Assembly: GCA_963793305.1 (NCBI GenBank)
Contig: CAWBZV010000003.1
Location: 448,001 to 512,000 of the forward strand
Length of the DNA: 64,000 nt
Reading direction: 5' to 3'
Origin: an uncultured Gemmatimonadales bacterium
GTDB taxonomy: Bacteria > Gemmatimonadota > Gemmatimonadetes > Gemmatimonadales > Gemmatimonadaceae
Positions within the stretch are counted from its first letter, which is position 1; each line of letters starts with the position of its first letter. A program made the position numbers and the translations under genes. Shown piece after piece: positions 1 through 64,000 of the stretch. The notes below the pieces were generated by a model. It was not told the DNA's origin, did no database searches, and worked only from the letters and a program-made list of their open reading frames with translations.

Positions 1-471
1 CATTCGACTGGACACACCGAAGTCGCCGAGATCGAGGATGCGTACAAGCTCCTGACGCCGCTCCTGGGCGTCGGAGGCGCCAGTCTCGTATTCGCGCTGG
101 CGCTCCTCGCCTCCGGGCAGAACTCGACGTTGACGGGGACGCTCGCCGGGCAGATCGTGATGGAGGGGTTTCTCGACGTCAGGCTCCGGCCCTGGTTGCG
201 GCGGCTCATCACGCGTGGGCTGGCGATCGTGCCGGCCGTCATCGTGACCGCGCTCTATGGCCAGCACGGGACGGCGAGCTTGCTCGTGTTGAGTCAGGTC
301 GTGCTCAGTCTCCAGCTCTCGTTCGCCGTCGTCCCCCTGGTGCAGTTCACGTCGAGCCGGGCGATGATGGGGGAGTTCGTCAACCGGCGATGGCTGATCG
401 TGCTCGCGTGGGTCGCTACGATTCTCATTGCGGGCCTGAACTTGTGGCTGCTGGTGCTTTCGTTCAGATGA
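1..471 (+). CDS. mntH: Nramp family Mn2+/Fe2+ transporter, C-terminal part (5' truncated by window)
   Basis: Frame 1 open from base 1; [29 protein letters not shown] and SQVVLSLQL are Nramp motifs. Confidence 0.93.
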
Positions 472-1133
472 CAGCGTATACGGAGTCCGTCGAGAACTGC
501 CTCAAGGCGGTCTACGAGCTCGAGCGCTCGGGGCGCGAGAGCGTCTCGACGACCGATCTCGCCAACCGCCTCGGGATCGCGCCGCCGTCGGTGACGGGTA
601 TGATGCGCCGGCTCGCCGACTCGGGTCTGATTAAGTATGAACCATACCATGGCGCTCGATTGACCAACGAAGGGCAGCGGGTTGCGCTGCGTACCTTGAG
701 GCGCCATCGCATTATCGAGACGTACTTGGCGCGTGCGCTGGGCCTGTCCTGGGACCTCGTGCACGAGGAGGCCGAGCGGTTGGAGCACGCGGCGTCGGAT
801 GCATTGATCGATCGGATGGCAATGGTGCTTGGGCACCCGACGGTGGATCCGCACGGCGCGCCGATTCCGACGGCCGAGGGCGCGATCGATGAGCGCATGC
901 TGACGCCGCTCACCGAGCTCGATGTCGGCGATCGGGCGCGCATCGTCTCCGTGTACGACGAGGATCCCGATCGGCTGCGCTACCTGGGCCAACTCGGGCT
1001 CGTGCCCGGCGTCGTCGTGACGCTCGTGAGCCGTCAGCCCTACGGCGGGCCGCTCTCGCTGGGACTCGGCGATGCGGTCCGCGATATCGGGCCCGCGCTC
1101 GGCGCTTGTGTGTTCGCGGAGCGGCTCGGATGA
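468..1133 (+). CDS. mntR: DtxR/MntR family metal-dependent repressor with C-terminal FeoA-like domain
   Basis: ENCLKAVY...[35 protein letters not shown] overlap with mntH stop. Confidence 0.9.
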
Positions 1134-3636
1134 GCGAGACGCCACTCATGCAGCAGTATCGGGAGATCAAGGCGCGGCATCAGGACGCGATCCTGTTCTT
1201 TCGCATGGGCGATTTCTTCGAGATGTTCTACGAGGACGCCGAGGTTGGCTCGCGGGTCCTGGGTCTCACGCTGACGGCACGCAACAATGGCGGTGCGGCG
1301 GCGGTCCCTCTGGCCGGCGTCCCCGCCAAGGCGGTCAGCGAGTACGTCAAGCGACTCGTCCGCAAGGGCTTTCGTGTGGCGATCTGCGAGCAGGTCGAAG
1401 ATCCCAAGTACGCGAAGGGTCCTGTTCGGCGCGAGGTCATCGAGACGGTCACGCCCGGCGCCGCGCTCGCCGACGATCTCCTCGACGGGGCTCGCAATAA
1501 TTTTCTCTGCGCGCTGCATGGCACTGGTCTCGCGGCGGTCCGAATGTCTCGACGGGCGAATTCCGTCTCGCCACCGCCCACGTATCCGACGCCGCGGCTC
1601 TCGTCGCTCGCTACGCCCCACGTGAGATCCTGATTGCGCGCGGCGCCACGGTCGGCGTGCCGATCGATGGCGTGCTCGTGACAGAGCGCGAGCCGTGGGA
1701 GTTCGACACGGCGAGTGGCGCCGAAGCGTTAGCCCGGCGTTTTGGCGTTCAGTCGCTCGAGGGATTCGGCGTTCAGTCGTCCGACGCACCTGCCGTAGCG
1801 GCAGCGGGCGCATTGTTGGAGTACCTGCGCGAGCTTCAGCCGGGCGGGCTCCCGCACTTGGCGCGGCCGGTCATCGAACGTCCTGGTGGCTCGGTGCCCC
1901 TCGACGAAATGACGCGCCGGAATCTCGAGCTCGTCGAGTCGTTGCGTGGTGAGGCCGCGGGCACGTTGCTCGACGTCCTCGATCGGACATCGACGCCGAT
2001 GGGCGCGCGGCTTTTGCGCCAGTGGATTCTGGCGCCGCTTTCGGATCGCGTCGCGATCAACGCGCGGCTCGATCGCGTCGAGGCGTTGGCCAACGACTCA
2101 TTGGCCCGTGCGGCGTTGCGTGACGCGCTCGATGGGGTGCGCGACGTCGAGCGCCTCGCCGGCAAGGTCGCCGCTGCCCGGGCGACACCCCGCGAGCTTC
2201 GCTCGCTCGGCGACTCGCTGGCGCGCCTACCCGACGTTAGCGCGGCGGCGGCGCGCGTGGGTCTCGCCGAGCCCTGGGACACGTGCGACGATCTCGCCGC
2301 CGCGATCACTCGAGCGCTCGTCGAGCGGCCGCCGATCGCGATCGGTGATGAGCCGACGATTGAGATCGGTGTCGATGCCGGCGTCGACGAGCTGCGTGTG
2401 CTCCGTGACGGAGGGAAGGACGCGATCGCCGAGATTCAGGCGGCCGAGCGTACGCGGACGGGGATCGCGTCGCTCAAGGTCGGCTACAATCGGGTGTTCG
2501 GATACTTCATCGAGGTGACGAACGCCAACAAGGACGCGGTTCCGGCCGACTATCAGCGTCGCCAGACGCTGACGGGGGCCGAGCGGTATGTGACGCCGGC
2601 GCTCAAGGAGTACGAGGAGCGGGTGCTGACGGCGGCCGAGCGATTGGAGGCGCGCGAGCGGGAGTTATTCGAGGCGTTGCGCTCTGCTACCGGCACTGGG
2701 ATCGCTCGCCTTCAGCTTGTTGCTCGGCGAGTGGCCGAGCTCGACGTTGTGGCGACGTTCGCGGAGGTGGCGGAGCGCGAGCGGTTTGTTCGGCCGGTGG
2801 TGACGGACGACCTCGAGATCGACATCGTCGGCGGCCGGCATCCGGTCGTCGAGCGGATGATGCCGCGCGAGCAGTTCATCCCGAACGATGTTCGGCTCAG
2901 TACGGCCGAGCGGGTGATTATTCTCACGGGGCCGAACATGGCGGGCAAGTCGACGATCCTGCGCCAGGTCGGACTCATCGTATTGTTGGCCCAGGCCGGC
3001 AGCTTCGTACCCGCCGCGCGCGCGACGATCGGCATCGTCGACCGGCTCTTCACGCGCGTCGGCGCGAGCGACAATCTCGTGCGCGGGCAGTCGACGTTTA
3101 TGGTCGAGATGGCGGAGACGAGCGCCATTTTGCACACGGCCACCGCGCGCAGCCTCGTGTTGCTCGACGAGATCGGCCGCGGGACGTTGACGTACGACGG
3201 CGTCTCCATTGCGTGGTCCGTCACCGAGCATCTGCACTCTCGGGTAGGCTGCAAGACTATTTTCGCCACGCACTACCACGAGCTGACGCAACTCGCCGAC
3301 GAGCTCCCGGCTCTCCGCAACTACAACGTGGCCGTCCGCGAAGTCGGCGATCGCATTTTGTTCTTGCACCGGATGCAACCGGGCGGCGCCGATCGCTCCT
3401 ACGGAATCGAAGTCGGCCGCCTCGCCGGCCTCCCGGACGCCGTCATCACTCGCGCTCGCGAAGTGTTGCGGCGCCTCGAAAGCGAACAGCTCGTCGCGTC
3501 ACGCCCTGTCGAGCAGCTCGCACTTTTTGCTCCCGAGCCTCACGCCGCCGTCAAACGCTTAGCAGCGCTCAATCCCGATGATATGACGCCGTTGCAAGCA
3601 CTGACTTTGTTATCTGAGCTCAAAGGGCTCGTTTAA
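1130..3636 (+). CDS. mutS: DNA mismatch repair protein MutS (frameshifted near 1540-1630)
   Basis: TPLMQQY, FRMGDFFEMF, Walker A GPNMAGKST, STFMVEM, DEIGRGT, FATHYHEL, C-terminal QLALF clamp motif; split over ORFs 1106-1633 and 1657-3636. Confidence 0.95.
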
Positions 3637-3772
3637 AATCTCACCGCCGAGATTTACTCGCTAGCGCGCAACGCGCGGCGCTTTTTATATTGCCGGTCCG
3701 CTGAACCAGCGTGTGGCCGTTTTCGAATCACCGTGTCGCAGCACCCAGTTGGCACCAAACACGCCGCGTGTG

Positions 3773-3858
3773 GCCCGCGTGGTGGAACTGGTAGACACGG
3801 TCGATTCGCAATCGACTGACCCGCAAGGGTCGTGTGGGTTCAAATCCCGCCGCGGGCA
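3773..3858 (+). tRNA. Class II tRNA with Leu-type body but anticodon CGC (would read Ala GCG)
   Basis: Acceptor GCCCGCG/CGCGGGC + A73; D-arm GTGGAACTGGTAGACAC; anticodon arm GTCGA-TTCGCAA-TCGAC (CGC at 3807-3809); variable stem GACCC-GCAA-GGGTC; T-arm GTGGG-TTCAAAT-CCCGC; CCA not encoded. Confidence 0.88.
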
Positions 3859-3888
3859 CACGCTGGTTGACACGTACGCTTTTGCACG

Positions 3889-3917
3889 TTGACGGTCGGA
3901 CGCACTATTTCTAGATT
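3889..3917 (+). promoter_or_regulatory. Sigma70-type promoter
   Basis: TTGACG (3889-3894), 17-nt spacer, TAGATT (3912-3917). Confidence 0.6.
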
Positions 3918-3923
3918 TACTAC

Positions 3924-3997
3924 GACCCTTGCGGGCGAAGTGTCCGCCAGTTCCAGACACAGAAGTGACCCCGGGTGATTGCGACACCCGGGGTTTT
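3924..3997 (+). ncRNA. Candidate ~75-nt small RNA
   Basis: Bounded by the promoter above and the terminator below; internal hairpin GCGGGC-GAAGT-GTCCGC; no plausible ORF. Confidence 0.45.
3969..3997 (+). terminator. Rho-independent terminator
   Basis: CCCCGGGTG-ATTGCGA-CACCCGGGG followed by TTTT. Confidence 0.75.
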
Positions 3998-4005
3998 CTG
4001 TTGCG

Positions 4006-4704
4006 CTACATGGTCGTCGCCGGCTGATCCGGCATCAGGAATCGAAATTCCTGCCGCACCCACTGCCGCACGAGCCTCCCGCCGAGCTCCGCGGGCACGA
4101 AGCGCATGTGAGGGAGCGCCGAGCGGAGTGATTGCTCGAAGGCCGGGTGCGAGGAGTGGATCACGCGGAGACTGGTGCTGTCCGCGCCGCCCGTCGTGTC
4201 GACGACGAATTCGACGGTCAGCGACCCCTCGATGTGATTCTCCATGAGATACGACGGATACTCCGGCGCCGCACTCGTGGGATCCCGTTGCACCTCGCGG
4301 TCGACCTCGGCGTCGACATAGACCTTGCCACTCGGCAGCGCGTCGATGTCGGGAAGGTCGACCGTAGGCGCCGCGTCGCCCTTGCGCCCAAGGCCGATGC
4401 CTTGGCGGTTGTCGCCGGCGACGTTGAGCCCGGTGCCTTTGGTGGCCTTTGACCGGTCCCCAGACCCATTGGCATTGCTCGGCGCCCATTTGACGCCAGC
4501 GGTATCGAGCGACTTCCCTGTGGGAATCGTCGGAGCCAGATAGGTGACGATGCGCTCCTCGTCACTCTTCTTATCCGCCACTTTCGGCCAATACGCGGCA
4601 CCGGACGCGATGAAAAAGACGACAGCGGAAGCCGCTAATCCCACCGTCACCGACGGTACCGAACACAGACTCGCACTCTGTGGTGCCACGAGGTGGCGCA
4701 GCAT
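4006..4704 (-). CDS. TonB family energy transducer (TonB C-terminal domain)
   Basis: N-terminal TM segment, linker, PEYPSYL...EGSLTVEFVVDTTG...FEQS...RFVPAELGGRLVRQWVRQEFRF. Confidence 0.8.
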   Translation of the reverse strand: MLRHLVAPQSASLCSVPSVTVGLAASAVVFFIASGAAYWPKVADKKSDEERIVTYLAPTIPTGKSLDTAGVKWAPSNANGSGDRSKATKGTGLNVAGDNRQGIGLGRKGDAAPTVDLPDIDALPSGKVYVDAEVDREVQRDPTSAAPEYPSYLMENHIEGSLTVEFVVDTTGGADSTSLRVIHSSHPAFEQSLRSALPHMRFVPAELGGRLVRQWVRQEFRFLMPDQPATTM

Positions 4705-4848
4705 ACCCACACCCCCACCGGCCTAACAAAATCCCTGGGACTACTATGTGTATTTGCCCGGTCTTACGCTAGTCTCGAACCCGTTCCACGGCCCATGTAG
4801 TCGGGACGACTTGCTCTTAGAAGGGGACGAGTTGCCCTACTACAGTGG

Positions 4849-5601
4849 TCACTTATCATGCCCAGTCAAGATGGACTCGAACAATTCGAGCGCGCGCGGG
4901 TCACCGGATTGGCCCAGCCAGAACATGGCCTTACGGCGAAGCTCCGGGTCGTGATTATTTTTGGCCACATCGATCAAAATCGGTACACCTTCCTCGCGCG
5001 GCCGCTGCGACAGCGCGAAGATCGCCGACTCGCGGACCTCGCGATTGACGCCGTTATCGGTCACCAGTGAATCGAGTGCCCCCGTCGCGTTGGCGGCGGC
5101 CTGACCGAGCCAAAAGACCGCATTCTTTCGCGTCTCCGTCGGCTTCGCGTCGTCACGCGCGATCGCGATCAAACGTGGCCAGATTCGGACCTGGTCGGAG
5201 CTATCGGCAAGAGTTGCCGGAAAAATCGCGTCGTGGCCCACATGCGTCGATTTCCGCTCGGCCAGTCCGAGGAAATAATCCGCCGCCGCGCTCGCCGATA
5301 CGGCGCCCAGGTCGGTGATCGTGACGGCGCGCGGACGCCACCGTCCGCCGACATGGACGTGGATGCGCGTGATCTCGTGCGCGCTCACCCAGACGACGAC
5401 GCGCACGGGGCCGTCGTCGCAGTCGTCGTCGTACTCGACGTCGGTATCGTCATCGCCCGAGACATAGCGATGGTGCCCGGCGCACAGGCCCGGCCGGGCC
5501 GCGAAGGTCATCCGCACCTCGCCGTCGGGCGCGGCCGCAATGCGCGAGGCGAGGTCGGGCTGCTGCTGGGTCAATGCCCAGACGAGTGCCAAGGCGATCA
5601 T
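4849..5601 (-). CDS. Exported HEAT-repeat protein
   Basis: Signal-like N-terminus; repeats RKNAVFWLGQ, RESAIFALSQ, RRKAMFWLGQS. Confidence 0.8.
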   Translation of the reverse strand: MIALALVWALTQQQPDLASRIAAAPDGEVRMTFAARPGLCAGHHRYVSGDDDTDVEYDDDCDDGPVRVVVWVSAHEITRIHVHVGGRWRPRAVTITDLGAVSASAAADYFLGLAERKSTHVGHDAIFPATLADSSDQVRIWPRLIAIARDDAKPTETRKNAVFWLGQAAANATGALDSLVTDNGVNREVRESAIFALSQRPREEGVPILIDVAKNNHDPELRRKAMFWLGQSGDPRALELFESILTGHDK

Positions 5602-6935
5602 TTGTTGATCAACTCCTGAAGGACCTGTACGGCACGCGGATCGTGGGACTGCCCGAGCCAGAACACCGCCTTCTTGCGCATCTCGGGATCCTTGTCGGTC
5701 TTGGCGATCGAGATCAGCTCATCGACCGCCGAGCGCTCGTGGCGTTGCGAGTACGCAAAGATCAGGGCCTCCTTGAGCTCGCGATCCTGCATCCGGCCAT
5801 AGAGGCCGGTGAGCTGGTCGAGTGACGAGCTGCCCTGGCCCAGCCAGAAGATCGCCTTCTTCCGCACCTCGACGTCCTGCGTCGTATCCGTGGCGACGCC
5901 CGCCAGCCAGTCGGCCTCGTCCCCGCTGTGACGTTGGGCGACCGAGAAGATGATCTTGTCCTTGAGATCCATGCTCTTCTCTTTGCGGAACATATTCTTG
6001 AGAAACGTCTCGTCGTCGGGATTTGAGCTCTGGCCGAGCCAGAACACGGCCTTCTCCCGCAGGTCTTCGTTCTGGGACTCGTCGCCCGCGAACTGGCGCA
6101 AGATCGGCGACCCGTGATCGTGCTGCTGCGTGAGCGCGAACAGGGCCTTCTCGCGAATCTCCTCGTCGTCCGAGTGCAGCAGCAGGCTGTCGAGCATCCC
6201 GACGGCACGGGGATCGTGGACCTGCGACAGCCAGAAGACGGCTTGCTCGCGGACCTCCTGGTCCGGGTCGGTGCGCGCGGTGGCGAGCAGGATATCGGCG
6301 CCGTCGGACTGGGCTTTTTGCGATACCAGAAAGACCGCCTTGCGACGCAGCACGACCGAGCAGGCATCCCGGCGCGCGAGCACCTGCTTCAAGATCGGCA
6401 TCGCCTTGTCGGGCTCGACCTGGAGCAAGGCGTCGAGCGCGGCGATCTGGATATTGTTGTCGTCGTCCTCGGTCGGGCACTTGGTCGACTCGGTCGTGGG
6501 CTCCTTCGAGTCCGCCTTGTACATCAGGCGCCGCTTACACGATTCATCCCCCTTCTGCACCAGCTGACGGCAGACCTGCGCGGTCAGCGCTCCGGCATCC
6601 TTGGAGAGCGACGTCGTGGACGCCGTGAGGATGCCATAGGCCTGACGCAGGTCATCGATGCTGCCCATGCGCGACCGCGAAAACGCTTCGTAGTAGGCCG
6701 CCGTCGAGGCGTATGTCGATGTCGGATACCGCGATGTGATCTCATGGAACAACGCGGCCGCGCGGGCATAGCGTTGCTCGGCCATCGCGGCGCGGGCCGC
6801 GGTGTACAGTGAGTCGGCCGGGTCGTCCGGATAGGCGCCCACCGCAATCACATTCGACTCGGCCAGCTGCAGCTGCGCGCGAGCGGGCTGCGCGGCGAGC
6901 AGGGCGAGAGAGACGGCAAGAAAGAGTTTCATCAT
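5598..6935 (-). CDS. Exported TPR + HEAT-repeat protein
   Basis: Signal peptide (..ARA-Q), BamD-like TPR (ADSLY..AR..YARAA..F..YP.S), then about 8 HEAT repeats RxKAVFWLxQ. Confidence 0.82.
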   Translation of the reverse strand: MMKLFLAVSLALLAAQPARAQLQLAESNVIAVGAYPDDPADSLYTAARAAMAEQRYARAAALFHEITSRYPTSTYASTAAYYEAFSRSRMGSIDDLRQAYGILTASTTSLSKDAGALTAQVCRQLVQKGDESCKRRLMYKADSKEPTTESTKCPTEDDDNNIQIAALDALLQVEPDKAMPILKQVLARRDACSVVLRRKAVFLVSQKAQSDGADILLATARTDPDQEVREQAVFWLSQVHDPRAVGMLDSLLLHSDDEEIREKALFALTQQHDHGSPILRQFAGDESQNEDLREKAVFWLGQSSNPDDETFLKNMFRKEKSMDLKDKIIFSVAQRHSGDEADWLAGVATDTTQDVEVRKKAIFWLGQGSSSLDQLTGLYGRMQDRELKEALIFAYSQRHERSAVDELISIAKTDKDPEMRKKAVFWLGQSHDPRAVQVLQELINK

Positions 6936-7600
6936 AGACCCACCTGGTTCTGATTCGTCGGAATCGCTGCCTTGATCCGCGGCAGCACTTGAGCGTCATC
7001 GAGCGTGTGGGCGATCGCCGCCCGATCGCTCGTCGCGGCATCCGGCGAAAGCGCGGCGATCTGCACCAGCACGAGCTCGAGGTCTTCGAGCAACTGTCGC
7101 CGATGCGGATCGGCGCCCGCGGGCGAGTCCAGCAACAGTCGCGTGTTCGACAACAGGTCGCGGGCCCACAACGCAAGGTGCGCGTCCGCTTTCGCATCGG
7201 CCTTCGCGCCCGCTGCATTGCCCGTCGCCTGGCGGTTGTTGGCGTCGAACGCCGTGAGCAGCGCCTGCACTTCCAGAAGCTGCTGCGTCGTCGCGATCGC
7301 GTAAGCCTCGGGCACAGCCGTTGGAGCTGCCGCGGGATTCGCCGCGATCGGAGTACCGGTCGGGCGCGAGATGCTCACGCGCCCGACCCCAATGCCAACC
7401 GCGAGCACGATGACGGCCGCGGCCGCGAGCGGAGCGAAGCGACGCGAGAGTTGTAGTATGCGCGGCCGACCCCGCCGCTGCCCCGCGACGATCGCCGCCC
7501 ACATGGCCTCACGCGGCACGATCATCGGCGGCTGATTGTAATCCCGCGCCAGGTCACGCAGCGCGTCGTTCCACTTTTCTTCGTTCGCGTCGTCGTTCAT
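6932..7600 (-). CDS. Putative membrane anti-sigma factor
   Basis: MNDDANEEKW..., PREAMWAAI, single TM helix, periplasmic helical domain; ATGA-coupled to the ECF gene. Confidence 0.7.
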   Translation of the reverse strand: MNDDANEEKWNDALRDLARDYNQPPMIVPREAMWAAIVAGQRRGRPRILQLSRRFAPLAAAAVIVLAVGIGVGRVSISRPTGTPIAANPAAAPTAVPEAYAIATTQQLLEVQALLTAFDANNRQATGNAAGAKADAKADAHLALWARDLLSNTRLLLDSPAGADPHRRQLLEDLELVLVQIAALSPDAATSDRAAIAHTLDDAQVLPRIKAAIPTNQNQVGL

Positions 7601-8140
7601 GCGATCCACTCCCCGGCAAAATCCGCCAACGCAGTGCGCAACTTGGCCCGCGCCCGCGACAATTGTGCTTTCGAAGTCCCCGACTCTATGCCCAGCACGA
7701 CCCCGATCTCCTCGTGCGTATACCCTTCGAACGTCGTGCATCACGAACACCGTCCGATACCCGTCCGGCAGCGCGTCAATCGCCCGCGCCAGCCGCTCCT
7801 TGAGATCCGGCTCACTCCCAACCCGTACCGCACCGAGCGTCGCCTCGTCGACCGCGGTCGTCTCCCGCTCACGGAGCCGCCTGACCGAGCGCAGCCCATT
7901 GAGGGCCACCGACACGCCAATCGAATGCAGCCACGTCGAGAACGACGACCGTCGCTTGAACGTGCCGAGCGATGCGAACGCCCGGATGAACGTGTCCTGC
8001 GTGAAATCCCGAGCGAGGTCGGCGTCACCGGCGAACCGATAGGCGAGCCGGTAGACTCGGTCGACGTGCGCGTCATACAGCGCGCGCTGCGCGGCCGGAT
8101 CTCCCGCCAACACGCGATCGATCAACGCGTCGTCGCTCAA
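7597..8140 (-). CDS. ECF RNA polymerase sigma factor (frameshift near 7730)
   Basis: DFTQDTFIRAF, SSFSTWLHSI, LPDGYRTVFVMHDV; shifted frame gives GYTHEEIG..GTSKAQLSRARAKL; TTG start after GAGAGGA. Confidence 0.88.
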
Positions 8141-8304
8141 GCGTCCTCTCGTGCCATGGCGACACTCTGACACGCCGATATCACAAAGGGTTGCGTGTTA
8201 CGGTCGCGCTCGCATCTTAGGCGCATGTTTTCAGGCCGTCGCGGACTCATTCTAGCGGCGCTCGCTGTCGTACCGGGCCTTCAACTTGCGCCGCAGGTGA
8301 GCCT

Positions 8305-9045
8305 ATGATGCACGCCGCGTTACTCGCGATGGTCCTGGTGTTCCAAGAGCAGCACGCCGCGATCGTCCACGCCGACACCGGGACCATCGAGGTCACCCTG
8401 CGCAACGACTCGGCCTCGGTCCGACTCTCGACGCCCGGCCGCGCCTTTCAGCTCGACCTCGACTCGCTCACGTTGGCCGCCTGGGCCGACACGGCCGCCG
8501 TACTCCGCGGACCGCGGAAGGGCGCGAAGGAGCTGGAGTATCCAGCGGCCCGACTCGCCACGTCGCTGGTCTCGATGGCCATCATTCGCTTGTCGACCGA
8601 CTCGACCTCGTCCTACGCGTTCGCGGCGACCAGTTATGGCGGGTTCGCCGGACGCGTGACGCTGCCCTACGATAGCGCGCGTCGGCTCTTCGACGTCATG
8701 CGCGCGCCGCCGCTCGCCGACTCGCAGAGCCGCGTGTTCCCGCGACGGAGGTCAATCAGCGGGCCCACCTCATGGGCGTCATCCCCTCGGCCTACGCCCG
8801 CGCCTCAGACGTGCGTCGGGGATTCAGACGCGTCGTACTCGCCGCCGATCATCTTCCAGTTCGTGGTCGATACGAGCGGACATGTCGAACAGCAGACATT
8901 CCGCGTCGTGTCGACCCCGGATCAGGCTCTCGCCGCGGCCATCGAGCAGACGCTACGCGAGTCGCCCTACCGGCCAGCCGAACGCAACGGTCACAAGGTG
9001 CAGCAACTCGTAGTGGACACGCTCTACACGGTGCAGACATACTGA
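8305..9045 (+). CDS. Exported protein with C-terminal TonB-like domain
   Basis: Signal-like N-terminus; FQFVVDTSGHVE...YRPAERNGHKVQQLV. Confidence 0.6.
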   Translation: MMHAALLAMVLVFQEQHAAIVHADTGTIEVTLRNDSASVRLSTPGRAFQLDLDSLTLAAWADTAAVLRGPRKGAKELEYPAARLATSLVSMAIIRLSTDSTSSYAFAATSYGGFAGRVTLPYDSARRLFDVMRAPPLADSQSRVFPRRRSISGPTSWASSPRPTPAPQTCVGDSDASYSPPIIFQFVVDTSGHVEQQTFRVVSTPDQALAAAIEQTLRESPYRPAERNGHKVQQLVVDTLYTVQTY

Positions 9046-9061
9046 GGTACGTGTTCAGCCT

Positions 9062-11123
9062 TCAGTTCCCAATAGCACCCGCGGTCTGGTTGGTCTTGAG
9101 CTGTCGATCAAAGAACTCGGCCGTCGCCCGGCCCAGCGCGACCCAGCTGCCGTAGAGCAGGAGATCGTGCGTCTCGTCGGGGAATACTATCGACTCGACG
9201 TGCACATGCCGTGCGCGCAGGTCCTCGGCCAGTTGCACGGTCTGCGAGAACACGACATTCCGATCGTCGTCGCCTTGCACCAGGAGCACCGGCGAGTGCC
9301 AGTGGTCGAACGTCGGCCATGGGTGACGACGAGAACGCGATCGCCCGGGCACGCTGATCCTTCGCGATGTCCCAACCCGGCACGAGCGGCTCGTACTCGA
9401 GATTCCAGTCGTGCACGCCGGCGTAGTCGACGCCGGCCGCGAAGAGATCAGAGCTGCGCGCGAGCGCCATCGCCGTGAGATATCCGCCGTATGAGCCGCC
9501 CCATACGCCGATTTTCTTGGGATCGACGTTCGCGCGGCCGCGCAGATACAGGCCGGCGCCCTGCACGTCGTTGTACTCGCTCGCGCCCGTGGCGCCATAG
9601 TTGAGCGCCTCCCGAAACTCCATCCCGTACCCGATGCCGCTCCGATAATTCACCGAGAGCACGATGTAGCCGCGGCTCGCAAGAAACTGGTTAATGGAGT
9701 AGGCGTTGTGATAGAAGTCCATGTAGTGGAACCCGAGCAGCATTCTGCCGTCGGGAGCCACCGTGGAAGAACACGATCGCCGGATGCCGCTCGCCCGTCG
9801 CGCCGCTCGGCATGAACAGCTGCCCGTGGAGCTGCAGGCCATCGGCCGCGGGGAACGTCACCTCGGTCGGTGTCACCAGCGCACGCTCGGCTGGGAACGT
9901 CGCCGGAATCGCCGCGACATCGTGGAGCGCTGCCGTGCCACCCCAGATCGCCGGGCGCGCTGGCGTACGAGCGCCGGAGTGGAGCAGCGCGACGCCGCCC
10001 GAGACGTTCGACGGGCGACCACTCGATGCCGTCGCCATGCGTGACCGCTGTTATCGCGCCGCGAGCGGGATCGAGTCGCCACACGTGACGGCGTGGCGAA
10101 TCATCCTGGTTGCTGCTCAGCAAGATCGCCGCGCGGTCCGCGGTAAGCGTGGCGTTCTCGACCTCGAATGCACCGGGCGTGAGCAACTTCGCCTCGGCGC
10201 CGACGGCGTAGAGATGCTGCCACCCGTCCCGCTCCCAAGGGAAGACAATGGTGCCTGACGCGGTCCAGAAGAGCTGGTCGCGTGCGTCGAGCCGATGGAA
10301 CACGCTCCCCACGCCTTCAGCCGCCGTCCACACCGCGTGACCTTCGCCGGTTGTGGCGTCGGCAACCCAGATCGCCCAAGGACGCCCGGTGCGTCGAGCG
10401 CGGAAGACTTCAGTCCGCGTGACTGCTGGCAGCCGGAGAAACGCGACCGATCGGCTGTCCGGCGACCACACCGGGTCCTGATCCCGGTCGAGCCCCGGCG
10501 CCAGATATCGCAGCGTGCGCGCACGCGTGTCGTACACACCGATGAACGCGTGATCGCCCCGCACGCTCACGAACGCGAGGCGCGCTCCGTCCGGCGACCA
10601 CCGGAGGTCGCTCAACTCCCCGCGCGTGTGCAACAGCTGCGTCGCCGAATCGCTGCCGCTCATCCAGATCTGATTCTTATGGATGAACGCGACGGCCGCA
10701 GGTCCAGCCTCGGGCTCACTGCCGGCGCCGAGCTTGCGCGGCGCGCCGCCGCTCAGCGTCGCGACCCGAGATGTCTTGCTCGACGCCCGCCGGCACGAAT
10801 GTCGGATTGGGAAGCTCGCCGGCGCGATTCGGATCGCCGCCGCGCGCGTAGACGACGCCGCTGCCGTCCGACAGCCAACGGAGGCCGGTGATCTCCTGGC
10901 CATCGTCGCCGGTGTACGGCGTGATCCGTCGCGCCGTCCACGCCGGCGCCTCGGCCACCCAGACGTTTCGTGACCCGGCGCTGTCGAACACCCAAGCGAC
11001 GGCCTTGGCCGACGGCGAAGCCACGAGCTCGGTCGGGAATGGTGCACCCAGGAGGCCCTCGAGAGTCGGGGCCTGCGCGCCGAGCACGCCCGGCGCGAGC
11101 AGCAGTAGGACGAAGCGACGCAT
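9062..11123 (-). CDS. S9 family (DPP IV-like) prolyl oligopeptidase, several frameshifts
   Basis: Signal peptide MRRFVLLLLA, WSPD beta-propeller repeats, nucleophile motif GGSYGG, QGDDDRNV, FPDETH; split over 4-5 ORFs. Confidence 0.88.
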
Positions 11124-11135
11124 AGTTTCAAAATT

Positions 11136-12014
11136 ATGCTGCCCATTCTGTTCGCGCTCGCCGTCGACTCGACCCTGGCTGGCCAGGTGCACCAGCGCAT
11201 CGATCAGGTGCCGGGGGCCGTGGTCGCGGTGTACTACCGGCGGTTGTCGGATGGCGACTCGCTGGCCATCAATGCCGATACCGTGTACCACGCGGCGAGC
11301 ACGATGAAGGTCCCGGTCATGATCGAGCTCTTCCACGCGATCGACGCCGGCCGGTTGAAGCTCGATCAGCCGGTGCTCGTGACGAACCAGTTCACGAGTC
11401 TCGCCGACGGCTCGCCGTTCTCAGCCGACTCGGCCGACGACTCCGACAGCACGCTGTATCACGAGATCGGGCAGCGCGTGCCGCTCTCGCGGCTCATGGA
11501 TCTCATGATCCAAAAGTCGAGCAACCTCGCGACCAACACGGTCATCGAGCTCGTCGGCGCCAAACGCGTCGACTCGACGGCGCACGCGCTCGGCGTCACG
11601 CGCATGCGGGTTCTCCGTGGCGTCGAAGACGGGAAGGCCTTCAAGCTCGGGCTCAACAACGTGACGACCGCGCGCGATCTGGGCATTCTCATGCGAGCGA
11701 TCGCCGAGAATCGCGCGGCCTCGCCAAAGAGCTGCGAGGCCATGCGTCAAATTCTCCTGGGTCAGGAATTCGACACGGAGATTCCCGCGGGTCTCCCGCC
11801 GGGCACACGCGTCGCCCACAAGACGGGGTGGATCACCGGCGTCCTGCACGATGGCGCCATCGTGTATCCCAACGGCGGCAAGCCGTACGTGCTGGTCGTG
11901 CTCACGCGCGGCATCCCGGACGTGAAGGTCGCGCAGTCGCTGATCGCCGATATCTCGCGACTAGTGTACGCCCATGCGCTCGTAGACCACGCTGCCGCCG
12001 ACCACCGTCATTAA
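11136..12014 (+). CDS. Class A beta-lactamase-related serine hydrolase
   Basis: SxxK (AASTMK), SSN, HKTG motifs; signal peptide. Confidence 0.88.
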   Translation: MLPILFALAVDSTLAGQVHQRIDQVPGAVVAVYYRRLSDGDSLAINADTVYHAASTMKVPVMIELFHAIDAGRLKLDQPVLVTNQFTSLADGSPFSADSADDSDSTLYHEIGQRVPLSRLMDLMIQKSSNLATNTVIELVGAKRVDSTAHALGVTRMRVLRGVEDGKAFKLGLNNVTTARDLGILMRAIAENRAASPKSCEAMRQILLGQEFDTEIPAGLPPGTRVAHKTGWITGVLHDGAIVYPNGGKPYVLVVLTRGIPDVKVAQSLIADISRLVYAHALVDHAAADHRH

Positions 12015-13631
12015 GATTTTCGCATCGCGAATCTCGGCCGGTGGGATCTTGAACAGATCCTTGTCGATCAGCACGAAGTCGGCCAGCCTGCCGACGGAGA
12101 GCGTGCCGAGCGCCGTGTCGGCGAACATGGCGTACGCCGCGGTGCGCGTGTACGCCTGGAGTGCCTCGTCGACCGTGATTTTCTGCTCGGGAATCCACCC
12201 GTCCGGGTGCGCGTCATCGAGCGTTCGTCTCGTTACGGCGGCGTAGATCCCTTCGATGGGAGTGGGTGGCGCCACATCCCAGTCACTGCCGAACGCCAAT
12301 CGCGCATGGGTATCGAGCAGCGTCCGAAACGGATAGGTCGTCTTTGCGCGCTCGTGTCCGATGATTTTCTCCGCCCATCGCCCGTCATCGATCGCGTGAT
12401 ACGGCTGCGCGCTGGCGATCACGCCGAGCTGGCCGAATCGTGGTATGTCTTCTGGCGTGAGGTGCTGCGCGTGCTCGATGCGAAACCGGCGATCGCGCGG
12501 ACCGTTCTCTTTTTCGATGCGCTCGTATATGTCCAGCATCGAGCGATTGGCCTTGGTGCCGATGGCGTGCACCATCACCTGCAGGCCCGCTTGGTCCGCG
12601 GCTTTGGCCCAGGTGTACAGTAATTCTGGCGGCGTGACCTGCAGGCCCGTGTCCTTCGGCGCGTCGGTGAACGGCGTCAGCATCCACGCCGTGTGCGACC
12701 CGAGCGACCCGTCCGCGAACCCCTTGAGCCCGCCCCAGTGCACCCATGCGTCCCCGCGGCCGAGTGCGGCGACGGTGTCGCGGAGCTTGGCCCAGTCGCG
12801 GAGGGGGACGACCGCGTAGAAGCGCGTCTTGAGCCGCCCCGCGGCGCTCGCGCGCCGGAACGTCTCGAAGTCGTCCCACGAGTATCCCATGTTCGTGACC
12901 GCGGTGACACCGCGCTCGGCGAGATACGCCGTCGCGGTATCGAGCGCGCGGTCGTACTGCTCCGTGGTCATATCGGGCATCGCGCGGTCGATCAGCCCCA
13001 TCGCGTTGTCCTTCAAGATCCCGGTCGGCTCGCCATTCGCATCGTGCACGATCTCGCCGCCGTCGACGTGACTCGTTGGCGTGACGTGCGCGGCGGTCAG
13101 CGCGACCGTGTTCGCGAGACCCATGTGCCCGTCGACGCGCTGAATCCACACGGGGTTGTTTGGCGTCACCGAGTCGATCCACGCTCGGGTCGGAAGCTCG
13201 CCGCCCCAATGCGTGTGGTCCCACCGGCCGCCGACTATCCAGGTGCCGGCCGGCTGGTTGTGCGCATAGGCAGCGAGCTCCGATGCGAGCTGCTGGCGCG
13301 ACGTGGCGTCGTGCAGCTGCACGGACCGGAGCTGGAATCCCGCATCGATCGCGTGGACATGCGCGTCGATCAGTCCGGGCACGAGCAGCGCACCCTTCGC
13401 ATCGATCGTCCGCGTGCCGTCGCTCTTCCACTTCGCGGCCTCGGCGCTCGTCCCGACCGCCACGAGCCGGTCGCCGCGTACGGCGATGGCCTGGGCCCAT
13501 GGGCGGGCCGGGTCGCCCGTCCAGACGCGGGCGTTGACGACGATCAGCGTGGCGCGGGCGGGAGGCTGCGGGGGGTGCATGGTGGGAGTGCCGAAGGCGG
13601 CCGCGAGTATGATCGCAACAGGGTATCGCAT
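11961..13631 (-). CDS. Amidohydrolase 3 (YtcJ-like), exported
   Basis: PGLIDAHVH, RVDGH, KGFADGSLGS, HAIG, RIEHAQH, FGSDW. Confidence 0.9.
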   Translation of the reverse strand: MRYPVAIILAAAFGTPTMHPPQPPARATLIVVNARVWTGDPARPWAQAIAVRGDRLVAVGTSAEAAKWKSDGTRTIDAKGALLVPGLIDAHVHAIDAGFQLRSVQLHDATSRQQLASELAAYAHNQPAGTWIVGGRWDHTHWGGELPTRAWIDSVTPNNPVWIQRVDGHMGLANTVALTAAHVTPTSHVDGGEIVHDANGEPTGILKDNAMGLIDRAMPDMTTEQYDRALDTATAYLAERGVTAVTNMGYSWDDFETFRRASAAGRLKTRFYAVVPLRDWAKLRDTVAALGRGDAWVHWGGLKGFADGSLGSHTAWMLTPFTDAPKDTGLQVTPPELLYTWAKAADQAGLQVMVHAIGTKANRSMLDIYERIEKENGPRDRRFRIEHAQHLTPEDIPRFGQLGVIASAQPYHAIDDGRWAEKIIGHERAKTTYPFRTLLDTHARLAFGSDWDVAPPTPIEGIYAAVTRRTLDDAHPDGWIPEQKITVDEALQAYTRTAAYAMFADTALGTLSVGRLADFVLIDKDLFKIPPAEIRDAKILMTVVGGSVVYERMGVH

Positions 13632-13688
13632 GACGGCCCAAGGTAACCACTCCGCGCTTCGGCCGCGTGGGGGTAGATTATCGGCGCC

Positions 13689-14117
13689 ATGCGCTTACGC
13701 CCCTGGGCATTTGTCGCCGTGCTCGCCATGACGGCGTGCGTCACCAAGGATGACGCCAAGAAGGCGATCGACGCCCTCTCCGAGGCCAAGGTGCCGATGC
13801 CTGACCAACTTCCGGTCATGCAGAACACGAAGGTCCCGTTTCACTACCCGGACGCGCTTGTCGCGTCGGGCGTCCGGGACAGCGTCGTGCTCCGGATTTT
13901 TATCGACTCGCTGGGCGGTGTGCGACCGGAGTCGACCCGGCTCGAGCAGAAGTCGCACTATCCGTTGCTGGATACGGCGGCGCTCAACGGCGCGAAAGAC
14001 CTGGTGTTCGCGCCGGCCCGCCGGCAGGGTCATCCGATGGCGGTGTCGATCAAGCTGCCGGTCGAGTTCAACCCGCCGCCGCCGCTGCCGACAGTGTCAA
14101 CGGTGCCCAAGCCGTGA
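13689..14117 (+). CDS. TonB C-terminal domain lipoprotein
   Basis: Lipobox-like MTAC; YPDAL...VVLRIFIDSLG...LDTAAL...FAPARRQG.PMAV. Confidence 0.75.
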   Translation: MRLRPWAFVAVLAMTACVTKDDAKKAIDALSEAKVPMPDQLPVMQNTKVPFHYPDALVASGVRDSVVLRIFIDSLGGVRPESTRLEQKSHYPLLDTAALNGAKDLVFAPARRQGHPMAVSIKLPVEFNPPPPLPTVSTVPKP

Positions 14118-15518
14118 GCGAGCGCAATCGCACGCCGTACGAGTCGGTCCTCGACACGATCGGCTGGACGCCGCTGATCCGGCTCAACCGGTTGACGCGC
14201 GGGATCAAGACGCCGGTCTATGGCAAGGCCGAATTTTTCAATCCTGGCGGGTCGGTCAAGGATCGCATCGGGCTGCCGATCATCGAGCGGGCCGAGCGAG
14301 AGGGGCGGCTCCTGCCCGGCGGGACGATCGTCGAGGGCACGAGCGGCAATACCGGCGTCGGGCTCGCGATCGCCGCGGCGGTCAAGGGCTACAAGTGCAT
14401 CTTCACGATGCCCGACAAGATGTCGCAGGAGAAAGTTCGGTTGCTCAAGGCGTTCGGGGCCGAGGTCATCGTGACGCCGACGGCGGTACCGCCGGATCAT
14501 CCGGACAACTACATCGTGATGGCGAAGCGGATCGCGGCCGAGACGCCGAACGCGATGCTGGCGAATCAGTTCTATAACGACGCCAACCCGGACGCACATT
14601 TCGCGACGACCGGGCCCGAGCTGTGGGAGCAGACCGGCGGGAAGATCACCCATTTCGTCGCCTCGGCCGGCACTGGCGGGACGATCACGGGTGTCGGCCG
14701 CTATCTGAAATCAAAGAACCCGAATATCAAGATCATCTCCGGCGATCCGGCCGGGTCTATCCTGGCGAGCTCCTGGCACCAGGTGAAAGACGGAGTGAAA
14801 GAAAAGATCGAGGGCGCCCCGTACAAGGTCGAAGGCATCGGGCAGGATAAGATTCCCGGCACGCTGGACCTTGGGATAGTCGACGAGTACCACACGGTCT
14901 CCGATCGCGACAGCTTCGCCATGGCGCGCCGGCTCACGCGAGAAGAGGGACTGTTCGTTGGCGGGTCGTCGGGCCTCATCGCCCATGTCGCGGTGTCATT
15001 GGCCAGGCGCATCGATGATCCGAAGGCGCTCGTCGTGACGTTCCTGTGTGACACTGGCGAGCGCTATCTGTCCAAGCTGTACAATGACGAGTGGATGCGC
15101 GAGAACCAGATGCTGGACGCCGACCGAACGACGCTGGCGTCGTTGCTCGACAGAAAGGGTGGCGGGAAGACGCCGTCGGTGGTCAGCGTCGCGCCGGGCA
15201 CGGGCGTGCGGCAGGCACTGGGCCTCATGACGCTGCACGACGTTCTCGCAGCTCCCCGTGATGGACGGCCCGAGCAACGTCGGCTCGGTCAGCGAGTGGG
15301 CGCTCACCGGCAAGGGCCTGTCGGACCCGAAGGTGCTGGACCGGCTGGTCGGCGACGTCATGGACGGGCCGTTCCCCGAGGTCGACGTGCGCCAGAGTAC
15401 CGACTCTGTCGCCAAGCTGTTGTCCAAGTCGAGCCCGGCCGTGCTCGTGCGCGGCGCCGCGGGCATCGAGGGCATCGTCACCCGGTCTGACCTTCTTCAC
15501 TTCATGATGGCCCGCTAG
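14114..15518 (+). CDS. cbs: Cystathionine beta-synthase with C-terminal CBS domains (frameshift near 15245)
   Basis: NPGGSVKDRI, TSGNTG, GTGGT, DTGERYLSK; CBS pair continues in ORF 15258-15518 (GIVTRSDLL). Confidence 0.88.
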
Positions 15519-16475
15519 ATGGACATTGTGATGTTGCTCGGCGGCTCCTCGTCCGAGCGCGACGTGTCGTTGGCGTCCGGCTTCCGCGTGACCGACGCTC
15601 TCCGCGCCCGCGGCCATGTCGTGCGCGTGATCGACCCCGCCTCTCAAATGAGTGAGGCCGAGCTGCGCCAGGCGGCGAAGGTCAAGCGTGCGCCGCCGAC
15701 TTTGGAAAGCCTGGGTGCGAGCAACTTCGTTCGGCTGGCGGACCTCAAGACCGATGTCGTATTCCTCGGATTGCACGGCGGTCAGGGCGAGGATGGAACG
15801 ATCCAGGCCGTGCTCGACTCGTTCGGCCTGCCGTATACGGGTAGCGGGCACTTAGGCAGCGCGATCGCGATGGACAAGGAATTGTCAAAAATCCTGTTCC
15901 GCGCGGCGGGCGTCTCGACGGCCGACTGGGTGATGGCGCCGGCGGATCCGAGCGCGCTCGGATACCCGATTATCGTCAAACCATCGAAAGAGGGTTCGAC
16001 GGTTGGTCTCAGTATCGTGCGAGAGCGAAGCGAGCTCGATGCGGCCGTGGCCGAGGCATTGCGTTACGACCGCGAAGTGATCATCGAACGCTACATCCCG
16101 GGTCGCGAGCTCACGGTCGCGGTGCTCGGCGGCGTCGCGCTGCCGGTCGGTGAGATCTTCCCGAAGCACGAGATCTACGACTACGAATGTAAGTACACCG
16201 TTGGGATGGCCCGCGAGGAATTTCCCGCGCAGTTGCCACCGGACGTGACGGCGCACGTGCAAGACCAGGCGGTCAAGGCATTTCGCGCACTCAAGCTCAG
16301 CGGCTGCGCGAGGATCGACTTCCGGCTCGACCCGCAAAACGTGCCCTACTGTCTCGAGGCGAATACGCTGCCCGGGATGACCGGAACGAGTCTCGTGCCG
16401 CAGGCTGCCGAAGCGGCGGGCTACACGTTCGAGGAGTTGTGTGACCGCATTGCGCGTTTGGCACTCGGCAGGTGA
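15519..16475 (+). CDS. ddl: D-alanine--D-alanine ligase
   Basis: GGSSSERDVSLASG, LHGGQGEDG, GSTVG, YDYECKY, EANTLPGMT. Confidence 0.95.
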   Translation: MDIVMLLGGSSSERDVSLASGFRVTDALRARGHVVRVIDPASQMSEAELRQAAKVKRAPPTLESLGASNFVRLADLKTDVVFLGLHGGQGEDGTIQAVLDSFGLPYTGSGHLGSAIAMDKELSKILFRAAGVSTADWVMAPADPSALGYPIIVKPSKEGSTVGLSIVRERSELDAAVAEALRYDREVIIERYIPGRELTVAVLGGVALPVGEIFPKHEIYDYECKYTVGMAREEFPAQLPPDVTAHVQDQAVKAFRALKLSGCARIDFRLDPQNVPYCLEANTLPGMTGTSLVPQAAEAAGYTFEELCDRIARLALGR

Positions 16476-16526
16476 CGGGGCCATTGTACGATTCGTCGGC
16501 CCTCTGGGTATAATTAAAATCGCGCG

Positions 16527-17459
16527 ATGCCTTCCACCTCCCCCTCCTCCTTCTCGCTGACCGACGAGTCCAATGCCCCCCGGGTGACCCCGGCGGTTCA
16601 ATGGTTGATCGGCATCAACGTCGTGGTGTTCTTCCTGGAGCTGACGATCAGCCCCCAGGGGATCATCAACACATTGGGGTTCCGCGCGCAGTACCTGACC
16701 ACGGCGTGGTGGACGGTCGTCACGTACATGTTCGTGCACAAGGGGTTCCTGCACCTCTTGTTCAACATGGCGGTGCTGTTCTTCTTCGGCCCGCGGGTCG
16801 AACGGGCGTGGGGCGCGGCGCCGTTCGTGCGCTACTACCTGCTGTGCGGGCTCGGCGGATGGCTCGCGCACCTGATGTTGTCCAACACGACGACGCTCAT
16901 CGGCGCCTCGGCCGCCATTTACGGCGTCATGCTCGCGTACGCCGTGCGTTGGCCGGACGACGAGGTGTACGTGTTCTTCGCCGTGCCGGTCAAGATCAAA
17001 TGGCTCGTCGCGATCCTCGTCGTCTCGAGCCTCGTGCTCGGGTTGACGCAGAGTGGTGACTCGAGCGGCGTCGCGCAGTTCGCGCACCTGGGCGGGTTTG
17101 TCGCCGGCTGGCTCTATCTCCACAGCCCGTCCAGTGGGAGCATTCGCCGGCTGCGCCAGCGGGTCTCACAGGTGCCCGATGTGCCGGACGAAACTCCGCG
17201 CGCCATTCCTCGCACCGGCCCGGCTCCGCGCGCGCGCGAGCGCAATGACATCGACGAGATCGTGGCGCGAAGCAAGGCCGCGGTGGTCAAGCGCCCGCCC
17301 GCGCCGCCGCCTCAGGCGGCCCGCGCCTCGTCGCGGAAGAGCAAGATCGAGGAGCTCGACATCGTCCTCGATAAGATCAATCGGCAGGGCATGGAGAGCC
17401 TGACGGCCGACGAGCGCCAGCTGCTCGACGAGGCCTCGCGCCGCCTTCGGGACAGCTAG
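16527..17459 (+). CDS. Rhomboid family intramembrane serine protease with soluble C-terminal extension
   Basis: HLLFNM, GASAA, AHLGG; C-terminal [17 protein letters not shown]. Confidence 0.9.
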
Positions 17460-17472
17460 AGCGCCCACCGCA

Positions 17473-17881
17473 TTGCCACAGGCCGAGCTGCTCGAGACCT
17501 TCCCGAACCCGTATCCCGGGCGGGATTACGAGATCCGGATGACGTGCCCGGAGTTCACGTCGCTCTGTCCGCTGGGCGGTATCGAGAGCGACGCGCGCGA
17601 GCTCGATCTCCTCAAAGGGGGCGCGCCGGACTTCGGTACTGTTGCTCATCACGTATCGGCCCGATGCCCTCTGTGTTGAGCTCAAGAGCCTCAAGCTCTA
17701 TCTGTGGAGCTATCGGAACGACGGGATTTTTTACGAGCGGGCGGTGAATCGTATACTCGACGATCTCGCCGGTTGCGTGCATCCCGTGTGGATGGAAGTC
17801 GTGGGCGACTTCAACATCCGGGGCGGGATCAAGTCCGTGATCACGGCGCGCTTTGGCGCGCGAGGGCCACGAAGCGCGTGA
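17473..17881 (+). CDS. queF: 7-cyano-7-deazaguanine reductase (frameshift near 17640)
   Basis: PEFTSLCP...[23 protein letters not shown]. Confidence 0.88.
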
Positions 17882-18390
17882 GGTTGTCCACGCGGTCGGC
17901 CACGCGCTCGACCAGCACCGTCAGCCCATAGCGCTCCGCCGCCGCTGGGCCGGCGATCACCGCCAAGGTTCGGTCTCCGCTCGCCACGAGGTCCCGCGCA
18001 GCGCCGGCGGTGTCCCAAGCCTCTTCCGTCGGCATGTTTTGCAGAAATTGGCGGCATTGCCCGAGGGCCGCTGGATGACTGGCGACCCTTTTGATCTCAC
18101 CGAGGGTCACCCCAGGTAGCGCGAGCAACATCGGCCGGATGATGACCGTGGTCTCGTCGACAATGCCGATCTCGGGATGCGCGGCGATCGCCGTCAGGCT
18201 CGACTTCGATCGGTCCGACGATGGCGTTGTGCACGGGCAGCACGCCACGATCGACGTCCGCATGCGCGACAGCGCGCGCGACGTCTTCGAACGTGCGCTC
18301 GGACACTGGCTCGGCGGCGTCGCCCCAGATTTGTCGGAGCGCCTGCTCGCTGAACGCCCCGAGCTCCCCTTGAAACGCGACGCTTATCAA
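17841..18390 (-). CDS. pheA: Prephenate dehydratase catalytic domain, no ACT domain (frameshift near 18200)
   Basis: [38 protein letters not shown]. Confidence 0.85.
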
Positions 18391-19433
18391 ACCGTCGCGA
18401 CCTCCTCGGCCACCCGGCCGGCAGCCTCCGCAAAGGCAGCGAGTTTCTGCATCATCGCGTCGAAGGCGCTAATAGTGAGACTCTGCTCGCCGTCAGAGCG
18501 CGCAGACTCCGGCTCAGGGTGCACTTCGATGATGAGCCCGTCTGCCCCCGCGGCGACGGCCGCGTATGCCAGCGGCGCGACGAGTGATGCGCGTCCACCG
18601 GCGTGGCTCGGATCGACGATGACGGGGAGGTGCGTCTCGGCCTTGAGCACGGGCACGGCCGCGATGTCGAGCGTGTTGCGCGTCGCGGTCTCGTACGTGC
18701 GAATCCCGCGCTCGCACAGAATCACGCGATGATTTCCCTGCGCCAGCACGTACTCGGCCGCCATGAGCAGCTCTTGGATGGTGGCCGAGAGGCCGCGTTT
18801 GAGCAGGACGGGCCGATTGGTGCGGCCGACTTCGGAGAGCAACGAAAAGTTTTGCATGTTGCGCGCGCCGACTTGCAGACAATCGGCGACCTCGGCCACC
18901 GACTCGACCTGCCGCGGATCCATGACTTCCGTCACGATCGGCAGCCCCGTCTCGGCCCGCGCCTCGGCGAGCATTTCGAGTGCTGGTAGGCCGAGTCCCT
19001 GGAACGCGTACGGCGATGTACGGGGCTTGAACGCACCGCCACGCAGCGCCTGCGCGCCGGACGCCCGCACGGCGCGCGCGGTGTCGACGATCATGTCGAG
19101 CCCTTCGACGGAGCACGGCCCGGCGATGACCGCCAGCGCCTGGCCGCCGATGTGACACGGCGTGCGCGTTGTCTCGGCGCCGAGTGTCACGGTGGTGGAC
19201 GACGCGAATCCTCGCGCCGCGAGCTTGTATGGTCTCAGGACCGGCGTCACGGACTCGACGCCGGCGAGTGCCAGGAGTGGCACGTTGGCGAGCGCCGATT
19301 CATCGCCGACGCAGCCGATGATCACGCGCTCGACCCCTCGCGAGAGGTGCGTGCGGAGGCCGAGTGACTCGACGCGTCCTCGAATGTGAGCGATCTCGGC
19401 ATTGGTGATTCCAGCGCGGGTGACGATCAGCAT
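18387..19433 (-). CDS. aroF: DAHP synthase type I-beta with N-terminal ACT/ferredoxin-like domain
   Basis: [48 protein letters not shown]. Confidence 0.93.
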
Positions 19434-19454
19434 GACAAGGGGTCCGGTGGGGGC

Positions 19455-19486
19455 AAAGAAAAAGCCCCCGTCAGTGTGACGAGGGC
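19455..19486 (-). terminator. Attenuator terminator upstream of aroF
   Basis: Minus strand GCCCTCGTCA-CAC-TGACGGGGGC-TTTTTCTTT. Confidence 0.85.
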
Positions 19487-19513
19487 CGGGTGTGCCGCGA
19501 CGATACTATGCGT

Positions 19514-19597
19514 CTACGCGTGCGACTCCGGGCCCCCACTGGTAAAGAACCAGTAGCGGCGGTCGGTGACGTAGTAGGAGACGCGGCGGGAGGTCAT
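19514..19597 (-). CDS. Aromatic amino acid attenuation leader peptide (27 aa)
   Basis: Manual translation MTSRRVSYYVTDRRYWFFTSGGPESHA*, directly upstream of the terminator and aroF; extended -10 TGCTATACT at 19605-19613. Confidence 0.85.
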   Translation of the reverse strand: MTSRRVSYYVTDRRYWFFTSGGPESHA

Positions 19598-19616
19598 TGC
19601 AATCAGTATAGCACAG

Positions 19617-20027
19617 TTACATGGCCATGGAAAGATTGCCACACGACACGATGGTCCCCATATCGGTGGCCGACTTGTGAATGTTCACGTAGTACGCGCC
19701 GTTGTCGGGAATCGCGAACGGCAGCGTGACGTCGACTTTCCCATTGCCATCTTTGCCGATCTTGATCGGCGTATACGCACCAGCCTGCCCGACGACCGCA
19801 CCGTTATCACCGCACTTGCCCGAATGCACGTGCCACGGATATGTCACGCCGGCTTCGCCGCCAGTGATTGTCACAGTGGCGTGAGTACTCGACGCACTGG
19901 ATCCCGGCTCGACGGACACGGCACCCGCCACGGCGGTCCCACCCTGCGGCATGAGCTTCCCGCCCCATTTCATGGGCGCGGCGATAGCCACTGAGCTCAA
20001 CGCAATAAGAGCAGCGATGCGAATCAC
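19617..20027 (-). CDS. Exported Cu/Zn-SOD-like / CHRD-like small protein
   Basis: Signal peptide; PWHVHSGKC, YYVNIH, VSCGNL. Confidence 0.65.
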   Translation of the reverse strand: MIRIAALIALSSVAIAAPMKWGGKLMPQGGTAVAGAVSVEPGSSASSTHATVTITGGEAGVTYPWHVHSGKCGDNGAVVGQAGAYTPIKIGKDGNGKVDVTLPFAIPDNGAYYVNIHKSATDMGTIVSCGNLSMAM

Positions 20028-20066
20028 TGTGGTGTTCCTCGGAAGGGGGTTTTGAGACCGGGGAAG

Positions 20067-20339
20067 TTACGCCGTGGTCCCGGCCATGGCGAGCGGTAAC
20101 TCGAGCTGCGAGGGATCGCCCCACGACTCATCGCATATCAGTTGGCAGGTCTGGTGCCGGAACTGCCAGAGCGCGATGGGAGCCCGAAGGCTATCCGGCG
20201 GCAGGCCGGCCAGGCTCAACGCTTCTTCTCGCACGCGCTGCGGTAGCGCGGTCGAGCCTGGCCCATTCACAATAGCCCACACGTGCGCCAGATCGCGCGC
20301 CGCAATGGCATCCGCGAGCGCATCGAGCAGGCGAAGCAC
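20067..20339 (-). CDS. Hypothetical protein immediately downstream of ku
   Basis: 90-aa ORF starting 4 nt after the ku stop; ends in QLELPL. Confidence 0.6.
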   Translation of the reverse strand: MLRLLDALADAIAARDLAHVWAIVNGPGSTALPQRVREEALSLAGLPPDSLRAPIALWQFRHQTCQLICDESWGDPSQLELPLAMAGTTA

Positions 20340-20343
20340 GGGG

Positions 20344-21252
20344 TTACGCGGTCTTTCGCGATTTCGAGCGCGTACCCTTCTTGGCCTTTTTCGGCTCCTC
20401 TTCCTGCTCCTCAGCCTTGGCCTCGCGCGCGGCCTCCTCCCCTTCCTCGGCCGCCGCCTCGGCGTCGCCGCCAGCCCGCTTCCGTCCTTGCTCCAGGCTC
20501 TCTCTCAGTCGCGCCATGAGATCGAGCACCGGCGTGCCTTCCGGCTCCGCGGTTTCCTCGGTCGAGATCTCTTTGCCCTTCAGCTTGTCGTCGATGAGCC
20601 GCATGATGTAGGCGCGATAGTCGTCGGTGTACTTCGACGCATCGAACGTCGTCGAGTACTGCGCGACCAGTTGCTCGGCCATCGTGAGCTCTTGCGGCTT
20701 CACTTCTTTTGCACTCGGGAACGTGAACTCGGTCGCGGGGACGAGCTCATTGCCGAACCGCATCACTTCGAGGACGATCGCCTCACCGATCACTTTGATG
20801 GCCGCCAATGACTCGCGCTGGCGCAGCGCGAATTTGCCGATGCCCACCATCTTGGTATTGCGAATCGTCTCGCGCAGGAGTGCGTAGGCGCGCTCGCCAC
20901 CTTTCTGTGGCACGCAGAAATACGGCGTCTCGAAGAAGCGTGGATCGATCTCGCTTTCTTGCACGAAATCGATGATATCGAGGGCTTTGGAGCTGCCCGG
21001 CTGGGCGGCCTTGAGCTCTTCGTCCGTGATCACCACGAACTTGCCTTTCGTGTACTCGTATCCCTTCACGATCTCCGAGTACGGAACGGTTTTGTCCTCG
21101 AGATTGCAGATCCGGTCCATGTGGATCGGCGACAGGTCTTTTTCGTGCAGCTGGCGGAAGCTGATCCCGTCATTGTCCCGGACGGCTGTGCGCAGCTCAA
21201 TGGGAATGTTCACCAAACCGAAGCTGATAGCGCCCTTCCAGATAGCGGCCAT
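20344..21252 (-). CDS. ku: Non-homologous end joining protein Ku
   Basis: AIWKGAISFGLVNIP, IVKGYE, FETPYF, YTDDYR, LDLMARLRESL, basic tail. Confidence 0.95.
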   Translation of the reverse strand: MAAIWKGAISFGLVNIPIELRTAVRDNDGISFRQLHEKDLSPIHMDRICNLEDKTVPYSEIVKGYEYTKGKFVVITDEELKAAQPGSSKALDIIDFVQESEIDPRFFETPYFCVPQKGGERAYALLRETIRNTKMVGIGKFALRQRESLAAIKVIGEAIVLEVMRFGNELVPATEFTFPSAKEVKPQELTMAEQLVAQYSTTFDASKYTDDYRAYIMRLIDDKLKGKEISTEETAEPEGTPVLDLMARLRESLEQGRKRAGGDAEAAAEEGEEAAREAKAEEQEEEPKKAKKGTRSKSRKTA

Positions 21253-21410
21253 GGTAAAAAAATAACACCGGACCCGGACCCTCGGCCCGGCACGGCCCGG
21301 GCACGCGAATCCCCTGAAGACGTGAAGCCCCTGGACACGTGAACCCAGACATCAGAACTGAGAGTTTCAAGGCGACGAGCCGCGAAGCGGCGAGGAGTCA
21401 GCCCTTGTGC

Positions 21411-21430
21411 TTATCCACAATTTGTGCACA
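21411..21430 (+). promoter_or_regulatory. DnaA box(es) at the start of the dnaA-like gene
   Basis: Perfect TTATCCACA at 21411-21419; relaxed TTGTGCACA at 21422-21430. Confidence 0.7.
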
Positions 21431-22455
21431 GAATCCAGTCAGTGCTGAACTCAGCGTACACGTTCGCCCATTTCGTGATCGGCAAGTCGAACGACCTGGC
21501 CGCAGCCAGCGCTACGGCTGTGGCCGCACGCCCGGGCCGGACGTACAACCCGCTGTTTATCTATGGCGAGACCGGCCTCGGCAAGACGCACCTCATGCAG
21601 GCGGTCGCGCACGAGGTACTGGGCCGGCATCCGGAGACGCGGCTCGTGTACGTCTCGGCTGAGCAGTTCACGAACGACCTGGTGAGCTCGATGCAGCAGG
21701 CGGATTTGTCACCATTCCGCGCGCGATATCACACTGCTGATCTATTGCTGATCGACGACGTGCACATTCTCGCGGGTCGTCGCGCAGCCCAAGATGCATT
21801 TGCTGAGACGTTCGCCGTTCTGCACAACGGCGGTCGACAGATCATGATGACGAGCGACCGCGCGCCGCAGTCGTCGGGCCTCGACAGCGAGCTCGTAGGC
21901 CGTTTTCGAGGGGGAAAAATCGCCGACGTCTCTCGCCCGGAACGTTCGAGCATCGTCACGCGATCCTGCGCGAGAAAATCAAATTCGACACGCGTGGCCC
22001 GGCGGTTCCCGACGATGTGATCGCGTTCATCGCCGATCAAGTCACGCAGAACGTGCGCGCGATGGAGGGCGCGCTGACGCGTCTCATTGCCTACGCCGCC
22101 CTCAAATCGCGTCCCGTGAGTCTCGATCTCGCGCGTGAAGCCCTGCCCTTGAAGGCAGCCGCCACGCCGAGCGCCGACGCGGAATTGGTGGCTCGCCGGG
22201 TCGCGGCTGAGTGGGGTGTTACACCCGAGGCGCTGGCCTCGAAGCGCCGGACGAAAGAGATCGTCGAGCCCCGCCAGGTCGCCATGCACCTCTGTCGTGA
22301 GATTCTCGGCATGACGCTATCCGACATTCGGGGCCGTATTCGGCGGACGCGACCACTCGACCGTGATTCACGGGCTCGAGAGGGTGCACGCGGAAATGGG
22401 GTTCAACCCGGCATTTTCTGCCCGTGTTCGGCGTCTCGAAGAGGGGCTCCGGTAG
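21424..22455 (+). CDS. DnaA-like protein, domains III+IV only (frameshifts near 21945 and 22330)
   Basis: LNSAYTFAHFVIGKSN, YNPLFIYGETGLGKTHL, LLIDD, NVRAMEGAL, PRQVAM, shifted frame GGRDHSTVIH; in-frame stop at 21340 leaves no room for domains I-II. Confidence 0.88.
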
Positions 22456-22573
22456 CGGGAACATACGTCTCCGCAAGTGCCCTCGGATGTCGTGCGTGTG
22501 ACCAATCGGCCGTGCTCAACGTGACACAAGACCGCCCTTTGTTACGATTGTGGCATCCCCAACCTGCCTGTCG

Positions 22574-22669
22574 ATATCCACATACCGGTCACAGCGCTAA
22601 TCACGGTTGTGATGTGAGTTAGGCCATACGCCAAATGTTCTCCACAACTGGTTATCCACGTTATCTACA
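22574..22669 (+). promoter_or_regulatory. Cluster of co-oriented DnaA-box-like 9-mers
   Basis: ATATCCACA 22574, TTCTCCACA 22638, TTATCCACG 22652, TTATCTACA 22661, each one mismatch from TTATCCACA, in a relatively AT-rich spacer. Confidence 0.65.
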
Positions 22670-22785
22670 TGCGGCTCAATGACTTAGACTGTCACGGGCC
22701 GTTGCGTTCGTGGCCTGGACATTGTATACCTCTCGCACTCGCGCAACGTGCGCGAAATGACACACCGGGACGAGGGGTACTGGGG

Positions 22786-23148
22786 ATGAATCTTGTTGCG
22801 TGCGACGCGCCGGTCGGGGTGCTCGATGAAGCCCCTCAGACGGCACTGCGACAGGACACGTCGACCGAGCATTGGGATGGTTTTTGGGCCGACGACGACC
22901 GGTACTACGCGCGTTGCACGACAGCGGCTGGGGTGGCTTGGTATCGGATGGACGACGGGATTGAGGTTGGACCCGTAGCCACAGTACTGCCGAGGCCGCT
23001 CACCTCGAATAACGTACCCCGAGTAGATATTCGCCGGCCGATCGTGTTCCGCGTCGGCCAGGGCTGCATCGTCGGGTTTCGGCATGCAGTGAAGCGACCG
23101 GCTCTGACATTAGCGAGCCGAGCGCGATCGTCTGACATCTCGGCGTAA
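22786..23148 (+). CDS. Hypothetical protein
   Basis: ATG after purine-rich RBS-like sequence; no recognised motif. Confidence 0.45.
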   Translation: MNLVACDAPVGVLDEAPQTALRQDTSTEHWDGFWADDDRYYARCTTAAGVAWYRMDDGIEVGPVATVLPRPLTSNNVPRVDIRRPIVFRVGQGCIVGFRHAVKRPALTLASRARSSDISA

Positions 23149-23211
23149 CCCGACATGAGTTACGCCGTCGCGTCCGGGGCCGATTGGGCTCCGGTGGAGA
23201 TCTCTTTTTCT

Positions 23212-24141
23212 TTACTGCGCGAGCCCGGGCAGCGCGAGTTGTTCCGTGCGCCGTTGGGCGAGCATGACGGCCGCGCCGTGCAGCCAGGACAGTGCGACGT
23301 CGACCGTCGCATTGCCCGACGCTGCCGCGCGGGCGACAGTGAAGTGCAGGTTCAATTGCCGCAGGATGTCGCCGGGCTCGGACCGCGTGAGGTACGTGAT
23401 GAGCGCGGCGGCGGCATTGGCGATGTGGTAGAGCGTGAAGAGTCGGAAGCGGACCGCGGCGGCTTCGTCGGCGCCGAGCGCCGCGAGCAGTGCGGTCTCT
23501 CCGGTCTCGCGCTCCTCGCGAATGGCGCCGAGTCGAGTCACGGCACGGCGGTACGCGGTGGAGCGCGCGGGAGCGAGCAAGTCGATCCACACGTGCGCCA
23601 GTCGATCGGTGAGCACCGTCGCCCAGTCGGCGTCGGGGTCCGCTTTGAGTGGTGCGAGTGGGTCGCCGGCGCGGAGCCAGTCGCCCAGGTCAGCGCGGCG
23701 ATCACCGACCGTGGCGAGCGAGGCGACGTGCAGGAGTCCTATGAGTCCTGCTTCGCCGTGTCCGTGGAGTGGCAACACCCGGTGGAGCTGGAACGCTCGG
23801 GCCGCGACCGCAACAAGCGCGGGACGGAGCGTCTCGGCATTCGGCGGACTGGAGAGCGGCGTGCCGTTGCCGCTGAACGCGCGCACGTACGGATCGAGCC
23901 AGTCGAGCGCGGCGACATCGTACGCGGTAGCGAGGACGCTGACCGCGGGGATGTCTTCATCGTTCGGATTGGCGGGGCCGTGCTTCGCGGACCAGAGACG
24001 CTGAGCAGCCGCGAGCGCGCGAGCGCGTTCGTGGGCATCTATGGCGGTAACCGCCCAATGCCCATCGAGTGCGCTGACAACGCCCGGCGGACCGGGATTG
24101 CCGTGCGGCGTCTCGGCCTTGGTCGGCGAAATCGGCGTCAT
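23212..24141 (-). CDS. Hypothetical helical protein
   Basis: 309-aa Ala/Leu-rich ORF with GGAG RBS; ends in EQLALPGL. Confidence 0.7.
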   Translation of the reverse strand: MTPISPTKAETPHGNPGPPGVVSALDGHWAVTAIDAHERARALAAAQRLWSAKHGPANPNDEDIPAVSVLATAYDVAALDWLDPYVRAFSGNGTPLSSPPNAETLRPALVAVAARAFQLHRVLPLHGHGEAGLIGLLHVASLATVGDRRADLGDWLRAGDPLAPLKADPDADWATVLTDRLAHVWIDLLAPARSTAYRRAVTRLGAIREERETGETALLAALGADEAAAVRFRLFTLYHIANAAAALITYLTRSEPGDILRQLNLHFTVARAAASGNATVDVALSWLHGAAVMLAQRRTEQLALPGLAQ

Positions 24142-24485
24142 TCAATCTCCGCAGCGTGGAGCACAGGCGCCCTGAACCACCGTGTATCACAATACTGCGT
24201 GTGCAACAAACGCGAAAGGAGCGGTCGTGTATAAGGTTACAGCCATTGGTCACGGCTCAGTAGCGAATTTCGCGGATCCCCGTACCTTTGCCGGTCGTTC
24301 GGATCCAAAATGGATCCGCCCGACCAGCGAGCTTGACCGGCTGAGGCCGGTCAAGGTTCCGCTCCCATTTTCCGATGGGATTTGAGCCCCAAACCGGCGC
24401 GGCGCGCCGTCTTCACTTGCTGTGCTCAACGTCCCGAGACACAGATCTCCGTTTCATCCTCAGCGCACTCCTCGAGGACGTACCT

Positions 24486-24839
24486 ATGCCATCTTTCCCG
24501 CGCGAGCTGCTTCTGCCGTCTCAAGAGGCGGAGGGCCCGTGCGACCTGACTAGTAGTCTTACCCCATCCGCTGGCGGACTCGGCGGTGACATTACCTCGT
24601 TGGCCGGTGGTCTCACCGACAGCGAGTCTGCTGGCGCCTTGTTGGCGTTATCCGAGCACGCGACCGTGCTCAGGTTGATCTGGGAAGCGCATGCCCGCGG
24701 CGCGATTGCGTTGCCGCCGACCTTGGCTCGTCGAGTGGTGCAAGCTCGGCGGTCTATCCCGAAATACCTGAGCGTGAGCTCGGCGGGAGCGTTCGCGCAG
24801 GTCGCGCACACGCCCACTGCGCAGCGCGACGCTATATAG
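24486..24839 (+). CDS. Hypothetical protein
   Basis: GAGGA RBS, ATG, followed by a strong terminator. Confidence 0.6.
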   Translation: MPSFPRELLLPSQEAEGPCDLTSSLTPSAGGLGGDITSLAGGLTDSESAGALLALSEHATVLRLIWEAHARGAIALPPTLARRVVQARRSIPKYLSVSSAGAFAQVAHTPTAQRDAI

Positions 24840-24859
24840 TCGTAGCTCCCAAAGACTCG

Positions 24860-24890
24860 GCGCCCCGTCTACAGCGGGGCGCTTTTTTTT
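24860..24890 (+). terminator. Rho-independent terminator
   Basis: GCGCCCCG-TCTACAG-CGGGGCGC-TTTTTTTT. Confidence 0.9.
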
Positions 24891-24966
24891 GTTGCGTCGT
24901 GAGAATTCACACGTATACTGTGACGGATGCGTTACACGACGTGACCTGAATGTGACTGGGGGCGGT

Positions 24967-25476
24967 ATGAGAGCGAGCGCGAGCGTGGTAGCGGGGGTCT
25001 TTTCCCTATGTAGCCTCGGCCTGGGCTGCGCTGGGCACCATGCGCCACCTGGCGGCTCTGTCGACGCTGCCTTCGCCGTGGTCGAGATTCGCCCTCAGCC
25101 GAGACAGACCCTGAAAGACCAGATCATCCAGGAAGCATCGGTGGCCGAGTCTCATGGGCTGACGCCTTTCCTCGAGCTCACGTCCGAGTTCAGTCGGCGG
25201 TGCTTCCTCGTCGATCACAGCTTCGACGATACCCGGATGCGGCAAGCGCTCACCGGGACATACATCATCAGGATCGATATCGATCGCTGGGTTGGGCGCT
25301 TCGGAGAGACCGGGCTCGACCGGTTGCCGATGGCTTTGCCGGGCTTCGTCCAGCTCTTCGAGGGTGGGCGCGGCATGGGCCCGTACATCGACGCCCGCTC
25401 CTGGATCGCCGACGCTCCCTCGGCTGTCGCCCCTTCGCTCGGCGCCTTCGTCCACTCCTTCGTGGCCGCTAACTAG
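24967..25476 (+). CDS. Putative lipoprotein with degenerate thioredoxin-like fold
   Basis: Lipobox LGLGC; PFLELTSEFSRRC where thioredoxins have WCxxC; IIRIDIDRW; LPGFV. Confidence 0.5.
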   Translation: MRASASVVAGVFSLCSLGLGCAGHHAPPGGSVDAAFAVVEIRPQPRQTLKDQIIQEASVAESHGLTPFLELTSEFSRRCFLVDHSFDDTRMRQALTGTYIIRIDIDRWVGRFGETGLDRLPMALPGFVQLFEGGRGMGPYIDARSWIADAPSAVAPSLGAFVHSFVAAN

Positions 25477-26057
25477 GGCTTCGCGACCTCGGCCAGGTCC
25501 TGTCGAGGAGGCGTGGGCGCGGCGAACTGGCTGGGATAATAGAAGACGAACGCGTGCCGATCGCATTGGATGATCGCGAACGCGTCGCCGCGATCGAGGA
25601 GCTTGCGTGCATCCTCGCGGCTCGGCTGACATGAGTACGCGTCCGCTCCACCCGCATAGCACTGATCGGTGCGATCGCTATAGCACGTCGCGGGCGGGTG
25701 CGTATGCACCTCTGGCACGCCCGCCGGGCAGGCGAAGGTCGCGCCGTTCGGCGTCGCCTCGCTCGTCTCGACAGGCTTGATCTCGAGCACCCGGAAGACC
25801 GTGTCGGCATCGCGTCCGTCGGGCTTCTGCACGGCGGCCGAGTCGTTGGACGCATGGACGCGCGCATTGCGCGAGGTCGCCGTCCACCACTGGGTGACGC
25901 AGTACGCGCGCTCGACCTGCGCCGGATTGTCCGTCCACTCCGCGGCGAGCGCATTGCGCGCGGCGTCCATGACGACGCCATACCGCATAATCTGAGCGCT
26001 GGCCGGCGAGGTCACACTGACGGCGAGCAACACGCCGAGGAGGACCGCATAGCGCAT
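25473..26057 (-). CDS. Exported Cys-rich protein with JAB/MPN-like motif
   Basis: Signal peptide (..ASA-Q); E(RAYC)...VHTHP...PSRED. Confidence 0.6.
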   Translation of the reverse strand: MRYAVLLGVLLAVSVTSPASAQIMRYGVVMDAARNALAAEWTDNPAQVERAYCVTQWWTATSRNARVHASNDSAAVQKPDGRDADTVFRVLEIKPVETSEATPNGATFACPAGVPEVHTHPPATCYSDRTDQCYAGGADAYSCQPSREDARKLLDRGDAFAIIQCDRHAFVFYYPSQFAAPTPPRQDLAEVAKP

Positions 26058-26244
26058 GCGGTCGATCGCCTCTCGGATTCCGTGTGCCGCGCCAGTGACT
26101 CGCATTGCTGGACTCGCTCCTCTCGCATTACTTGGTCGACGAGGTCTTTTCCTCTTGCGTCACGCCTCGTGTGCGACCACCCGTTGACTTGCACTGTGCT
26201 CATCGCATTGTCACTATCACATCATCGACTCACTTACTCATCTA

Positions 26245-26655
26245 ATGCGCGCGTCTCGTGATCTCGCTCACCTTCTCGCCGTGATGCGCCCGGAACTCGA
26301 CCCGCGCGAATTTGTTTTTGCGACGGGGTCCTTGGACACCCTCGCCGAGCTCTCCCGATCTGGCACGGCGCTTGTCGCGACGTTCGTCGAATCCGAGGGC
26401 GTGAGCCTGATCCTCGAGCGCACGGCCGCTCTCCGCGCCGGCCTGGCGTACATATACCCGTGCCGCCTCATCACGCTGACGGTCCATTCGTCGCTCGACG
26501 CGATCGGATTTGTGGCGGCCGTCACATCTGCGTTGGCCACGGCCGGCATCAGCGTCAATCCCGTCTCGGCGTATCACCACGACCACCTGCTGGTCGCCGC
26601 CGATCGCGCGGACGACGCGATGGCGGTGCTGGAGAGACTCAGCATTTCACTGTAG
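26245..26655 (+). CDS. ACT domain protein (DUF2241-like)
   Basis: MRPEL...FVF, ESEGVSLI, ITLTVHSSLDAIGF, NPVSAYHHDHL. Confidence 0.85.
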   Translation: MRASRDLAHLLAVMRPELDPREFVFATGSLDTLAELSRSGTALVATFVESEGVSLILERTAALRAGLAYIYPCRLITLTVHSSLDAIGFVAAVTSALATAGISVNPVSAYHHDHLLVAADRADDAMAVLERLSISL

Positions 26656-26688
26656 ATTGTTGCCCGTTTCTCTCGGGCGATCGATGCG
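26656..26688 (+). repeat. 33-nt leader repeat, copy 1 (hairpin before TPR gene 1)
   Basis: ATTGTTGCCCGTTTCTCTCGGGCGATCGATGCG; 32/33 identical to 27847-27879. Confidence 0.85.
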
Positions 26689-27790
26689 ATTGTTGCTGGT
26701 CCTATTCGCGGTCGCGAGCGTGGCGCAGGCGCAGGCTCCGGCGCCACTCGCCGTGTTGGACCCGATGCTCGATCTGTCGGCCGTTCCTTCGCGACCGCCG
26801 CTCGCCGCGCTCGCGACCCTCGACTCGAACGACGCCCACCAGTACTACGACGTGGGGATGGCATCGGTCGACACCAACCCATCCCTCGCGGCGGCGGCAT
26901 TTTTCTGGGCCAGTCGCCTCGATCCTTCGTGGGCCGAGCCCTACTTCGCCCGCTGGTACATGCTGCGGCGTGCGGCGCCGCGGTCGATCAGTGACTCTGT
27001 GCGGAACCTCGTCGATTCGCTGCGCGATGTGGCGCTCATGCGCGATCCGTTCGTCGACGAGCAAATCAGCTTGCAGGGGCGTTCGGACCGCCGCATTTCC
27101 AATTGGTACTTCGCATTCTCCGGACGGCGGTACGACCTCGCGTCGCAGGAGCTGGCGAAGTTGATCCCCAGGTATCCCAACGTGCTGGATGTGTACGTCT
27201 ATCGCGCCAAGGCCACGTACTACCTCCACCAGTATGACACCGCGGCCGCGATTCTCCAGTCGGCGATCGATCGGATCACGTTGTGGGATACGACGCGACT
27301 CCAGCGCCGCTATCTCGCCCGGACGATCTTCACCTACGCCATGGGCTTGGCCTACCAGCAGGGACACCGGGATTCGGCGGCGCGATCGGCGTTTCAGCTC
27401 ACGCTCACCGAGAACCTCGGGTTCTACATGGCACACGTGCACCTGGCGAGCGAGGCGCTCAGTGCGGGCGATACGGCGACGGCGATCGCCGAAGCGCAGC
27501 TTGCCGCCGAGATTCGGCCGGACGATCCAGTCGTGCAGCTGTTCTTGGGTCGGACGCTGCTCTCCGCGCATCGCCCGGACGAAGCCATCGAGCATTTGCG
27601 CGCGGCCACGGTCGCCGACCCCTACTTCGCGTTGCCGTATTATTACATCGGACAGGCGAGCGAGCTCGCGCACGACACGTCGGCCTCGCTCACGGCCTAT
27701 CGCGCTTTTCTCGCGCACGCCAGTCGTGCGGACAATTTGCGCACGAGCGCCGAGCAAGCGGTTCGGGCGCTGGGCGGAGGCGCCAAGTAA
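26684..27790 (+). CDS. Exported TPR protein, paralog 1
   Basis: Signal peptide; DSNDAHQYY, FWASRLDPSWAEPYFARW, ENLGFYMAH, DPYFALPYY. Confidence 0.8.
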   Translation: MRLLLVLFAVASVAQAQAPAPLAVLDPMLDLSAVPSRPPLAALATLDSNDAHQYYDVGMASVDTNPSLAAAAFFWASRLDPSWAEPYFARWYMLRRAAPRSISDSVRNLVDSLRDVALMRDPFVDEQISLQGRSDRRISNWYFAFSGRRYDLASQELAKLIPRYPNVLDVYVYRAKATYYLHQYDTAAAILQSAIDRITLWDTTRLQRRYLARTIFTYAMGLAYQQGHRDSAARSAFQLTLTENLGFYMAHVHLASEALSAGDTATAIAEAQLAAEIRPDDPVVQLFLGRTLLSAHRPDEAIEHLRAATVADPYFALPYYYIGQASELAHDTSASLTAYRAFLAHASRADNLRTSAEQAVRALGGGAK

Positions 27791-27846
27791 GCGAGTGATA
27801 TCGACGTAATCAATCCTTAACGAACGCGACACGGCGGTCGCGCTAC

Positions 27847-27879
27847 ATTGTTGCCCGTTTCTATCGGGCGATCGATGCG
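27847..27879 (+). repeat. 33-nt leader repeat, copy 2 (before TPR gene 2)
   Basis: ATTGTTGCCCGTTTCTATCGGGCGATCGATGCG. Confidence 0.85.
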
Positions 27880-29167
27880 GATCCTCGTCGTCGTATGCTC
27901 AATCGCGATCCTCGCGTGCAGTAGTGGCGCTCCTCCAGCCAAGCCTCCTGTGCCGGCTGGCCCTCTTCCATCGATGTACGATCTCACCCGTGCGCCTGAC
28001 CGCCCGCCCGTGGTATTCCGCGGTGCGCTGCAGAACAGAGTCGTGGAAGCCGATTCCGCCGGCCAGCAGGTGCTGCATCTCGAGCCCGGAGTGCCGGACA
28101 CGAACGACGCGAACACCTACTACCGCGCTGGCCTTGTCGCGATCTGGGCGAACCCGTCGGGCGCATCCGCGTCGTTCTACTGGGCGAGCCAACTCAATCC
28201 TGGTTGGGCCGACCCCTACTTCGCTCGCTGGTACACGCTTGCGAGGACCGGCCGACGCCTGCCGGATTCTGTGCAACAACGCGTCGACTCGCTCGTCTTG
28301 ACGGCGATGATTCACGACCCGTTCTTCGACGAACGGCTCACGATGGGCGATTTTGCGGGACAGGTTCACTCACATTTAGCCCTGGCTCAAAAGCAGGTCA
28401 ACGCCGCGGTCAGCCAAGAGAACCAACGGCGCCGCCAGAACGGCGAGCCGATGCTCGCCGCCTCGCGCCTCGTGCTCCCGCATACGTGGTATCTGGCATT
28501 CGCGGATCGCCATTTCGACAGTGCGTCGCATGATCTTGCGCGGGAGATCGCGAAGCACCCCGACGCATTGGAGCTCTACGTCTATCGCTCGAAGGCGCAG
28601 TACTACTTGCGGCAGTACGATAGCGCGGCGTCGACGCTGGCAGCCGCGATCCGCCGCGTCGACTTGAAAGACACGACCAAGCTCCTCCCCGTCTATTTCT
28701 CGCGCGAGATGTTCTACTATGCATCCGGCATCGCGTTGATGAACGCGAAACACGACTCGGCAGCGCGCTTCGCTTTCGAGAACGCCGTCACGGAGAATCT
28801 CGGCTTCTACATGGCCCACTTGCACCTGGCGAGCCGCGCCATCGCGCGACGCGACACTGCGACGGCGATCAACGAGGCACGGATCGCCGCGCAAATTCGC
28901 CCGACCGATCCGCTGGTGCAGTTCCTCTTCGGCTACTCGCTGCTCGACGCCGGGCATCCGGCGGATGCGATCGACGCACTGCGCGCGGCGGTCGCGGACG
29001 ATCCCTACTTCGCCTTGCCCTACTTTTACCTGGCGCAGGCGAGCGAAGCGGTACACGACACCGTCGGATCGCGTGAGAGCTATCGCGGATTCCTCGCACA
29101 CGCCACCCTGGCCGACACCTTGCGCAAGACCGCCGCGCGTGCAATTTCGCGCCTGGGCGGAACGTAA
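27875..29167 (+). CDS. TPR lipoprotein, paralog 2
   Basis: Lipobox ILAC; same motifs as paralog 1. Confidence 0.8.
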   Translation: MRILVVVCSIAILACSSGAPPAKPPVPAGPLPSMYDLTRAPDRPPVVFRGALQNRVVEADSAGQQVLHLEPGVPDTNDANTYYRAGLVAIWANPSGASASFYWASQLNPGWADPYFARWYTLARTGRRLPDSVQQRVDSLVLTAMIHDPFFDERLTMGDFAGQVHSHLALAQKQVNAAVSQENQRRRQNGEPMLAASRLVLPHTWYLAFADRHFDSASHDLAREIAKHPDALELYVYRSKAQYYLRQYDSAASTLAAAIRRVDLKDTTKLLPVYFSREMFYYASGIALMNAKHDSAARFAFENAVTENLGFYMAHLHLASRAIARRDTATAINEARIAAQIRPTDPLVQFLFGYSLLDAGHPADAIDALRAAVADDPYFALPYFYLAQASEAVHDTVGSRESYRGFLAHATLADTLRKTAARAISRLGGT

Positions 29168-29185
29168 TTCACCGAAGGAGAGCGC

Positions 29186-30577
29186 ATGCGACCGATGGCT
29201 GTTGGCCTGCTGTGTCTCGCAATAGGATGCGGCACCGTTGCCCGTGCGCAGAAGACGCCGCCGGCGCCGGTCAAGCTTCCCGACATGTACGATCTGTCAC
29301 TCGTGCCCGCGCGGCCGACGGTCGTCACGGGGTCGACGAGCAACGTGATGCCGTTCGTCAAGGATCCGAAGACCGGCAAGTACGTGCGGGCCACGCCGAC
29401 CGCGGCGCCCGTCGATTCGACGCAGCCGGACACGAACGACGCCAGAACGTACTACGATGCCGGCGTCGCGTCGGTGGACGGTAACCCCGTTGGCGCGGCC
29501 GCGGCGTTCTACTGGGCCAGCCGCCTCAATCCGTCATGGGCCGAGCCGTACTTCGGACGTTGGTTCGTGCTGACGCAGGCGGCGGAGCGGACGGCGGTGC
29601 TCAAGAAGGACGACGCGAAGAAGAACAAGGATCTGGTGCTCGTGCCGGACAGCACGTTGAAGCACTTGGACTCGCTCGTAATCCTGGCGGACATCCACGA
29701 TCCGTTCTTCGACGAGAAGCTCGCCCTCGAGGCGGCCAGCGGCAATATGCACGGCTCGATCGCGCTGGCGAATACGCTCCGGAACAAGGCGATCAACGAG
29801 TATAACCGGGAGCAGATGTCGGAAGGCGAGCCGCCGTTCATGGGCTTCTACAACGGGTATAAGCTGGAGCACACGTGGTATACCGCGTACGTCGATCGCC
29901 ATTTCGACAGCGCGTCGGCCGACCTGGCGAAGTTGATCAAGAAGAACCCGGACGCGATCCAGCTCTATACGTATCGCGCGAAGGCCCAGTACTACCTCAA
30001 GCAGTTCGACAGCGCGACGGCCACGTTGAGCGCCGCGATCGCGCAGATCGAGAAGCGCGACACGACGAAGCTGCTCCCGGTATACATCTCGCGGGAGATG
30101 CTGACCTACTCGATCGCGATGGCGAACGCCCAAGCGCACCATGACTCGGCCGCGAAGGCGACCTTCCAGCTCGTGGTGACGCAGAACTTGGGCTTCCACA
30201 TGGCGCACCTGCATCTGGCGAGCCAGGCGCTTACCGCGCACGATACGGCGACGGCGATCACCGAAGCGCAGATCGCGGCCCAGATCCGGCCGGACGATCC
30301 CGTGGTGCAGCTCTTCCTCGGTTACGCGCTGATTAACGCGGGGCACATGAACGACGGCATCGACCATCTGCGGCAGGCGACGACGGTCGACCCGTACTAT
30401 TCGCTCCCGTACTACTATTTGGGCCAGGCGCTGGAGCAATCGCGTAATGACACCGCGGCGGTCTCCGCCTACCGCGGGTATCTGGCGCACGCCGCCCGTG
30501 GCGAGGGCCTGCGTCAAAGTGCCCAGGACGCGATCGGCATGCTGACGATGTCAAAGTCTCCGACGGCGACGCACTGA
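29186..30577 (+). CDS. Exported TPR protein, paralog 3
   Basis: Signal peptide; DTNDARTYY, YWASRLNPSWAEPYF, QNLGFHMAH. Confidence 0.8.
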   Translation: MRPMAVGLLCLAIGCGTVARAQKTPPAPVKLPDMYDLSLVPARPTVVTGSTSNVMPFVKDPKTGKYVRATPTAAPVDSTQPDTNDARTYYDAGVASVDGNPVGAAAAFYWASRLNPSWAEPYFGRWFVLTQAAERTAVLKKDDAKKNKDLVLVPDSTLKHLDSLVILADIHDPFFDEKLALEAASGNMHGSIALANTLRNKAINEYNREQMSEGEPPFMGFYNGYKLEHTWYTAYVDRHFDSASADLAKLIKKNPDAIQLYTYRAKAQYYLKQFDSATATLSAAIAQIEKRDTTKLLPVYISREMLTYSIAMANAQAHHDSAAKATFQLVVTQNLGFHMAHLHLASQALTAHDTATAITEAQIAAQIRPDDPVVQLFLGYALINAGHMNDGIDHLRQATTVDPYYSLPYYYLGQALEQSRNDTAAVSAYRGYLAHAARGEGLRQSAQDAIGMLTMSKSPTATH

Positions 30578-32139
30578 TGCGCCGCCAGTGTCTCGTTCTC
30601 GCGCTCGCGTGGGCGCCGTGTGCGTTCGCGCAGCAGGACACGACGAAGCACGCCGTCCGCCAGTGGACGACCTATGAGGACCTGCAGCTCTTCAGTCAGG
30701 TGCTCGCTGAGCTCAAGCTGAACCATCCGGATTCGCTCGACACGCACACGCTCGTCATGTCGGCGATCGAGGGCATGGTGCACGCGGCCGACCCGCACTC
30801 GTTCGTGATTCCGGCGGTGCGGTTGAACTTCGCCAAGGAAGCCGATTACCGCGCGGGCAAGCTCGTGCCGGTTCCGGTCGAGTTTGTGGAGGTGCGGGGC
30901 GCGTATGTCGTCGCCGGCGCGGCGTCGGGATCGGAAGCGGAGCGCCTCGACATTTTGCCGGGCGATCGGCTGGTGGCGATCGATAGCGGGCCTGTTCGGG
31001 CCGAGAGCGTGGTGGAGCTCGAGGTGATGCTGTCGGGCGCCCCGAAGACGACCACGCTGCTGACGCTGGAGCGGCGGCGGCTCGATGGCTCGACCGTGCG
31101 CCTCGATCGGCGCCTCACGCGGCATGCTCCGGACGAGGAGTCGGCGGTCCCGGCGGTGTTCATGCTCGATCCGAAGACCGGGTACATCCGGATCACGACT
31201 TTCTTGAGCGATCGCGCCGCCGACGATCTCCACACCGCGCTCGGCACGTTGGACCACCAGGGGATGCAACGCTTGGTGCTCGATCTCCGTGATAACGGCG
31301 GCGGCAGCATCAAGCAAGCCGCGCACGTCGCCGGCGAGTTCTTGCCCAAGGGCATGCTCATCTACACGTCCGAGGGCCGCAAAAAGGATATCACCGACAC
31401 GGGCCGAGTGTCGCGCTCGTTCTTCGCGACGCGCGCAAAATATCCGCTCGTGGTGATGATCGACGGCGGGACCGCGAGCGCCTCGGAGCTCGTCGCGGGC
31501 GCGCTGCAGGATCACGACCGGGCGGTGATCATCGGGCGTCCGAGTTTCGGGAAGGCATTGCTCATGGTCCCGCTGGCGATGAGCGACGGCTCGTCGCTCA
31601 TGATGGTCGTCGGCCACGTCCGCACGCCGTGTGGCCGGATCGTGCAGCGCAGCTATCGTGGTCTCGCCCTTCGCGACTACTACGAAGGCGCGTGGTCGTC
31701 GCGTGACACGACGGGGCGTCCCTCGTGCAAGACCGACGCGGGCCGGACGGTCTATGGCGGCGGGGGGATCGTGCCCGATGTGCTGCTCCCGACGCACCTC
31801 GGCGCGCCGCCCTGGTTCGAGCGCATCGAGGAGGATCGGTTGGTGTTGCAGTGGATCGGCGGGTATCTCGACGCGCACGGCGCGCAGTACACGACGCTCG
31901 ACGCATTCGCGGCCGCACCGACGATCCCACCGGAGGCGATCGCCGACTTCCGCACGTTCGTGGCGTCGCACGGGGATTCGGCGGCGACGGGTGATGCGGC
32001 CGATCGTTTGCTCGGCCGGCGGTTGGCGCTCGCCGTGGCGTACGGCAAGTGGGGCGAGCCCGGGTACTATCATGTGGCGGCCGTCTTGGATCCTGATGTG
32101 ACGACGGCGTCGCATGCGTTCGATAGCGGCGCTCACTGA
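30577..32139 (+). CDS. S41 family carboxyl-terminal processing protease (CtpA-like, PDZ)
   Basis: DPHS, PDZ (PGDRLVAID), LDLRDNGGG, TASASE, FGK, GGGIVPD. Confidence 0.9.
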   Translation: MRRQCLVLALAWAPCAFAQQDTTKHAVRQWTTYEDLQLFSQVLAELKLNHPDSLDTHTLVMSAIEGMVHAADPHSFVIPAVRLNFAKEADYRAGKLVPVPVEFVEVRGAYVVAGAASGSEAERLDILPGDRLVAIDSGPVRAESVVELEVMLSGAPKTTTLLTLERRRLDGSTVRLDRRLTRHAPDEESAVPAVFMLDPKTGYIRITTFLSDRAADDLHTALGTLDHQGMQRLVLDLRDNGGGSIKQAAHVAGEFLPKGMLIYTSEGRKKDITDTGRVSRSFFATRAKYPLVVMIDGGTASASELVAGALQDHDRAVIIGRPSFGKALLMVPLAMSDGSSLMMVVGHVRTPCGRIVQRSYRGLALRDYYEGAWSSRDTTGRPSCKTDAGRTVYGGGGIVPDVLLPTHLGAPPWFERIEEDRLVLQWIGGYLDAHGAQYTTLDAFAAAPTIPPEAIADFRTFVASHGDSAATGDAADRLLGRRLALAVAYGKWGEPGYYHVAAVLDPDVTTASHAFDSGAH

Positions 32140-32840
32140 TGGATGAACCGATCGATGAGTGGCTGCGTCGGGACCTGATCGAGGAGTTTGGCCCGGAGAA
32201 GGAGCCCGTGCCATGGGCGGCCGACAAGGTGTCGCGGACCATGCAGCGCTTGTCCGCGGTCCGGGCAGCCGGTGGCCCACGGCTCGAGGCCGAGGTCTTG
32301 TGGGTGCGTGAGGTGACGGCGTTCACGCTGCCGGGGCACTATGTCTACATCTCGCGCCGGCTCCTCGAGCGCTGCGCGAGCGACGAGCCGGTCGCGTTCG
32401 CGTTGGCGCACGAGATCGCGCATCACGATCTCGGGCATTTGCACGGGCTCGACTCGTTGGCCGCCGCGATGCCGCGCGAGCTTCCATCATTCGCGCACGG
32501 GCGTGCGGCGCTGATGGTGGCCGTCATGTTCATCGAACGGCGCGTGCACGGCCCGGAAAAAGAGATGGCTGCCGACGCCCGGGCGCTGGAGATGTGCGTG
32601 GCGGCGGAGTACAACGGCGAGCACTGCCTGCAGTTGTTCGACGTGCTCGAATCGGATGCGCTCGACAAGGGCGATGTCGATGCCGTCTACGGCCTCGAGG
32701 ACGCGCTCGATCCCGCGAGCCATGGCGGCGGCGCCATGGGTTGGCTGACCGAGGCGCGCGAGTGGGCGCATGAGCGGCTTCGCGGGTATATCCCGATTCG
32801 CGAGCGGAAAGCGCGATTGCGCGAGCAGCTCAGGCGATGA
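32139..32840 (+). CDS. M48 family metallopeptidase
   Basis: AFTLPG, LAHEIAHH (HExxH), EMAAD. Confidence 0.82.
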   Translation: MDEPIDEWLRRDLIEEFGPEKEPVPWAADKVSRTMQRLSAVRAAGGPRLEAEVLWVREVTAFTLPGHYVYISRRLLERCASDEPVAFALAHEIAHHDLGHLHGLDSLAAAMPRELPSFAHGRAALMVAVMFIERRVHGPEKEMAADARALEMCVAAEYNGEHCLQLFDVLESDALDKGDVDAVYGLEDALDPASHGGGAMGWLTEAREWAHERLRGYIPIRERKARLREQLRR

Positions 32841-33142
32841 GATTCTGGCGATCGCCGGTCGGGTGGGGGTTCGCGGCCTTGTACCTGGTGGCCTTCGTCC
32901 TCGTGTACCTGGACTACCTGCGCCGCCGCGGGACGTGGCTCGCGGATCTCGGGCTCGACCTCCTGGCGATCCCGTATGTTCTCGTGGGGCGGGTTCTGAC
33001 GATGAGCGCGACGTTCGAGTTGCACGGGTTCCAACCGTGGGGTCTGGTGCCGGCCGCGCTGTTCTGCGCCTGGTTGGCGTATATGCTCGGGGCCGGACTT
33101 CAGTACGCGTTTGTCAGGGTGCGCCGAGCAACGTCGAAGTAA
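32837..33142 (+). CDS. Small membrane protein
   Basis: 2-3 hydrophobic segments; ATGA-coupled. Confidence 0.65.
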   Translation: MRFWRSPVGWGFAALYLVAFVLVYLDYLRRRGTWLADLGLDLLAIPYVLVGRVLTMSATFELHGFQPWGLVPAALFCAWLAYMLGAGLQYAFVRVRRATSK

Positions 33143-33277
33143 CGTTTGCTACACGCACAGCCTTGTGCAATCGACAATGCCATAGGCGAGTGTGAGACCC
33201 AGCCGGCGACAGGGCTAGGAAAGTGTCATGGTCCCGTCGAACGTACGTGTCCAGCCATGTCGCCCGGGTCGCCTTAA

Positions 33278-34186
33278 GTGTTGATCGCTGCTTTGATCGG
33301 TAATGTCGCCGATCGTACGAATTTCGCCGGCTCGCTCCGGCGCGAGATCACCGCGCGATTCTGCGCGGATAGCGAGGAGTTGCACTCGCTCGTCGCGACT
33401 GGCGTGGTCGACGCCATCGTGGCTGATCTCGACACGGTCCGCCATGCGAGCCTGTGGCCGAGTGTGCGGGCGATCGTCGACTGGCATCCGACGATTCCGC
33501 TGGTGCTGTGGCTCTCGCTCACCGGCAACGACATGCGCTCGCTCGTGGCGATCGCGAGCGAGATCGCGCTCGACGCGGTGATCATTCGCGAGCTCGATGA
33601 CTGCACGGCCATCATCGCCGGTGCGATCCGGTCGGCGTGTGAGGGGAGTGCGACACAGACCGTGGTGCGGGCGATCGAGCGCCTCGCGCCGCGGTCGGTC
33701 CGTTCGCTCCTCGTCATCGGTGCGCGGCACGCCGAGCGGCCGTTGACGGCGCATGCGTGGGCGGCGAGGGCGGGAGTGTCGCAGCGGACGCTGTTGGCGC
33801 GCGTGCGTGACGCCGGGCTACCTCCGGTGCATCAGCTGATTCGGTGGTTTCGGCTGCTCCATGTCGCGGCGCGGCTCGATATGCCGAAGGCAACGGTGGA
33901 GCGAGTCGTCGAGACAATGCGTTTCACATCGAGTGCGACACTCAGGCATCTGCTCAAGCGGGTGACGGGTCTCTCGCCGGGTCAGCTGCGCGACGCCGGG
34001 GGCTTCGAGTACCTGCTCGGTGTGGTCGAGCTGATGCTGTCGCCGGAGGGCGGCGATACCGCAGCAGATCAGGATTCGCCGCTGGCCGACCTTGGCCGTC
34101 TCGATCAACACCTGCAATCTGCATGGTATGAGTCTCGCGGACCTGACTCGCGCTCATCACGTATGCCGCGAAGAGCGGACCGCTGA
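33278..34186 (+). CDS. AraC-like HTH regulator with receiver-like N-terminal domain (paralog 1)
   Basis: AARAGVSQRTL, LIRWFRLL, FTSSATLRHLLKRVTGLSP. Confidence 0.8.
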   Translation: MLIAALIGNVADRTNFAGSLRREITARFCADSEELHSLVATGVVDAIVADLDTVRHASLWPSVRAIVDWHPTIPLVLWLSLTGNDMRSLVAIASEIALDAVIIRELDDCTAIIAGAIRSACEGSATQTVVRAIERLAPRSVRSLLVIGARHAERPLTAHAWAARAGVSQRTLLARVRDAGLPPVHQLIRWFRLLHVAARLDMPKATVERVVETMRFTSSATLRHLLKRVTGLSPGQLRDAGGFEYLLGVVELMLSPEGGDTAADQDSPLADLGRLDQHLQSAWYESRGPDSRSSRMPRRADR

Positions 34187-35271
34187 TCTCATCCGGCACA
34201 CACGGCGTCAGCTGGACCACTCGATCGCCGCGGAAGTTGACGCGCATGCGCATTGGATCGAGGGGCAGTCGGCCGATCCGCTGCCGTACTATCATTTCGC
34301 CGAGATGTGCAGGTGGTATGGGCACTTGGACCTTTGGCGAGAGGCGGTCGACATCGCGCACGGCCTGTCGCACTACACGCCCGAGCAGCTGATCGAACGC
34401 GCGCACGCCAAGCTGCTGCTCGGCGACTGGTCCGGGTGGCGCGATCGTGAGTCACGCTTCTTTCTTGGCGGCACCGGATTGCCGTATCAGCTGCGCTCGA
34501 TACGCGAGCGCTGGGATGGTCGTGAAGATATCGTCGGCAAGTCGCTGCTCATCGTGTCTGATGGCGGGTTTGGCGACTGCATCCGAGATGCTCCGCTTCC
34601 TGCCGTGGATCACGCGCACGGCTCGTCGGGTCACGCTCGCGGTGCAGCCGGAGCTCGTCGAGCTCGCGACCTACAACTTTCCTGATACGAGTATCTGCAC
34701 GATCCAGGACGCGATCGCCACGTCGTACGACCGGTACGTGTCGGTCCTCTCATTACCAGCGATGGTCGGCGCATTGCCGCCATTCGAGGCTTTGCGAGCG
34801 CCGGTGCCCGCTCGCCACGCCGGCATCGGACTCTGTTGGGCAGGGAGCCCGCTCACGCAGATGGAGCTTCGCCAACCGCTGTCGCTCGATGCGTTCTCTC
34901 CGCTGTTGGCACGCGGCGATGTGAGTTGGTACAGCTTGCAGATTGGCCCGCGCGCGGACGAGGTCGTGAGCTATCCGACGGTCACGGTTCCACCGGAGCC
35001 GCTGTCCACGTTCGCCGAGACGGCGAACCTGATCGCGGGGCTGGACGCCGTGGTGACGGTCGACACGTCGGTGGCACACCTGGCAGGGTGTCTGGGCGTG
35101 CCGACCTTCTTGTTGCTGCATGTCGTCGCCGACCCACGATGGGGGCTTGCTGACGCGACGCCATGGTACCCCTCGATGCGCTTGATTCGGCAGCGGAGGC
35201 CGGGGGACTGGACTGGTGTGATCGACGAGCTCGCGGAGCGCATCGCGGTCACCATCCCGCGTGTGGCGTAG
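34128..35271 (+). CDS. GT9/heptosyltransferase-like protein with short helical N-domain, paralog 1 (frameshift near 34583)
   Basis: AKLLLGDWSGW, WDG, DGGFGDC..MLRF, LDAVVTVDTSVAHLAG, RWG, TPWYPSMRLIRQ..GDW. Confidence 0.82.
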
Positions 35272-35314
35272 TAGAGTCATCGCGCTGTGAGGGTGAATCT
35301 TTCGCGCCCGAGGT

Positions 35315-35608
35315 ATGGGTATGCCACACGACCGATTCGCCGTCACACGGCTCACGCCGGCACAAGGGGTCCGACTCGAGCATCAGGGCAGCCAGCACCT
35401 GCTCGTGAACACCAGGAATGGTGCGCGCTGTGTGCTCAATGCGTTGGGCAAGCGGATCTGGATGCTGCTGGCCGGTCGGCCGACGTTTCCAGCGCTCGTC
35501 GGCGGATTGGGTGGCGCGTACGATCAGCGCCGGGGTGACTTAGTGCGCGACGCCGGGCGTCTGCTGCTCGCGTGGCAAGAGGCCGGCTTGATCACTTGGA
35601 CAAGCTAA
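35315..35608 (+). CDS. PqqD/RiPP recognition element (RRE) protein 1
   Basis: LLVNTRNG..CVLNALGKRIWMLL...LVRD...WQEAGLI. Confidence 0.75.
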   Translation: MGMPHDRFAVTRLTPAQGVRLEHQGSQHLLVNTRNGARCVLNALGKRIWMLLAGRPTFPALVGGLGGAYDQRRGDLVRDAGRLLLAWQEAGLITWTS

Positions 35609-35646
35609 CGGTGCCATCGACACGGCTGCGATGATGCCCGGCTAGC

Positions 35647-36447
35647 ATGGTGACGGTCGGGGCGCTCGTCCGTGACTACGCAACGCAAGACTCGGTGGCG
35701 CTGCAGCTGGCTCGCGTCGCCAATGTGCAGTTCGTCGACAGCGCCGCGGCTCTCGTTCAGCTGGCGGTCGAGTGTCGCGTCGGCGCGTTAATCACTGAGC
35801 TGACCGACGAGGCGGGTCGTTCGGTGGCGCCGATGGTGGTTGAGCTCTTGGCGCGCGCGCCGTCCTTGCCGATCGTGCTCTACGATATCTTGAATCGCCC
35901 GGCGATCCATCGCCTGACGGAAATTCTCGTGCCGGGGCTTCGGATCGAGTTCGTGTTGCGCGACGCCGAGCCGTTAGGGACGACGATGCGTCGCGCATTG
36001 GCGGCGACGTTGCCGGCCTCGGTCGCCCCGGTCTTGCTCGAGCGCTTCTTGCCATTAGCGCCAACCTCGTTGCACGTCTTTCTCGCGGTCGCCGCGCTCA
36101 AGGCCCCGTCGGGCCGGAGCCTCGAGCACCTTGCGCATTGGAGTGGGATCACGCGTCGCACGCTGGCGCGCCGGCTCGCGGCGGCTGGTTGGCGGCCGCC
36201 GAGCGTGGTGTTGCAGACGTTTCGGGCGCTCGACGCGGTGTGGCTGATGACGGTCGATGGGCGCACGGCGCGGCGCGTGCAGGAGTTGCGCGGTCTCGGG
36301 AGTCCGAGCTCGGTGGGGCGGTTGTTGCGGCGATATCTGGGGATCGCGCCGCTCGAGCTTCGTGATGTGGGGGGATTCCCTGCGGCGCTCGACATCGCGG
36401 CGCATGCCATTACTGGTAACCATGCAAGCGCGCTTCGTCACGGCTAG
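35647..36447 (+). CDS. AraC-like HTH regulator (paralog 2)
   Basis: LAHWSGITRRTLARRL, GLGSPSSVGRLLRRYLGIAP. Confidence 0.78.
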   Translation: MVTVGALVRDYATQDSVALQLARVANVQFVDSAAALVQLAVECRVGALITELTDEAGRSVAPMVVELLARAPSLPIVLYDILNRPAIHRLTEILVPGLRIEFVLRDAEPLGTTMRRALAATLPASVAPVLLERFLPLAPTSLHVFLAVAALKAPSGRSLEHLAHWSGITRRTLARRLAAAGWRPPSVVLQTFRALDAVWLMTVDGRTARRVQELRGLGSPSSVGRLLRRYLGIAPLELRDVGGFPAALDIAAHAITGNHASALRHG

Positions 36448-36489
36448 CTCTGTCGGCCGTCACGCGTCGATCTCGCGTGACTCCGAGGT

Positions 36490-36560
36490 GCAACTCTGTC
36501 CCAATCGCGCAACTCTGTCCACCACGGCCGATTCCTGTCCGAAGAGGACGTTGGTAGACT
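36490..36560 (+). promoter_or_regulatory. Direct-repeat operator plus extended -10 upstream of AraC paralog 3
   Basis: GCAACTCTGTCC at 36490 and 36509, partial ..CTGTCC ending 36540; TGgTAGACT at 36552-36560. Confidence 0.55.
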
Positions 36561-36566
36561 GACGCC

Positions 36567-37652
36567 GTGTCGTCGACCGCGAACGCTCGGGCCGTCCGTC
36601 GTCCGTTGGTGCAGGATGCGTGGGACAGGGCAGCGTCGGACGCGCCGATCTGTGTCGCGGCGCTGATTCGGGGGAGCGCCGAGCGCATGCGCTTCGCGAG
36701 CACGCTGTCGCGCACGATCACCGTGCAGTTCGCCGATACGGCAGCCGAGATCATTGATCAGATCACGAACGGTCGAGTAGACGCGGTCATTGTGGGTCTC
36801 CACAACGAGCGTGGTGAGAGCTTAGCGCCGGCCGCGCAATCGATTCGGCGTCGCTTTCCGTTCGTGACCCTCGTGTTCTATCTGTCGCTCGTGGGGGCCG
36901 ATGTCCACGAGGCGTTGGCGTTGGCCTCCAGCATAGCGCCGAGTGCCGTGATCATCCGGGATATCGACGACCTCACCGCGACCATTACACGGGCCGTTCA
37001 CGGCGCGCGCGAGGCCGGCGCGTCGAGCCATATCGTCGCGATGGTCAACCGCGTCGCGGCACCGGGCCTCACGGACACGCTTTCGTTCATCGCTCGCCAC
37101 GCCACTCAGCCGCTGCATGTGGCAGATGTCGCGCAGTACGCTGGTGTCTCCCATCGGACGCTGTTCAACCAGTTCAGCCGCGCGCGGCTGCCGACGGTGG
37201 CGCGCTGCATCCATTGGCTGCGGATTCTGCACGCGACGGCGCGGCTCGAGTCGCCGCACGCCACGGTCGAACAGGTGGCCGACCGGCTGGGGTTCGCGTC
37301 GAGCTCGACACTCCGGCATTTGATCAAGCGGCTCACGTCGATGACGGCGAGCGAGATCCGGCACGAAGGGGGATTCTGGTACTTGCTGCGGCGTACCGAG
37401 TCAGTGCTCAGCGCCGGGTCATCCCCGCGCAGCGATGAGGGTGCGCGCCCGTTCGGCAACGACGGCGCCCATGATGACGACGCCGCTCACGACGCGCTGC
37501 ATGGCGGGGTCGACGTTGGCGAGGTTGAGGGCATTGTTGAGGGCGCCGATGCACACGGCGCCGACGAGTGTGCCGAGTACGCCGCCGCGGCCGCCAGTCA
37601 GCGCTGTGCCGCCGATGACGACGGCCGCGATGACGTCCAGCTCGTACTGTAG
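36567..37652 (+). CDS. AraC-like HTH regulator (paralog 3); 3' end overlaps the convergent permease
   Basis: VADVAQYAGVSHRTL, HWLRIL, TVEQVADRLGFASSSTLRHLIKR. Confidence 0.82.
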   Translation: MSSTANARAVRRPLVQDAWDRAASDAPICVAALIRGSAERMRFASTLSRTITVQFADTAAEIIDQITNGRVDAVIVGLHNERGESLAPAAQSIRRRFPFVTLVFYLSLVGADVHEALALASSIAPSAVIIRDIDDLTATITRAVHGAREAGASSHIVAMVNRVAAPGLTDTLSFIARHATQPLHVADVAQYAGVSHRTLFNQFSRARLPTVARCIHWLRILHATARLESPHATVEQVADRLGFASSSTLRHLIKRLTSMTASEIRHEGGFWYLLRRTESVLSAGSSPRSDEGARPFGNDGAHDDDAAHDALHGGVDVGEVEGIVEGADAHGADECAEYAAAAASQRCAADDDGRDDVQLVL

Positions 37653-38308
37653 CCCGGCGTTGGGCACGCCGGCGCCGAGCCGCGACGCCATGACGGCGCC
37701 GGCGAGACCGACGAGGGCGCCGTTGGCGAGGTAGACCCAGGCAGTGACGGCGCGCGTCGGCACGCCGGCCAGCCAGGACGCCTGCTCGTTGCCTCCGACT
37801 GCGTAGACCCATCGGCCCCAGGTCGTGCGGGTGAGCACGAACCAGCCAATGGCGACGATGATGAGCATGACGATGATCGGGATCGGGCAGTCCGGCGAGT
37901 TTGGTCTGTCCGAGCCAGCCGAACTGGCGTCGGGAGGTCGCCTATCGATCGTCCGCCGCTAAAGAGGAACGCGAGGCCGCGGCAGATCGTGAGGAGCGCG
38001 AGCGTCACTAGAAACGATGGGATGCGCAGAAACGCGACCGCGGTGGCGGTTATGCCACCGGTTGCGACGCCGACCATGATGGCTGAGGCGATGGCGACGA
38101 GCGTCGCCGCGAGGCCACCCAGTGTCGGCTCGAGGGCGTGCGCCGCCAGCGCAGCCACGACGCCGGCGAGCGCGACGACGGAGCCGACGGACAGGTCGAT
38201 GCCGCCGGTGAGGATGATCGCGGTCATCCCGACGGACATGATGCCGACGATGGCGACCGAAAGTGCGACGTTGACGAGGTTGGCGAGCGAGAAGAACGTC
38301 GACAGCAC
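37419..38308 (-). CDS. Ribose-type sugar ABC permease (RbsC family; frameshifts near 37880-37925)
   Basis: GGIDLSVGS, YAVGGNEQAS, YELDVIAAVVIGGTALTGGRG. Confidence 0.88.
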
Positions 38309-38318
38309 GTCTAGCCGA

Positions 38319-39233
38319 TCATGGCGTCGTCGAATCCACCACGGTCATCGGCACGGCGATGACCGAGTCGTAGGGCTGCTTCGCGAAGTACGCCGCGATG
38401 GCGTCGATCGTCTCGGACCCAATGAGCTTGGGCTGCTGCGCGACATCGGCCTTGAGCGGCGTGTGCCCTTTGATCGCGCGCACGGCCTCGCTCGTGGCGT
38501 CGTAGCCGACGATGGTAAAGTTCGCGCCGGTTTTGCCGTGCGAGGTCGCTGAAGAGAGGGCACCGAGCGCGCTCTCGTCGTTGATGGCGAAGATGCCGTC
38601 GAGGGCAGGGTGCGCCTGCAGCAGGTCATCGGCGGCCTTGAGCGCGCGATCCCGCACACCGCCGCCATTGAGCACGCTCACCAGCTGCACGTGGGGATGC
38701 GACTTGGTGAGCGTCTCGCTGAACCCCAGTGCCCGGTCCGCGCCGGACTGGACCTCGGGCTGGCCGATGACGGCCACCGTCCCAGTGTCGTGCAGCGTCT
38801 TCGCCATGAACTCAGCCGCGAGCCGTCCGCCTTCGTAGCTGTTCGACGCGACGTGCGAGACGACGTGCGCGCCGAGTGCGCGAATATCGGACGTGAACAC
38901 GGGGATACCGGCGGCTTGCGCGCGAGCGATGGCGGGTCCAATGCCACGCGAGTCGACGGGGCAGGCAATGATCGCGTCGACGCGCTGCACGATGAAGTTG
39001 TCGATCTCGGCCTGTTGCTTGGCGAGGTCGAAGTCGCCGGAGGTAATAAGCAGCGTGTATCCATGTCGCTGCGCCGCGTCGCGCAGGCCGGCTTCGAGCT
39101 GGCGGTAGAACTCGTGCTCGGTGGTGAGCAGCGTGACGCCGATGCGTTTTCCATTGGCGCCGGCGCCGGCGGTAGACGCACCGGAGCCTGAGCAGGCGGC
39201 CAGCACGAGAAGCACGAGGGGTATACGACGCAT
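38319..39233 (-). CDS. Sugar ABC substrate-binding lipoprotein (RbsB family)
   Basis: Lipobox LAAC; AGIPVFTSD, IFAINDESALGA, IVGYD, VAQQP. Confidence 0.9.
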   Translation of the reverse strand: MRRIPLVLLVLAACSGSGASTAGAGANGKRIGVTLLTTEHEFYRQLEAGLRDAAQRHGYTLLITSGDFDLAKQQAEIDNFIVQRVDAIIACPVDSRGIGPAIARAQAAGIPVFTSDIRALGAHVVSHVASNSYEGGRLAAEFMAKTLHDTGTVAVIGQPEVQSGADRALGFSETLTKSHPHVQLVSVLNGGGVRDRALKAADDLLQAHPALDGIFAINDESALGALSSATSHGKTGANFTIVGYDATSEAVRAIKGHTPLKADVAQQPKLIGSETIDAIAAYFAKQPYDSVIAVPMTVVDSTTP

Positions 39234-41780
39234 CAAGGCAGCTCCAGCAAATTGACCTCTGACATCGTGCCCGCCGCGGATGGCGACGGTCTTGATCTCC
39301 CACGCGCCGAGCGAGACCGGATGCGACCACTTGAACCGTTCACTCGCGACGGTCGCGCGCGTTGCCTGGCCGGTCGTCTCTTGCAGGCGAACGATGAGCC
39401 GGTCGTCGTCTTCTGCGTGCTTGATGGCGGTCGTCATGACGTTGACGGGCGAGACGCTGAGGAACGACGCCTCCCACGACTCTTTCCCGGATGGCGGGAG
39501 TCGACAACGTACTCGGCCGGGGTTTGCAACTCCAAGGCACGCCGATCAAGGCTCAAGTGACTTGTAGTCGCCGACAGCACGCACTAGCCAGAATGTGCGC
39601 TCCTGGCGGCCTTGGTCCTGCCACGCGTTGTTGTCGTTCGCTGGCACAGTCGCTGGTCGGTGTCGTGCGAAGGGTGACGATCGGATGATGATCGTTCGGA
39701 AGAGCGTCCCGGCCGGCGTGGCGAGGACGTCATAGCTGTACGTCTGCGCGTTACAAATCCCCACCGTCGCCACCGAGGTACCGAGTTTCCCTTGGACAGC
39801 GACATAATCCTGCGCCGGCTCTTCGGTGCCAGCCGTGTTTCGGCTGATGGTGGCGCCCGGCACTTTGGCGAATACCTGCGGGTCAGCAAGCGCGGTGGGG
39901 ATCTCGAGCTTGAGGATCTGCTCGTGCTCGTGCCAGTCGATGACGAATTTAAGCTCGATGGCATCGAGCCCAGCACGCTCGACAATGTCCATATTAATGG
40001 TCGACGTCCGCCAAGTCGCGATTTGGCGCGTTACGCGCACCAGGGACCCGTCCTCGACGACAGTCGTCGTGACCCACGTCGGCCGCCCAATGACATTCCT
40101 GAAGCTCGCCACGTCATGCGACCAGGTATCGCTTCGGTCATCGATGACCACTAGCCCGATCGGCTCGATGAGCAATTCGAGTCCATGAGACGTGACCGGC
40201 AGTGACGTAATACCGAAGCCTCGGTCGTCGATCTTGATGCCGGTGCTGATTGAAGCGCTCGGCGCCGCTGGACCTTCGCCATGGTCGAGCGTAAAGACAC
40301 GGTACCCACATGCCGGTAACTCGACGAGCGCGGACAGTCGGGGAACGAATTGCGTCATACTATCAGCTGGCCGCCACTGGATGGGTATGCGCGTTCCGTC
40401 CTTGGCCGATAGATGTGTGATCGGTGCCGTGCCCGAGGGGTCTCGATCGGTGTGAAGTTCGAGTACCGCCGTTCGACCCCAGGGGAGTGGGTTGTACGCG
40501 AACACGCAGCCTTCTTCGACATTCGATACGTCGACGGCCCGTGCAAGGGTCTGGAGTGCTTCGATACGCGTCGTCTGTGCCACTTCGCACGCATAACCGA
40601 CTGCATCCCGCACGTCCTGGTAGTCCGAATAGAGCGACGTACCCGCCATCATGTCGTGAAATTGGCAGAACAGCACCTTCCACCACGATTCACCGAACTC
40701 GGTCGCCGGATACGGATGCTGCTCCGCCATTTGTGCGAATGCTGCGACCGTCTCCGCCTGGGTCAACCATTGCTCGGCACGCCGGTTTAGCGCTTTCCCC
40801 TCGCCGTGGGCGGAATAGCACCCTCGAGAGTGGTGCTGCAGCTCCGTGCGAACAACTGGAAGGGATGCTGCCGCCGGCGATTGTTCGACTGCGGCAAAGA
40901 ACTCGCTGAGCGTGCTGAATCGGATCTCCGGGAGCGCCGGATTGTTCTTCAGCGCCAGGATGGTGGCAAGGTGCTGTTTAGTTGGGCCACCACCATGATC
41001 GCCAACGCCGAACCAGAACATGGCGTGGTCGAGACCAGGCTGGAAGTAATCTGAGGCTCCTTCGACGATAGTGTCCGTGCGGCCGTCATGTCGCCGCAGG
41101 ATGTCCTTTGGATCACCGTCGTAGGATTCCTTGATGCGCCCGGTGAGCACGCGAGATCCATCGGGTGCTTCCCACCAGAACATCAAAGGAATACCCGGCA
41201 TCTCGTGCGCCTCCGGGCGCATGAAGCAGTAGTAGCGAAGGCCTGCTTTGCTCAGCAGTTGAGGCAGCCCCGCCCCATGGCCAAATGAGTCCGGATTGGC
41301 CCCGACGATGGCGGTCGCCCCGACGTGCTCATGGAAATAGCGCTGTCCGTACAGGGCCTGGCGGGCGAAGCTCTCCGTCGACGGAAGATTGCAATCGGGC
41401 TCGACGATCCAGCCGCCAATGACCTCGAAACGATGCTCGGCAACACGCTGCTTGATGACCGCGAAGAGTCGCGGATCGCTGCGTTCGACCCACCTGTAGT
41501 GGGCAGCGGAGGAGTGCGCGTACCGAAACTCCGGCGTCTCGCTCATGCGATCAGTGACGCTCTGCAGCGTCGCGCACGCCTCATTGGATCCATCGCGCCA
41601 TGGCCAAAGCCAGGCCGCGTCAATGTGCGCGTATCCGATCAGATGCAAGACCTTCGTGTTCCCAGGTTTTCGCGGGACCGATGGCGCGTTCAACAACGCA
41701 GTCCAACCGGGATGCGGAAGCGCGAGCCACGGTGTGAGCGCGAGGCTCGCGCTGAGGAAGTCGCGACGGGGCATGGGCAT
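39233..41780 (-). CDS. GH38 alpha-mannosidase, Tat-exported (frameshifts in 3' part)
   Basis: RRDFL; HIDAAWLW, EPDCNLPS.ES, PDSFGH, GDHGGGPT, QFHD..GTS; C-terminal IVRLQE..WEIKT. Confidence 0.88.
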
Positions 41781-41849
41781 ATAGAGTGTCGACAAGTGTA
41801 GTCACACTGACCCTCTTGTCAACCACTCGTAGTTCTGCCTTATTGGGGC

Positions 41850-42254
41850 ATGCCGCCAGCGCTGAGCGATCGTGAGCTCGACATCATGCGAGCCGTCTGG
41901 GACCTCGGCGCCGCGACCGTGGCGGAGGTACAACGCGCGCTCCGCGGACGACGTGTTCGACTGGCCCGGACGACGGTCGCGACGTTGCTCGATCGCCTCG
42001 AAACTAAGGGGGCGGTGCGACAGATAGAGGGAACTCGCCGTCCGGTGCGTCGATATGAGGCGGTCACGCCGCGCGAGGTGGCCGGGACCAGCGCATTGGC
42101 GCGTCTGGTCGAGACGGTTTTTGGTGGTATGCCCGGATTGGCGATGACGCACTTAGCGGGGGACGCGCGGCTGACGGGCGAGGAGTTATACGCCCTGCGA
42201 CGGATCCTGGATGAGCGACTGACGGCCCAACGTCGGAAGATGAGGCGCCCGTGA
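41850..42254 (+). CDS. BlaI/MecI/CopY family repressor
   Basis: LSDRELDIM..VW, TTVATLLDRLETKG, FGG. Confidence 0.9.
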   Translation: MPPALSDRELDIMRAVWDLGAATVAEVQRALRGRRVRLARTTVATLLDRLETKGAVRQIEGTRRPVRRYEAVTPREVAGTSALARLVETVFGGMPGLAMTHLAGDARLTGEELYALRRILDERLTAQRRKMRRP

Positions 42255-43337
42255 CGCAGGGTCTCATCGCTTGGGCGTGGTACGCCGCCGCCACGGGTGC
42301 CCTAGTTATAGTCGCGGCCGAGGCGCTCGATCGCGCCGCGCGGCTAGCCAGGCGGCAGACACGATGGGCGTGGCTGTCCGCGATCATCGCGACGATAGGC
42401 GTTCTCGCCTATGGCCCCCATCGTCTCGTTGCTCGCGGTCTCGCGGCTTCCGCCGCCGCCGCGATTCCGCTCAACGCGGTGTTCGTATTGCTCTGGTGCG
42501 GCGCGTCCGTCGCGCTCCTGGTGCGACTGGTCGTTTCGTTCTCGAGGGCGCGTGTGCAGCTTGTGGGTTTTTCGGTGCGCGACCTCGATGGCATTGACGT
42601 TCAGGTCAGCGATGCGATCGGTCCCGCCCTCGTGGGATTGTTCCGTCCGCGCATAGTCGTACCCTGGTGGTTCCTGGCGCTGCCCAAACCCGACCGCGTG
42701 CTCGTGATGCTCCACGAGCGAGAGCATCAGTCGGGCCCGTGATCCATTGGTCGGCGCATTCGGGGAGCTGGCACTCGCGCTCGTGCCTTGGCACGTCGCG
42801 CTCTGGTACGCGGTTCGGCGACTCCGTCGCGCCTTGGAGCTCGACTGCGACGCACGGGTGCTGCGTCGCGAGTCCAACGTCGAACGGTACGGACATCTCC
42901 TGTTGCGATGTGCGCGTTCTGGTGGCCTCGCGGGGTCGTTCACGAGTTGGCTCCGCGGACCAGCTGGCACGCTCGAATTGCGCATTCGTGCCATGACAGC
43001 CCCTCCACCGGCGCGCAGTCTGCAGCCTGCGTGTCTCTACGCCATCACGCTCTGTGCTGCGCTCATGGGGATCAGCACGCTGCATCGTCCCGCACCTCTT
43101 ATCCTCGTCCCGACCGTATCCACGGCGTCGCCGGTTGCCATGAGCGAGATCGATGATGCTGTCCGAGTGGTGGACATCGATCGTGCCGGCGCCGTGACGC
43201 ACCTGACGGGCGAGCCGCTCGATTCGCGCGATGCTGCGGCGCTGGCGAACGTGCGCGGCCCGGCGACGGTTCGATTTATTCCTGATCCCGACCGTCCATC
43301 GCAACTGGTTGCGATCGTCCGATATCAGCGGCATTAG
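42251..43337 (+). CDS. M56 (BlaR1-like) peptidase without penicillin-binding domain (frameshift near 42735)
   Basis: GLFRPRIVVP, HEREH, ELDCDARVL, YGHLLL. Confidence 0.82.
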
Positions 43338-43338
43338 C

Positions 43339-44296
43339 GTGGTTGATACCCCAACGATTATCGGGATCAACGTCGGTGGGACGAAGACAGCGATCGTCGA
43401 GGGAACGACGGGCGGCGAGATTCTGCAGCGTTCGGTCATGCCGACGAACGGCGCGCGTCCGTTCGTCGAGACGTTCCCGACCCTCGCGGAGCGTGTCGAG
43501 CATACGATCTCGGTATCGCAGTCAGTCGGCCGTCGGCCGATCGCGATTAGCGTCGCAGTGGCCGGTCCGATTGACGCAGGAGTGGGCCACTTGTTGGACC
43601 CGCCGAACTTGCCCGGCTGGCATGATGTGCCGCTCACGCGTACGCTGGAGCGTCGATTCCCAGCGTTGCCGGTGTTCGTAGAGCACGATGCGAAAGCGGG
43701 TGCGCTTGCCGAGTTCAGATTCGGTGCGGGCGCCTCACGATCCGGACTGAGAGATATGATCTTCCTAACGTTCGGAACTGGAAACGGCGCAGGCATTATT
43801 GTGGGCGGACAACTCGCGCGCGGTGCGAATGAGAATGGCCGGCGAAGTATGGGCGATGCCAGTCGCGCCTGACGACAGTGCGCGACTCAAAACAACGGAG
43901 GACGGCTGGGAGAGCGTCTCTTCCGGTCGCGGGCTCCTCTCGATCGCGCGACGGTTGTATCCGTCTCGTTGGAGCTCGGCGAATCGCATCAGCGATGTCG
44001 TTGATGCCGCGCTGGCCGGCGATGCGGATGCCCTCGAGGTGATCAATGAGGCGGGTCTTTGGCTCGGCGCAGGGTTGGCGGTGCTCGTCAGCGTCCTCAA
44101 CCCACAGCTCATCGTCATCGGCTCACTCGCGTGCGTGCTCGGGGACCGCCTCCTGGTGCCAGCACGCGCCGTGCTCGCTCGCCATGCGCTGCCACGCGCG
44201 GTTGCCGCGTGCGAGATCGTTCCGGGCCTACTCGGGAAGCGACTCGGTGACGTGCAGTCTCTGATGGCGGCGATTGTCGCGCTCGGCCCGCTGTGA
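43339..44296 (+). CDS. ROK family sugar kinase/regulator (frameshift near 43830)
   Basis: IGINVGGTK, PNLPGW, EHDAKAGALAE, GTGNGAGII, LNPQLIVIG. Confidence 0.85.
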
Positions 44297-45651
44297 GCGA
44301 GGCGAGTAGCGGGTACGCACGTCGTCTCGGTCTATTCGATGCTGCGATGGTTACGGCCGGCGGGATCATTGGCGGCGGGATTTTCCTGAACCCGTCGGTC
44401 GTCGCCCAGCGCGTCCCAACATCGACTCTCGTTCTCGTCGCCTGGGTCTTGGGTGGCGCGATAGCGGCAACGGGTGCTTTCTGCTTCGCGGAGCTTGGGG
44501 GGCGGCGCCCCGAGGCAGGCGGAGGCTACGTCTATCTAAAGGAAGCATTCGGCCCCCTGCCCGCGTTCTTGTACGGCTGGACGTTCCTCGTGGTCATCAA
44601 TACCGGTGGAATGGCGGCGGTCGCAGTCACGTTCGCGCACTACTCGGCCGATCTCGTTCACCTTCCCGTCAGCGCCGAGCGTCCGATCGCAATCGGAGTG
44701 GTGCTGCTACTCACCGTCGTCAATGTGCTCGGCATCCGTGCCGGCGCGACGACACAGAACATTTTCACGATCTTGAAATTGATAGCCCTGGCAGCCGTCA
44801 TTGTTGCCGGTGTCGCCATTGGGTTGGGCTATCACGGTGCGGGAGCCGCTCCGGTCACTGCTGACGCGCCCGTGGTTACCGGCGACTTGATCCGCATCAT
44901 AGGCGTAGCGCTCGTGCCGATATTGTTCGCCTACGGTGGTTGGGCGCATGCCAACAACGTTGGCGGCGAGGTGCGAGATCCCGAGCGCACGCTCCCGCGG
45001 GCGATGCTCGTCGGCATGGCGATCGTGGTCGTCGTCTATCTCCTCGCCAACATTGCCTATCTCGCCGCGCTCGGCCGAGATGGCCTAGCGGTGAGCCGCG
45101 CACCGGCGACGGATACCTTGCGCCGAGCAGTCGGTCCACTGGGCGGTACGCTCGTGGGACTCGGCATTGCGTTCTCCACGTTCGGATTCGTGAACATCAC
45201 GATCCTCTCGGCACCGCGGATCCTACAGGCCATGGCGGCCGACGGGCTCTTCTTCCATCAGGCAGCCGCCCTGCATCCACGCTATCGCACGCCGGCGGTC
45301 GCGCTCTGGTGCCAGGCGGCATGGGGTGTGGTCCTCACCGCAACAGGGAGCTACGGCGCGTTGCTCGACTATGTCGTATTCGGCGACTGGCTATTCTTCG
45401 CTTTGATCGTCGCCACACTGTTCGTCTATCGTCGGCGTGAGCGCGAGAGCGGCGCGACGACTGGGGGCTTTCGGGTACCGGGATATCCGGTGGTGCCAGT
45501 AGTGTTCATCGTGGCCGCGGTGTACGTCATGGTGAGCAGCATTCGATCGGGGCCGCGCAATGCGCTCATCGGGGCAGGGCTGATCGCACTCGGCGTTCCG
45601 GTCTATCTGATCTGGCGGCGTGCGCCAGCTGGCGTTCTTTCGGGCGAATAA
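44293..45651 (+). CDS. APC family amino acid permease
   Basis: IIGGGIF, FAELG..PEAGG.Y.YL, FAYGGW, GEVRDPERTLP. Confidence 0.92.
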   Translation: MSEASSGYARRLGLFDAAMVTAGGIIGGGIFLNPSVVAQRVPTSTLVLVAWVLGGAIAATGAFCFAELGGRRPEAGGGYVYLKEAFGPLPAFLYGWTFLVVINTGGMAAVAVTFAHYSADLVHLPVSAERPIAIGVVLLLTVVNVLGIRAGATTQNIFTILKLIALAAVIVAGVAIGLGYHGAGAAPVTADAPVVTGDLIRIIGVALVPILFAYGGWAHANNVGGEVRDPERTLPRAMLVGMAIVVVVYLLANIAYLAALGRDGLAVSRAPATDTLRRAVGPLGGTLVGLGIAFSTFGFVNITILSAPRILQAMAADGLFFHQAAALHPRYRTPAVALWCQAAWGVVLTATGSYGALLDYVVFGDWLFFALIVATLFVYRRRERESGATTGGFRVPGYPVVPVVFIVAAVYVMVSSIRSGPRNALIGAGLIALGVPVYLIWRRAPAGVLSGE

Positions 45652-45654
45652 ACG

Positions 45655-46983
45655 TCACACGGCGTCGGATACGCTCGTGAACGTGAAGTCGCGTGCCTTG
45701 AGCACGGGCATGGCCGTATCGCCATCGCCGACTCGACGCACCGGCCCGAGTGCGTCGAGGTTGTTGAGCACGAACAATGGCGACTCGTTGAAGCGCAGGT
45801 TCTTGACGGCCCGCGTGATCTCACCGCGCTCAATGAGAAACACTCCGTCGCGGGTGAGCCCGGTGTGCAAGGCTGTTTGTGGGTCCACCTCAACGGTGTA
45901 CCAGAATCGAGTGACAAGCAGGCCACGGTCAGTGCTGCGGATCATGGCCTCACGCGACATCGGACCACCGGCGACCTTAGATGACGTCGCACCGCCTATG
46001 TATAGTCGGCCTTGTCTTTTCGCCCAGTACCGTGAGCTCCACAGTTGCCGCAGGACGCCACGCTCGATCCAGACCTGCCGGCTGACCGGAAACCCATCGC
46101 CATCGAACGGCGCCGCGAGCAGATCCGGATCGGAGGGATCGGAGAACAGCGTTACGCGCGGGTCGACGACTTGCTGACCAACTCTGTTCCCTCCTCCGGG
46201 TTTGGCGAATGGGCTCCGACCTTCGTCGGCCTCGCGCGCACCGAACGACAGCAGGCCAATGATGGTGTTGGTCGCCTCTGGCTCTAAAATGACTGTGTAT
46301 CGCCCGGGCTCGATTGCCGCGGCGTTCCGGGAGCAATGTGCTGTATCGAGAGCACGTGACGCGACGGCGGCTGCATCGAGGTGCGTCCAATCGTGCTCAT
46401 TCGCTGACGCCCAGCCGGAGCCCATGCCATCCACGCTTCGCACGGAGAGGGTGTAGGTCGCGCCGGTTGCGCGCCAGTAGGCGGACAGTCCCGCGCTGTT
46501 GGCGAGCAGCGAGGATGTCGCGTTCGTCTCAATGGATCCGGCGGCCACGAACCCTGAAGACCCCGATTGCCGGGCCGGCTCGAGCGCCGCGAGCGCCACC
46601 TGAGCGCGCTCGCCTGCTCCAACTGCGGCCGTCGACTCAAAGTAGGCGTTGATGTCCTGATGGGTTTGTGGACCGAGCGGCGGCATAGCCTCCGGGTCCT
46701 CGGGCACGAGCTTGGCCAGCGACTCTGCGCGGTGAACGGCGGTCCGGAGGGCATCGTCTGAAAGATCGTTCGTCTGAATGGCAGCGTGCCTCGCGCCGAA
46801 CGACGTGTCGATGACGACGTGGGTGTCACGGACATCGCCGACAGTCGTTAATTCGTTCACCGCGAATCGCGTGTTACCCGTCATGGTGCTGACGATACCG
46901 ACGACTGTGACGTTAGCGGTCGCGAATCGACAGATTCGCGCCGCGATGTCTTCCAACTCCGTGCGCGGCAATGGCGAGCTCAT
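45655..46983 (-). CDS. TldE/PmbA family protein
   Basis: TRFAVNE, IEPGRYTVILEP, PFDGDG, TGLTRDG, NLRFNESP; no HExxH. Confidence 0.88.
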   Translation of the reverse strand: MSSPLPRTELEDIAARICRFATANVTVVGIVSTMTGNTRFAVNELTTVGDVRDTHVVIDTSFGARHAAIQTNDLSDDALRTAVHRAESLAKLVPEDPEAMPPLGPQTHQDINAYFESTAAVGAGERAQVALAALEPARQSGSSGFVAAGSIETNATSSLLANSAGLSAYWRATGATYTLSVRSVDGMGSGWASANEHDWTHLDAAAVASRALDTAHCSRNAAAIEPGRYTVILEPEATNTIIGLLSFGAREADEGRSPFAKPGGGNRVGQQVVDPRVTLFSDPSDPDLLAAPFDGDGFPVSRQVWIERGVLRQLWSSRYWAKRQGRLYIGGATSSKVAGGPMSREAMIRSTDRGLLVTRFWYTVEVDPQTALHTGLTRDGVFLIERGEITRAVKNLRFNESPLFVLNNLDALGPVRRVGDGDTAMPVLKARDFTFTSVSDAV

Positions 46984-48575
46984 ACGCGCCGTCCGGTGTT
47001 GATGACGTTCACTTGCGAGAACAACGCTGGCACTGAGCCATGACTCACTGCGTTGGTCTGTACCGGCTCTCCTTTGCCGTCGGCGAATGTTCCCCGGAGC
47101 TCATAACTCCGTGGCCCGCCCAGCATCCGGAGCGAGTTCCAGAAGTCGAGCGTGCGAATCTGATAGCTCACATCTCGCAGCATCCCGATGATCTTGCCCC
47201 CCCTGATCTCATAGAAGAGCTGGCCGCCGAACTGCGCGTTGTATCGTTGATGGTCGATCGAGAATGAGCCGTTGCCGATGATCGCGATGCCGTGGTCAGT
47301 CGCGGCGATCAGATCTTCCCACATCAGGTCGTGATCACCCGGCAGGAGCGACACGTTCGGCATCCGCTGGAACTGTATACTTGCCCAGTCTTGCGCGTAG
47401 GAACAGCCGTGCGAGCGTGTGGGCCGTCCCGTTTTGTCGTACCACCACCTCAGCCACTGGGCCTGCTCGCGGGTGGTTTGATAATCGTCCAGTATCCCGT
47501 TCTTGATCAGCAGGAAATCATCCGGCGCGACGCCATCATCGTCGTATCCAATTGTGGCCAAGGCGCCCGGTTGGGAGCGGTCGGCCCGCACGTTCATGAT
47601 CGAGGGCCCATATTGCAGCGCACCGAGCACTTTCTCCGGCGGTGCGACGAAGCTCGTGCCGGCCAGGTTCGCTTCATAACCCAGCGCGCGGTCGAGCTCC
47701 GTCGCGTGGCCGATCGACTCGTGAATGGTGAGCCAGAGATTCGAGGGGTGGAGCACGAGATCGTATCGCTCGATCTCGACCGGCTTCGCACGCAGCTTTG
47801 TCGCGGCCTGCTCGGCCCACTCACGGGCACGGTCGACGAGGCCAAGTTCATCGACGTATTCCCACCCACGTCCCATTGGCGCCAGCGGGATACTAATGGA
47901 TTGAAATGCGGTGCGGTCCGATGAAATCGCGGTGAGGTCCATGGACGGTCCGCTGCGGATTGCGGTCTGGGAGATCACCGAGCCATCAGTCGAGGCGTAG
48001 TGACGCTCTTCTTTGCCGAACCACAGGCTGCTGGACGCGAACTCCACCTTACGAGTTGCGAGCGCAGTCGAGTTGGCCCGCAGTAGCAGGTCGACTTCCT
48101 GTTCGACCGTTACATCGAACGGATCGATGCGGTAGGGGCTAGCCCACCGCGCGCGTTGAGCCGGCGCCGCCGCGAGCTCGACCGGCATATCACGAGCGGC
48201 ACGCGAGGACTTCGACACGGCCACCGCTTGTCGCGCGGCGGCGGTGACGCCGTCAGGCGTCAGCACGCGGGTCGCCGCGAAGCCCCAGGTGCCATCGACC
48301 AGGGCGCGGACGCCGCAGCCGACGCTGTCAGATTCGCCGACTCCCACAACCTGATGCTCTCGGGTTTGGATCCCGTGGCCGCGCAGGCGCTGGATCCGCA
48401 CATCTGCGAACCGCGCTCCAGCCGATTGCGCAGTGTCCACCGCGCGCGCGAGCAACGTCTCGATGGTTGGCGGGTCGTTCATGACTCGTTCCAGCCATCG
48501 GAGCGCACGACCACGACCAGTCGCGACAGCCGCCATCGCCGTGGTGTGGCTCAGAAAGTCGCGGCGGCTGCTCAT
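46980..48575 (-). CDS. TldD family metalloprotease with Tat signal
   Basis: SRRDFL; ADVR, GTWGFA, HESIGH..ELDR, YDDDG, QRMPN, DGKGEP. Confidence 0.9.
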   Translation of the reverse strand: MSSRRDFLSHTTAMAAVATGRGRALRWLERVMNDPPTIETLLARAVDTAQSAGARFADVRIQRLRGHGIQTREHQVVGVGESDSVGCGVRALVDGTWGFAATRVLTPDGVTAAARQAVAVSKSSRAARDMPVELAAAPAQRARWASPYRIDPFDVTVEQEVDLLLRANSTALATRKVEFASSSLWFGKEERHYASTDGSVISQTAIRSGPSMDLTAISSDRTAFQSISIPLAPMGRGWEYVDELGLVDRAREWAEQAATKLRAKPVEIERYDLVLHPSNLWLTIHESIGHATELDRALGYEANLAGTSFVAPPEKVLGALQYGPSIMNVRADRSQPGALATIGYDDDGVAPDDFLLIKNGILDDYQTTREQAQWLRWWYDKTGRPTRSHGCSYAQDWASIQFQRMPNVSLLPGDHDLMWEDLIAATDHGIAIIGNGSFSIDHQRYNAQFGGQLFYEIRGGKIIGMLRDVSYQIRTLDFWNSLRMLGGPRSYELRGTFADGKGEPVQTNAVSHGSVPALFSQVNVINTGRRV

Positions 48576-49705
48576 ACGGGTTTCACCGCACCTTCCCACC
48601 AGTGCGCATCGAGAGCTTCTTGTAATTGGTTTTGGACACCCAACCAGTCCCACCGGCTGCGTTGCCGGATGAACCGCATCGTCGGATACCACGGCGTGGT
48701 ATCGGCGAAGCCCCATTGGAAGTCACCGGGAAAGGGGAGAAGAGTCAGCGTTGGCGCACCGAGTGAGCCTGCCAAATGAGCGACAGAGGTGTCGACGGTG
48801 ATCACACCGTCGAGACTCGCGATCAAGTTGGCCGTGTCCGCGAATGACTCGAGTGGCGGGTCCGGCAACCGGAGGAATCGCTTATAGATAAAAGCCTCGT
48901 CCGCCCGTTCGCCGACCTGCAGGCTATAGAATTCAACATCGGGTCGCCAAAAGAACGGCATGAGAACGCGCAAGGACAACGAGCGCTCCATGTGGTCGAA
49001 CCACCCGCTGCACGCCCATGCGAGTCCGAGACGAGCGGGGTTCGTCCGTTCCGGCAACGTCAGCGGCGAGGGGGCTGACCGGCGCACGAAGGGCGGCAGC
49101 GAACCAACCAGTCGGGGCAGGAGGCTGGCGTTCAGCGCGCGATCAAAGTGGGCGTCGGTCCTGGTGCGATCCCACGCCTGCATGCCCGACAGGTGACCGA
49201 AGTTGTACTCAAAAAATCGTATCAAGTTCGCGTCGACGGCCCAGAAGATCGGCGCCGATACTCTATCGTGCAGCGCTTCGGCGAAGCGCAGCCAGCTAAT
49301 TGTTGCGCCGTAGTCAGTGAGCTCCGCGACGAGGAGCGTCTTTCCGGAGAGGTCTTCGACCCCATCCCACCAACGATCCACACCCGGAGGGAGAAACTCG
49401 GGATTGGTCGGCCATGACACGTCTTGCCAACCGTTCCAGTCGCCGAGCCGCTTCAGCGCGTCGCGTCGGTCAGCGGTGCTTTTGTCCGAGTCGTGCGGTC
49501 GAGTCAAAGCGAGAGCTACACCCCAGCGCCAGAGAGGGATGGAACCACCATCCAAGCACGCGTTGGCGAGCCGGTAGAGATGTACGGGGTTCTCGCGCTC
49601 GCGGCTGGCATGCGCGACGTATAAGTCGATCCGATGCGTCTCCGGGAGGTCCCGAAAGGCGGCGCGGCAGGCCTCGAAGTAAAAGGCGACGTTGTTCGTG
49701 GTCAT
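48572..49705 (-). CDS. GT9-like protein, paralog 2 (GD motif altered to GA)
   Basis: RLGDWNGW, WDGVEDL, TDYGATISWLRF, LDGVITVDTSVAHLAG, TPWYPTMRFIRQ. Confidence 0.82.
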   Translation of the reverse strand: MTTNNVAFYFEACRAAFRDLPETHRIDLYVAHASRERENPVHLYRLANACLDGGSIPLWRWGVALALTRPHDSDKSTADRRDALKRLGDWNGWQDVSWPTNPEFLPPGVDRWWDGVEDLSGKTLLVAELTDYGATISWLRFAEALHDRVSAPIFWAVDANLIRFFEYNFGHLSGMQAWDRTRTDAHFDRALNASLLPRLVGSLPPFVRRSAPSPLTLPERTNPARLGLAWACSGWFDHMERSLSLRVLMPFFWRPDVEFYSLQVGERADEAFIYKRFLRLPDPPLESFADTANLIASLDGVITVDTSVAHLAGSLGAPTLTLLPFPGDFQWGFADTTPWYPTMRFIRQRSRWDWLGVQNQLQEALDAHWWEGAVKPV

Positions 49706-49774
49706 CCTAAATCACGGCTCCCGGTCAGAACGACGAGCATGCGAAAGTGGCGCGGCGACGCGGCTCATCCTGGT

Positions 49775-51650
49775 TCACCGATACCCAACCGCCTGCAGCT
49801 CGAACAGCTCAGCATACAAGCCGTTCTGCTTCAGGAGGTCTTGATGCCCGCCGTCCTCGACGACGGAGCCGTGTTGGAGAACCACGATGCGGTCGGCCAT
49901 GCGGATCGTCGAAAATCGATGCGAGATGAGCATGGCCATCCGGCCGGCCATCAACTCGGAAAAGCGCAGAAAGACCTCGTACTCGGCCCGAGCGTCCAGC
50001 GCCGCGGTCGGTTCGTCGAGAATAAGCAGGTCGGCAGCCCGCAGGTACGCACGCGCCAAGGCAACTTTCTGCCATTCCCCGCCGGACAGATCGACGCCGT
50101 CATCGAACCGTTTCCCGAGCATCTGGCGATAGCCATGCGGAAAGCGAGGAATCAGAGTCGATGCGAGCGAATCTTCGGCGGCCGCGATGATCGACGGGAC
50201 GATAGTCGCGGCCGGCTCGGTTCCCGGTTCGTGGCCCGCCACAGCGTCGAGGTACGACCGCGTCTCATCGATTCGACCGACGCCGATATTTTCGTCGAGC
50301 CGCATGTCGTAGCGGACGAAATCTTGGAAGATCACGCCGATCGCTTGGCGAACGGACCCCAGGTCGTACTCACGGAGATCCAAGCCGTCGAGCAGAGATG
50401 CGGCCTTCAGTCGGGTCGTAGAGGCGAGCGATGAGCTTGGCGATCGTCGTCTTGCCAGCTCCATTCTCACCGACAAGCGCGAGGCGCTCGGCCCGGCGCA
50501 ACTCGAAGTTGATGCCGCGGACGGCCCAACGATCGGTCCCAGGATATCGGAATCCGACACTCTCGAACACGAACCCATGTCGGATGGGTGACGGAACCAA
50601 CGGTGCGCGCGGCTTGCTGACGATCGTCGGGCGGATCTCGAAAAACAGGAAGAGATCGCGCAGGTAGAGCGACTGCTCGTACACATCGCGCGCCTGGTTC
50701 ACCGAATTCTGAATGATCGATCGCACCTGCATGAAGGCGCCAGCTAGGAAGGTCATCGACCCGAGCGTAACCGCGCCGCTCATGGTCGCGATCAGGATCA
50801 TGGCGTAGCCGCCGTAATACCCCAGGGTTCCGAGGAGGGCCAAGCTGGCGCCGGCGCGAGCGCGTCGCACCGCGAGTTTTCTATTTTCATTATAGTAGCG
50901 CTGGGCAAGCGTCCGGAATCGGTCTCGGAGCCAGATGCCGAGTCCGAAGAGCTGCACCTCTTTCGCCGTTCGGTCGCACGCCCCGACGTACCGTATGTAA
51001 TCGAGCTCGCGACGCTGCGGTGTCCAACTGTAGGCAAGCGAGTAACTGAGCCCCGCGAAGTGCGCCTCGCTCACCAGGCCCGGGATCACGGCCACGAGCA
51101 GGATCACGAGCAACCACGGGTTGAACGCGAGCATAGCCGCCGCAAAGCCGACGAGGGTGAGCCAATCTTGCCCCATCGACAACAATTGGCCAATGAGATT
51201 GATGCGGGACGTCGATTGTTGGCGTGCGCGCTCGAGCAAGTCGTAGAACGTCGGATCTTCGAACTGCGTGAGGTCGAGCGTCGCGGCGTGCGCCATGATG
51301 CGCTCGCTGACGCGGTTGACGAAGAGGTCACCCAGGAGCGAGTCGACCAGCGCCGACAAGCGACCAACGACCTCTGCGGTGGCGACGATCGTCAGTTCGA
51401 TCGCAAACAGTGTCCACATCCGGTGCCAATCCGGATTGTGCCCTCGACCGGCCGCGACGACATCGATGATCAACTTGCCGACCCACAGCGTCGCGAGCGG
51501 GAGCGCGGCCCGAATGACGCGGAAACCACCCATCGTGAGGGCGAGCGCCGGGCTGGTAGACCAAACCAATCTCAGTAAGCGCGGGATGTATCGCAGCCCC
51601 GCTAGTCGCCGACGGAATCCGGACGGTAGGCCGTTGGCGCGGGTCGACAT
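49775..51650 (-). CDS. ABC exporter, fused TMD-ATPase (frameshift near 50395)
   Basis: 6-TM domain, GENGAGKTT, IFQDF, LSGGEWQK, LDEPTAALD, SHRFST. Confidence 0.92.
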
Positions 51651-51775
51651 CGTGAGGATCAGGATATCGCACCCGCAAGCATCGTGGAATACCGCGGCGG
51701 CGGGATCGCCGATGCTACTCGAAGCCCGCCTGTACGGTCACCGAAGGGGCTCCGTCTTGAAGGTACCATCGTAGG

Positions 51776-52126
51776 ATGAGCGAAGAACACGGTAATGGTG
51801 CGATGCTATCTGGCGACCATCTCGTCACGATCCCGGAGACGGTCGCGTCGATGCAGGTTGGTGAGGACACGCTCGTCCATGATATGATCACGCAGCGGTT
51901 GCACCGACTCGATGCGGTCGGAACGCGGATCTGGGAGCTGATCGATGCTGGCCACACGGTCGAGGTCATCGTGCAGACGCTCGCCAAGGAGTACCAGTTG
52001 CCGGACGACATGCCACCATCACAGTTACATGACGATGTGTTGGCAATAGTGTCCGACCTGCATCGCCTCGGCTTGGTCCTCAGCGATCACGCCGGCTCGA
52101 GGATCTTGAAATCTACCAACTGCTGA
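51776..52126 (+). CDS. PqqD/RRE protein 2
   Basis: HRLDAVGTRIWELID...IVQTLAKEY...DVLAIVSDLHRLGLV. Confidence 0.85.
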   Translation: MSEEHGNGAMLSGDHLVTIPETVASMQVGEDTLVHDMITQRLHRLDAVGTRIWELIDAGHTVEVIVQTLAKEYQLPDDMPPSQLHDDVLAIVSDLHRLGLVLSDHAGSRILKSTNC

Positions 52127-53171
52127 ACGGTCCAGTTGGAAATCCGTGTACCGGAACGCTGCGCCTGCGCCTGGATATCGGCGGTGGCACGTTGTCCATC
52201 AAAAAGTGGCAGAATGTCAACGATACCCGCCAGCACCACGAGTCGATCAGACGAGCCTAGGCTTTGAAGGTGAGCCACGCTGTCTTTGCCGTTGGTGACC
52301 CAGAACCGTCGGACGCGTAGCCGATCAGGTACCGAGTCAGACACCAACTCGTCGTACGTCTCGCGGCTAAGGCGCGCGGCAAGGCGAACCCGCGGTCCAC
52401 CAATGGCGAGAACATCCGGCCACGACAACACAGATACCAAGCGTGCCGCGCTCGAGTAAAACTCGCGCTCCCGGCCGTTCCATGTATCTCCCCAGGCTTG
52501 TCGATAGAGCGCCGGATCACTCTCATTGTCAATGTCTGCCGCGGTGACGCGCCCGGGCCGTTTGGCGTTGTCGCGCGATGCCAGGAGGTACTTCAGTGCG
52601 GCGCCGCCAATGTCCAGGTGCTCAATGCACCAGAGCTCGATGAGATGACTCGATCTCACTCAGCAAAGACAGGAGACGGCGCCAGAACTCCCGTCCGACG
52701 GATCCCCGCACGACCTGACAGTAATACGTCGAGCAGATAGCGTTTCGGTATCGCCAGAATGCCGCACAGCCCACCAGCTTCGATGTAGTGCGGGCACCTC
52801 AGCCCGCGAGCGACGCCAAAGGCGTGGTCGGCTTGAGCATAGAGCAATGCATATGTTGCTGGCGCATCCAATCCGAACGGCGTGACTCCCACCTTGGCGG
52901 CGATGCGCGCCTCGACCGAGTGACGACCGATGTCTGTTTCGGGCGATGTGTCGTTGAGTATGCCCCCGACGGCGAAGTTCGGGAGGTGGGGGAAAAATGA
53001 GCAGCACTTCACATCGGGTCGGAAGGGTGCCACGCCGGTCTCTGGGGAAGGTCGGCACATGGTGCAGTCCGAACACGTCGCGCGCGATTCGTCAGGAATT
53101 GGACCACCAAACAGGTCCTGCAACCATCTCGCGGTGAGTGGCGGCAACTGCACTGACGCTGGGGAACGCAT
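52087..53171 (-). CDS. Cys-rich YkgJ/CxxCxxCC-like putative Fe-S protein (two frameshifts)
   Basis: CSDCTMC...KCC...CPHY...LCGI; shifted frame WRYRNAICSTYYC; continues into ORF 52087-52659. Confidence 0.65.
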
Positions 53172-53306
53172 GGCGGAATGAAGTCTATCGAGTCTGCCCT
53201 CCGCATCACGAGACTCACGGAGCGGATCTCAGACTCGCCTGCGATCGCACAATCTCGCCCATGCCGCTCGTGGGGTGCTCCCGTGAACTGGCCTAGCATT
53301 TCGCCC

Positions 53307-54455
53307 ATGGGCGAGCTAGCGACCTTTGCGGACTCTTGTGAGGTATTCTTTGCCCAGGCGCAGCTGGGAGAGCGAGCCTCGGGGCGGCTAAGCGCTATTC
53401 GTTGCGATCCAAACAATCCGATACTCATCCATGAGCTCGCCGGCGCGGCCTGGCTCAATGGGCGACCAGATCTGTGGTTGCAGGGCACGGCACTGGCTCT
53501 GCAATTGCCGCACGAGACACCTCAATCACTATTCGTACGCGCCTGCGCAAAACTACGGCTTGGTAATTGGTCTGGATGGCGAGATTACGAAGCGCGGCAT
53601 ATCGGGCCCGGCACCGTGACGTCGGAGTCGGCATATGCACGGGCCTTGGCCTGGACAGCTGTGACGTGTGAGAGTGTCGCCGATCTTCGCGACAAGACAC
53701 TGCTCGTGATTGAAGAGGGCGGATTCGGCGACAGCATTCAATCGATGTGTTTTGTTCCTGCGCTCGTCGCCGCCGCCGAGCGCGTCATCCTGATGGTCAA
53801 GCCGGAGTTGGTCACGTTTTTCGAGCACAATTTCGGAAGCGTGGCCGTGATCGCATCGTCCGAGCATCCCCGCTATGATGGCTTCGATGAGTACATCTGG
53901 AGCTCATCGGTACCGACATTGTTCGAGGAGATTCCGCCATTCGAACGGCTGACCGCTCCCAACCCTCGGCGACGATCTCGTGCCGGGACTGAGCCGTCGC
54001 GCGTGGGGATCTGTTGGGCGGCTCGGGTGTGTGAGCCACATGTGGCCATTCGCCGCTCGATTACCGCGCTCGAAGTGCTGAAGCCACTCTTCGCGCGTAC
54101 CGACATCGTTTGGCAGAGTCTTCAGATCGGTCCGCGCGCCAGCGACATAGCGACGTATCCAGCTGTGCAGGGCGCGGATCCGTCGATAACGACGTTCGCC
54201 GACCTGGCGAATCTGGTATCGGAATTGGATTGCGTCGTGAGCGTCGACACAGCGGTTGCCCATCTCGCGGGAAGGCTCGGTGTCCCGATCTATCTATTGC
54301 TTCCCTACGCAGCAGATTGGCAATGGGGGCTCCATGACACCACGCCATGGTACCCATCGATGCACCTTGTTCGCCAGCAAAGACTCGGCGACTGGGAGAG
54401 CGCGATCGACCTGCTGTTGCGAGAGCTCAGCGGCCGAGGGGTCGCCGTTGGCTGA
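53307..54455 (+). CDS. GT9-like protein, paralog 3
   Basis: AKLRLGNWSGW, EEGGFGDSIQ, LDCVVSVDTAVAHLAG, TPWYPSMHLVRQ; ORF open from 53178. Confidence 0.85.
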   Translation: MGELATFADSCEVFFAQAQLGERASGRLSAIRCDPNNPILIHELAGAAWLNGRPDLWLQGTALALQLPHETPQSLFVRACAKLRLGNWSGWRDYEARHIGPGTVTSESAYARALAWTAVTCESVADLRDKTLLVIEEGGFGDSIQSMCFVPALVAAAERVILMVKPELVTFFEHNFGSVAVIASSEHPRYDGFDEYIWSSSVPTLFEEIPPFERLTAPNPRRRSRAGTEPSRVGICWAARVCEPHVAIRRSITALEVLKPLFARTDIVWQSLQIGPRASDIATYPAVQGADPSITTFADLANLVSELDCVVSVDTAVAHLAGRLGVPIYLLLPYAADWQWGLHDTTPWYPSMHLVRQQRLGDWESAIDLLLRELSGRGVAVG

Positions 54456-55461
54456 TTCGCCGGCTCCGTGCCTCGAGTACCTGGCCGGAATCGACGCGGA
54501 TCACGTGGCGATTGGGGCCGCTATTGCTCGCGCGCCTCTCGATCCATTGCCCGTGTACGACGTGGCGGACTTGTGCCGAAGTCACGGACGTATTGATCTG
54601 TGGGAACGAGCGGTCAACTGGGCGACTGAGCTGCCCCACGATTCTCGCAAGCAGATCCACCGTCGTGGCGCCATGAAGCTCCTCAGAGAGGATTGGTCGG
54701 GTTGGCTCGACTTGGAATCGAGAATCTACGATCCCGCCGCTGGTTATCTCGATACGGAGTTTGTGCGCCACCTCCGATACGAGACGCTGTTCTGGAACGG
54801 CCGCGACGATCTTGCTGGGCGGACGATCCTCGTGATCGCGGACGGAAGCCTTGGCGACTGCCTGCAAATGTTGCGATATGTGCCATTGGTCGCGCGCCGA
54901 GCGGGGCGAGTGATCCTGAGCGTGAGGCCCGAGGCCGCCCGCTTTGTCCGTGAGGTCGTCGGATCGGCGGTGACTATGATGCTCCACGGGGCCAGTCCAG
55001 ACATTGCTTATGACTACTATGTATGGTTGATGTCATTGCCAGCCCTGCTCGACACGCTCCCGCCACCTCTGCCTGTGCCGTTCCATACAACCCCAATTTC
55101 CTGCACGTATGGAGTGTATTGGACGAGCGATCTGTCTTATGAAGGTGTGCGATGGCTCAACCTGCGTGAGCCGGCGGCACCACTGGTCACTCTTTTCGAG
55201 GCGGCGAAGGTGGTGACGACGCTCAGTGGGATCGTGACCATCGATACGACGGTGGCGCACCTCGCCGGAACGCTTGGTGTACCCACATGGTTGCTGCTGG
55301 AGACGCTTGCCGATGCCCGTTGGGGACTCGGCCAGACGACGCCCTGGTATCCTTGCATGCGAATAATCCGTCAGCAGACTCGAGGCGAGTGGACTTCCGT
55401 CATTGCCGAACTACGAGCATCGATAGACGCCAGCCTCGCTTCGCCTTCGCAGTGCGCGTAG
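54448..55461 (+). CDS. GT9-like protein, paralog 4
   Basis: TTG start after GAGGGG; EDWSGW, DGSLGDCLQMLRY, TIDTTVAHLAG, TPWYPCMRIIRQ. Confidence 0.85.
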   Translation: MADSPAPCLEYLAGIDADHVAIGAAIARAPLDPLPVYDVADLCRSHGRIDLWERAVNWATELPHDSRKQIHRRGAMKLLREDWSGWLDLESRIYDPAAGYLDTEFVRHLRYETLFWNGRDDLAGRTILVIADGSLGDCLQMLRYVPLVARRAGRVILSVRPEAARFVREVVGSAVTMMLHGASPDIAYDYYVWLMSLPALLDTLPPPLPVPFHTTPISCTYGVYWTSDLSYEGVRWLNLREPAAPLVTLFEAAKVVTTLSGIVTIDTTVAHLAGTLGVPTWLLLETLADARWGLGQTTPWYPCMRIIRQQTRGEWTSVIAELRASIDASLASPSQCA

Positions 55462-55523
55462 CGGCGCCCACTCGCCCATCGAGTCCCTGTTCCCGCACGG
55501 GCTAAGGCGATCGATTGCAGCCA

Positions 55524-56648
55524 ATGGCGTCCATAAGTCTGATCGCTGATCTCCTCAGAACCTGTGCCGATCGACTGCCGGCGGATAGCGAGCCGGATTT
55601 CGAGGAGGTGCGCTCCTCGATGGTCGCGAAATCCAACCTGCTGGCGCTCTATCGCCTCGCGGCGTTGTGTCGCAAACACGGTTATCTCGACCTGTGGCAT
55701 CTCGTCACCAGAAGTGCCCTCGCCATGCCGCATCACGCGTTCGAGCATCTGTACCATCGCGGCAACGCGAAGCTTCTGCTCGATGATTGGTCTGGTTGGG
55801 TCGATCGAGAAGTCCGAGTCCATGATCCCGCGGCTGGATACTTGGCATCCGAATACGTGCGCCAGATCCGCTACAAAACGATCGAATGGGATGGCCAAGA
55901 AATCATCGCAGACAAGACCATCTTGATTCTGGCTGACGGTGATTGTGGTGACTGCATTCAAATGCTCCGTTTCATACCACCACTGGTCGAGCGTTGCCGT
56001 GGTGTCATACTGAGCGTGCGGCCCGAGATGGCCTCATTGGTCAAGCATAACGTTGGCCATCTTGCCTCCATCACGTTCCATGGCATCGACTGCGGCCCTT
56101 TCGAGCGATATGCGTGGTTGATGTCACTGCCCGCTTTGTTCGGCTGTCTGCCGGTATTCACGCCAATGACAGCGCTCAGGCCCAGGACGAGGGCGACGAA
56201 TGCTCGTTACCCCGTCGACATTGGTGTGTGTTGGTCCGAGGGCGGTGATCGCTCAATCGCGCTCGATGAACTTGCGCCACTCTTCGGGCGTCGCGATTGG
56301 CGATGGCATAGCCTTCAACTGGCAGGCGCTGGTGAAGGCGATGGCGACTCCTTTCGCGGGTGTCCGGCGATTCGCCTGCGCACTCTCGCCGATGCCGCGA
56401 ACTACGTGATGGGACTGGACTGTGTCGTGAGTGTCGACGCGGCAGTCGCGCACCTCGCCGGCGCGCTGGGCCTGCCGACGTTGACATTGCTGCGCTCGTC
56501 GGCAGATGCGCGATGGGGGTTGAACGATACCACGCCGTGGTATCCGTCCATGCGGCTGATTCGTCAACGCGCCGCAGGGGATTGGCGAAGCGCCATCCAG
56601 GCACTGGGCGCCGGTATCGAGGCGATCGCGGTCGACCTCGCCGCCTAA
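55524..56648 (+). CDS. GT9-like protein, paralog 5
   Basis: DDWSGW, DGDCGDCIQMLRF, SVDAAVAHLAGALG, TPWYPSMRLIRQ. Confidence 0.85.
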   Translation: MASISLIADLLRTCADRLPADSEPDFEEVRSSMVAKSNLLALYRLAALCRKHGYLDLWHLVTRSALAMPHHAFEHLYHRGNAKLLLDDWSGWVDREVRVHDPAAGYLASEYVRQIRYKTIEWDGQEIIADKTILILADGDCGDCIQMLRFIPPLVERCRGVILSVRPEMASLVKHNVGHLASITFHGIDCGPFERYAWLMSLPALFGCLPVFTPMTALRPRTRATNARYPVDIGVCWSEGGDRSIALDELAPLFGRRDWRWHSLQLAGAGEGDGDSFRGCPAIRLRTLADAANYVMGLDCVVSVDAAVAHLAGALGLPTLTLLRSSADARWGLNDTTPWYPSMRLIRQRAAGDWRSAIQALGAGIEAIAVDLAA

Positions 56649-57787
56649 TGGGTATGCCATCCTCCGCTGGGGTCGTGGAATGGGTCGATGCATGCCGACA
56701 CACTTTCGCCGATCGCGCCGAGGCCTACCGAGTCGCGTTGTACGCGTCACTCGTGGATCCTCAGGGCGATACGCCAATACCTCTGTACCGCCTCGCGAAA
56801 GCCTGCCTGGATAGTGGAGAGTGGTTGCTGTGGCACCAGGGAGTCATGTTCGCGTTCACCCTTGAACACCGAACGGCTCAATCACTCTGCGAGCGAGCGC
56901 TCGCCAAGCTCAGGTTAGGCGACTGGTCCGCATGGCGCGACTATGAGGCTCATGCAAAAAGCCCCGCCTTCAGCGTCGCCCACGCAACGTGGCTTCGCTG
57001 GCGGTACCCGCTATGGGACGGTACCCAGGATATTCGGGATCAAACACTCCTCGTCCAACGGATGGGCGGCTATGGCAATGTGATCTGGTCGCTGCGGTTC
57101 ATTCCACCCATTGCAACACGCGTTCGCCGGCTCATCTGGGATACCAGTCCGGCGCTCATGGATTTTGTGCGATACAACATGAGCCATCTGGCCGCGGTGG
57201 AATCAGTCGATCGCGACCCGCCCGACTTGGACTTCGATTGGCATGTCTGGTGTATGTCGCTTCCGCACGTCAACGGCGGGATACCGCCGTTCGTTCCGCT
57301 CACGGCTCCAGATCCAATCCAATGGCCTCGCTCCCCTGAAAGGCGACTGCGAGTTGGTCTGTGCTGGGCATGCAGCGACGAGGCGCTCGATCAACTGGAG
57401 CGGTCCATTGCATTGAGTTTCTTGGCGCCGCTTTTTTGGCATCCGGGCGTGGAGTGGTACAACCTGCAGGTCGGATCGAGAGCGCACGATAGCGACTACT
57501 ATCCAGGCGTCAAGCAACCACCATTTCCGCTCCGCACATTTGTCGACACCGCGAATTTGCTGGTCGGGTTGGATTGCGTCATCTCGGTGGACACGGCTAT
57601 CTGTCATCTAGCGGGGAGTCTCGGCGTGCCAACGCTGACACTACTCCGCTGTACCGCTGATGCGAAGTGGGGGCATCTCGACACGACGCCTCTCTATCCC
57701 TCCATGCGCTTGATTCGTCAACGGACTCCGGGCGATTGGCTCGGGGTGGCCGAGACCGTGCGTGAGGAACTCAATGCCCGTCTCTGA
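56648..57787 (+). CDS. GT9-like protein, paralog 6 (GD motif altered to GN)
   Basis: TAATG coupling; LGDWSAW, GGYGNVIWSLRF, SVDTAICHLAG, TPLYPSMRLIRQ. Confidence 0.85.
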   Translation: MGMPSSAGVVEWVDACRHTFADRAEAYRVALYASLVDPQGDTPIPLYRLAKACLDSGEWLLWHQGVMFAFTLEHRTAQSLCERALAKLRLGDWSAWRDYEAHAKSPAFSVAHATWLRWRYPLWDGTQDIRDQTLLVQRMGGYGNVIWSLRFIPPIATRVRRLIWDTSPALMDFVRYNMSHLAAVESVDRDPPDLDFDWHVWCMSLPHVNGGIPPFVPLTAPDPIQWPRSPERRLRVGLCWACSDEALDQLERSIALSFLAPLFWHPGVEWYNLQVGSRAHDSDYYPGVKQPPFPLRTFVDTANLLVGLDCVISVDTAICHLAGSLGVPTLTLLRCTADAKWGHLDTTPLYPSMRLIRQRTPGDWLGVAETVREELNARL

Positions 57788-58697
57788 TCCGTACCGACTC
57801 TATCAAGTCGCCGAATCGCATCGAGAGTGCGGCGATGAGGAAAGTTGGAAAGAGATCGTGATGGACGCCTTTCAGCTCCCTCATCGGACCAAGCAACAAC
57901 TCTTCTATCGAGGCCAAGCGAAGATCGCGCTCGGTGATTGGTCTGGTTGGGTCGACCGCGAGGCGCGACTGTTCAACCCCGACGAACAATTGTGGCGTTG
58001 CTCGTACTGGCGCCAGGTACGGGCGAAGACGAAGGCTTGGGATGGCAAAGAGGATATCCGGGACAAGGCACTGTTCGTCATCGCCGATGGAGATGATGGC
58101 GATTGTCTGCAAATGCTCCGATTCATTCCGGATCTCACCGCGAAGGTCGACACGCTCATCCTCGGTGTCAGTCCTGCACTGCTGTCACTCGTGAAGCACT
58201 TTTTCGCCTCAAAGGTGACGGTGACGTTTCGAGAGGTCGATCACGGGCTGCCGTTCCAGCGGTATACATGGATCATGTCGTTACCAGCGCTCTGCGGCGC
58301 ACTTCCGCCGATCGTGCCATTCACCGCGCCCAGACCGCAATCGCCCCCTCGCCTGGCAGATGGGCGTTTTCACGTCGGCCTGTGGACAGCGCCAGAATCT
58401 GTTCCTCCTGCGACACTCGCCGGCATAACAAGCGCACTGGCACGTGACGACATCCAATGGCACGACCTGCGACTGGGCACCGGCGCCATCCGAACGTATG
58501 CTGATGCCGCGAACGTTATCGTGGGCCTGGACTACGTGGTGAGTATCGACTCGCCAATTGCCCATCTCGCGGGTTTGCTCGCGGTGCCGACGCTCGTGTT
58601 TCTCAGCTGCCGAGCTGATCTCCGGTGGGGATTGACCGAGACAACGCCATGGTATCCCTCGATGCACATCACCCGACACTTTGGAGACTCCGTATGA
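57774..58697 (+). CDS. GT9-like protein, paralog 7 (short C-terminus)
   Basis: GAGGA RBS; LGDWSGW, DGDDGDCLQMLRF, SIDSPIAHLAG, TPWYPSMH. Confidence 0.85.
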   Translation: MPVSDPYRLYQVAESHRECGDEESWKEIVMDAFQLPHRTKQQLFYRGQAKIALGDWSGWVDREARLFNPDEQLWRCSYWRQVRAKTKAWDGKEDIRDKALFVIADGDDGDCLQMLRFIPDLTAKVDTLILGVSPALLSLVKHFFASKVTVTFREVDHGLPFQRYTWIMSLPALCGALPPIVPFTAPRPQSPPRLADGRFHVGLWTAPESVPPATLAGITSALARDDIQWHDLRLGTGAIRTYADAANVIVGLDYVVSIDSPIAHLAGLLAVPTLVFLSCRADLRWGLTETTPWYPSMHITRHFGDSV

Positions 58698-58822
58698 CAA
58701 CCGCGTATCGAAAGCCGACGATCCTCTGCCTTGGCGCCGCCGAGGTCTTGACTCGTGGAGGGTTCGGAAACAGGCCCGAACTCCGCACAGGTCCAACTAG
58801 CATCTCCCTGCTCGATCTCTGA
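58694..58822 (+). CDS. Lasso peptide precursor (42 aa)
   Basis: MTTAYRKPTILCLGAAEVLTR|GGFGNRPELRTGPTSISLLDL: YxxPx(I/L) leader motif, G..LT with Thr at -2, core Gly1 and Glu8; GGAGA RBS; ATGA-coupled. Confidence 0.88.
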   Translation: MTTAYRKPTILCLGAAEVLTRGGFGNRPELRTGPTSISLLDL

Positions 58823-58831
58823 GGCAGGTAC

Positions 58832-59992
58832 ATGCCATCGAGCGAACAGCTCCTCGATGAGTGTATTCGTCGGTTGAGTCCAAGCAATGCGGCGGCGCTA
58901 CTGCCACGGTTCCGATCGGCATTCGAGCGGTATCCCATCGCGCCGCCGCTCCTGTATAGCATCGCGACCCTGTGCCTGCAGTTCGGATACGAGGAGTTGT
59001 GGGAGCACTACGATCGTCTCGCCTTTGCCCTGCCTCACGCCACCAACGAGGATTTTTATTTTCGATCCGTGGCGAAGCTTCGTCGGAGCGACTGGTCCGG
59101 GTGGTTGGACCGAGAAGCCAGGCTCATCAGCCCGCATGAAGCGCCGATCTGGTACCCGCACTTCCTCGAAATGCAATGGACGACGCGCGCCTGGGACGGT
59201 GTAGAACCGATTCAGGATAAAACACTGTTGGCGATCGCCAATGGCGGGTTCGGCGACTGCTTGCAGATGATACGGTATATGCCGCGTCTGGCGGCAATAG
59301 CTGGTTCGCTCATCATCGCGGTGCGGCCGCAAATCCTCTCGTTGGTCGAGCACAATTTCGGGCGGATCGCCACGGTCGTGTCGACAGAGCGCTTACCATT
59401 GATACCCTTTCAGCGGTACGTGTGGATGATGTCCCTTCCCGCATTGATCGGATCCATACCGGCCTTCGACGCGCTCAGGACTCCCAGCGCGACTCCGGCC
59501 GCTCCGCGTGAGGGCCGGTTGCGAGTCGGTCTCAATTGGGCCGGCACTTCACATCATCCGAACGATCGCGACGACAACCTCCGCTCCATCACACTCGACG
59601 ACCTCTCACCGCTGCTGGAGCTCGAGTGGGTCACATGGTATAGCGTGCAAGTTGGGCGGTGGGCCTCCGACGCCGATCACAATGCCCGCATCGTGCAACC
59701 CTCGACGCCGATCCGAAGTTTTGAAGATTCCGCCAATCTCGTCGCTGCTCTAGACTGCGTCGTGACGATCGACACGGCGGTTGCGCATTTGGCCGGCAGC
59801 CTCAATGTACCAACGTTAGTACTCCTGACATGGCTGCCGGAATTTCGCTGGGGTCTCGTCAGCGAGCGTACGCCATGGTACCCAAGCCTTCTGTTGATCC
59901 GACAAACGTCGCCCGGCGACTGGCCTGGCGTGTTCGATCGAACCTTCCAGCATCTGCGGGCGCTTTATACCGGGGCAGCTGCTTCAGCGTAA
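58832..59992 (+). CDS. GT9-like protein, paralog 8
   Basis: SDWSGW, NGGFGDCLQMIRY, VGLNWAG, TIDTAVAHLAG, TPWYPSLLLIRQ..GDW. Confidence 0.85.
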   Translation: MPSSEQLLDECIRRLSPSNAAALLPRFRSAFERYPIAPPLLYSIATLCLQFGYEELWEHYDRLAFALPHATNEDFYFRSVAKLRRSDWSGWLDREARLISPHEAPIWYPHFLEMQWTTRAWDGVEPIQDKTLLAIANGGFGDCLQMIRYMPRLAAIAGSLIIAVRPQILSLVEHNFGRIATVVSTERLPLIPFQRYVWMMSLPALIGSIPAFDALRTPSATPAAPREGRLRVGLNWAGTSHHPNDRDDNLRSITLDDLSPLLELEWVTWYSVQVGRWASDADHNARIVQPSTPIRSFEDSANLVAALDCVVTIDTAVAHLAGSLNVPTLVLLTWLPEFRWGLVSERTPWYPSLLLIRQTSPGDWPGVFDRTFQHLRALYTGAAASA

Positions 59993-61105
59993 GTCTCATC
60001 GAGCAGCGTATTCACCTGAGCGATCGAGCTCGACCAGTCGCCTGGTGCGCATTGCCGAATGAGCCGCATCGCGGGATACCACGGCGTGACGTCCCCTAGT
60101 CCCCACCGCCAGTGGGAATCGTATTGCAAGAGCAGCCATGTTGGAACGCCGAGATTCCCCGCCAGAATGACACACTGAGGTGTCCACGCTGACCACGTAG
60201 TCCAGTTCCGTGATCAGGTCCGCCGTGTCGCCGTAAGTGACGAGTGGCGGATCAGGATTGATCAATGCGGGGTAATCGTTGGCGTCCGCGACGCGATCGC
60301 CGACTTGGAGGCTGTACCATTCCACGTCATCTCGTGCGAGCAACGGCACCGTCTCGGCGATAGGCATTGACCGATCTGGATCCTGCGTGAAGTCGGGACT
60401 GCCGGCCCAGCAGACGCCGGCCCGGATGGGTCGCGTCCGTGGCGGCATTTTGGGACGCCGTCGTGGTGCGGCAAGCGCGGTGAAATCGGGAAGCCGGCCG
60501 AACGTACCTGGCAGCGACATGCTCCACACATACCGGTCGAACGGTATCGTGGGTTTGATCCCATCCAGCCATATTTTGGCGAGTGAGCCGAAGTTGAATC
60601 GAGCGAGAGGGGCCAATCGCGGATACACCATCATGAAGACGGCGCTGGCTATTTCGGTCAACGGCGGAATGAATCGCCACATCTGGAGGCAATCGCCGTA
60701 TCCCTGCTCCGGCAGCACCAGGATAGACTTGTCCGCGAGATCCTCCTTGCCGTCCCACATGCAATGCTTCCAGCAGATATCTCGATATTTGTCCAGATCT
60801 TCGATGGTGTCCGGCGCCCCCAGGCGCGCGCTGTACTCAGCCCATCCGTTCCACTCGCCGCGCTCGATCTTGGCCAGGGCGCGCGCGTAGGTCTGTTGTG
60901 GTGTCACGTGGGGTAGCGCCAGCGCGAGATCGACCTGGTGCTGCCAATCGGGATCGCCTCGCCGTCGAAGCGTGAACGCGAGGAGATAGCGCGGCATGGG
61001 GTTGGCCGGCTGCTGCTCGGCGACGGTTGTCAATTCTTCCGCCGTATAAATGGTGCGGGGGCAACGTCGGTGTGTCGGCACCGGTTCGGAGGTCGGCGCC
61101 GTCAT
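59965..61105 (-). CDS. GT9-like protein, paralog 9 (frameshift near 60165)
   Basis: GEWNGW, EQGYGDCLQMWRF, GVCWAGSP, SVDTSVCH; shifted frame LAGNLGVPTW...WRWG...TPWYPAMRLIRQ..GDW. Confidence 0.85.
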
Positions 61106-61449
61106 GGTTCGGCGTGACCAGAGGCGACGTTGGGCTCGGTTTCCAGCAATCCGTATTCGCTGAGCGCGGTGACGATCGTCAACACATCGCGTTGCACTTG
61201 CCCCGGCGCGACATCCACGGGCATGGCGTATTCGGCTTCGATCGTCGCGACGATTGATCGTATCGTCGCGCCGCCTTCCAGCAATTCCCAAATGCGGCTG
61301 CCAATGTCATTGAGCCGGTAATTTGCGTGAGTTTGAAGATTGTGAACCACGGTATCGGTATCACCTGGCGCGGCCACCGCATATGCGGAAACCGTGACAC
61401 CGCTGTTGATATCGAGTCGTGCGCGTGTCGTACCTTCAAGCTCGCTCAT
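61102..61449 (-). CDS. PqqD/RRE protein 3
   Basis: YRLNDIGSRIWELL...IVATIEAEY...DVLTIVTALSEYGLL; close paralog of 51776-52126. Confidence 0.85.
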   Translation of the reverse strand: MSELEGTTRARLDINSGVTVSAYAVAAPGDTDTVVHNLQTHANYRLNDIGSRIWELLEGGATIRSIVATIEAEYAMPVDVAPGQVQRDVLTIVTALSEYGLLETEPNVASGHAEP

Positions 61450-61787
61450 GGTCGCGTCCTCGATGCCCGGGTGTGCGAATTGGTGCTCGGCATTCACGCG
61501 ACAGATTCTAAGAGTCACGGGCGAGACGCCTGAACCCCGCCCACAGGCGAATCACTTCCGCCGCTGGCGGATTCGGTGATCGACGCATTGGCGTGTGCCC
61601 CACCTGCCCGGCATCGCAGTCATTTGCTGATTCCAGCACGTCAGTGTTACGCGACGACGTATCACACTGATGGCACGCGACATAGGCGCTGCATCCGCCG
61701 CATATCTCAGCAACCCGCCTTCCAAGCGCTGGGTCTCGTGTTCCAGGCCCCGTAGAGTGTTTCTGCGTACACACGCGGAGTCGCCCA

Positions 61788-62099
61788 GTGTTGTTCACCC
61801 AGCGACCCCAACCAGTGTCTCCGACGGACGCGCGGCGATATCGCGCGATCCCTGGAGTGCTGTCGGGGTGCTTTGAGGAAGAAACCTTCCTGTTGAGTCT
61901 CGCGACAGGTCGGTACTACAAGCTCGACAACGTCGGAACTGAGGTGTGGCAGCTGCTGCGCCAACCGAAGGCGTTTCCCGACATCGTGAGCGACTTGGGG
62001 CAGGTCTATGACATCGCTCCGTCGACGCTAGCGGCGGATGTCGCTGAGCTCATGAACCGCCTCCTTGGCTACAGGGTCATCGAGGTCATCAACTCATGA
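61788..62099 (+). CDS. Lasso peptide B1 (PqqD/RRE) protein
   Basis: LLSLATGRYYKLDNVGTEVWQLL...YDI...LAADV; coupled to B2. Confidence 0.88.
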   Translation: MLFTQRPQPVSPTDARRYRAIPGVLSGCFEEETFLLSLATGRYYKLDNVGTEVWQLLRQPKAFPDIVSDLGQVYDIAPSTLAADVAELMNRLLGYRVIEVINS

Positions 62100-62479
62100 C
62101 ACTACCGAGTGTGATGCACTGTTTCGGACGAATGCTGGCCATAAAAGTGTCGCTCAAAACTCGCGGCTTGGGCGCGACGCTCTCGCGGTACTGCCAATCG
62201 CCGACGGACGTTCGTCGCGACGACTCGATCAGCGATGACCTCGTCGACCAAGTGGCGTTTCAGGTCGCCGGCGCCGCCGCGCTGTTTCCGGGGCGCGCCC
62301 TCTGTCTCGAGCAAACGCTCGTACTGCATGGAGAGTTGCTGCGCATCGGTGTCGACTCTCGGATCCGGTTCGCTGTCACGCCGTATCCATTCAAAGCGCA
62401 CGCGTGGATCGAAGTGCGAGGTCGTCCGATCAATGAGAATCTGCATTGGCTCAGCCAGATGACACTTCTCGAGACTTAA
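62096..62479 (+). CDS. Lasso peptide B2 leader peptidase (transglutaminase-like)
   Basis: ALCLEQ (Cys), PFKAHAWIE (His). Confidence 0.92.
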   Translation: MTLPSVMHCFGRMLAIKVSLKTRGLGATLSRYCQSPTDVRRDDSISDDLVDQVAFQVAGAAALFPGRALCLEQTLVLHGELLRIGVDSRIRFAVTPYPFKAHAWIEVRGRPINENLHWLSQMTLLET

Positions 62480-62484
62480 TCACC

Positions 62485-64000
62485 GTGGATACCTTCGTCT
62501 GCCTGATGAATACGCGTGGCCACGGTGTCGTCCCCGAGTCACGTCGGCGGTACGGGCTCGATGACACCGGCTGGCAGTCAGCTGGACCATGCAGCATGTA
62601 TGTCTCAAATGATGGATACGGTCCCGTGGCATCGATCTATCGCGGATCGATTGGCATCGCCGCAGGCATCATCCGCCTCGACAACCGCGTCGAGATCCGG
62701 CGCCAACTTCGGGCAAGCGACGACCAGTCCGATATCGCGTTGGTCGCCGCCGTGCTGCATCGCCGAGGCGTCGACGGCGTGCAGGAGCTCGTGGGCGATT
62801 TTGCGCTGGCGTATTGGGACGTTGCGCGGTCGGAATTGATCATCGCGCGGGACTTCATCGGAGTTCGCCCGCTTTATCGCGTACAGGACGGTGATCTGTG
62901 GGGGTTCGCCTCCCACGCGGGCGTTCTTGGCCGGGGACGGGAGCTGTCGCTCGAATTCGTCGCGGACTACATCGCGTTCAATGTGTCGAGACAGCGCACA
63001 CCATATGCCGGCGTGTTTGCCGTCCCTGCCGGAACCGCCCAGGTGCTCAACGGTCGGCGGAGCACCGAGCATCGGTATTGGTCCGCCTATCGGTTCTCGA
63101 CCGATGATCGGATCGACAGCAACGAGGCGGTCGAAGCGTTCAGGCCTTTATTCACCGAAGCGATTCGGCTGCGTCTGACCGGAAAGCAGGACTGCTGGGC
63201 AGATCTCTCTGGTGGTCTCGATTCGTCATCGGTTGTCTCGATGAGTCAGTGGCTCGCGAAGCACGACGGCGCCGTGCACGGCTTGGCGGGAACCTTGACG
63301 TACGCAGACACGCTCGGCACTGGCGACGAGCGGCCGTACGCGAACGCGGTGATTCGCGATTGGCCTCTGCCGAATGAACAATTGATCGACTACGGATTGT
63401 GGCAGGACGACGGCGAGCCGCCCCTTGTCGCGGATATTCCGGACCAGTCGTCCGCGTCGTACGCTCGAGAGCGGCGAGTCTGTCGGATCGTTCGGTCAGC
63501 GGGCGGCCGCGTGCTATTCACCGGAGTGGGCCCCGATCAAATGCTCTTCGGCAACTATGTGTATTTCGCTGATTGGCTCGTGCGGGGGCGAATTCGCGAG
63601 GCGGCTCGGGGGATGTTTCGACTCGCCGCGCTGGGCAGAGGGTCATTCTGGAAATTCGCGTATGAGAACGCCATCAGGCCGTTCTTTGGATCGCCGGCGC
63701 TGAAACGTGAAGCGTGGCCGGCATGGGTTCGGCCCGAGTTCGCACGTCGATTCGCGATCCACGAACGCAATCCAATGGCGTGGACCCCTCGCGGCCGACC
63801 GGGCCGCTACTTTGCCACGGACCTTGCGGGCAACATCGACATCATCACACATGCGATGATCCGCGGCGTGGTCGGTGATATGCTCGACATCCGGAGTCCC
63901 TTCCTGCATCGCCCGCTGGTCGAGCTCTGTCTGCAACTCTCTCCGCAGGTGCTGGCGAGGCCGCGGGACCAGAAGTGGGTCCTCCGCCAAGCGATGCGAG
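62485..64000 (+). CDS. Lasso peptide cyclase C (asparagine synthetase-like), 3' truncated by window
   Basis: Manual frame-1 translation: RLDNR, GDFALAYWD, ARDFIGVRPLY, LSGGLDSS, RSPFLHRPLVE, KWVLRQAM; lacks the AsnB N-terminal MCGI. Confidence 0.9.
   Translation, partial: MDTFVCLMNTRGHGVVPESRRRYGLDDTGWQSAGPCSMYVSNDGYGPVASIYRGSIGIAAGIIRLDNRVEIRRQLRASDDQSDIALVAAVLHRRGVDGVQELVGDFALAYWDVARSELIIARDFIGVRPLYRVQDGDLWGFASHAGVLGRGRELSLEFVADYIAFNVSRQRTPYAGVFAVPAGTAQVLNGRRSTEHRYWSAYRFSTDDRIDSNEAVEAFRPLFTEAIRLRLTGKQDCWADLSGGLDSSSVVSMSQWLAKHDGAVHGLAGTLTYADTLGTGDERPYANAVIRDWPLPNEQLIDYGLWQDDGEPPLVADIPDQSSASYARERRVCRIVRSAGGRVLFTGVGPDQMLFGNYVYFADWLVRGRIREAARGMFRLAALGRGSFWKFAYENAIRPFFGSPALKREAWPAWVRPEFARRFAIHERNPMAWTPRGRPGRYFATDLAGNIDIITHAMIRGVVGDMLDIRSPFLHRPLVELCLQLSPQVLARPRDQKWVLRQAMR

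What the first reader, a model, noticed from the sequence alone, without database searches (positions are those of the whole stretch)
3773..3858. tRNA with Leu identity elements but an Ala (CGC) anticodon
Seen in sequence: long variable arm (U-GACCC-GCAA-GGGUC-G-U), A73, A15:U48, A20a, G13.A22, a C3-G70 pair (no G3:U70), and a clean 7-nt loop UU-CGC-AA. Established knowledge: those body features are bacterial LeuRS determinants, LeuRS largely ignores the anticodon, and AlaRS needs G3:U70. Inference: a Leu-charged tRNA reading GCG (natural mistranslator) or a non-ribosomal aminoacyl donor. Two substitutions would be needed to restore CAA/CAG, so the indel-type errors seen elsewhere do not easily explain it.
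Basis: partly seen in the sequence, partly recalled or inferred. Interest (0 to 1): 0.85.

Follow-up and report, generated by a model that had tools for sequence, protein, structure and literature searches.

The report
Leucine-type tRNA with its own antisense RNA
A leucine-shaped transfer RNA that carries an alanine anticodon is real, has many relatives, and each copy is followed by a small RNA gene complementary to that copy, which suggests a mis-decoding tRNA kept silent by its own antisense RNA.

Summary
Window 3773-3858 (+) is a strong tRNA (Rfam 54.2 bits) with a leucine-type body and the anticodon CGC. It is not a sequencing error or a pseudogene. The genome has three diverged paralogs, and related genomes carry more than 35 further loci with compensatory stem changes.

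1. Every copy is followed by a promoter-like site, a short RNA antisense to that same tRNA, and a terminator. Across 24 loci an 18-pair tRNA:antisense helix is 95.5% paired, with 12 pairs showing compensatory changes. The 5' leader is also complementary to the D arm and the acceptor 3' strand.
2. The anticodon varies across the family (CGC, GCG, GCC, GGC, GAC, CUC, GUG), and the antisense RNA changes with it.

In this window the antisense RNA targets the variable arm and the D arm, not the anticodon. The module is patchy: verified in 18 of 401 sampled genomes of the phylum, and present or absent at the same mutS locus within the genus. GCG is this genome's most frequent codon.

My best reading is a mis-decoding Leu-tRNA silenced by cognate antisense RNA, in the manner of a toxin-antitoxin pair. 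Expression, charging and toxicity are all untested.

The parts
3686..3691 (+). Possible -10 element (TATATT) of the promoter that drives leader and tRNA. Tentative.
   Evidence: The sequence is. Similar hexamers (TATCAG, TATACT) lie at the same distance in the two paralogs. The promoter scan did not call it.
3704..3719 (+). Distal leader element complementary to the last 6 nt of the tRNA plus the first 10 nt of the trailer (3853-3868).
   Evidence: Inverted repeat I3: 16 nt, 94% complementary. Paralogs and other subfamilies have different sequences that are also complementary. It is paired in the predicted precursor fold.
3733..3756 (+). Proximal leader motif (GUGUC...CCAG...CACC) complementary to the tRNA D arm.
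   Evidence: RNAalifold pairs the leader with the D arm. On 24 loci 89.2% of cells are paired, against 28-46% when slid, and 3 of 14 pairs have compensatory changes.
3773..3858 (+). Class II, leucine-type tRNA with A73, C3-G70 and anticodon CGC at 3807-3809.
   Evidence: ARAGORN. Rfam tRNA at 54.2 bits. Family cloverleaf covariation. Closest to the canonical tRNA-Leu genes of the same genome.
3889..3917 (+). Sigma-70-type promoter-like site of the antisense small RNA (TTGACG, 17 nt, TAGATT).
   Evidence: It is the only promoter-like site in 3550-4150; 0.1 are expected from shuffles. In 24 related loci TTG is kept in 23-24, the -10 A and final T in 24 of 24, and the spacer is an ungapped, variable 17 nt.
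3922..3935 (+). Antisense box 1 of the small RNA, perfectly complementary to the variable arm (3820-3833).
   Evidence: Inverted repeat I5: 14 nt, 100%. This is the longest downstream complement for this tRNA.
3940..3955 (+). Antisense box 2 of the small RNA, complementary to the D arm (3783-3798).
   Evidence: Inverted repeat I4: 16 nt, 88%. A genus relative has a second small RNA with a 19-nt perfect anti-D-arm box at the orthologous locus.
3967..4001 (+). Intrinsic-terminator-like hairpin (11 pairs) and T run that end the small RNA. The whole small RNA spans about 3924-4001.
   Evidence: Terminator scan. An equivalent GC hairpin with a T run follows the antisense box in the aligned loci. 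In the predicted fold the first 7 nt of the antisense box are unpaired, the rest lies in a small hairpin, and the terminator hairpin follows.

Best explanation
The locus encodes a self-contained RNA module with three parts:
1. a supernumerary tRNA built on a tRNA-Leu body but carrying a non-Leu anticodon, here CGC;
2. a 5' leader complementary to the tRNA's D arm and to its acceptor 3' strand;
3. directly downstream, a small RNA gene with its own promoter and terminator, whose 5' part is antisense to that same tRNA copy.

Proposed mechanism. Bacterial LeuRS reads A73 and the tertiary core, not the anticodon. The free, folded tRNA would therefore be leucylated and would insert Leu at the codon its anticodon reads. 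Here that codon is GCG, the most frequent codon of this genome. The leader acts in cis within the precursor, and the small RNA acts in cis or in trans. Both pair with 14-25 nt of the tRNA and so unfold or mask it, possibly marking it for duplex-specific cleavage. This keeps mis-decoding off.

The module would then behave like an RNA-only toxin-antitoxin pair or a conditional-mistranslation switch, released when antisense RNA supply falls.

Shown: the tRNA, its Leu-type body, the antisense complementarity and its covariation, the promoter and terminator signatures, the variable anticodon and the patchy distribution.

Inferred: transcription of both RNAs, leucylation, decoding, toxicity, and the trigger.
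For: **tRNA and identity.**
- The tRNA is supported.
- Its body is closest to the genome's canonical tRNA-Leu genes, with the same D arm and A73.
- There is no G3:U70.
- The canonical Leu and Ala tRNA sets are complete, so this tRNA is an extra.
- There is only one LeuRS gene and no dedicated synthetase paralog.

**Antisense partner.**
- Of 62 ARAGORN calls in the genome, only the three Leu-like CGC tRNAs have a perfect complement of 14 nt or more within 300 nt downstream (20, 16 and 14 nt). The other 59 have at most 10.
- On 24 aligned loci the 18-pair tRNA:antisense helix is 95.5% paired. Twelve pairs have changes on both sides. The covariation score is 0.552 against 0.154 in shuffles (0 of 500 as high), and slid controls are 29-45% paired.
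- RNAalifold, run freely, chooses this helix over the anticodon stem.
- The antisense box follows anticodon changes: CUC, GCC, GAC, GCG and GGC all have matching boxes.
- Predicted heterodimer gain is -16.5, -14.8 and -22.1 kcal/mol for the three cognate pairs. Non-cognate pairs give 0 to -10.0, and canonical Leu and Ala tRNAs give 0 to -10.2.

**Independent small RNA gene.** See the promoter signature and the terminators.

**Caged precursor.**
- Leader:D-arm and leader:trailer complementarity are seen.
- The 305-nt precursor is predicted to fold without a cloverleaf (-138.6 kcal/mol, z -4.77).

**Codon targets.** GCG is the top codon at 6.33%. The codons read by the family's anticodons rank 1, 2, 3, 5, 7, 10 and 24 of 61.

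**Accessory behaviour.**
- The module was verified in 18 of 401 sampled genomes of the phylum.
- The CGC search pattern matched in 4 of 6 genus genomes.
- It is present at the mutS-downstream locus in three genus genomes and absent there in three others.

**Loop architecture.** The anticodon loop keeps tRNA form although it could covary freely: U33 in 23 of 24, A38 in 24 of 24, and 7 nt in all.
Against: - There are no expression, aminoacylation or proteome data, and no RNA run could be listed.
- At least seven different anticodons occur. This could equally mean that decoding is not the selected function and the loop is only a pairing site.
- Some members depart from canonical tRNA features, which may weaken ribosomal use. 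One has C33 and an 8-nt T loop (L031). Five have C at position 55 of the T loop. The 31-39 pair is broken in 7 of 24.
- In this window's own copy the antisense RNA does not cover the anticodon. It was therefore left out of the covariation alignment.
- The codon-rank argument is confounded by GC bias and by my search patterns, which required A37-A38 and excluded A35 or fixed C36.
- Mismatches in the helix do not clearly favour G.U over A.C: 13 G.U, 7 A.C and 13 other among 425 positions. Selection at the RNA level is therefore argued from promoters, terminators and retargeting, not from wobble pairs.
- No link to phages or mobile elements was found.
Confidence: 0.45

Rival explanations
1. This is a regulatory RNA pair with no role in decoding. 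The tRNA-shaped RNA is a stable scaffold that acts as a decoy or sponge for the small RNA, or the reverse. The small RNA's real targets lie elsewhere, in mRNAs or in the anticodon loop of canonical tRNAs. The anticodon loop is simply a U-turn kissing loop.
For: The anticodon varies widely and the antisense box follows it. Some members have non-canonical C33, C55 or 31-39 mismatches. Subtypes use two short boxes against the variable-arm loop and the anticodon loop, like kissing complexes. The window's own small RNA targets the variable and D arms instead of the anticodon.
Against: The full Leu-type acceptor, D, T and discriminator features are kept with compensatory changes, although a mere decoy would not need them. 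The loop stays 7 nt, with U33 and A37-A38 nearly invariant. Covariation ties the small RNA to its own tRNA, not to a shared external target. Predicted binding to canonical tRNAs is weak.
Confidence: 0.25
2. The tRNA is a dedicated non-ribosomal leucyl donor, for example for an aminoacyl-transferase or for peptide or cell-envelope chemistry. The antisense RNA and leader keep it away from the ribosome.
For: It has a Leu-type body with a non-Leu anticodon and is supernumerary to the canonical set. The anticodon is masked by antisense RNA in most members.
Against: The three loci of this genome share no conserved neighbouring enzyme. Their neighbours are mutS and a TonB-like gene, a kinase and a radical SAM gene, and a peptidase and a PP2C phosphatase. 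A canonical Leu-tRNA could serve as donor. The antisense pairing would also unfold the D arm and core that LeuRS is thought to need (recalled knowledge).
Confidence: 0.1
3. This is a DNA-level feature. The downstream boxes are relics of inverted partial duplications of the tRNA gene, kept alike by gene conversion, or they are the arms of an invertible DNA switch. No antisense RNA function is involved.
For: The boxes are inverted repeats in the DNA. In one genus relative the repeat spans 23 nt from the D loop to the anticodon loop. The mismatch spectrum does not favour G.U.
Against: A promoter signature with conserved hexamers and a variable 17-nt spacer lies in front of every box, and a terminator follows it, all on the tRNA strand. 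The target region has switched to the variable arm, the D arm or two short boxes while complementarity to the own tRNA is kept. The repeat sequences are not conserved, as recombinase sites would be. No recombinase gene lies nearby.
Confidence: 0.07
4. The gene is a decaying pseudo-tRNA or an assembly or base-call error in a tRNA-Leu gene. Alternatively, GCG has been reassigned to Leu.
For: Only the anticodon mismatch itself.
Against: Three paralogs and more than 35 related loci keep non-Leu anticodons with compensatory stem changes. Two canonical tRNA-Ala(CGC) genes are present. GCG is the most frequent codon. Proteins translated under the standard table give strong family matches, such as MutS domain V at 278 bits.
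Confidence: 0.03

Closest known systems
tRNA-ProX of Streptomyces and Kitasatospora (tRNA-Pro bodies with Ala, Asn or Thr anticodons)
   Same: Both are bacterial, genome-encoded tRNAs whose body identity and anticodon disagree. Both are supernumerary to the normal set and vary in anticodon within the family. (I read section 17 of PMC11415595.)
   Different: tRNA-ProX is co-encoded with a dedicated synthetase, ProRSx, and has A33 and A34. Here there is a Leu body, a normal U33, only one LeuRS and no synthetase neighbour. There is also a dedicated antisense RNA, which is not described for tRNA-ProX in the section I read.
Nematode-specific V-arm tRNAs (nev-tRNAs: Gly CCC and Ile UAU with a Leu-type variable arm)
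   Same: Both have a leucine-type long variable arm combined with a non-Leu anticodon. The nev-tRNAs are misacylated with Leu in vitro. (I saw only the start of the abstract of PMC4300185 in the listing.)
   Different: They are eukaryotic and nematode-specific. No antisense partner is mentioned in the abstract I saw. Any relation to this family could only be convergent.
RNA-antitoxin toxin-antitoxin systems: type I (antisense RNA against a toxin mRNA) and type VIII (RNA toxin with RNA antitoxin, such as SdsR/RyeA or CreT/CreA). Recalled; only review titles and abstract starts were seen.
   Same: Both have an adjacent gene pair in which one RNA is neutralised by base pairing or RNA-guided repression. 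Both are multi-copy and patchy in distribution, with copy-specific pairing.
   Different: No described toxin of these types is an aminoacylatable tRNA, to my knowledge. A search for 'mistranslating tRNA' together with 'antitoxin' found 0 papers. Here the two genes lie in tandem on one strand, not overlapping on opposite strands. Toxicity is untested.
3' external transcribed spacer of the glyW-cysT-leuZ tRNA operon acting as an sRNA sponge in E. coli (recalled, not read here)
   Same: In both, a functional base-pairing RNA lies in the trailer of a tRNA-Leu transcript.
   Different: That trailer binds unrelated small RNAs. Here the downstream RNA has its own promoter signature and pairs with the tRNA itself, with covariation.
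T-box riboswitch
   Same: Both are RNAs that read a tRNA anticodon by base pairing.
   Different: A T-box pairs with 3 nt of the anticodon plus the acceptor end, and it sits in an mRNA leader. Here 14-25 nt are paired, including stems, which would unfold the tRNA. No T-box or other Rfam family matched the leader or small RNA.

Membership tests
tRNA (Rfam RF00005) | Cloverleaf with conserved D and T loops that scores above the gathering threshold | tested here: met
   54.2 bits against a gathering score of 29, over the full model. ARAGORN calls it. The family cloverleaf is 98.5% paired, with 18 of 25 pairs compensatory.
Bacterial tRNA-Leu (class II) | Long variable arm, A73, and a Leu-type D arm (3-bp stem with G13.A22, A14, A15, G18-G19, extra nucleotide 20a) | tested here: met
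   Sequence. The D arm and discriminator are shared with the five canonical tRNA-Leu genes of the same genome and not with its Ser, Tyr or Ala tRNAs. The rule list itself is recalled knowledge.
Bacterial tRNA-Leu (class II) | Leucine anticodon (NAG or YAA) | tested here: not met
   The anticodon is CGC at 3807-3809. Family members have CGC, GCG, GCC, GGC, GAC, CUC and GUG.
Bacterial tRNA-Leu (class II) | Aminoacylation by LeuRS | not testable with these tools
   One bacterial-type LeuRS gene is present (859.8 bits). Charging needs a bench assay.
tRNA-Ala | G3:U70 pair in the acceptor stem and a short (class I) variable region | tested here: not met
   The pair is C3-G70 and the variable arm is long. 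The four canonical tRNA-Ala genes of the genome are 73-76 nt and 55-63% identical to the three paralogs.
Dedicated mistranslation pair of the tRNA-ProX/ProRSx kind | A synthetase paralog co-encoded with the odd tRNA | tested here: not met
   The neighbours of the three loci are unrelated to synthetases. There is only one LeuRS in the genome.
RNA-antitoxin toxin-antitoxin module (type I or VIII-like) | An adjacent antisense RNA gene specific to its partner | tested here: met
   Copy-specific complementarity with covariation. Own promoter and terminator signatures.
RNA-antitoxin toxin-antitoxin module (type I or VIII-like) | The toxin arrests growth, and a labile antitoxin relieves it | not testable with these tools
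   There are no expression or growth data, and no RNA run was listed.
T-box riboswitch or any other curated RNA family, for the leader and small RNA | A match to a curated covariance model | tested here: not met
   Only the tRNA model matched. At E up to 10 the other matches in 3600-4100 were far below their gathering scores.

The most novel reading that the evidence does not exclude
This is an RNA-only toxin-antitoxin or abortive-infection system. The toxin is an aminoacylatable mis-decoding tRNA: a Leu body with an anticodon for one of the most abundant codons of a GC-rich genome. The antitoxin is a dedicated antisense RNA that captures the anticodon loop and unfolds the tRNA. A leader acts as a second safety catch that cages the precursor. 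Loss of antisense transcription would release proteome-wide Leu misincorporation.
Probability: 0.3. Interest if true: 0.95.

Novelty: new variant of a known kind. Interest (0 to 1): 0.85.

Why it matters
Natural tRNAs whose body and anticodon disagree are rare, and their biology is unresolved. The only bacterial family in the review I read is tRNA-ProX. This finding adds a second bacterial family, built on tRNA-Leu, in Gemmatimonadota.

It also adds something I could not find in print. Each such tRNA has a dedicated antisense RNA gene, and the two co-evolve nucleotide for nucleotide.

If the tRNA decodes, this is a built-in on/off control for deliberate mistranslation, or an RNA toxin of a new kind. 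It would make testable how a cell can carry a tRNA that reads its most frequent codon wrongly. If the tRNA does not decode, it is still a new class of tRNA-shaped regulatory RNA with a cognate partner.

Either way the pair offers a natural design for switching a tRNA off by antisense RNA. It also warns genome annotators that these genes are labelled tRNA-Ala, tRNA-Arg, tRNA-Gly, tRNA-Val or tRNA-Glu by anticodon alone.

Tried and rejected
- **Expression.** The look-up of sequencing runs (kind rna) on 3640-4010 listed no RNA holder. Read laying was therefore not used. This is no evidence either way.
- **Rfam.** At gathering and at E up to 10, no family matched the leader or the small RNA.
- **Earlier findings.** Nothing was returned by place or by sequence.
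- **RNAduplex on full-length RNAs.** Uninformative: GC-rich terminator strands dominate, and shuffled controls reach similar energies. I replaced it with the cofold gain over monomers.
- **G.U versus A.C mismatches as a test of RNA-level selection.** Not decisive: 13 G.U against 7 A.C.
- **Viral contigs.** Twelve pattern matches gave only one tRNA-like sequence. Its acceptor 3' strand does not pair and it has no antisense box. No module was found on viral contigs.
- **Pattern matches that are not tRNAs.**
  - Of 119 loci from the global scan, 24 hold a long-arm tRNA(CGC).
  - Of 15 loci fetched after, 7 hold a tRNA.
  - Of the 29 new loci and 7 earlier no-tRNA loci examined, only 5 (all among the new loci) hold a tRNA.
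  - Two extra CGC-pattern matches in this genome (contigs C5 and C8) are not tRNAs.
- **Promoter of the leader and tRNA.** A sigma-54-like or ECF-like reading of the conserved leader motif did not fit the known spacings (my reading). I now read the motif as anti-D-arm.
- **Literature.** Six full-text searches found no description of a tRNA with a dedicated antisense RNA, nor of Leu-type tRNAs with non-Leu anticodons in Gemmatimonadota. Subscription journals are not covered.
- **Codon reassignment.** Considered and rejected; see the rival explanations.

Full report
**1. The observation**

ARAGORN finds one tRNA in the window, at 3773-3859 (+), with anticodon cgc. Rfam's tRNA model matches 3773-3858 over its full length at 54.2 bits against a gathering score of 29. 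It is the only family to reach its gathering score in the 64 kb.

- acceptor stem GCCCGCG/CGCGGGC, with C3-G70;
- A73;
- a D arm with a 3-bp stem, G13.A22 and the loop AACUGGUAG;
- anticodon stem GUCGA/UCGAC;
- loop UU-CGC-AA, with the anticodon at 3807-3809;
- a 5-bp variable arm with a GCAA loop;
- a normal T arm.

The window is contig C3:448001-512000 of a 5.72-Mb, 65% G+C assembly in 26 contigs.

**2. Not an error, and supernumerary**

ARAGORN makes 62 calls genome-wide. Three of them are 87-nt 'tRNA-Ala(cgc)' genes on C3, at 451773 (this one), 636248 and 709201c. The genome also has two ordinary 74-76-nt tRNA-Ala(CGC) genes, Ala(UGC), Ala(GGC) and all five Leu isoacceptors.

The three long copies are 78-84% identical to each other. 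They are closest to the canonical Leu tRNAs (63-78%), ahead of Ser (60-74%), Tyr (62-63%) and Ala (55-63%). They share the D arm and A73 with Leu.

There is one bacterial-type LeuRS gene (859.8 bits) and no second copy.

**3. Each copy is followed by an RNA antisense to itself**

Inverted-repeat searches gave the following.
- Copy 2: 16 nt of perfect complement between the tRNA (D-stem 3' strand, anticodon-stem 5' strand and loop) and a site 99 nt further on.
- Copy 3: 20 nt of perfect complement, at a site 107 nt further on.
- This window's copy: a 14-nt perfect complement to the variable arm (3820-3833 against 3922-3935), and a 16-nt, 88% complement to the D arm (3783-3798 against 3940-3955).

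As a genome-wide control I measured the longest perfect complement within 300 nt downstream of every ARAGORN call. The three copies score 20, 16 and 14 nt. The other 59 score at most 10, and the canonical Leu tRNAs score 6-9.

Between the tRNA and the antisense box lies the only sigma-70-like site in 3550-4150: TTGACG, 17 nt, TAGATT at 3889-3917. Shuffles predict 0.1 such sites. After the box comes a terminator-like hairpin at 3967-3995 with a T run.

**4. Relatives**

A pattern built from the D loop and the CGC loop matched in 4 of 41 genomes, counting the window's own genome. That is 4 of 6 in the genus and 0 of 35 in other genera of the family and order.

Of these, 24 hold a long-arm tRNA(cgc).
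- 19 are in records labelled Gemmatimonadota, Gemmatimonadales or Gemmatimonadaceae.
- 1 is in a MAG labelled Planctomycetales.
- 1 is in Paracoccaceae, 2 in Gammaproteobacteria and 1 in Dehalococcoidia.

The window's genome is therefore most likely a member of Gemmatimonadaceae. This is an inference from the near-identical loci.

In the Gemmatimonadota loci and the 'Planctomycetales' one, the longest downstream complement is 10-21 nt. It always lies 40-72 nt after the tRNA and covers the anticodon loop plus the 5' anticodon stem. Upstream controls give 6-10 nt, with one at 14. The four proteobacterial and Dehalococcoidia tRNAs have no such box.

**5. Covariation**

I aligned 24 modules, each with 100 nt of leader, the tRNA and 150 nt downstream. 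Two of the 26 non-redundant modules were left out:
- this window's own copy, because its small RNA pairs with other parts of the tRNA;
- L124, which has no upstream sequence.

For the 18-pair tRNA:antisense helix:
- 95.5% of 426 cells are standard pairs;
- 12 pairs have changes on both sides (85 cells);
- the covariation score is 0.552 against 0.154 in shuffles, with 0 of 500 shuffles as high;
- sliding the partner by 1-3 columns gives 29-45% paired.

On the same rows the cloverleaf is 98.5% paired, with 18 of 25 pairs compensatory. Both folds are therefore conserved, and they exclude each other in the anticodon arm.

RNAalifold, run freely on the alignment, chose the intermolecular-type helix over the anticodon stem.

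Caveat: the rows are related, and inverted DNA repeats would give the same counts.

**6. An independent small RNA gene**

In the 24 rows the -35 element reads TTG in 23-24. The -10 element has A at its second position and T at its last position in 24 of 24. The 17-nt spacer is ungapped and variable, with 8-15 of 24 rows sharing the commonest base per column. The antisense box starts 7-12 nt after the -10. A GC-rich hairpin with a T run follows.

The predicted folds of the three small RNAs of this genome end in a terminator hairpin. Part of each 5' antisense box is drawn into a weak upstream hairpin.

Some loci carry a second unit. One genus relative has two in tandem at the orthologous locus: a 23-nt anti-anticodon-arm box and a 19-nt anti-D-arm box. 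Paralog 3 has a second promoter-like site and a box of about 12 nt.

**7. The leader is antisense too**

A leader motif conserved across the family (GYGUC...CCAG...CCRCC) is complementary to the D arm. It is 89.2% paired on 24 rows, against 28-46% when slid. Only 3 of 14 pairs are compensatory, because the D arm hardly varies.

A more distal leader element pairs with the acceptor 3' strand and the first trailer bases. Here that is 3704-3719 with 3853-3868, at 15 of 16 positions. Other copies and subfamilies use different but matching sequences.

The 305-nt stretch 3696-4000 is predicted to fold at -138.6 kcal/mol (z -4.77). The fold has no cloverleaf and keeps only the variable-arm and T-arm hairpins. 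This is a prediction only.

**8. The anticodon varies and the antisense follows**

- The ortholog at the same mutS-downstream locus in one genus relative has CUC, with a matching antisense box. Another genus locus has GGC with C33.
- In a sample of 401 genomes of the phylum, a pattern fixing C36 matched in 10 genomes. Verified members have GCC (3), GAC (1), CUC (1) and CGC, each with a cognate box.
- A pattern excluding A35 found GCG-type members, each with a cognate TTCGCAG-type box. One GCG member (L216) and a GUG member (L170) belong to a subtype with two short boxes against the variable-arm loop and the anticodon loop.
- Two Leu-like tRNAs with Pro anticodons, UGG and CGG, have no antisense box.

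In all I verified Leu-like tRNAs with non-Leu anticodons in 18 of the 401 sampled genomes, and 16 of those have an antisense partner. These counts are lower bounds, because they depend on an exact D-loop word and on A37-A38. The tally of raw pattern matches (40 of 401) includes one genome flagged unpublished.

**9. Accessory behaviour**

At the mutS-downstream locus the module is present in this genome and in two genus relatives. It is absent within 1.5 kb of the mutS end in three others. In one of these, a different open reading frame (not scanned against Pfam) follows mutS directly.

The gene neighbours of the three copies in this genome have nothing in common:
- mutS and a TonB-C-domain gene;
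- a Ser/Thr kinase and a radical SAM gene;
- an S9 peptidase and a PP2C phosphatase.

**10. Codon context and pairing energies**

In 1,462 long ORFs (813,229 codons) GCG is the most frequent codon at 6.33%. The codons read by the family's anticodons rank as follows in this genome:

| Codon | Rank of 61 |
|---|---|
| GCG | 1 |
| GGC | 2 |
| GCC | 3 |
| GTC | 5 |
| CGC | 7 |
| GAG | 10 |
| CAC | 24 |

GC bias and my search patterns confound this result.

The predicted gain on heterodimer formation is -16.5, -14.8 and -22.1 kcal/mol for the three cognate pairs. Non-cognate pairs give 0 to -10.0, and canonical Leu and Ala tRNAs give 0 to -10.2. The small RNA of this window is the least specific, because its second box targets the conserved D arm.

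**11. Interpretation**

Established knowledge, recalled here: bacterial LeuRS relies on A73 and the tertiary core, not the anticodon. The review passage seen says as much for Ala, Ser and, to a lesser extent, Leu. A free copy of this tRNA should therefore carry Leu to GCG codons.

A cell that keeps such genes surrounds each with RNA complementary to the tRNA, both in the precursor and from a separate strong-looking promoter. The simplest reading is that the folded tRNA is harmful or conditionally useful, and that the antisense RNAs hold it off. This is the logic of a toxin-antitoxin pair or a mistranslation switch. I put the full chain at 0.45 and the reality of the tRNA:antisense pairing at about 0.9.

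The main rival, at 0.25, is a tRNA-shaped regulatory RNA with no decoding role. The variable anticodon and some non-canonical members favour that rival.

**12. What is known**

The review I read describes tRNA-ProX with ProRSx as the bacterial case of encoded mistranslating tRNAs (section 17). The nev-tRNAs of nematodes are the Leu-type analogue in eukaryotes (abstract start only).

Six full-text searches found no tRNA with a dedicated antisense RNA. Rfam has no family for the leader or the small RNA.

I file the locus as a new variant of known kinds (natural identity-mismatched tRNAs and antisense-RNA antidotes). The combination may prove to be a kind of its own.

Noticed in passing
L079 (Paracoccaceae MAG), L084 and L123 (Gammaproteobacteria MAGs), L114 (Dehalococcoidia MAG): Long-arm, Leu-like tRNAs (88-98 nt) with a CGC anticodon also occur outside Gemmatimonadota. 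They have much longer variable arms and no downstream antisense box. They may be independent cases of tRNAs whose identity and anticodon disagree.
   Followed up: partly
L218 (G032:C3) and L177 (G007:C2): These are Leu-like long-arm tRNAs with proline anticodons, UGG and CGG, in genomes of the same phylum. They have no antisense partner.
   Followed up: partly
L186, about 355-439 (-), a viral contig: This is a Leu-like CGC tRNA whose acceptor 3' strand does not pair with its 5' strand. A terminator follows directly. It looks like a tRNA gene cut at a prophage boundary.
   Followed up: partly
L044, L062, L109, L124, L130 (T loops): Five family members have UCCGAAU in place of UUCGAAU in the T loop. 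That puts C at position 55, which is almost always U (pseudouridine) in elongator tRNAs.
   Followed up: no
L001 about 5200-5240 (G000:C3, downstream of paralog 2): A near-consensus promoter (TTGACT, 17 nt, TACAAT) sits in front of a radical SAM/HHH gene. It is conserved in the orthologous loci of three genus relatives. This shows that sigma-70-type promoters of this form are used in the genus.
   Followed up: no
G000 contigs C3:412684, C3:616291, C12:141242, C12:205543, C14:171327, C5:831649: These are six odd ARAGORN calls of 79-100 nt, including 'Ala ggc', 'Arg acg', 'Thr cgt', 'Gly acc' and an undetermined one. They look like false positives in GC-rich coding sequence: they lack the conserved D- and T-loop words.
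   Followed up: partly
L163 (G121:C82): This is a 5' half of a Leu-like CGC tRNA that breaks off after the anticodon loop. A CTTGCGAAG box lies nearby. It is possibly a decayed module.
   Followed up: no
window 3-1133 (+): The open reading frame is open at the window's 5' end and combines iron-dependent repressor domains with a C-terminal FeoA domain. It was not examined further.
   Followed up: no

Follow-up and report, generated by a model that had tools for sequence, protein, structure and literature searches.

Few glycosyltransferases (GTs) acting on RiPPs have been described, and in the literature consulted most belong to GT2. Glycosylated lasso peptides are already known, with the GT2 enzyme IgtG (PMC11912497) and PsmN (PMC9266682) as reported examples. 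The igt cluster is, like the locus described here, a lasso cluster with its own GT, and its davasins are O-glycosylated at Ser with up to four sugars; IgtG is described as one GT2 protein acting on the mature lasso, whereas several proteins of the GT-B/GT9 fold were found here (PMC11912497). Pseudomycoidin, the glycosylated lasso peptide of the psm cluster, is outlined as carrying hexoses on a kinase-placed phosphate, involving the nucleotidyltransferase PsmN (PMC9266682, PMC11912497); no psm-like kinase or nucleotidyltransferase was present among the ORFs scanned here. The astexin group (isopeptidase-type) and rubrinodin possess, as this locus does, an S9 peptidase, a TonB-dependent transporter and a sigma/anti-sigma pair, and rubrinodin also an ABC transporter (PMC9266682). 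Unlike these two, as outlined in the available part of that source, the present locus has a SusC/SusD pair, extra RREs, a GT array and a Cys-rich protein, and no GntR regulator precedes the precursors, the preceding genes being the cyclase and GT paralog 7.

The window, that is, the whole stretch of DNA analysed, comprised 64,000 nt of one strand from an uncultured Gemmatimonadales bacterium (GCA_963793305.1 CAWBZV010000003.1:448001-512000; source genome G000). The lasso B1, B2 and C genes, ABC exporter, precursor, nine GT paralogs and four PqqD/RRE genes reported by the first-pass annotation were all recovered at or near the positions it gave, and the whole cluster extended about 10 kb past the window end into sequence carried by L001 (L001 position = window position minus 60000). 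The features were as follows.

33278..34186 (+): AraC-type regulator 1 (PF12833, 46 bits)
34128..35271 (+): GT paralog 1, with its catalytic Asp, the reading frame broken near 34575 in this assembly
35315..35608 (+): stand-alone RRE (PF05402, 31.7 bits)
35647..37652 (+): AraC-type regulators 2 and 3 (PF12833)
45655..48575 (-): TldE/TldD-like protease pair, adjacent to the GT block (PF19289/PF01523)
48572..49705 (-): GT paralog 2, with Ala in place of the catalytic Asp
49775..51650 (-): ABC exporter gene broken by a frameshift near 50396, each half matching PF00005
51776..52126 (+): stand-alone RRE (PF05402, 49.4 bits)
52087..53171 (-): Cys-rich (YkgJ/CxxCxxCC-like) protein, split in this assembly
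53307..54455 (+): GT paralog 3, intact, catalytic Asp present
54448..55461 (+): GT paralog 4, retaining the Asp, donor-binding lobe partly deleted (from alignments)
55524..56648 (+): GT paralog 5, intact, catalytic Asp present
56648..57787 (+): GT paralog 6, with Asn in place of the catalytic Asp
57774..58697 (+): GT paralog 7, retaining the Asp, donor lobe shortened and C-terminal helix missing (from alignments)
58694..58822 (+): lasso precursor in the GT operon, the sole precursor within the window
58832..59992 (+): GT paralog 8, intact, D142/D314/H319, modelled
59965..61105 (-): GT paralog 9, of the sub-clade coupled to RREs, Asp present, reading frame broken near 60160 in this assembly
61102..61449 (-): stand-alone RRE, its stop overlapping the start of paralog 9 (PF05402, 50.9 bits)
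61788..62099 (+): lasso B1 (RRE), directly before B2 (PF05402, 55.4 bits)
62096..62479 (+): lasso B2 leader peptidase, Cys70/His102 (PF13471, 63 bits; NF033537, 53.1 versus cut-off 33)
62446..64000, continuing to L001:4299 (+): lasso cyclase C (PF00733, 74 bits; PF13537; ATP-loop motif)
L001:4489-4620, past the window end: precursor copy 2
L001:4648-4782, past the window end: precursor copy 3
L001:4900-5028, past the window end: precursor copy 4, TTG start
L001:5037-about 5170, past the window end: precursor copy 5, frameshifted
L001:5170-13746, downstream of the precursor copies: S9 peptidase, SusD-like, SusC, FecR and ECF sigma genes

The earlier call of a lasso cluster was borne out by matches to PF05402, PF13471 and PF00733 and by an NCBIfam lasso B2 match above cut-off. 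All four RRE genes (35315, 51776, 61102 on the minus strand and 61788) matched PF05402 (PqqD) at 32-55 bits (cut-off 23.4), and lasso-specific PqqD models all scored below cut-off (50.2 versus 80 for the NCBIfam lasso PqqD model). The cyclase, an asparagine-synthase-like protein by PF00733 and ending 299 bases past the window end, had the lasso cyclase model NF033535 as its best NCBIfam match, also below cut-off (173.6 versus 525). Precursor 58694 overlapped paralog 7 by 4 bases, ended 9 bases before paralog 8, and had a predicted Gly1-Glu8 ring; its match to the NCBIfam benenodin-precursor model was weak and below cut-off (E 0.0016). The lasso precursor features, namely a YxxP leader, Thr at -2 and Asp/Glu at 7-9, fitted this precursor (Glu8) and that at L001:4489 (Glu9); the three other copies had Glu10 counted from the first Thr, or Glu9 from the second. 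The S9 peptidase scored 86 bits with the isopeptidase model NF033523 (cut-off 400), near-equal to a Dpp5 match (84), while SusC, the TonB-dependent transporter, passed TIGR04056 (376.9 versus cut-off 368), FecR was matched at E 1e-15, and the ECF sigma factor passed TIGR02937 (82 versus cut-off 43). The ABC exporter had an unbroken ortholog in L050, and the contigs of sequencing runs X1 and X2 had no indel listed at its break.

A tblastn search of the whole genome with the GT paralogs returned 10 places, the nine in the window and one on contig C2, and the paralogs shared about 29-47% pairwise identity. The GxGD motif described in the first-pass annotation as common to all nine was retained in seven, those with the catalytic base Asp, and lacked its Asp in 48572 and 56648; judged from its sequence, paralog 2 is probably a pseudo-enzyme. 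Two paralogs thus lacked the catalytic Asp, two were truncated or carried a deletion, and two were frameshifted in this assembly; intact as assembled, with all tested catalytic features, were three of nine (53307, 55524 and 58832). The earlier picture of nine GTs and four RREs working as one multi-glycosylation machine was not supported in that form. If the frameshifts are assembly errors, two further paralogs would count as intact with all these features. Roughly four of the nine probably have no activity or only a structural role. Paralog 1 was intact in G004 (92% identical DNA, one 1-base gap) and absent from the corresponding AraC module of G001; for paralog 9, the bin holding the frameshift had no depth in the X1/X2 contigs. 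Recent tandem duplication was rejected as the origin of the array because the paralogs were scattered among sub-clades that also contain relatives from other genomes, in a quick tree whose rows were picked by similarity to the query.

Profile positions 12-87 of the lineage matched consensus TPR proteins, and the one paralog modelled (paralog 8, pLDDT 90.3) had a TPR pair and a GT9-type GT-B fold, in agreement with the fold first proposed. The best four structural matches were all GT9 or TibC, namely the GT9 protein 3tov (Z 17.0, rmsd 3.3, 243 aligned), the protein heptosyltransferase TibC (Z 16.2, rmsd 3.3, 249 aligned), WaaF (Z 15.9) and WaaC (Z 15.5). At the profile level, the proposed PF01075 assignment passed the cut-off in four of the nine paralogs, and the matches covered only a C-terminal stretch of 33-61 of 247 positions. 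The WaaC model TIGR02193 gave at best 23.7 bits (cut-off 185.3) among the eight paralogs scanned, no GT2 Pfam match was obtained, and a profile alignment to the genome's own canonical GT9 proteins extended over 46 columns and did not confirm the N-terminal Asp. By the register of the model, in which residue 130 aligns to residue 1 of WaaC/WaaF as an aligned range rather than residue by residue, D142 would be the equivalent of the WaaC catalytic base Asp13. The base Asp was present in 75 of 78 lineage proteins, including all 10 members of the RRE-coupled sub-clade, and the His in 78 of 78. Asp, Asp and His were equally conserved in generic TPR-GT relatives (89, 92 and 94 of 96), so their conservation is no pointer to a peptide substrate and no proof of heptose.

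The sub-clade of paralog 9 comprised 10 rows (SH-aLRT 98), and an RRE lay directly upstream in 7/7 of its members with DNA context versus 0/29 of the other lineage members with context; eight of the nine window paralogs had no RRE directly upstream. One sub-clade member, P0013, is an RRE-GT fusion, a form known from a single cluster of two near-identical sequences. For the G001 orthologs, a predicted RRE-precursor-GT complex scored 0.79 (best control 0.00), a value attained by 116 of 157 solved complexes and by 2 of 215 mismatches, this job being outside the calibration in its G001 proteins, author-made alignments and three chains. The runs agreed in at least 50% of contacts with partner pLDDT of at least 83, and replacing the RRE dropped the score to 0.00. 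Sub-clade-specific positions made up 6 of 18 at the predicted GT interface versus 24 of 302 elsewhere, and of 11 RRE residues predicted to lie at the interface, window RRE 61102 and that of G001 had one in common. Coupling of one GT to an RRE points to the precursor as its substrate, unlike the case of IgtG.

A role of all four RREs as GT partners was rejected, since two of the three extra ones pair with other proteins: 35315 persists without a GT and 51776 pairs with the Cys-rich protein. RRE 35315 travels with AraC regulators and not with a GT, G001 having an AraC-RRE-AraC-AraC module devoid of GT. This module (33278-37652), whose regulator 1 is 91-92% identical in G004 and G001, behaves as a unit of its own, with about 11 kb of genes for sugar uptake, proteases and transport between it and the lasso block. 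RRE 51776 is a probable partner of the Cys-rich protein, the pair being adjacent in L050 and fused into one protein in L047. A contig of run X1 had one base missing at 52642 in the Cys-rich gene, the product of which, from an uncharacterised family, is a candidate second tailoring enzyme. The TldE/TldD-like pair also adjoined two lineage GTs in L049, and its membership of the cluster is uncertain.

By sequence comparison, the nine paralogs form one lineage with strong matches only within this genus. Pattern scans did not find it in a sample of 400 other genomes of the phylum, and among 400 family genomes gave strong matches only in three of five genus mates, besides four weak ones (E about 1e-7, identity about 30%) whose 2-3 kb loci contained no lasso or RRE match; these scans used one peptide pattern that missed the G001 gene and are thus undercounts. 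A Bacteroidetes record (L081, E 9e-5 over 24 residues) was discarded as it did not match the full profile. The association of the GTs with lasso genes that the first-pass annotation had drawn, and whose absence from other genomes it had named as a refuting outcome, recurred elsewhere: lasso B2 lay beside a lineage GT at 7/12 other loci versus 0/5 loci of generic TPR-GT relatives. The gene order RRE-GT-B2 was seen in five relatives (G001, G005, L047, L054 and L055), in all of which the GT start overlapped the RRE stop; G001 possesses a minimal version of the system, RRE-GT-B2-C plus precursors. B2 was not seen at the remaining 5/12 loci, including the 20-kb L048 with six GTs, and of the genus's 13 lasso B2 loci only 3 had a lineage GT. 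All lineage loci are probably close kin and so do not represent independent origins. Ser/Thr richness was rejected as a sign of glycosylation, GT-linked cores (94/368, 25.5%, 16 cores) being no richer than GT-less cores (45/166, 27.1%, 6 cores) in a count leaving out the frameshifted fifth G000 copy and motif-scan misses (two in L047).

Taken together, we hold with a probability of roughly 0.6 that a lasso peptide cluster of isopeptidase/TonB-transporter type, which also has an exporter, has here recruited one lineage of short TPR + GT9-fold GTs for RRE-guided O-glycosylation of the precursor. A sugar-transferase-like family with one copy paired to a peptide-binding adaptor suggests that the peptides are probably decorated with sugar by a route not yet described. 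The RRE would bind the YxxP leader, as established in lasso biology, and dock onto the acceptor lobe of a GT of the paralog 9 type, the coupling and fusion being observed and the docking predicted; the GT, with its putative Asp13-equivalent base, would transfer sugar to core Ser/Thr before ring closure. B1, B2 and C would then remove the leader and cyclise, and the ABC protein export the product, as in established systems, whereas by analogy SusC/SusD may re-import it, the S9 peptidase open the ring, and FecR/ECF signal. The remaining intact paralogs probably attach additional sugars or act on other precursor copies. Tailoring of lasso precursors with the help of B1 has been described before (PMC9266682). 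Given glycosylation, ADP-heptose is the likeliest donor, with about an even chance; homologs of four ADP-heptose pathway genes occur in G000, and ADP-heptose genes lie just upstream of the six-GT array in L048, though in a region for sugar uptake and perhaps with no connection to the GTs.

The GT-fold proteins might instead act in the lasso system non-catalytically, serving as adaptors that bind RREs, as chaperones or as regulators of the flow of precursor. Consistent with this are the two paralogs without the base Asp, the two with donor-lobe deletions, the lack of a Ser/Thr signal in the cores, and a structural match (Z 14.2, 7wff) to a plant NDH complex subunit, taken to be non-catalytic; retention of Asp throughout nearly all of the lineage and the whole sub-clade is unlike the pattern expected of a pseudo-enzyme family, and such a role is unlikely. 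RREs bind leaders, in lasso precursors the YxxP leader, and the mature peptide has none, which argues against GTs that glycosylate the finished lasso after cyclisation, with the RRE contact incidental or merely co-locating. A substrate that still bears its leader would likewise fit the close linkage of RRE and GT, the fused protein and the predicted interface, so that action after cyclisation is improbable even with IgtG reported to act only on the mature lasso (PMC11912497) and with most window paralogs uncoupled.

The remaining alternative regards the GTs as hitch-hikers of a variable genomic island, acting on other proteins or surface glycans. The parent TPR-GT family is very large (22,508 representatives at E <1e-30) and multiplies readily in general, its best matches being mostly proteins with 3-6 tandem domain copies; the array has a lower GC content (0.605 versus 0.653), paralog 1 is present or absent in its module depending on the genome, and no lasso genes were seen in L048, L049 and L052. 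Against it, the GT is wedged between RRE and B2 in five relatives with overlapping start and stop, the window's GT operon has a precursor embedded in it, and the lineage accompanies three different precursor families. As a general account it is quite improbable, though it may hold for some non-coupled paralogs.

If recruitment of the GT lineage for precursor glycosylation is correct, tailoring by a GT9-fold enzyme under RRE guidance would be chemically new, a leader-directed GT would offer a portable tool for site-directed peptide glycosylation, and the very large TPR-GT family, for which a brief literature search found no functional study, would gain a substrate that is small and defined. A bolder version, doubtful as a whole, is that these would be the first heptosylated RiPPs: an RRE would deliver precursors to the new GT9-fold lineage, sister paralogs would vary or extend the glycan over five precursor copies, a second RRE would deliver to the Cys-rich protein as a metalloprotein, and SusC/SusD would re-import combinatorial glyco-lasso signals, some perhaps with ten-residue rings.

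In the literature searched, no RiPP enzyme of the GT9 fold was found. WaaC/WaaF and TibC share the fold of the present proteins (Z 15.5-16.2), and residues in register with WaaC Asp13, Asp261 and His266 are predicted from the model; TibC, as described in the sources available, indicates that a GT9-type fold is able to heptosylate a protein (PMC4358343, bioRxiv 2021.06.16.448588). Unlike these enzymes, the present proteins have 10-15% identity to them, fall far under the WaaC family cut-off, and carry an N-terminal TPR pair in a RiPP context, and their likeness to TibC/AAH autotransporter heptosyltransferases is a fold match only. FlmG has the same architecture of TPR followed by GT-B and is reported to perform soluble cytoplasmic protein O-glycosylation; its N-terminal TPR region of about 300 residues binds flagellin and its donor is Pse/Leg, whereas a TPR of about 75 residues and an RRE partner are found here (PMC7591256, bioRxiv 2023.12.03.569772). 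Eight generic relatives did not match any FlmG model in NCBIfam. Genome-mined RRE-GT fusions have been taken as a sign of RiPP glycosylation (PMC7470986, PMC12710340), and a fusion occurs in this lineage too; the fused GT in the 2025 paper, as far as it is described there, is PF00535 (GT2), unlike the GT9 fold of the lineage described here (PMC12710340).

The source genome (5.7 Mb in 26 contigs; window, C3:448001-512000) carries a genuine lasso cluster here, together with a protein family that is a new candidate for peptide tailoring. Pfam searches confirmed four PqqD genes, B2, the cyclase, and an ABC exporter in the window; with NCBIfam, B2 scored above its lasso threshold, and scores for the cyclase and B1 were below theirs. 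Leader scanning in six frames located a single in-window precursor at 58694-58822, between glycosyltransferase (GT) paralogs 7 and 8, and the leader scan placed four further copies beyond the window end at L001:4489-5170 (numbered as window position minus 60000). All five end in an identical Ser/Thr-rich tail, reached by the last copy only after a frameshift. Downstream of the extra copies lie genes for an S9 peptidase, SusD-like, SusC, FecR, and ECF sigma proteins; such a peptidase/transporter/FecR/sigma layout is described for isopeptidase-type lasso clusters in PMC9266682, where rubrinodin is a case of this type possessing an ABC transporter as well. In the usual Thr -2 register, six precursors from two families had their sole acceptor Glu at position 10:

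L001:4648, 4900, and 5037, Glu10 precursors past the window end
L023:13442, 13580, and 13936, Glu10 precursors of the cluster in relative G005

Unlike these copies, all six GT-less precursors had the acceptor at position 8 or 9; judged from sequence, the Glu10 copies may form rings of ten residues or else be cleaved in a shifted register. Two more lasso clusters in this genome, C3:763800-767200 (L026) and C5:654700-657000 (L085), lacked GTs of the window type (short TPR plus GT9-fold proteins, hereafter the lineage); L026 contained three precursors, SusC/SusD, an S9 peptidase, and an ABC gene.

Two of the 11 loci from a metagenome scan, L046 and L053, were dropped as duplicates of L023 and L024; the remaining nine were compared together with those of the relatives G001, G004, and G005. 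B2 was present at seven of these 12 non-window loci (G001, G005, L045, L047, L051, L054, and L055), an RRE without B2 at two (G004 and L050), and neither at three (L048, 20 kb; L049, 4.7 kb; L052, 11 kb). RRE, GT, and B2 were consecutive at five, and no RRE, B2, or C was found near the generic relatives of the parent TPR-GT family at five control loci (12-20 kb). The association of GTs with lasso genes proposed in the first-pass annotation thus extends beyond the window. Gene order was ABC-RRE-GT-B2-C-precursors-S9-SusC in G001 and ABC-GT-RRE-GT-B2-C-precursors-S9-SusC-FecR in G005; both clusters and the window follow the same amino-acid permease, and three precursor families were accompanied by the lineage. 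Counting against the association, the loci with lineage GTs are probably close kin, and of the 13 lasso B2 loci in the genus only three have such a GT. The G005 cluster opens with a gene (L023:5217-6410) whose product matched methyltransferases weakly and has a second, unassigned domain. A TldD/TldE pair flanked lineage GTs at the same permease site (window 45655-48575, minus strand; L049:3-2017), its TldD having a twin-arginine-like N-terminus. At L052:4387-11038, two lineage GTs have as neighbors an ABC exporter, a DUF6065 gene, and what is left of a class II lanthipeptide synthetase truncated to its dehydratase part; members of the lineage may occur in RiPP classes besides lasso.

A quick maximum-likelihood tree included 53 sequences of the short type and 24 generic ones, with rows picked by similarity and the frameshift halves of paralog 1 omitted; in it, one branch (SH-aLRT 99) set apart all short-type sequences. 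The window paralogs clustered with different relatives, indicating that the GT array is old and diversified. Close homologs of the window GTs are named as Gemmatimonadaceae in their sources, which probably places the window in that family. The lineage N-terminal profile matched none of 400 other genomes sampled from the phylum, and a scan of 400 family genomes gave strong matches in three of five genus mates. Nine paralog loci lie in the window and one elsewhere in the genome (tblastn), with pairwise identities of about 29-47%. Copy number alone says little, since the parent family is very large, with 22,508 representatives at E <1e-30, and its best matches are mostly proteins with 3-6 tandem domain copies. 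Among P0105-P0253, many proteins had 1,200-3,100 residues with 3-6 tandem TPR-GT domains; for the single-domain form, Atlas listed phage-rich clusters.

Profile positions 12-87 of the paralogs matched consensus TPR proteins. The AlphaFold2 model of paralog 8 (pLDDT 90.3) had a predicted fold closest to GT9 3tov (Z 17.0, rmsd 3.3, 243 aligned), TibC (Z 16.2, rmsd 3.3, 249 aligned), WaaF (Z 15.9, rmsd 3.3, 236 aligned), and WaaC (Z 15.5, rmsd 3.4, 230 aligned), followed by a plant NDH subunit (Z 14.2) and all others at 10.6 or less; Foldseek agreed. The catalytic base is Asp13 in WaaC, which binds heptose through Asp261/His266 (bioRxiv 2021.06.16.448588), and Asp110 in TibC (PMC4358343). As the aligned range opens at model residue 130, equivalent to WaaC residue 1, D142 of paralog 8 would be in register with Asp13, and D314 and H319 fall within the segment alignable to WaaC by sequence. 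The three tested residues were as conserved in generic relatives as in the lineage. The paralogs are not LPS heptosyltransferases, since the best TIGR02193 score among the eight scanned was 23.7 against a cut-off of 185.3 (NCBIfam) and canonical GT9 genes are present separately in the genome.

The extra RREs differ in their partners. Paralog 9 belongs to a 10-row sub-clade (SH-aLRT 98), in which an RRE lay immediately upstream, with a 4-8 base overlap or a 2-base gap, in all seven members with DNA; locus maps gave a directly upstream RRE for none of 29 other lineage members with context. An eighth sub-clade member, P0013, showed the coupling as an RRE-GT fusion, represented by one sequence cluster whose two members agree at 489 of 490 positions, and no second PqqD-bearing protein occurred among the 112 matches of its search. 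RRE 51776 adjoins a gene for a Cys-rich protein, the ortholog of which is RRE-fused in L047 and RRE-adjacent in L050:

Window 52087-53171 (-), Cys-rich protein gene
L047:2034-3458, Cys-rich family member in a lasso cluster, fused to an RRE
L083:14209-15372, Cys-rich family member beside or fused to an RRE in a lasso cluster

G005 also encodes this protein, in a lasso cluster devoid of GTs. The protein has 458 or more relatives, matches CxxCxxCC weakly and no Pfam family firmly, and aligns weakly to a PqqD-like model over its C-terminal 85 residues; its family is common in Myxococcota (Atlas), and it is a candidate second RiPP tailoring enzyme. In G001, whose module lacks paralog 1, AraC regulators still surround RRE 35315. 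RREs among AraC-type regulators, with or without a GT, were seen in four genomes:

Window 33278-37652, AraC/RRE module
L024:5488-8887, AraC/RRE module
L088:16560-19674, AraC/RRE module
L084:4820-5958, AraC/RRE module

The module is possibly a leader-peptide-sensing regulatory unit. The four RREs had been read as serving one GT system, which fits the one coupled to paralog 9 but not 51776 and 35315; separate RREs serving two pathways in a single host have a precedent in PMC13381572.

For complex prediction, three proteins of G001 (the RRE, one precursor, and the GT) were folded instead of the window set because window paralog 9 is frameshifted. The score was 0.79, versus 0.00 for the best of three controls, RRE replacement included; among solved complexes, 116 of 157 reach this mark, and among mismatched pairs 2 of 215, a calibration that is only a rough guide for a three-chain run with custom alignments. 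At least 50% of contacts agreed between runs, with partner pLDDT of 83 or more, and the predicted interface places RRE sheet 29-52 against GT residues 152-177 and 276-280. We know of no solved RRE-GT9 complex, and none was among the profile and structure-search matches. Sub-clade-specific positions were enriched at the GT interface (6/18 vs 24/302 elsewhere; Fisher p 0.003), which is not independent support since the model was built from these alignments and their rows share ancestry. The model supports RRE-GT binding, as a prediction, by the coupled sub-clade pair in the G001 case. At the interface, window RRE 61102 shares just 1 of 11 residues with its G001 counterpart, so for the window pair such docking is putative.

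One gene upstream of the six lineage GTs in L048 are genes for a heptose adenylyltransferase and an epimerase (both scoring above cut-off), a HAD hydrolase, and, below cut-off, a heptose-kinase-like protein. These ADP-heptose genes are in a sugar ABC/GH38 region (L048:5365-17190); past the GTs are apparent transposase remains and then SusC, and no lasso genes were found in the 20 kb. The window's genome has dispersed hldC and hldD homologs, its kinase and GmhA matches being below cut-off. From fold and these genes, ADP-heptose is the best guess for the donor, at about even odds. Ser and Thr make up 25.5% of the predicted cores of 16 GT-linked precursors, against 27.1% for six GT-less ones; core acceptor residues would be available, yet they do not argue for glycosylation.

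Considering the observed genes, motifs, co-occurrence, coupling, and fusion together with the predicted fold and RRE-GT interface, we favor, at a probability of roughly 0.6, leader-directed O-glycosylation of the precursor, which would be followed by cyclisation, export, re-import, and ring opening. B1-assisted tailoring of lasso precursors is a precedent (PMC9266682). That the GTs are hitch-hikers appears, by a small margin, the least probable alternative, given the co-occurrence. Action on the mature lasso, the route known for IgtG, is improbable beside the RRE coupling of paralog 9. Non-catalytic adaptors with a GT fold are similarly doubtful. The base Asp is kept in seven of nine paralogs; 48572 has Ala in its place, and 56648 has Asn. 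Donor-lobe deletions occur in paralogs 4 and 7, the latter also without the last helix.

Paralogs 1 and 9 are frameshifted in this assembly. The region looks indel-prone, and assembly error is likely, and presumed for paralog 9, because the G004 copy of paralog 1 is intact and differs by one base, a contig of sequencing run X1 misses one base at a Cys-rich gene break, and neighboring transporter and kinase genes are split. Frameshifts within 37400-44300 break up genes for a sugar ABC permease, a BlaR-like protein, and a ROK protein, as they do several cluster genes. For precursor glycosylation, most of the nine paralogs acting in series on a single peptide is unlikely. The glycosylating lasso system of the first-pass annotation withstands the co-occurrence test at its core and needs correction in its number of working enzymes (Asp lost in two, deletions, frameshifts) and in the role given to the RREs.

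Lasso clusters have been noted in the Gemmatimonad phylum, without GT detail (PMC11316326). RRE-GT fusions were already noted through genome mining (PMC7470986), with PF00535 named in PMC12710340, and the window GT family could already be among the fusions in Fig. S7 or the supplements of the former or in other mining supplements. Literature listed on lasso, RiPP, RRE, and TPR glycosyltransferases and heptose, covering subscription journals thinly, showed no GT9-fold RiPP enzyme. Pseudomycoidin is glycosylated via PsmN, and in davasins the GT2-type IgtG glycosylates the mature lasso (PMC11912497), whereas the window paralogs have a predicted GT9 fold and the precursor as proposed substrate. 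Glycosylated lasso peptides are thus already known, and the GT9-fold tailoring family is the new candidate.

Follow-up and report, generated by a model that had tools for sequence, protein, structure and literature searches.

The window, as we call the whole 64,000-nt stretch of DNA that was analysed (G000:C3:448001-512000), comes from an uncultured bacterium and holds nine paralogous glycosyltransferase (GT) genes, four RRE genes, the number the earlier note had given, and part of a lasso peptide cluster that continues past the window end. Positions beyond that end are given on L001, where the coordinate equals the window position minus 58000. GT7, GT8 and GT9 are gene names below; the enzyme family is written as the GT9 family or GT9 fold. 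The features are:

33278..36447, + strand, satellite module AraC - GT - RRE - AraC (GT 34092-35271, frameshifted; RRE 35315-35608)
48572..49705, - strand, GT paralogue lacking the putative catalytic Asp
49775..51650, - strand, ABC exporter, split by a frameshift
51776..52126, + strand, third RRE
52087..53171, - strand, Cys-cluster protein, frameshifted; RRE-fused in L016
53178-54455, 54256-55461, 55515-56648 and 56360-57787, + strand, four tandem GT paralogues, the last with Asn at the putative catalytic Asp
57762..58697, + strand, GT7, C-terminally truncated at the A1 start (likely start 57774)
58683..58688, + strand, Shine-Dalgarno-like GGAGAC of A1, also coding the final Gly-Asp of GT7
58694..58822, + strand, precursor A1, 42 aa (21-aa leader and 21-aa core, predicted Gly1-Glu8 ring)
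58832..59992, + strand, GT8, intact (short TPR-like helical unit and a GT9-like GT-B fold)
59965..61105, - strand, GT9, RRE-coupled, with a frameshift near its 3′ end in the assembly
61102..61449, - strand, RRE (PqqD), stop overlapping the GT9 start (ATGA)
61788..62099, + strand, B1, lasso RRE
62096..62479, + strand, B2, lasso leader peptidase (NF033537 above cut-off)
62446..64000, + strand, C, lasso cyclase of 617 aa, ending at L001 6299 past the window (NF033535 E 6.8e-51, below cut-off)
L001 6489-6620, A2
L001 6648-6782, A3
L001 6900-7028, A4
L001 7037-7169, A5, with a one-base frameshift
L001 7170-9401, - strand, S9 peptidase (NF033523 E 2.5e-24, below cut-off, tied with Dpp5)
L001 9307-10671, - strand, SusD-like gene
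L001 10616-13642, - strand, SusC (above cut-off)
L001 13983-14990, - strand, FecR-like gene (label by eye)

Frameshifts also interrupt MutS (window 1106-3636) and DnaA (21424-22622), which makes indel errors in the assembly probable. The frameshifts of the cluster were considered as proof of decay and rejected as such, because these two genes are split too and a near-identical contig lacks one of the indels.

Several neighbors merit a brief description. The AraC-RRE-AraC module (window 33278-37652; L011 16560-19674; L012) has a GT before its RRE in G000 and G004, not in G001, and is possibly a peptide-sensing regulator. The Cys-cluster protein, found also in L023, L037 and L016 (2034-3458), belongs to no named family; its nearest Atlas clusters are mostly Myxococcota hypotheticals, with a weak YkgJ lead. 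In L037 it adjoins lasso genes without GTs, and we regard it as a candidate second RRE-guided tailoring enzyme. A TldD/TldE pair (window 45655-48716, - strand) adjoins the GT array, as it does in L022, and is a candidate for peptide trimming. The same genome has two further lasso clusters without these GTs, at G000:C3:763813-767247 (L013) and C5:654740-657255 (L014); the former contains a peptidase, SusC/D and three precursors that are rich in Ser/Thr.

As the earlier note had it, the frame at 58694..58822 encodes a 42-aa peptide whose ATG overlaps the stop of GT7 as ATGA, and GT8 starts 9 nt past its stop. GGAGAC lies 5 nt upstream of this ATG, and GGAGACT is common to A1 and the downstream paralogue A3. 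The only start in the ORF listing, a GTG at 58625 that had been called spurious, was rejected: it lacks a Shine-Dalgarno-like sequence and lies inside GT7 in another frame. Starting at 58694 places the N-terminus four residues ahead of the leader Tyr, as in 17/17 aligned family members (A4, P0097 and P0110 were left out of this alignment, the last having a long N-terminal extension). An identical 42-aa protein is called on a 2,926 bp Logan contig; since that contig may come from the same sample, it backs the start call rather than wider occurrence.

A YxxPx(L) leader motif and a conserved Thr ahead of the cleavage site define lasso precursors as described in PMC7168211, and A1 has both, as Y5-R-K-P8-T-I and Thr20 (Thr-2). 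The ring acid of lasso peptides is given as Asp or Glu at core position 7-9 (PMC9266682); A1 has Glu8 there and Gly1 at the core start, in keeping with the Gly1-Glu8 ring predicted earlier. B1, B2 and C, encoded 3-5.5 kb away, supply a nearby RRE, peptidase and cyclase. The proposed cleavage site likewise agrees with the wider family, where Thr(-2) is present in 20/20 members and Arg(-1) in 3/20. The A1 tail has no aromatic plug residue. Among the curated precursor models (benenodin, albusnodin) the best match is the benenodin model NF033522, at 18.3 bits against a cut-off of 33 (E 0.0016), and a Pfam scan of A1 gave no match. By these comparisons, A1 belongs to a precursor family separate from the named lasso precursor models. 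The core opens with GGFGN (window 58757-58771), similar to the GGFGD motif of the GTs; this likeness is not kept in the family and is probably chance. A1 is almost certainly a real precursor gene, and we expect with good confidence that it is processed by the B and C enzymes of this cluster. Taken alone, it is an ordinary extra precursor copy.

A1 had been described as a single hidden precursor. This does not stand: four paralogues, A2-A5, follow the cyclase just past the window end, in the usual place for precursors. A1 shares 50-57% identity with A2-A4. A profile of A2-A4 made without A1 matches A1 with E=2.5e-10 among 123,556 six-frame genome segments (best non-paralogue E=0.33), and a profile from two foreign precursors alone matches it with E=1.9e-7. 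Over 39 aligned codons, A1 and A2 differ at 16/8/26 first/second/third positions and use a different codon for 15 of 23 conserved residues; A2 and A3 differ at 3/1/7. This bias toward third positions implies that A1 is an old paralogue under selection, neither a recent copy nor a chance frame, and A1 shows the substitution pattern indicative of purifying selection. The start codon of A4 is TTG, and no clear ribosome site precedes it.

The family considered here has 20 members, 16 of them foreign and obtained from protein searches. From the 15 matches of one search, A1 itself and one 857-aa repeat protein were dropped, and P0115 was left out of the count because it nearly duplicates P0106. All 20 members share the leader residues Pro(-14), Leu(-9), Gly(-8) and Thr(-2), and 19/20 have Gly1. 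Every member has a Glu at core position 8 (three members), 9 (11) or 10 (six), and the ring and loop positions are variable across the family. The tail is invariant, in the form T-[S/T]-x-x-x-L-D-L-stop: with numbering from the C-terminal end, 20/20 members have Thr(-8), Ser/Thr(-7) and LDL. This conservation is partly circular, as members were gathered with a tail-containing profile; P0104 and P0110, which are best matched by the leader alone, carry the same tail. The invariant hydroxyl pair corresponds to Thr14/Ser15 of A1, whereas Thr11 and Ser17 are not conserved. Of the four O-glycosylation sites proposed earlier, the tail thus favors Thr14 and Ser15 over Thr11 and Ser17. Phe, Tyr and Trp are absent from 16/20 tails. 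Ser/Thr richness was considered as evidence for glycosylation and rejected, since a GT-free cluster in the same genome has equally rich precursors.

In 5/20 members, including A3 and A4 when cut at the same place, the only acid in ring range is at position 10, outside the 7-9 rule. For A3 and A4, whose leaders end in Thr-Thr, a cut one residue later also fits Thr(-2) and gives a 9-residue ring; for P0103, P0105 and P0108 the Thr(-2) rule does not allow this. A sole ring acid at core position 10 is seen in two unrelated precursor families (L001 6648-7169, P0103, P0105, P0108; L007 13442-14058). Engineered fusilassin tolerates rings of 7-10 residues, as described in PMC13352647, and a search of open-access literature for natural 10-residue lasso rings returned nothing relevant. 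A second precursor family occurs in GT-bearing clusters, with four tandem copies in each (L009 13734-14584, L007 13442-14058, L016 10469-11063); there the Thr(-2) cut gives unusual core starts (Lys, Thr, Gln, Met, Ile, Leu, Cys). Relatives of the A1 family were also sought in genomes. In the genome contig set, 0 of 44 pattern matches were confirmed and a further search gave 0 matches; none were found in 60 related genomes; and 400 family genomes yielded one borderline match only (E 9.9e-4), inside a 228-aa frame.

We turn now to the GTs. The GT8 model (pLDDT 78) begins with about 90 helical residues that are weakly TPR-like (E 0.034), followed by a GT-B fold. Its top four structure matches are GT9-family and TibC-type enzymes, including WaaF and WaaC (Z 14-16, rmsd 3.4-3.6, 228-247 aligned), with a GT9-family structure at Z 16.1 (rmsd 3.5, 243 aligned) and TibC at Z 15.7 (rmsd 3.4, 247 aligned). 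On this model, the GTs are predicted to fold like the GT9/TibC heptosyltransferases. At the sequence level the match to the GT9 family is weak and local: the best Pfam E-value is 4.5e-6, that to WaaC is 0.24, and the PF01075 match spans 33-61 residues only. Three of eight GTs pass the Pfam cut-off, none comes near the TIGR cut-offs, and no full-length match to PF01075 or a heptosyltransferase model was found in the eight scanned. TibC heptosylates autotransporter proteins, and its Asp110 is a candidate base (PMC4358343). Asp142 of GT8, which sits after the first strand, is invariant in alignments of close homologues, and an Asp after the first strand is kept in 7/9 window GTs. We infer that Asp142 is the catalytic base from its position in the alignment rather than from superposition. 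This assignment also leans in part on WaaC. The genome encodes an HldD that passes its cut-off, along with HldE-like and GmhA-like genes that do not; lipopolysaccharide synthesis alone can explain these genes, and it is doubtful that heptose is the sugar transferred.

In a quick tree that omits one row and does not include the frameshifted satellite GT, the window GTs and their homologues group as a 51-member clade, separate from 10 general TPR-GT proteins (SH-aLRT 99). The GTs of one subclade stand immediately after an RRE gene in 5/5 clusters with known context. At this junction the two genes overlap by 4 nt in the window (61105-61102), L009, L007 and L016; in L019 they lie 2 nt apart. These five RRE-coupled GTs group with P0014 in one clade (SH-aLRT 99). 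P0014 is itself a 490-aa RRE-GT fusion of the same subclade, with copies in JGI and in Logan/ENA whose contigs differ in size; a search for further RRE-GT fusions found none, the fusion being one cluster of two sequences. The model of the fusion is confident for the GT part only and does not resolve how the RRE packs. A subclade GT also lies between RRE and B2 in G001, G005 and L016. Additionally, two foreign precursors and GT8 homologues lie on contigs of equal size (523,951 and 114,075 bp), which makes them the same contig by size only.

Linkage of the GTs to lasso genes is incomplete. Among 12 distinct GT loci, counted after removing duplicates and the weak fragment L025, six have B2 and C, three have an RRE only and three have neither; the loci are close kin, not independent, and may in some cases belong to a single genome. 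The three with no RRE or lasso genes in the surrounding DNA examined are L018, L020 and L022 (4.7 kb). At L018 (2406-13722), six GTs come shortly after epimerase, HAD and PfkB genes and are followed by SusC, with no lasso gene in 17.5 kb. We take these epimerase, HAD and PfkB genes to resemble the ADP-heptose pathway (HldD/HldE). At L020 (4441-11098), clade GTs adjoin a DUF4135 protein, presumably lanthipeptide-synthetase-like, together with DUF6065 and an ABC exporter, and a second RiPP class is possible there. Across six genomes of the genus, 14 B2 loci were found and 13 examined (two cut by contig ends), of which 3/13 carry this GT. Among 251 family genomes, with at most seven candidates scored per genome and one unpublished genome (G161) included as a negative only, GT matches at E<1e-120 occur only in G000, G001, G004 and G005. 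At E<=1e-75, the clade was found in 0/400 phylum genomes (four candidates scored per genome), and a further genome scan gave five distant loci and no new close member. The precursors of the GT-bearing G001, G005, L016 and L021 lack the LDL tail, and the pairing of tail and GT is therefore not strict.

How these GTs relate to A1 can be read in more than one way. We lean toward the view that A1 is a functional old paralogue in an isopeptidase/TonB-type lasso cluster whose products undergo leader-guided O-glycosylation by GT9-fold GTs, and, with the same slight preference, that A1's own lasso is glycosylated by these GTs, a candidate activity suggested by gene content and conservation. It is also conceivable, though we think it unlikely, that A1 is a real lasso precursor whose product goes unglycosylated. 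The tail would then be read by the receptor, SusD, the peptidase or a target, and the GTs would act elsewhere, on a surface glycan or protein, or be non-catalytic peptide-binding or immunity proteins in the same island. This would account for the GT arrays next to which no lasso gene is visible (L018, L020, L022), for the heptose-pathway-like genes next to L018, for the two window GTs lacking the Asp, for the unrelated tails in GT-bearing clusters, and for the similar isopeptidase/SusC clusters of the genus that have no GT. However, it leaves unexplained why RRE and GT are coupled in 5/5 clusters and fused in P0014, why a GT sits between RRE and B2 in three clusters, and why both invariant tail positions are hydroxyl residues.

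The position of A1 among the GTs, which the earlier note regarded as the best link between GTs and peptide, proves to be weak evidence. Of the 59 sequences measured (62 were examined, three of them without the motif), all except GT7 have 29 residues or more past the WYP motif; GT7 has 15, and its last helix is missing. P0016, the GT7 orthologue, is complete, last helix included. The missing part begins at A1's ribosome site, which coincides with the Gly-Asp codons. Recombination at the shared GGAGACT is possible, as is an assembly deletion at the GT7/A1 junction. In either case, because GT7 is cut short at A1, the ATGA overlap looks like a rearrangement scar or assembly deletion: the overlap behind the earlier proposal of translational coupling is there, but GT7 has lost its last helix and the coupling does not look like a conserved one. 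The syntenic L019 keeps the order GT8, GT9, RRE, B1, B2, C without a precursor upstream of its GT8 orthologue. No precursor was found on a contig of equal size to those of P0002/P0016 among the members compared (all but three). The array position of A1 thus appears to reflect a local rearrangement and is not a reason to link it to the GTs; RRE-GT coupling and fusion, as seen in the gene arrangements, are the stronger GT-RiPP link. A 151-nt contig from a second study's run bridges the A1 3′ end and the GT8 start, which indicates that the A1-GT8 side of the junction is real. No contig among those listed, which are short (51 pieces unlisted), spans the GT7/A1 side. Scans for promoters and terminators gave no more than expected by chance, A1 is not flanked by repeats of the kind that would point to an insertion element, and no RNA sequencing run with cluster sequence was listed.

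A rearranged junction invites another reading, namely that A1 is an orphan that arrived as part of a GT7-A1-GT8 block derived from a related cluster, and that the substrates of B2 and C are A2-A5 only. The distance of A1 from A2/A3 at silent sites, with 26 third-position differences against seven between A2 and A3 (39 codons), the location of A1 at the GT7 truncation, and the lack of a precursor at this position in L019 are all consistent with such an origin. Yet the A1 frame, its ribosome site and all family-invariant residues are intact, its Glu8 ring is within the usual 7-9 range, and a single cyclase can form both 8- and 9-residue rings, as described for the caulosegnins (PMC13352647); we regard an orphan A1 as distinctly improbable. 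Finally, the notion that the GTs modify the mature threaded lasso with no need for the leader, as IgtG does, and that the extra RREs act for the Cys-cluster protein or for the AraC regulators, can draw on the davasin precedent (PMC11912497), on the RRE fused to the Cys-cluster protein in L016 and on the AraC-RRE-AraC module without a GT in G001, but RRE-GT fusion and coupling point to leader-guided action in at least one subclade, and we give this notion very little credence.

For leader-guided glycosylation, the following pathway can be proposed. A1 would be translated together with the GT operon. A GT-coupled RRE would bind the YxxP leader and present the linear precursor to the GT, which would transfer a sugar from a nucleotide donor (ADP-heptose is possible, by fold) to the invariant Thr14 and/or Ser15. 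B1/B2 would then cut after Arg21, and C would close the Gly1-Glu8 ring around the tail. The peptide would be exported, taken up again through SusC/D and opened by the peptidase; export followed by recapture has been proposed for isopeptidase clusters (PMC9266682). What the sequence itself shows is a lasso leader with its core, the B1/B2/C genes, further genes for an exporter, peptidase and receptor, and a clade of GT9-fold enzymes that is tied to RREs. Against glycosylation, nine GTs (two without the Asp, one truncated) exceed the needs of a 21-aa core. A sugar-decorated lasso of a new kind is nevertheless plausible from the gene content. Extending this further, a family of Gemmatimonadaceae lassos might be O-glycosylated, possibly heptosylated, by RRE-guided GT9/TibC-fold enzymes at the invariant Thr-Ser/Thr pair, with the sugar as a steric plug, an idea drawn from the 16/20 tails without Phe, Tyr or Trp, and with a machinery that natively closes 8-, 9- and 10-residue rings. 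We consider this broader scheme speculative and improbable as a whole.

The interesting part of this locus is the RRE-linked GT9-fold family and the invariant tail, not the 42-aa ORF. Its five precursors and two invariant candidate sites, together with relatives whose RRE-GT pairs are intact, make the cluster a ready test set, and the precursor family gives a direct test of the 7-9-residue ring rule. If the proposal is true, the RRE would make the GT a programmable peptide O-glycosyltransferase. Glycosylated lassos are rare, the examples named in PMC11912497 being the davasins (GT2) and pseudomycoidins (kinase and nucleotidyltransferase); a GT9-fold enzyme guided by the leader would add a third route to them.

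Like the isopeptidase lasso clusters of astexins, benenodin-1 and sphingopyxin I, as described in PMC9266682, the A1 cluster combines B and C with a putative prolyl-oligopeptidase-like enzyme, a TonB-dependent receptor and a gene that looks FecR-like. These likenesses are uneven: the S9 peptidase falls below the NF033523 cut-off, SusC is above its cut-off, and the FecR and sigma labels were assigned by eye only. Rubrinodin, in the same source, similarly combines an ABC transporter with an isopeptidase. The A1 cluster differs from the isopeptidase clusters presented there in its split B1/B2, three extra RREs, SusC/SusD, nine GT9-fold genes and a Cys-cluster protein, and no GntR gene was seen by inspection before its precursors.

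With regard to glycosylation, the davasins of Streptomyces davaonensis are lassos O-glycosylated on Ser by IgtG, a GT encoded in their own cluster, much as is proposed for A1. However, IgtG is described as a deacetylase/GT2 protein acting on the mature lasso (PMC11912497), whereas the A1-cluster GTs are GT9-like GT-B proteins coupled to RREs. Pseudomycoidin (PsmK/PsmN; PMC9266682, PMC11912497) has a glycosylated lasso tail, as would the proposed A1 product, but there the sugar is on a phosphorylated C-terminal Ser and requires a kinase and a nucleotidyltransferase, while the A1 core ends in Leu. No GT2, kinase or nucleotidyltransferase of the known glycosylated lasso systems was found among the cluster ORFs scanned. 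A search of open-access literature, by listing, found no GT9/heptosyltransferase in ribosomal peptide synthesis and no lasso GT of this phylum.

As for the enzymes themselves, TibC/AAH and the GT9 family (WaaC, WaaF; PMC4358343) have the GT-B fold in common with GT8, and TibC also glycosylates protein. Identity to these enzymes is only about 8-15%, an N-terminal TPR-like unit in the A1-cluster GTs replaces the TibC beta-barrel, and a four-Cys iron finger is not evident in the alignments. RRE-GT fusions known from genome mining (PMC7470986, PMC12710340) are, like P0014, an uncharacterised architecture. PF01075 does not occur in the main texts or text supplements of these two papers; RRE-Finder Fig. 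S7 and the datasets lie outside that coverage and may list the family. For its RRE-GT fusion PMC12710340 names PF00535 (GT2), unlike P0014, which belongs to the clade with the predicted GT9 fold.
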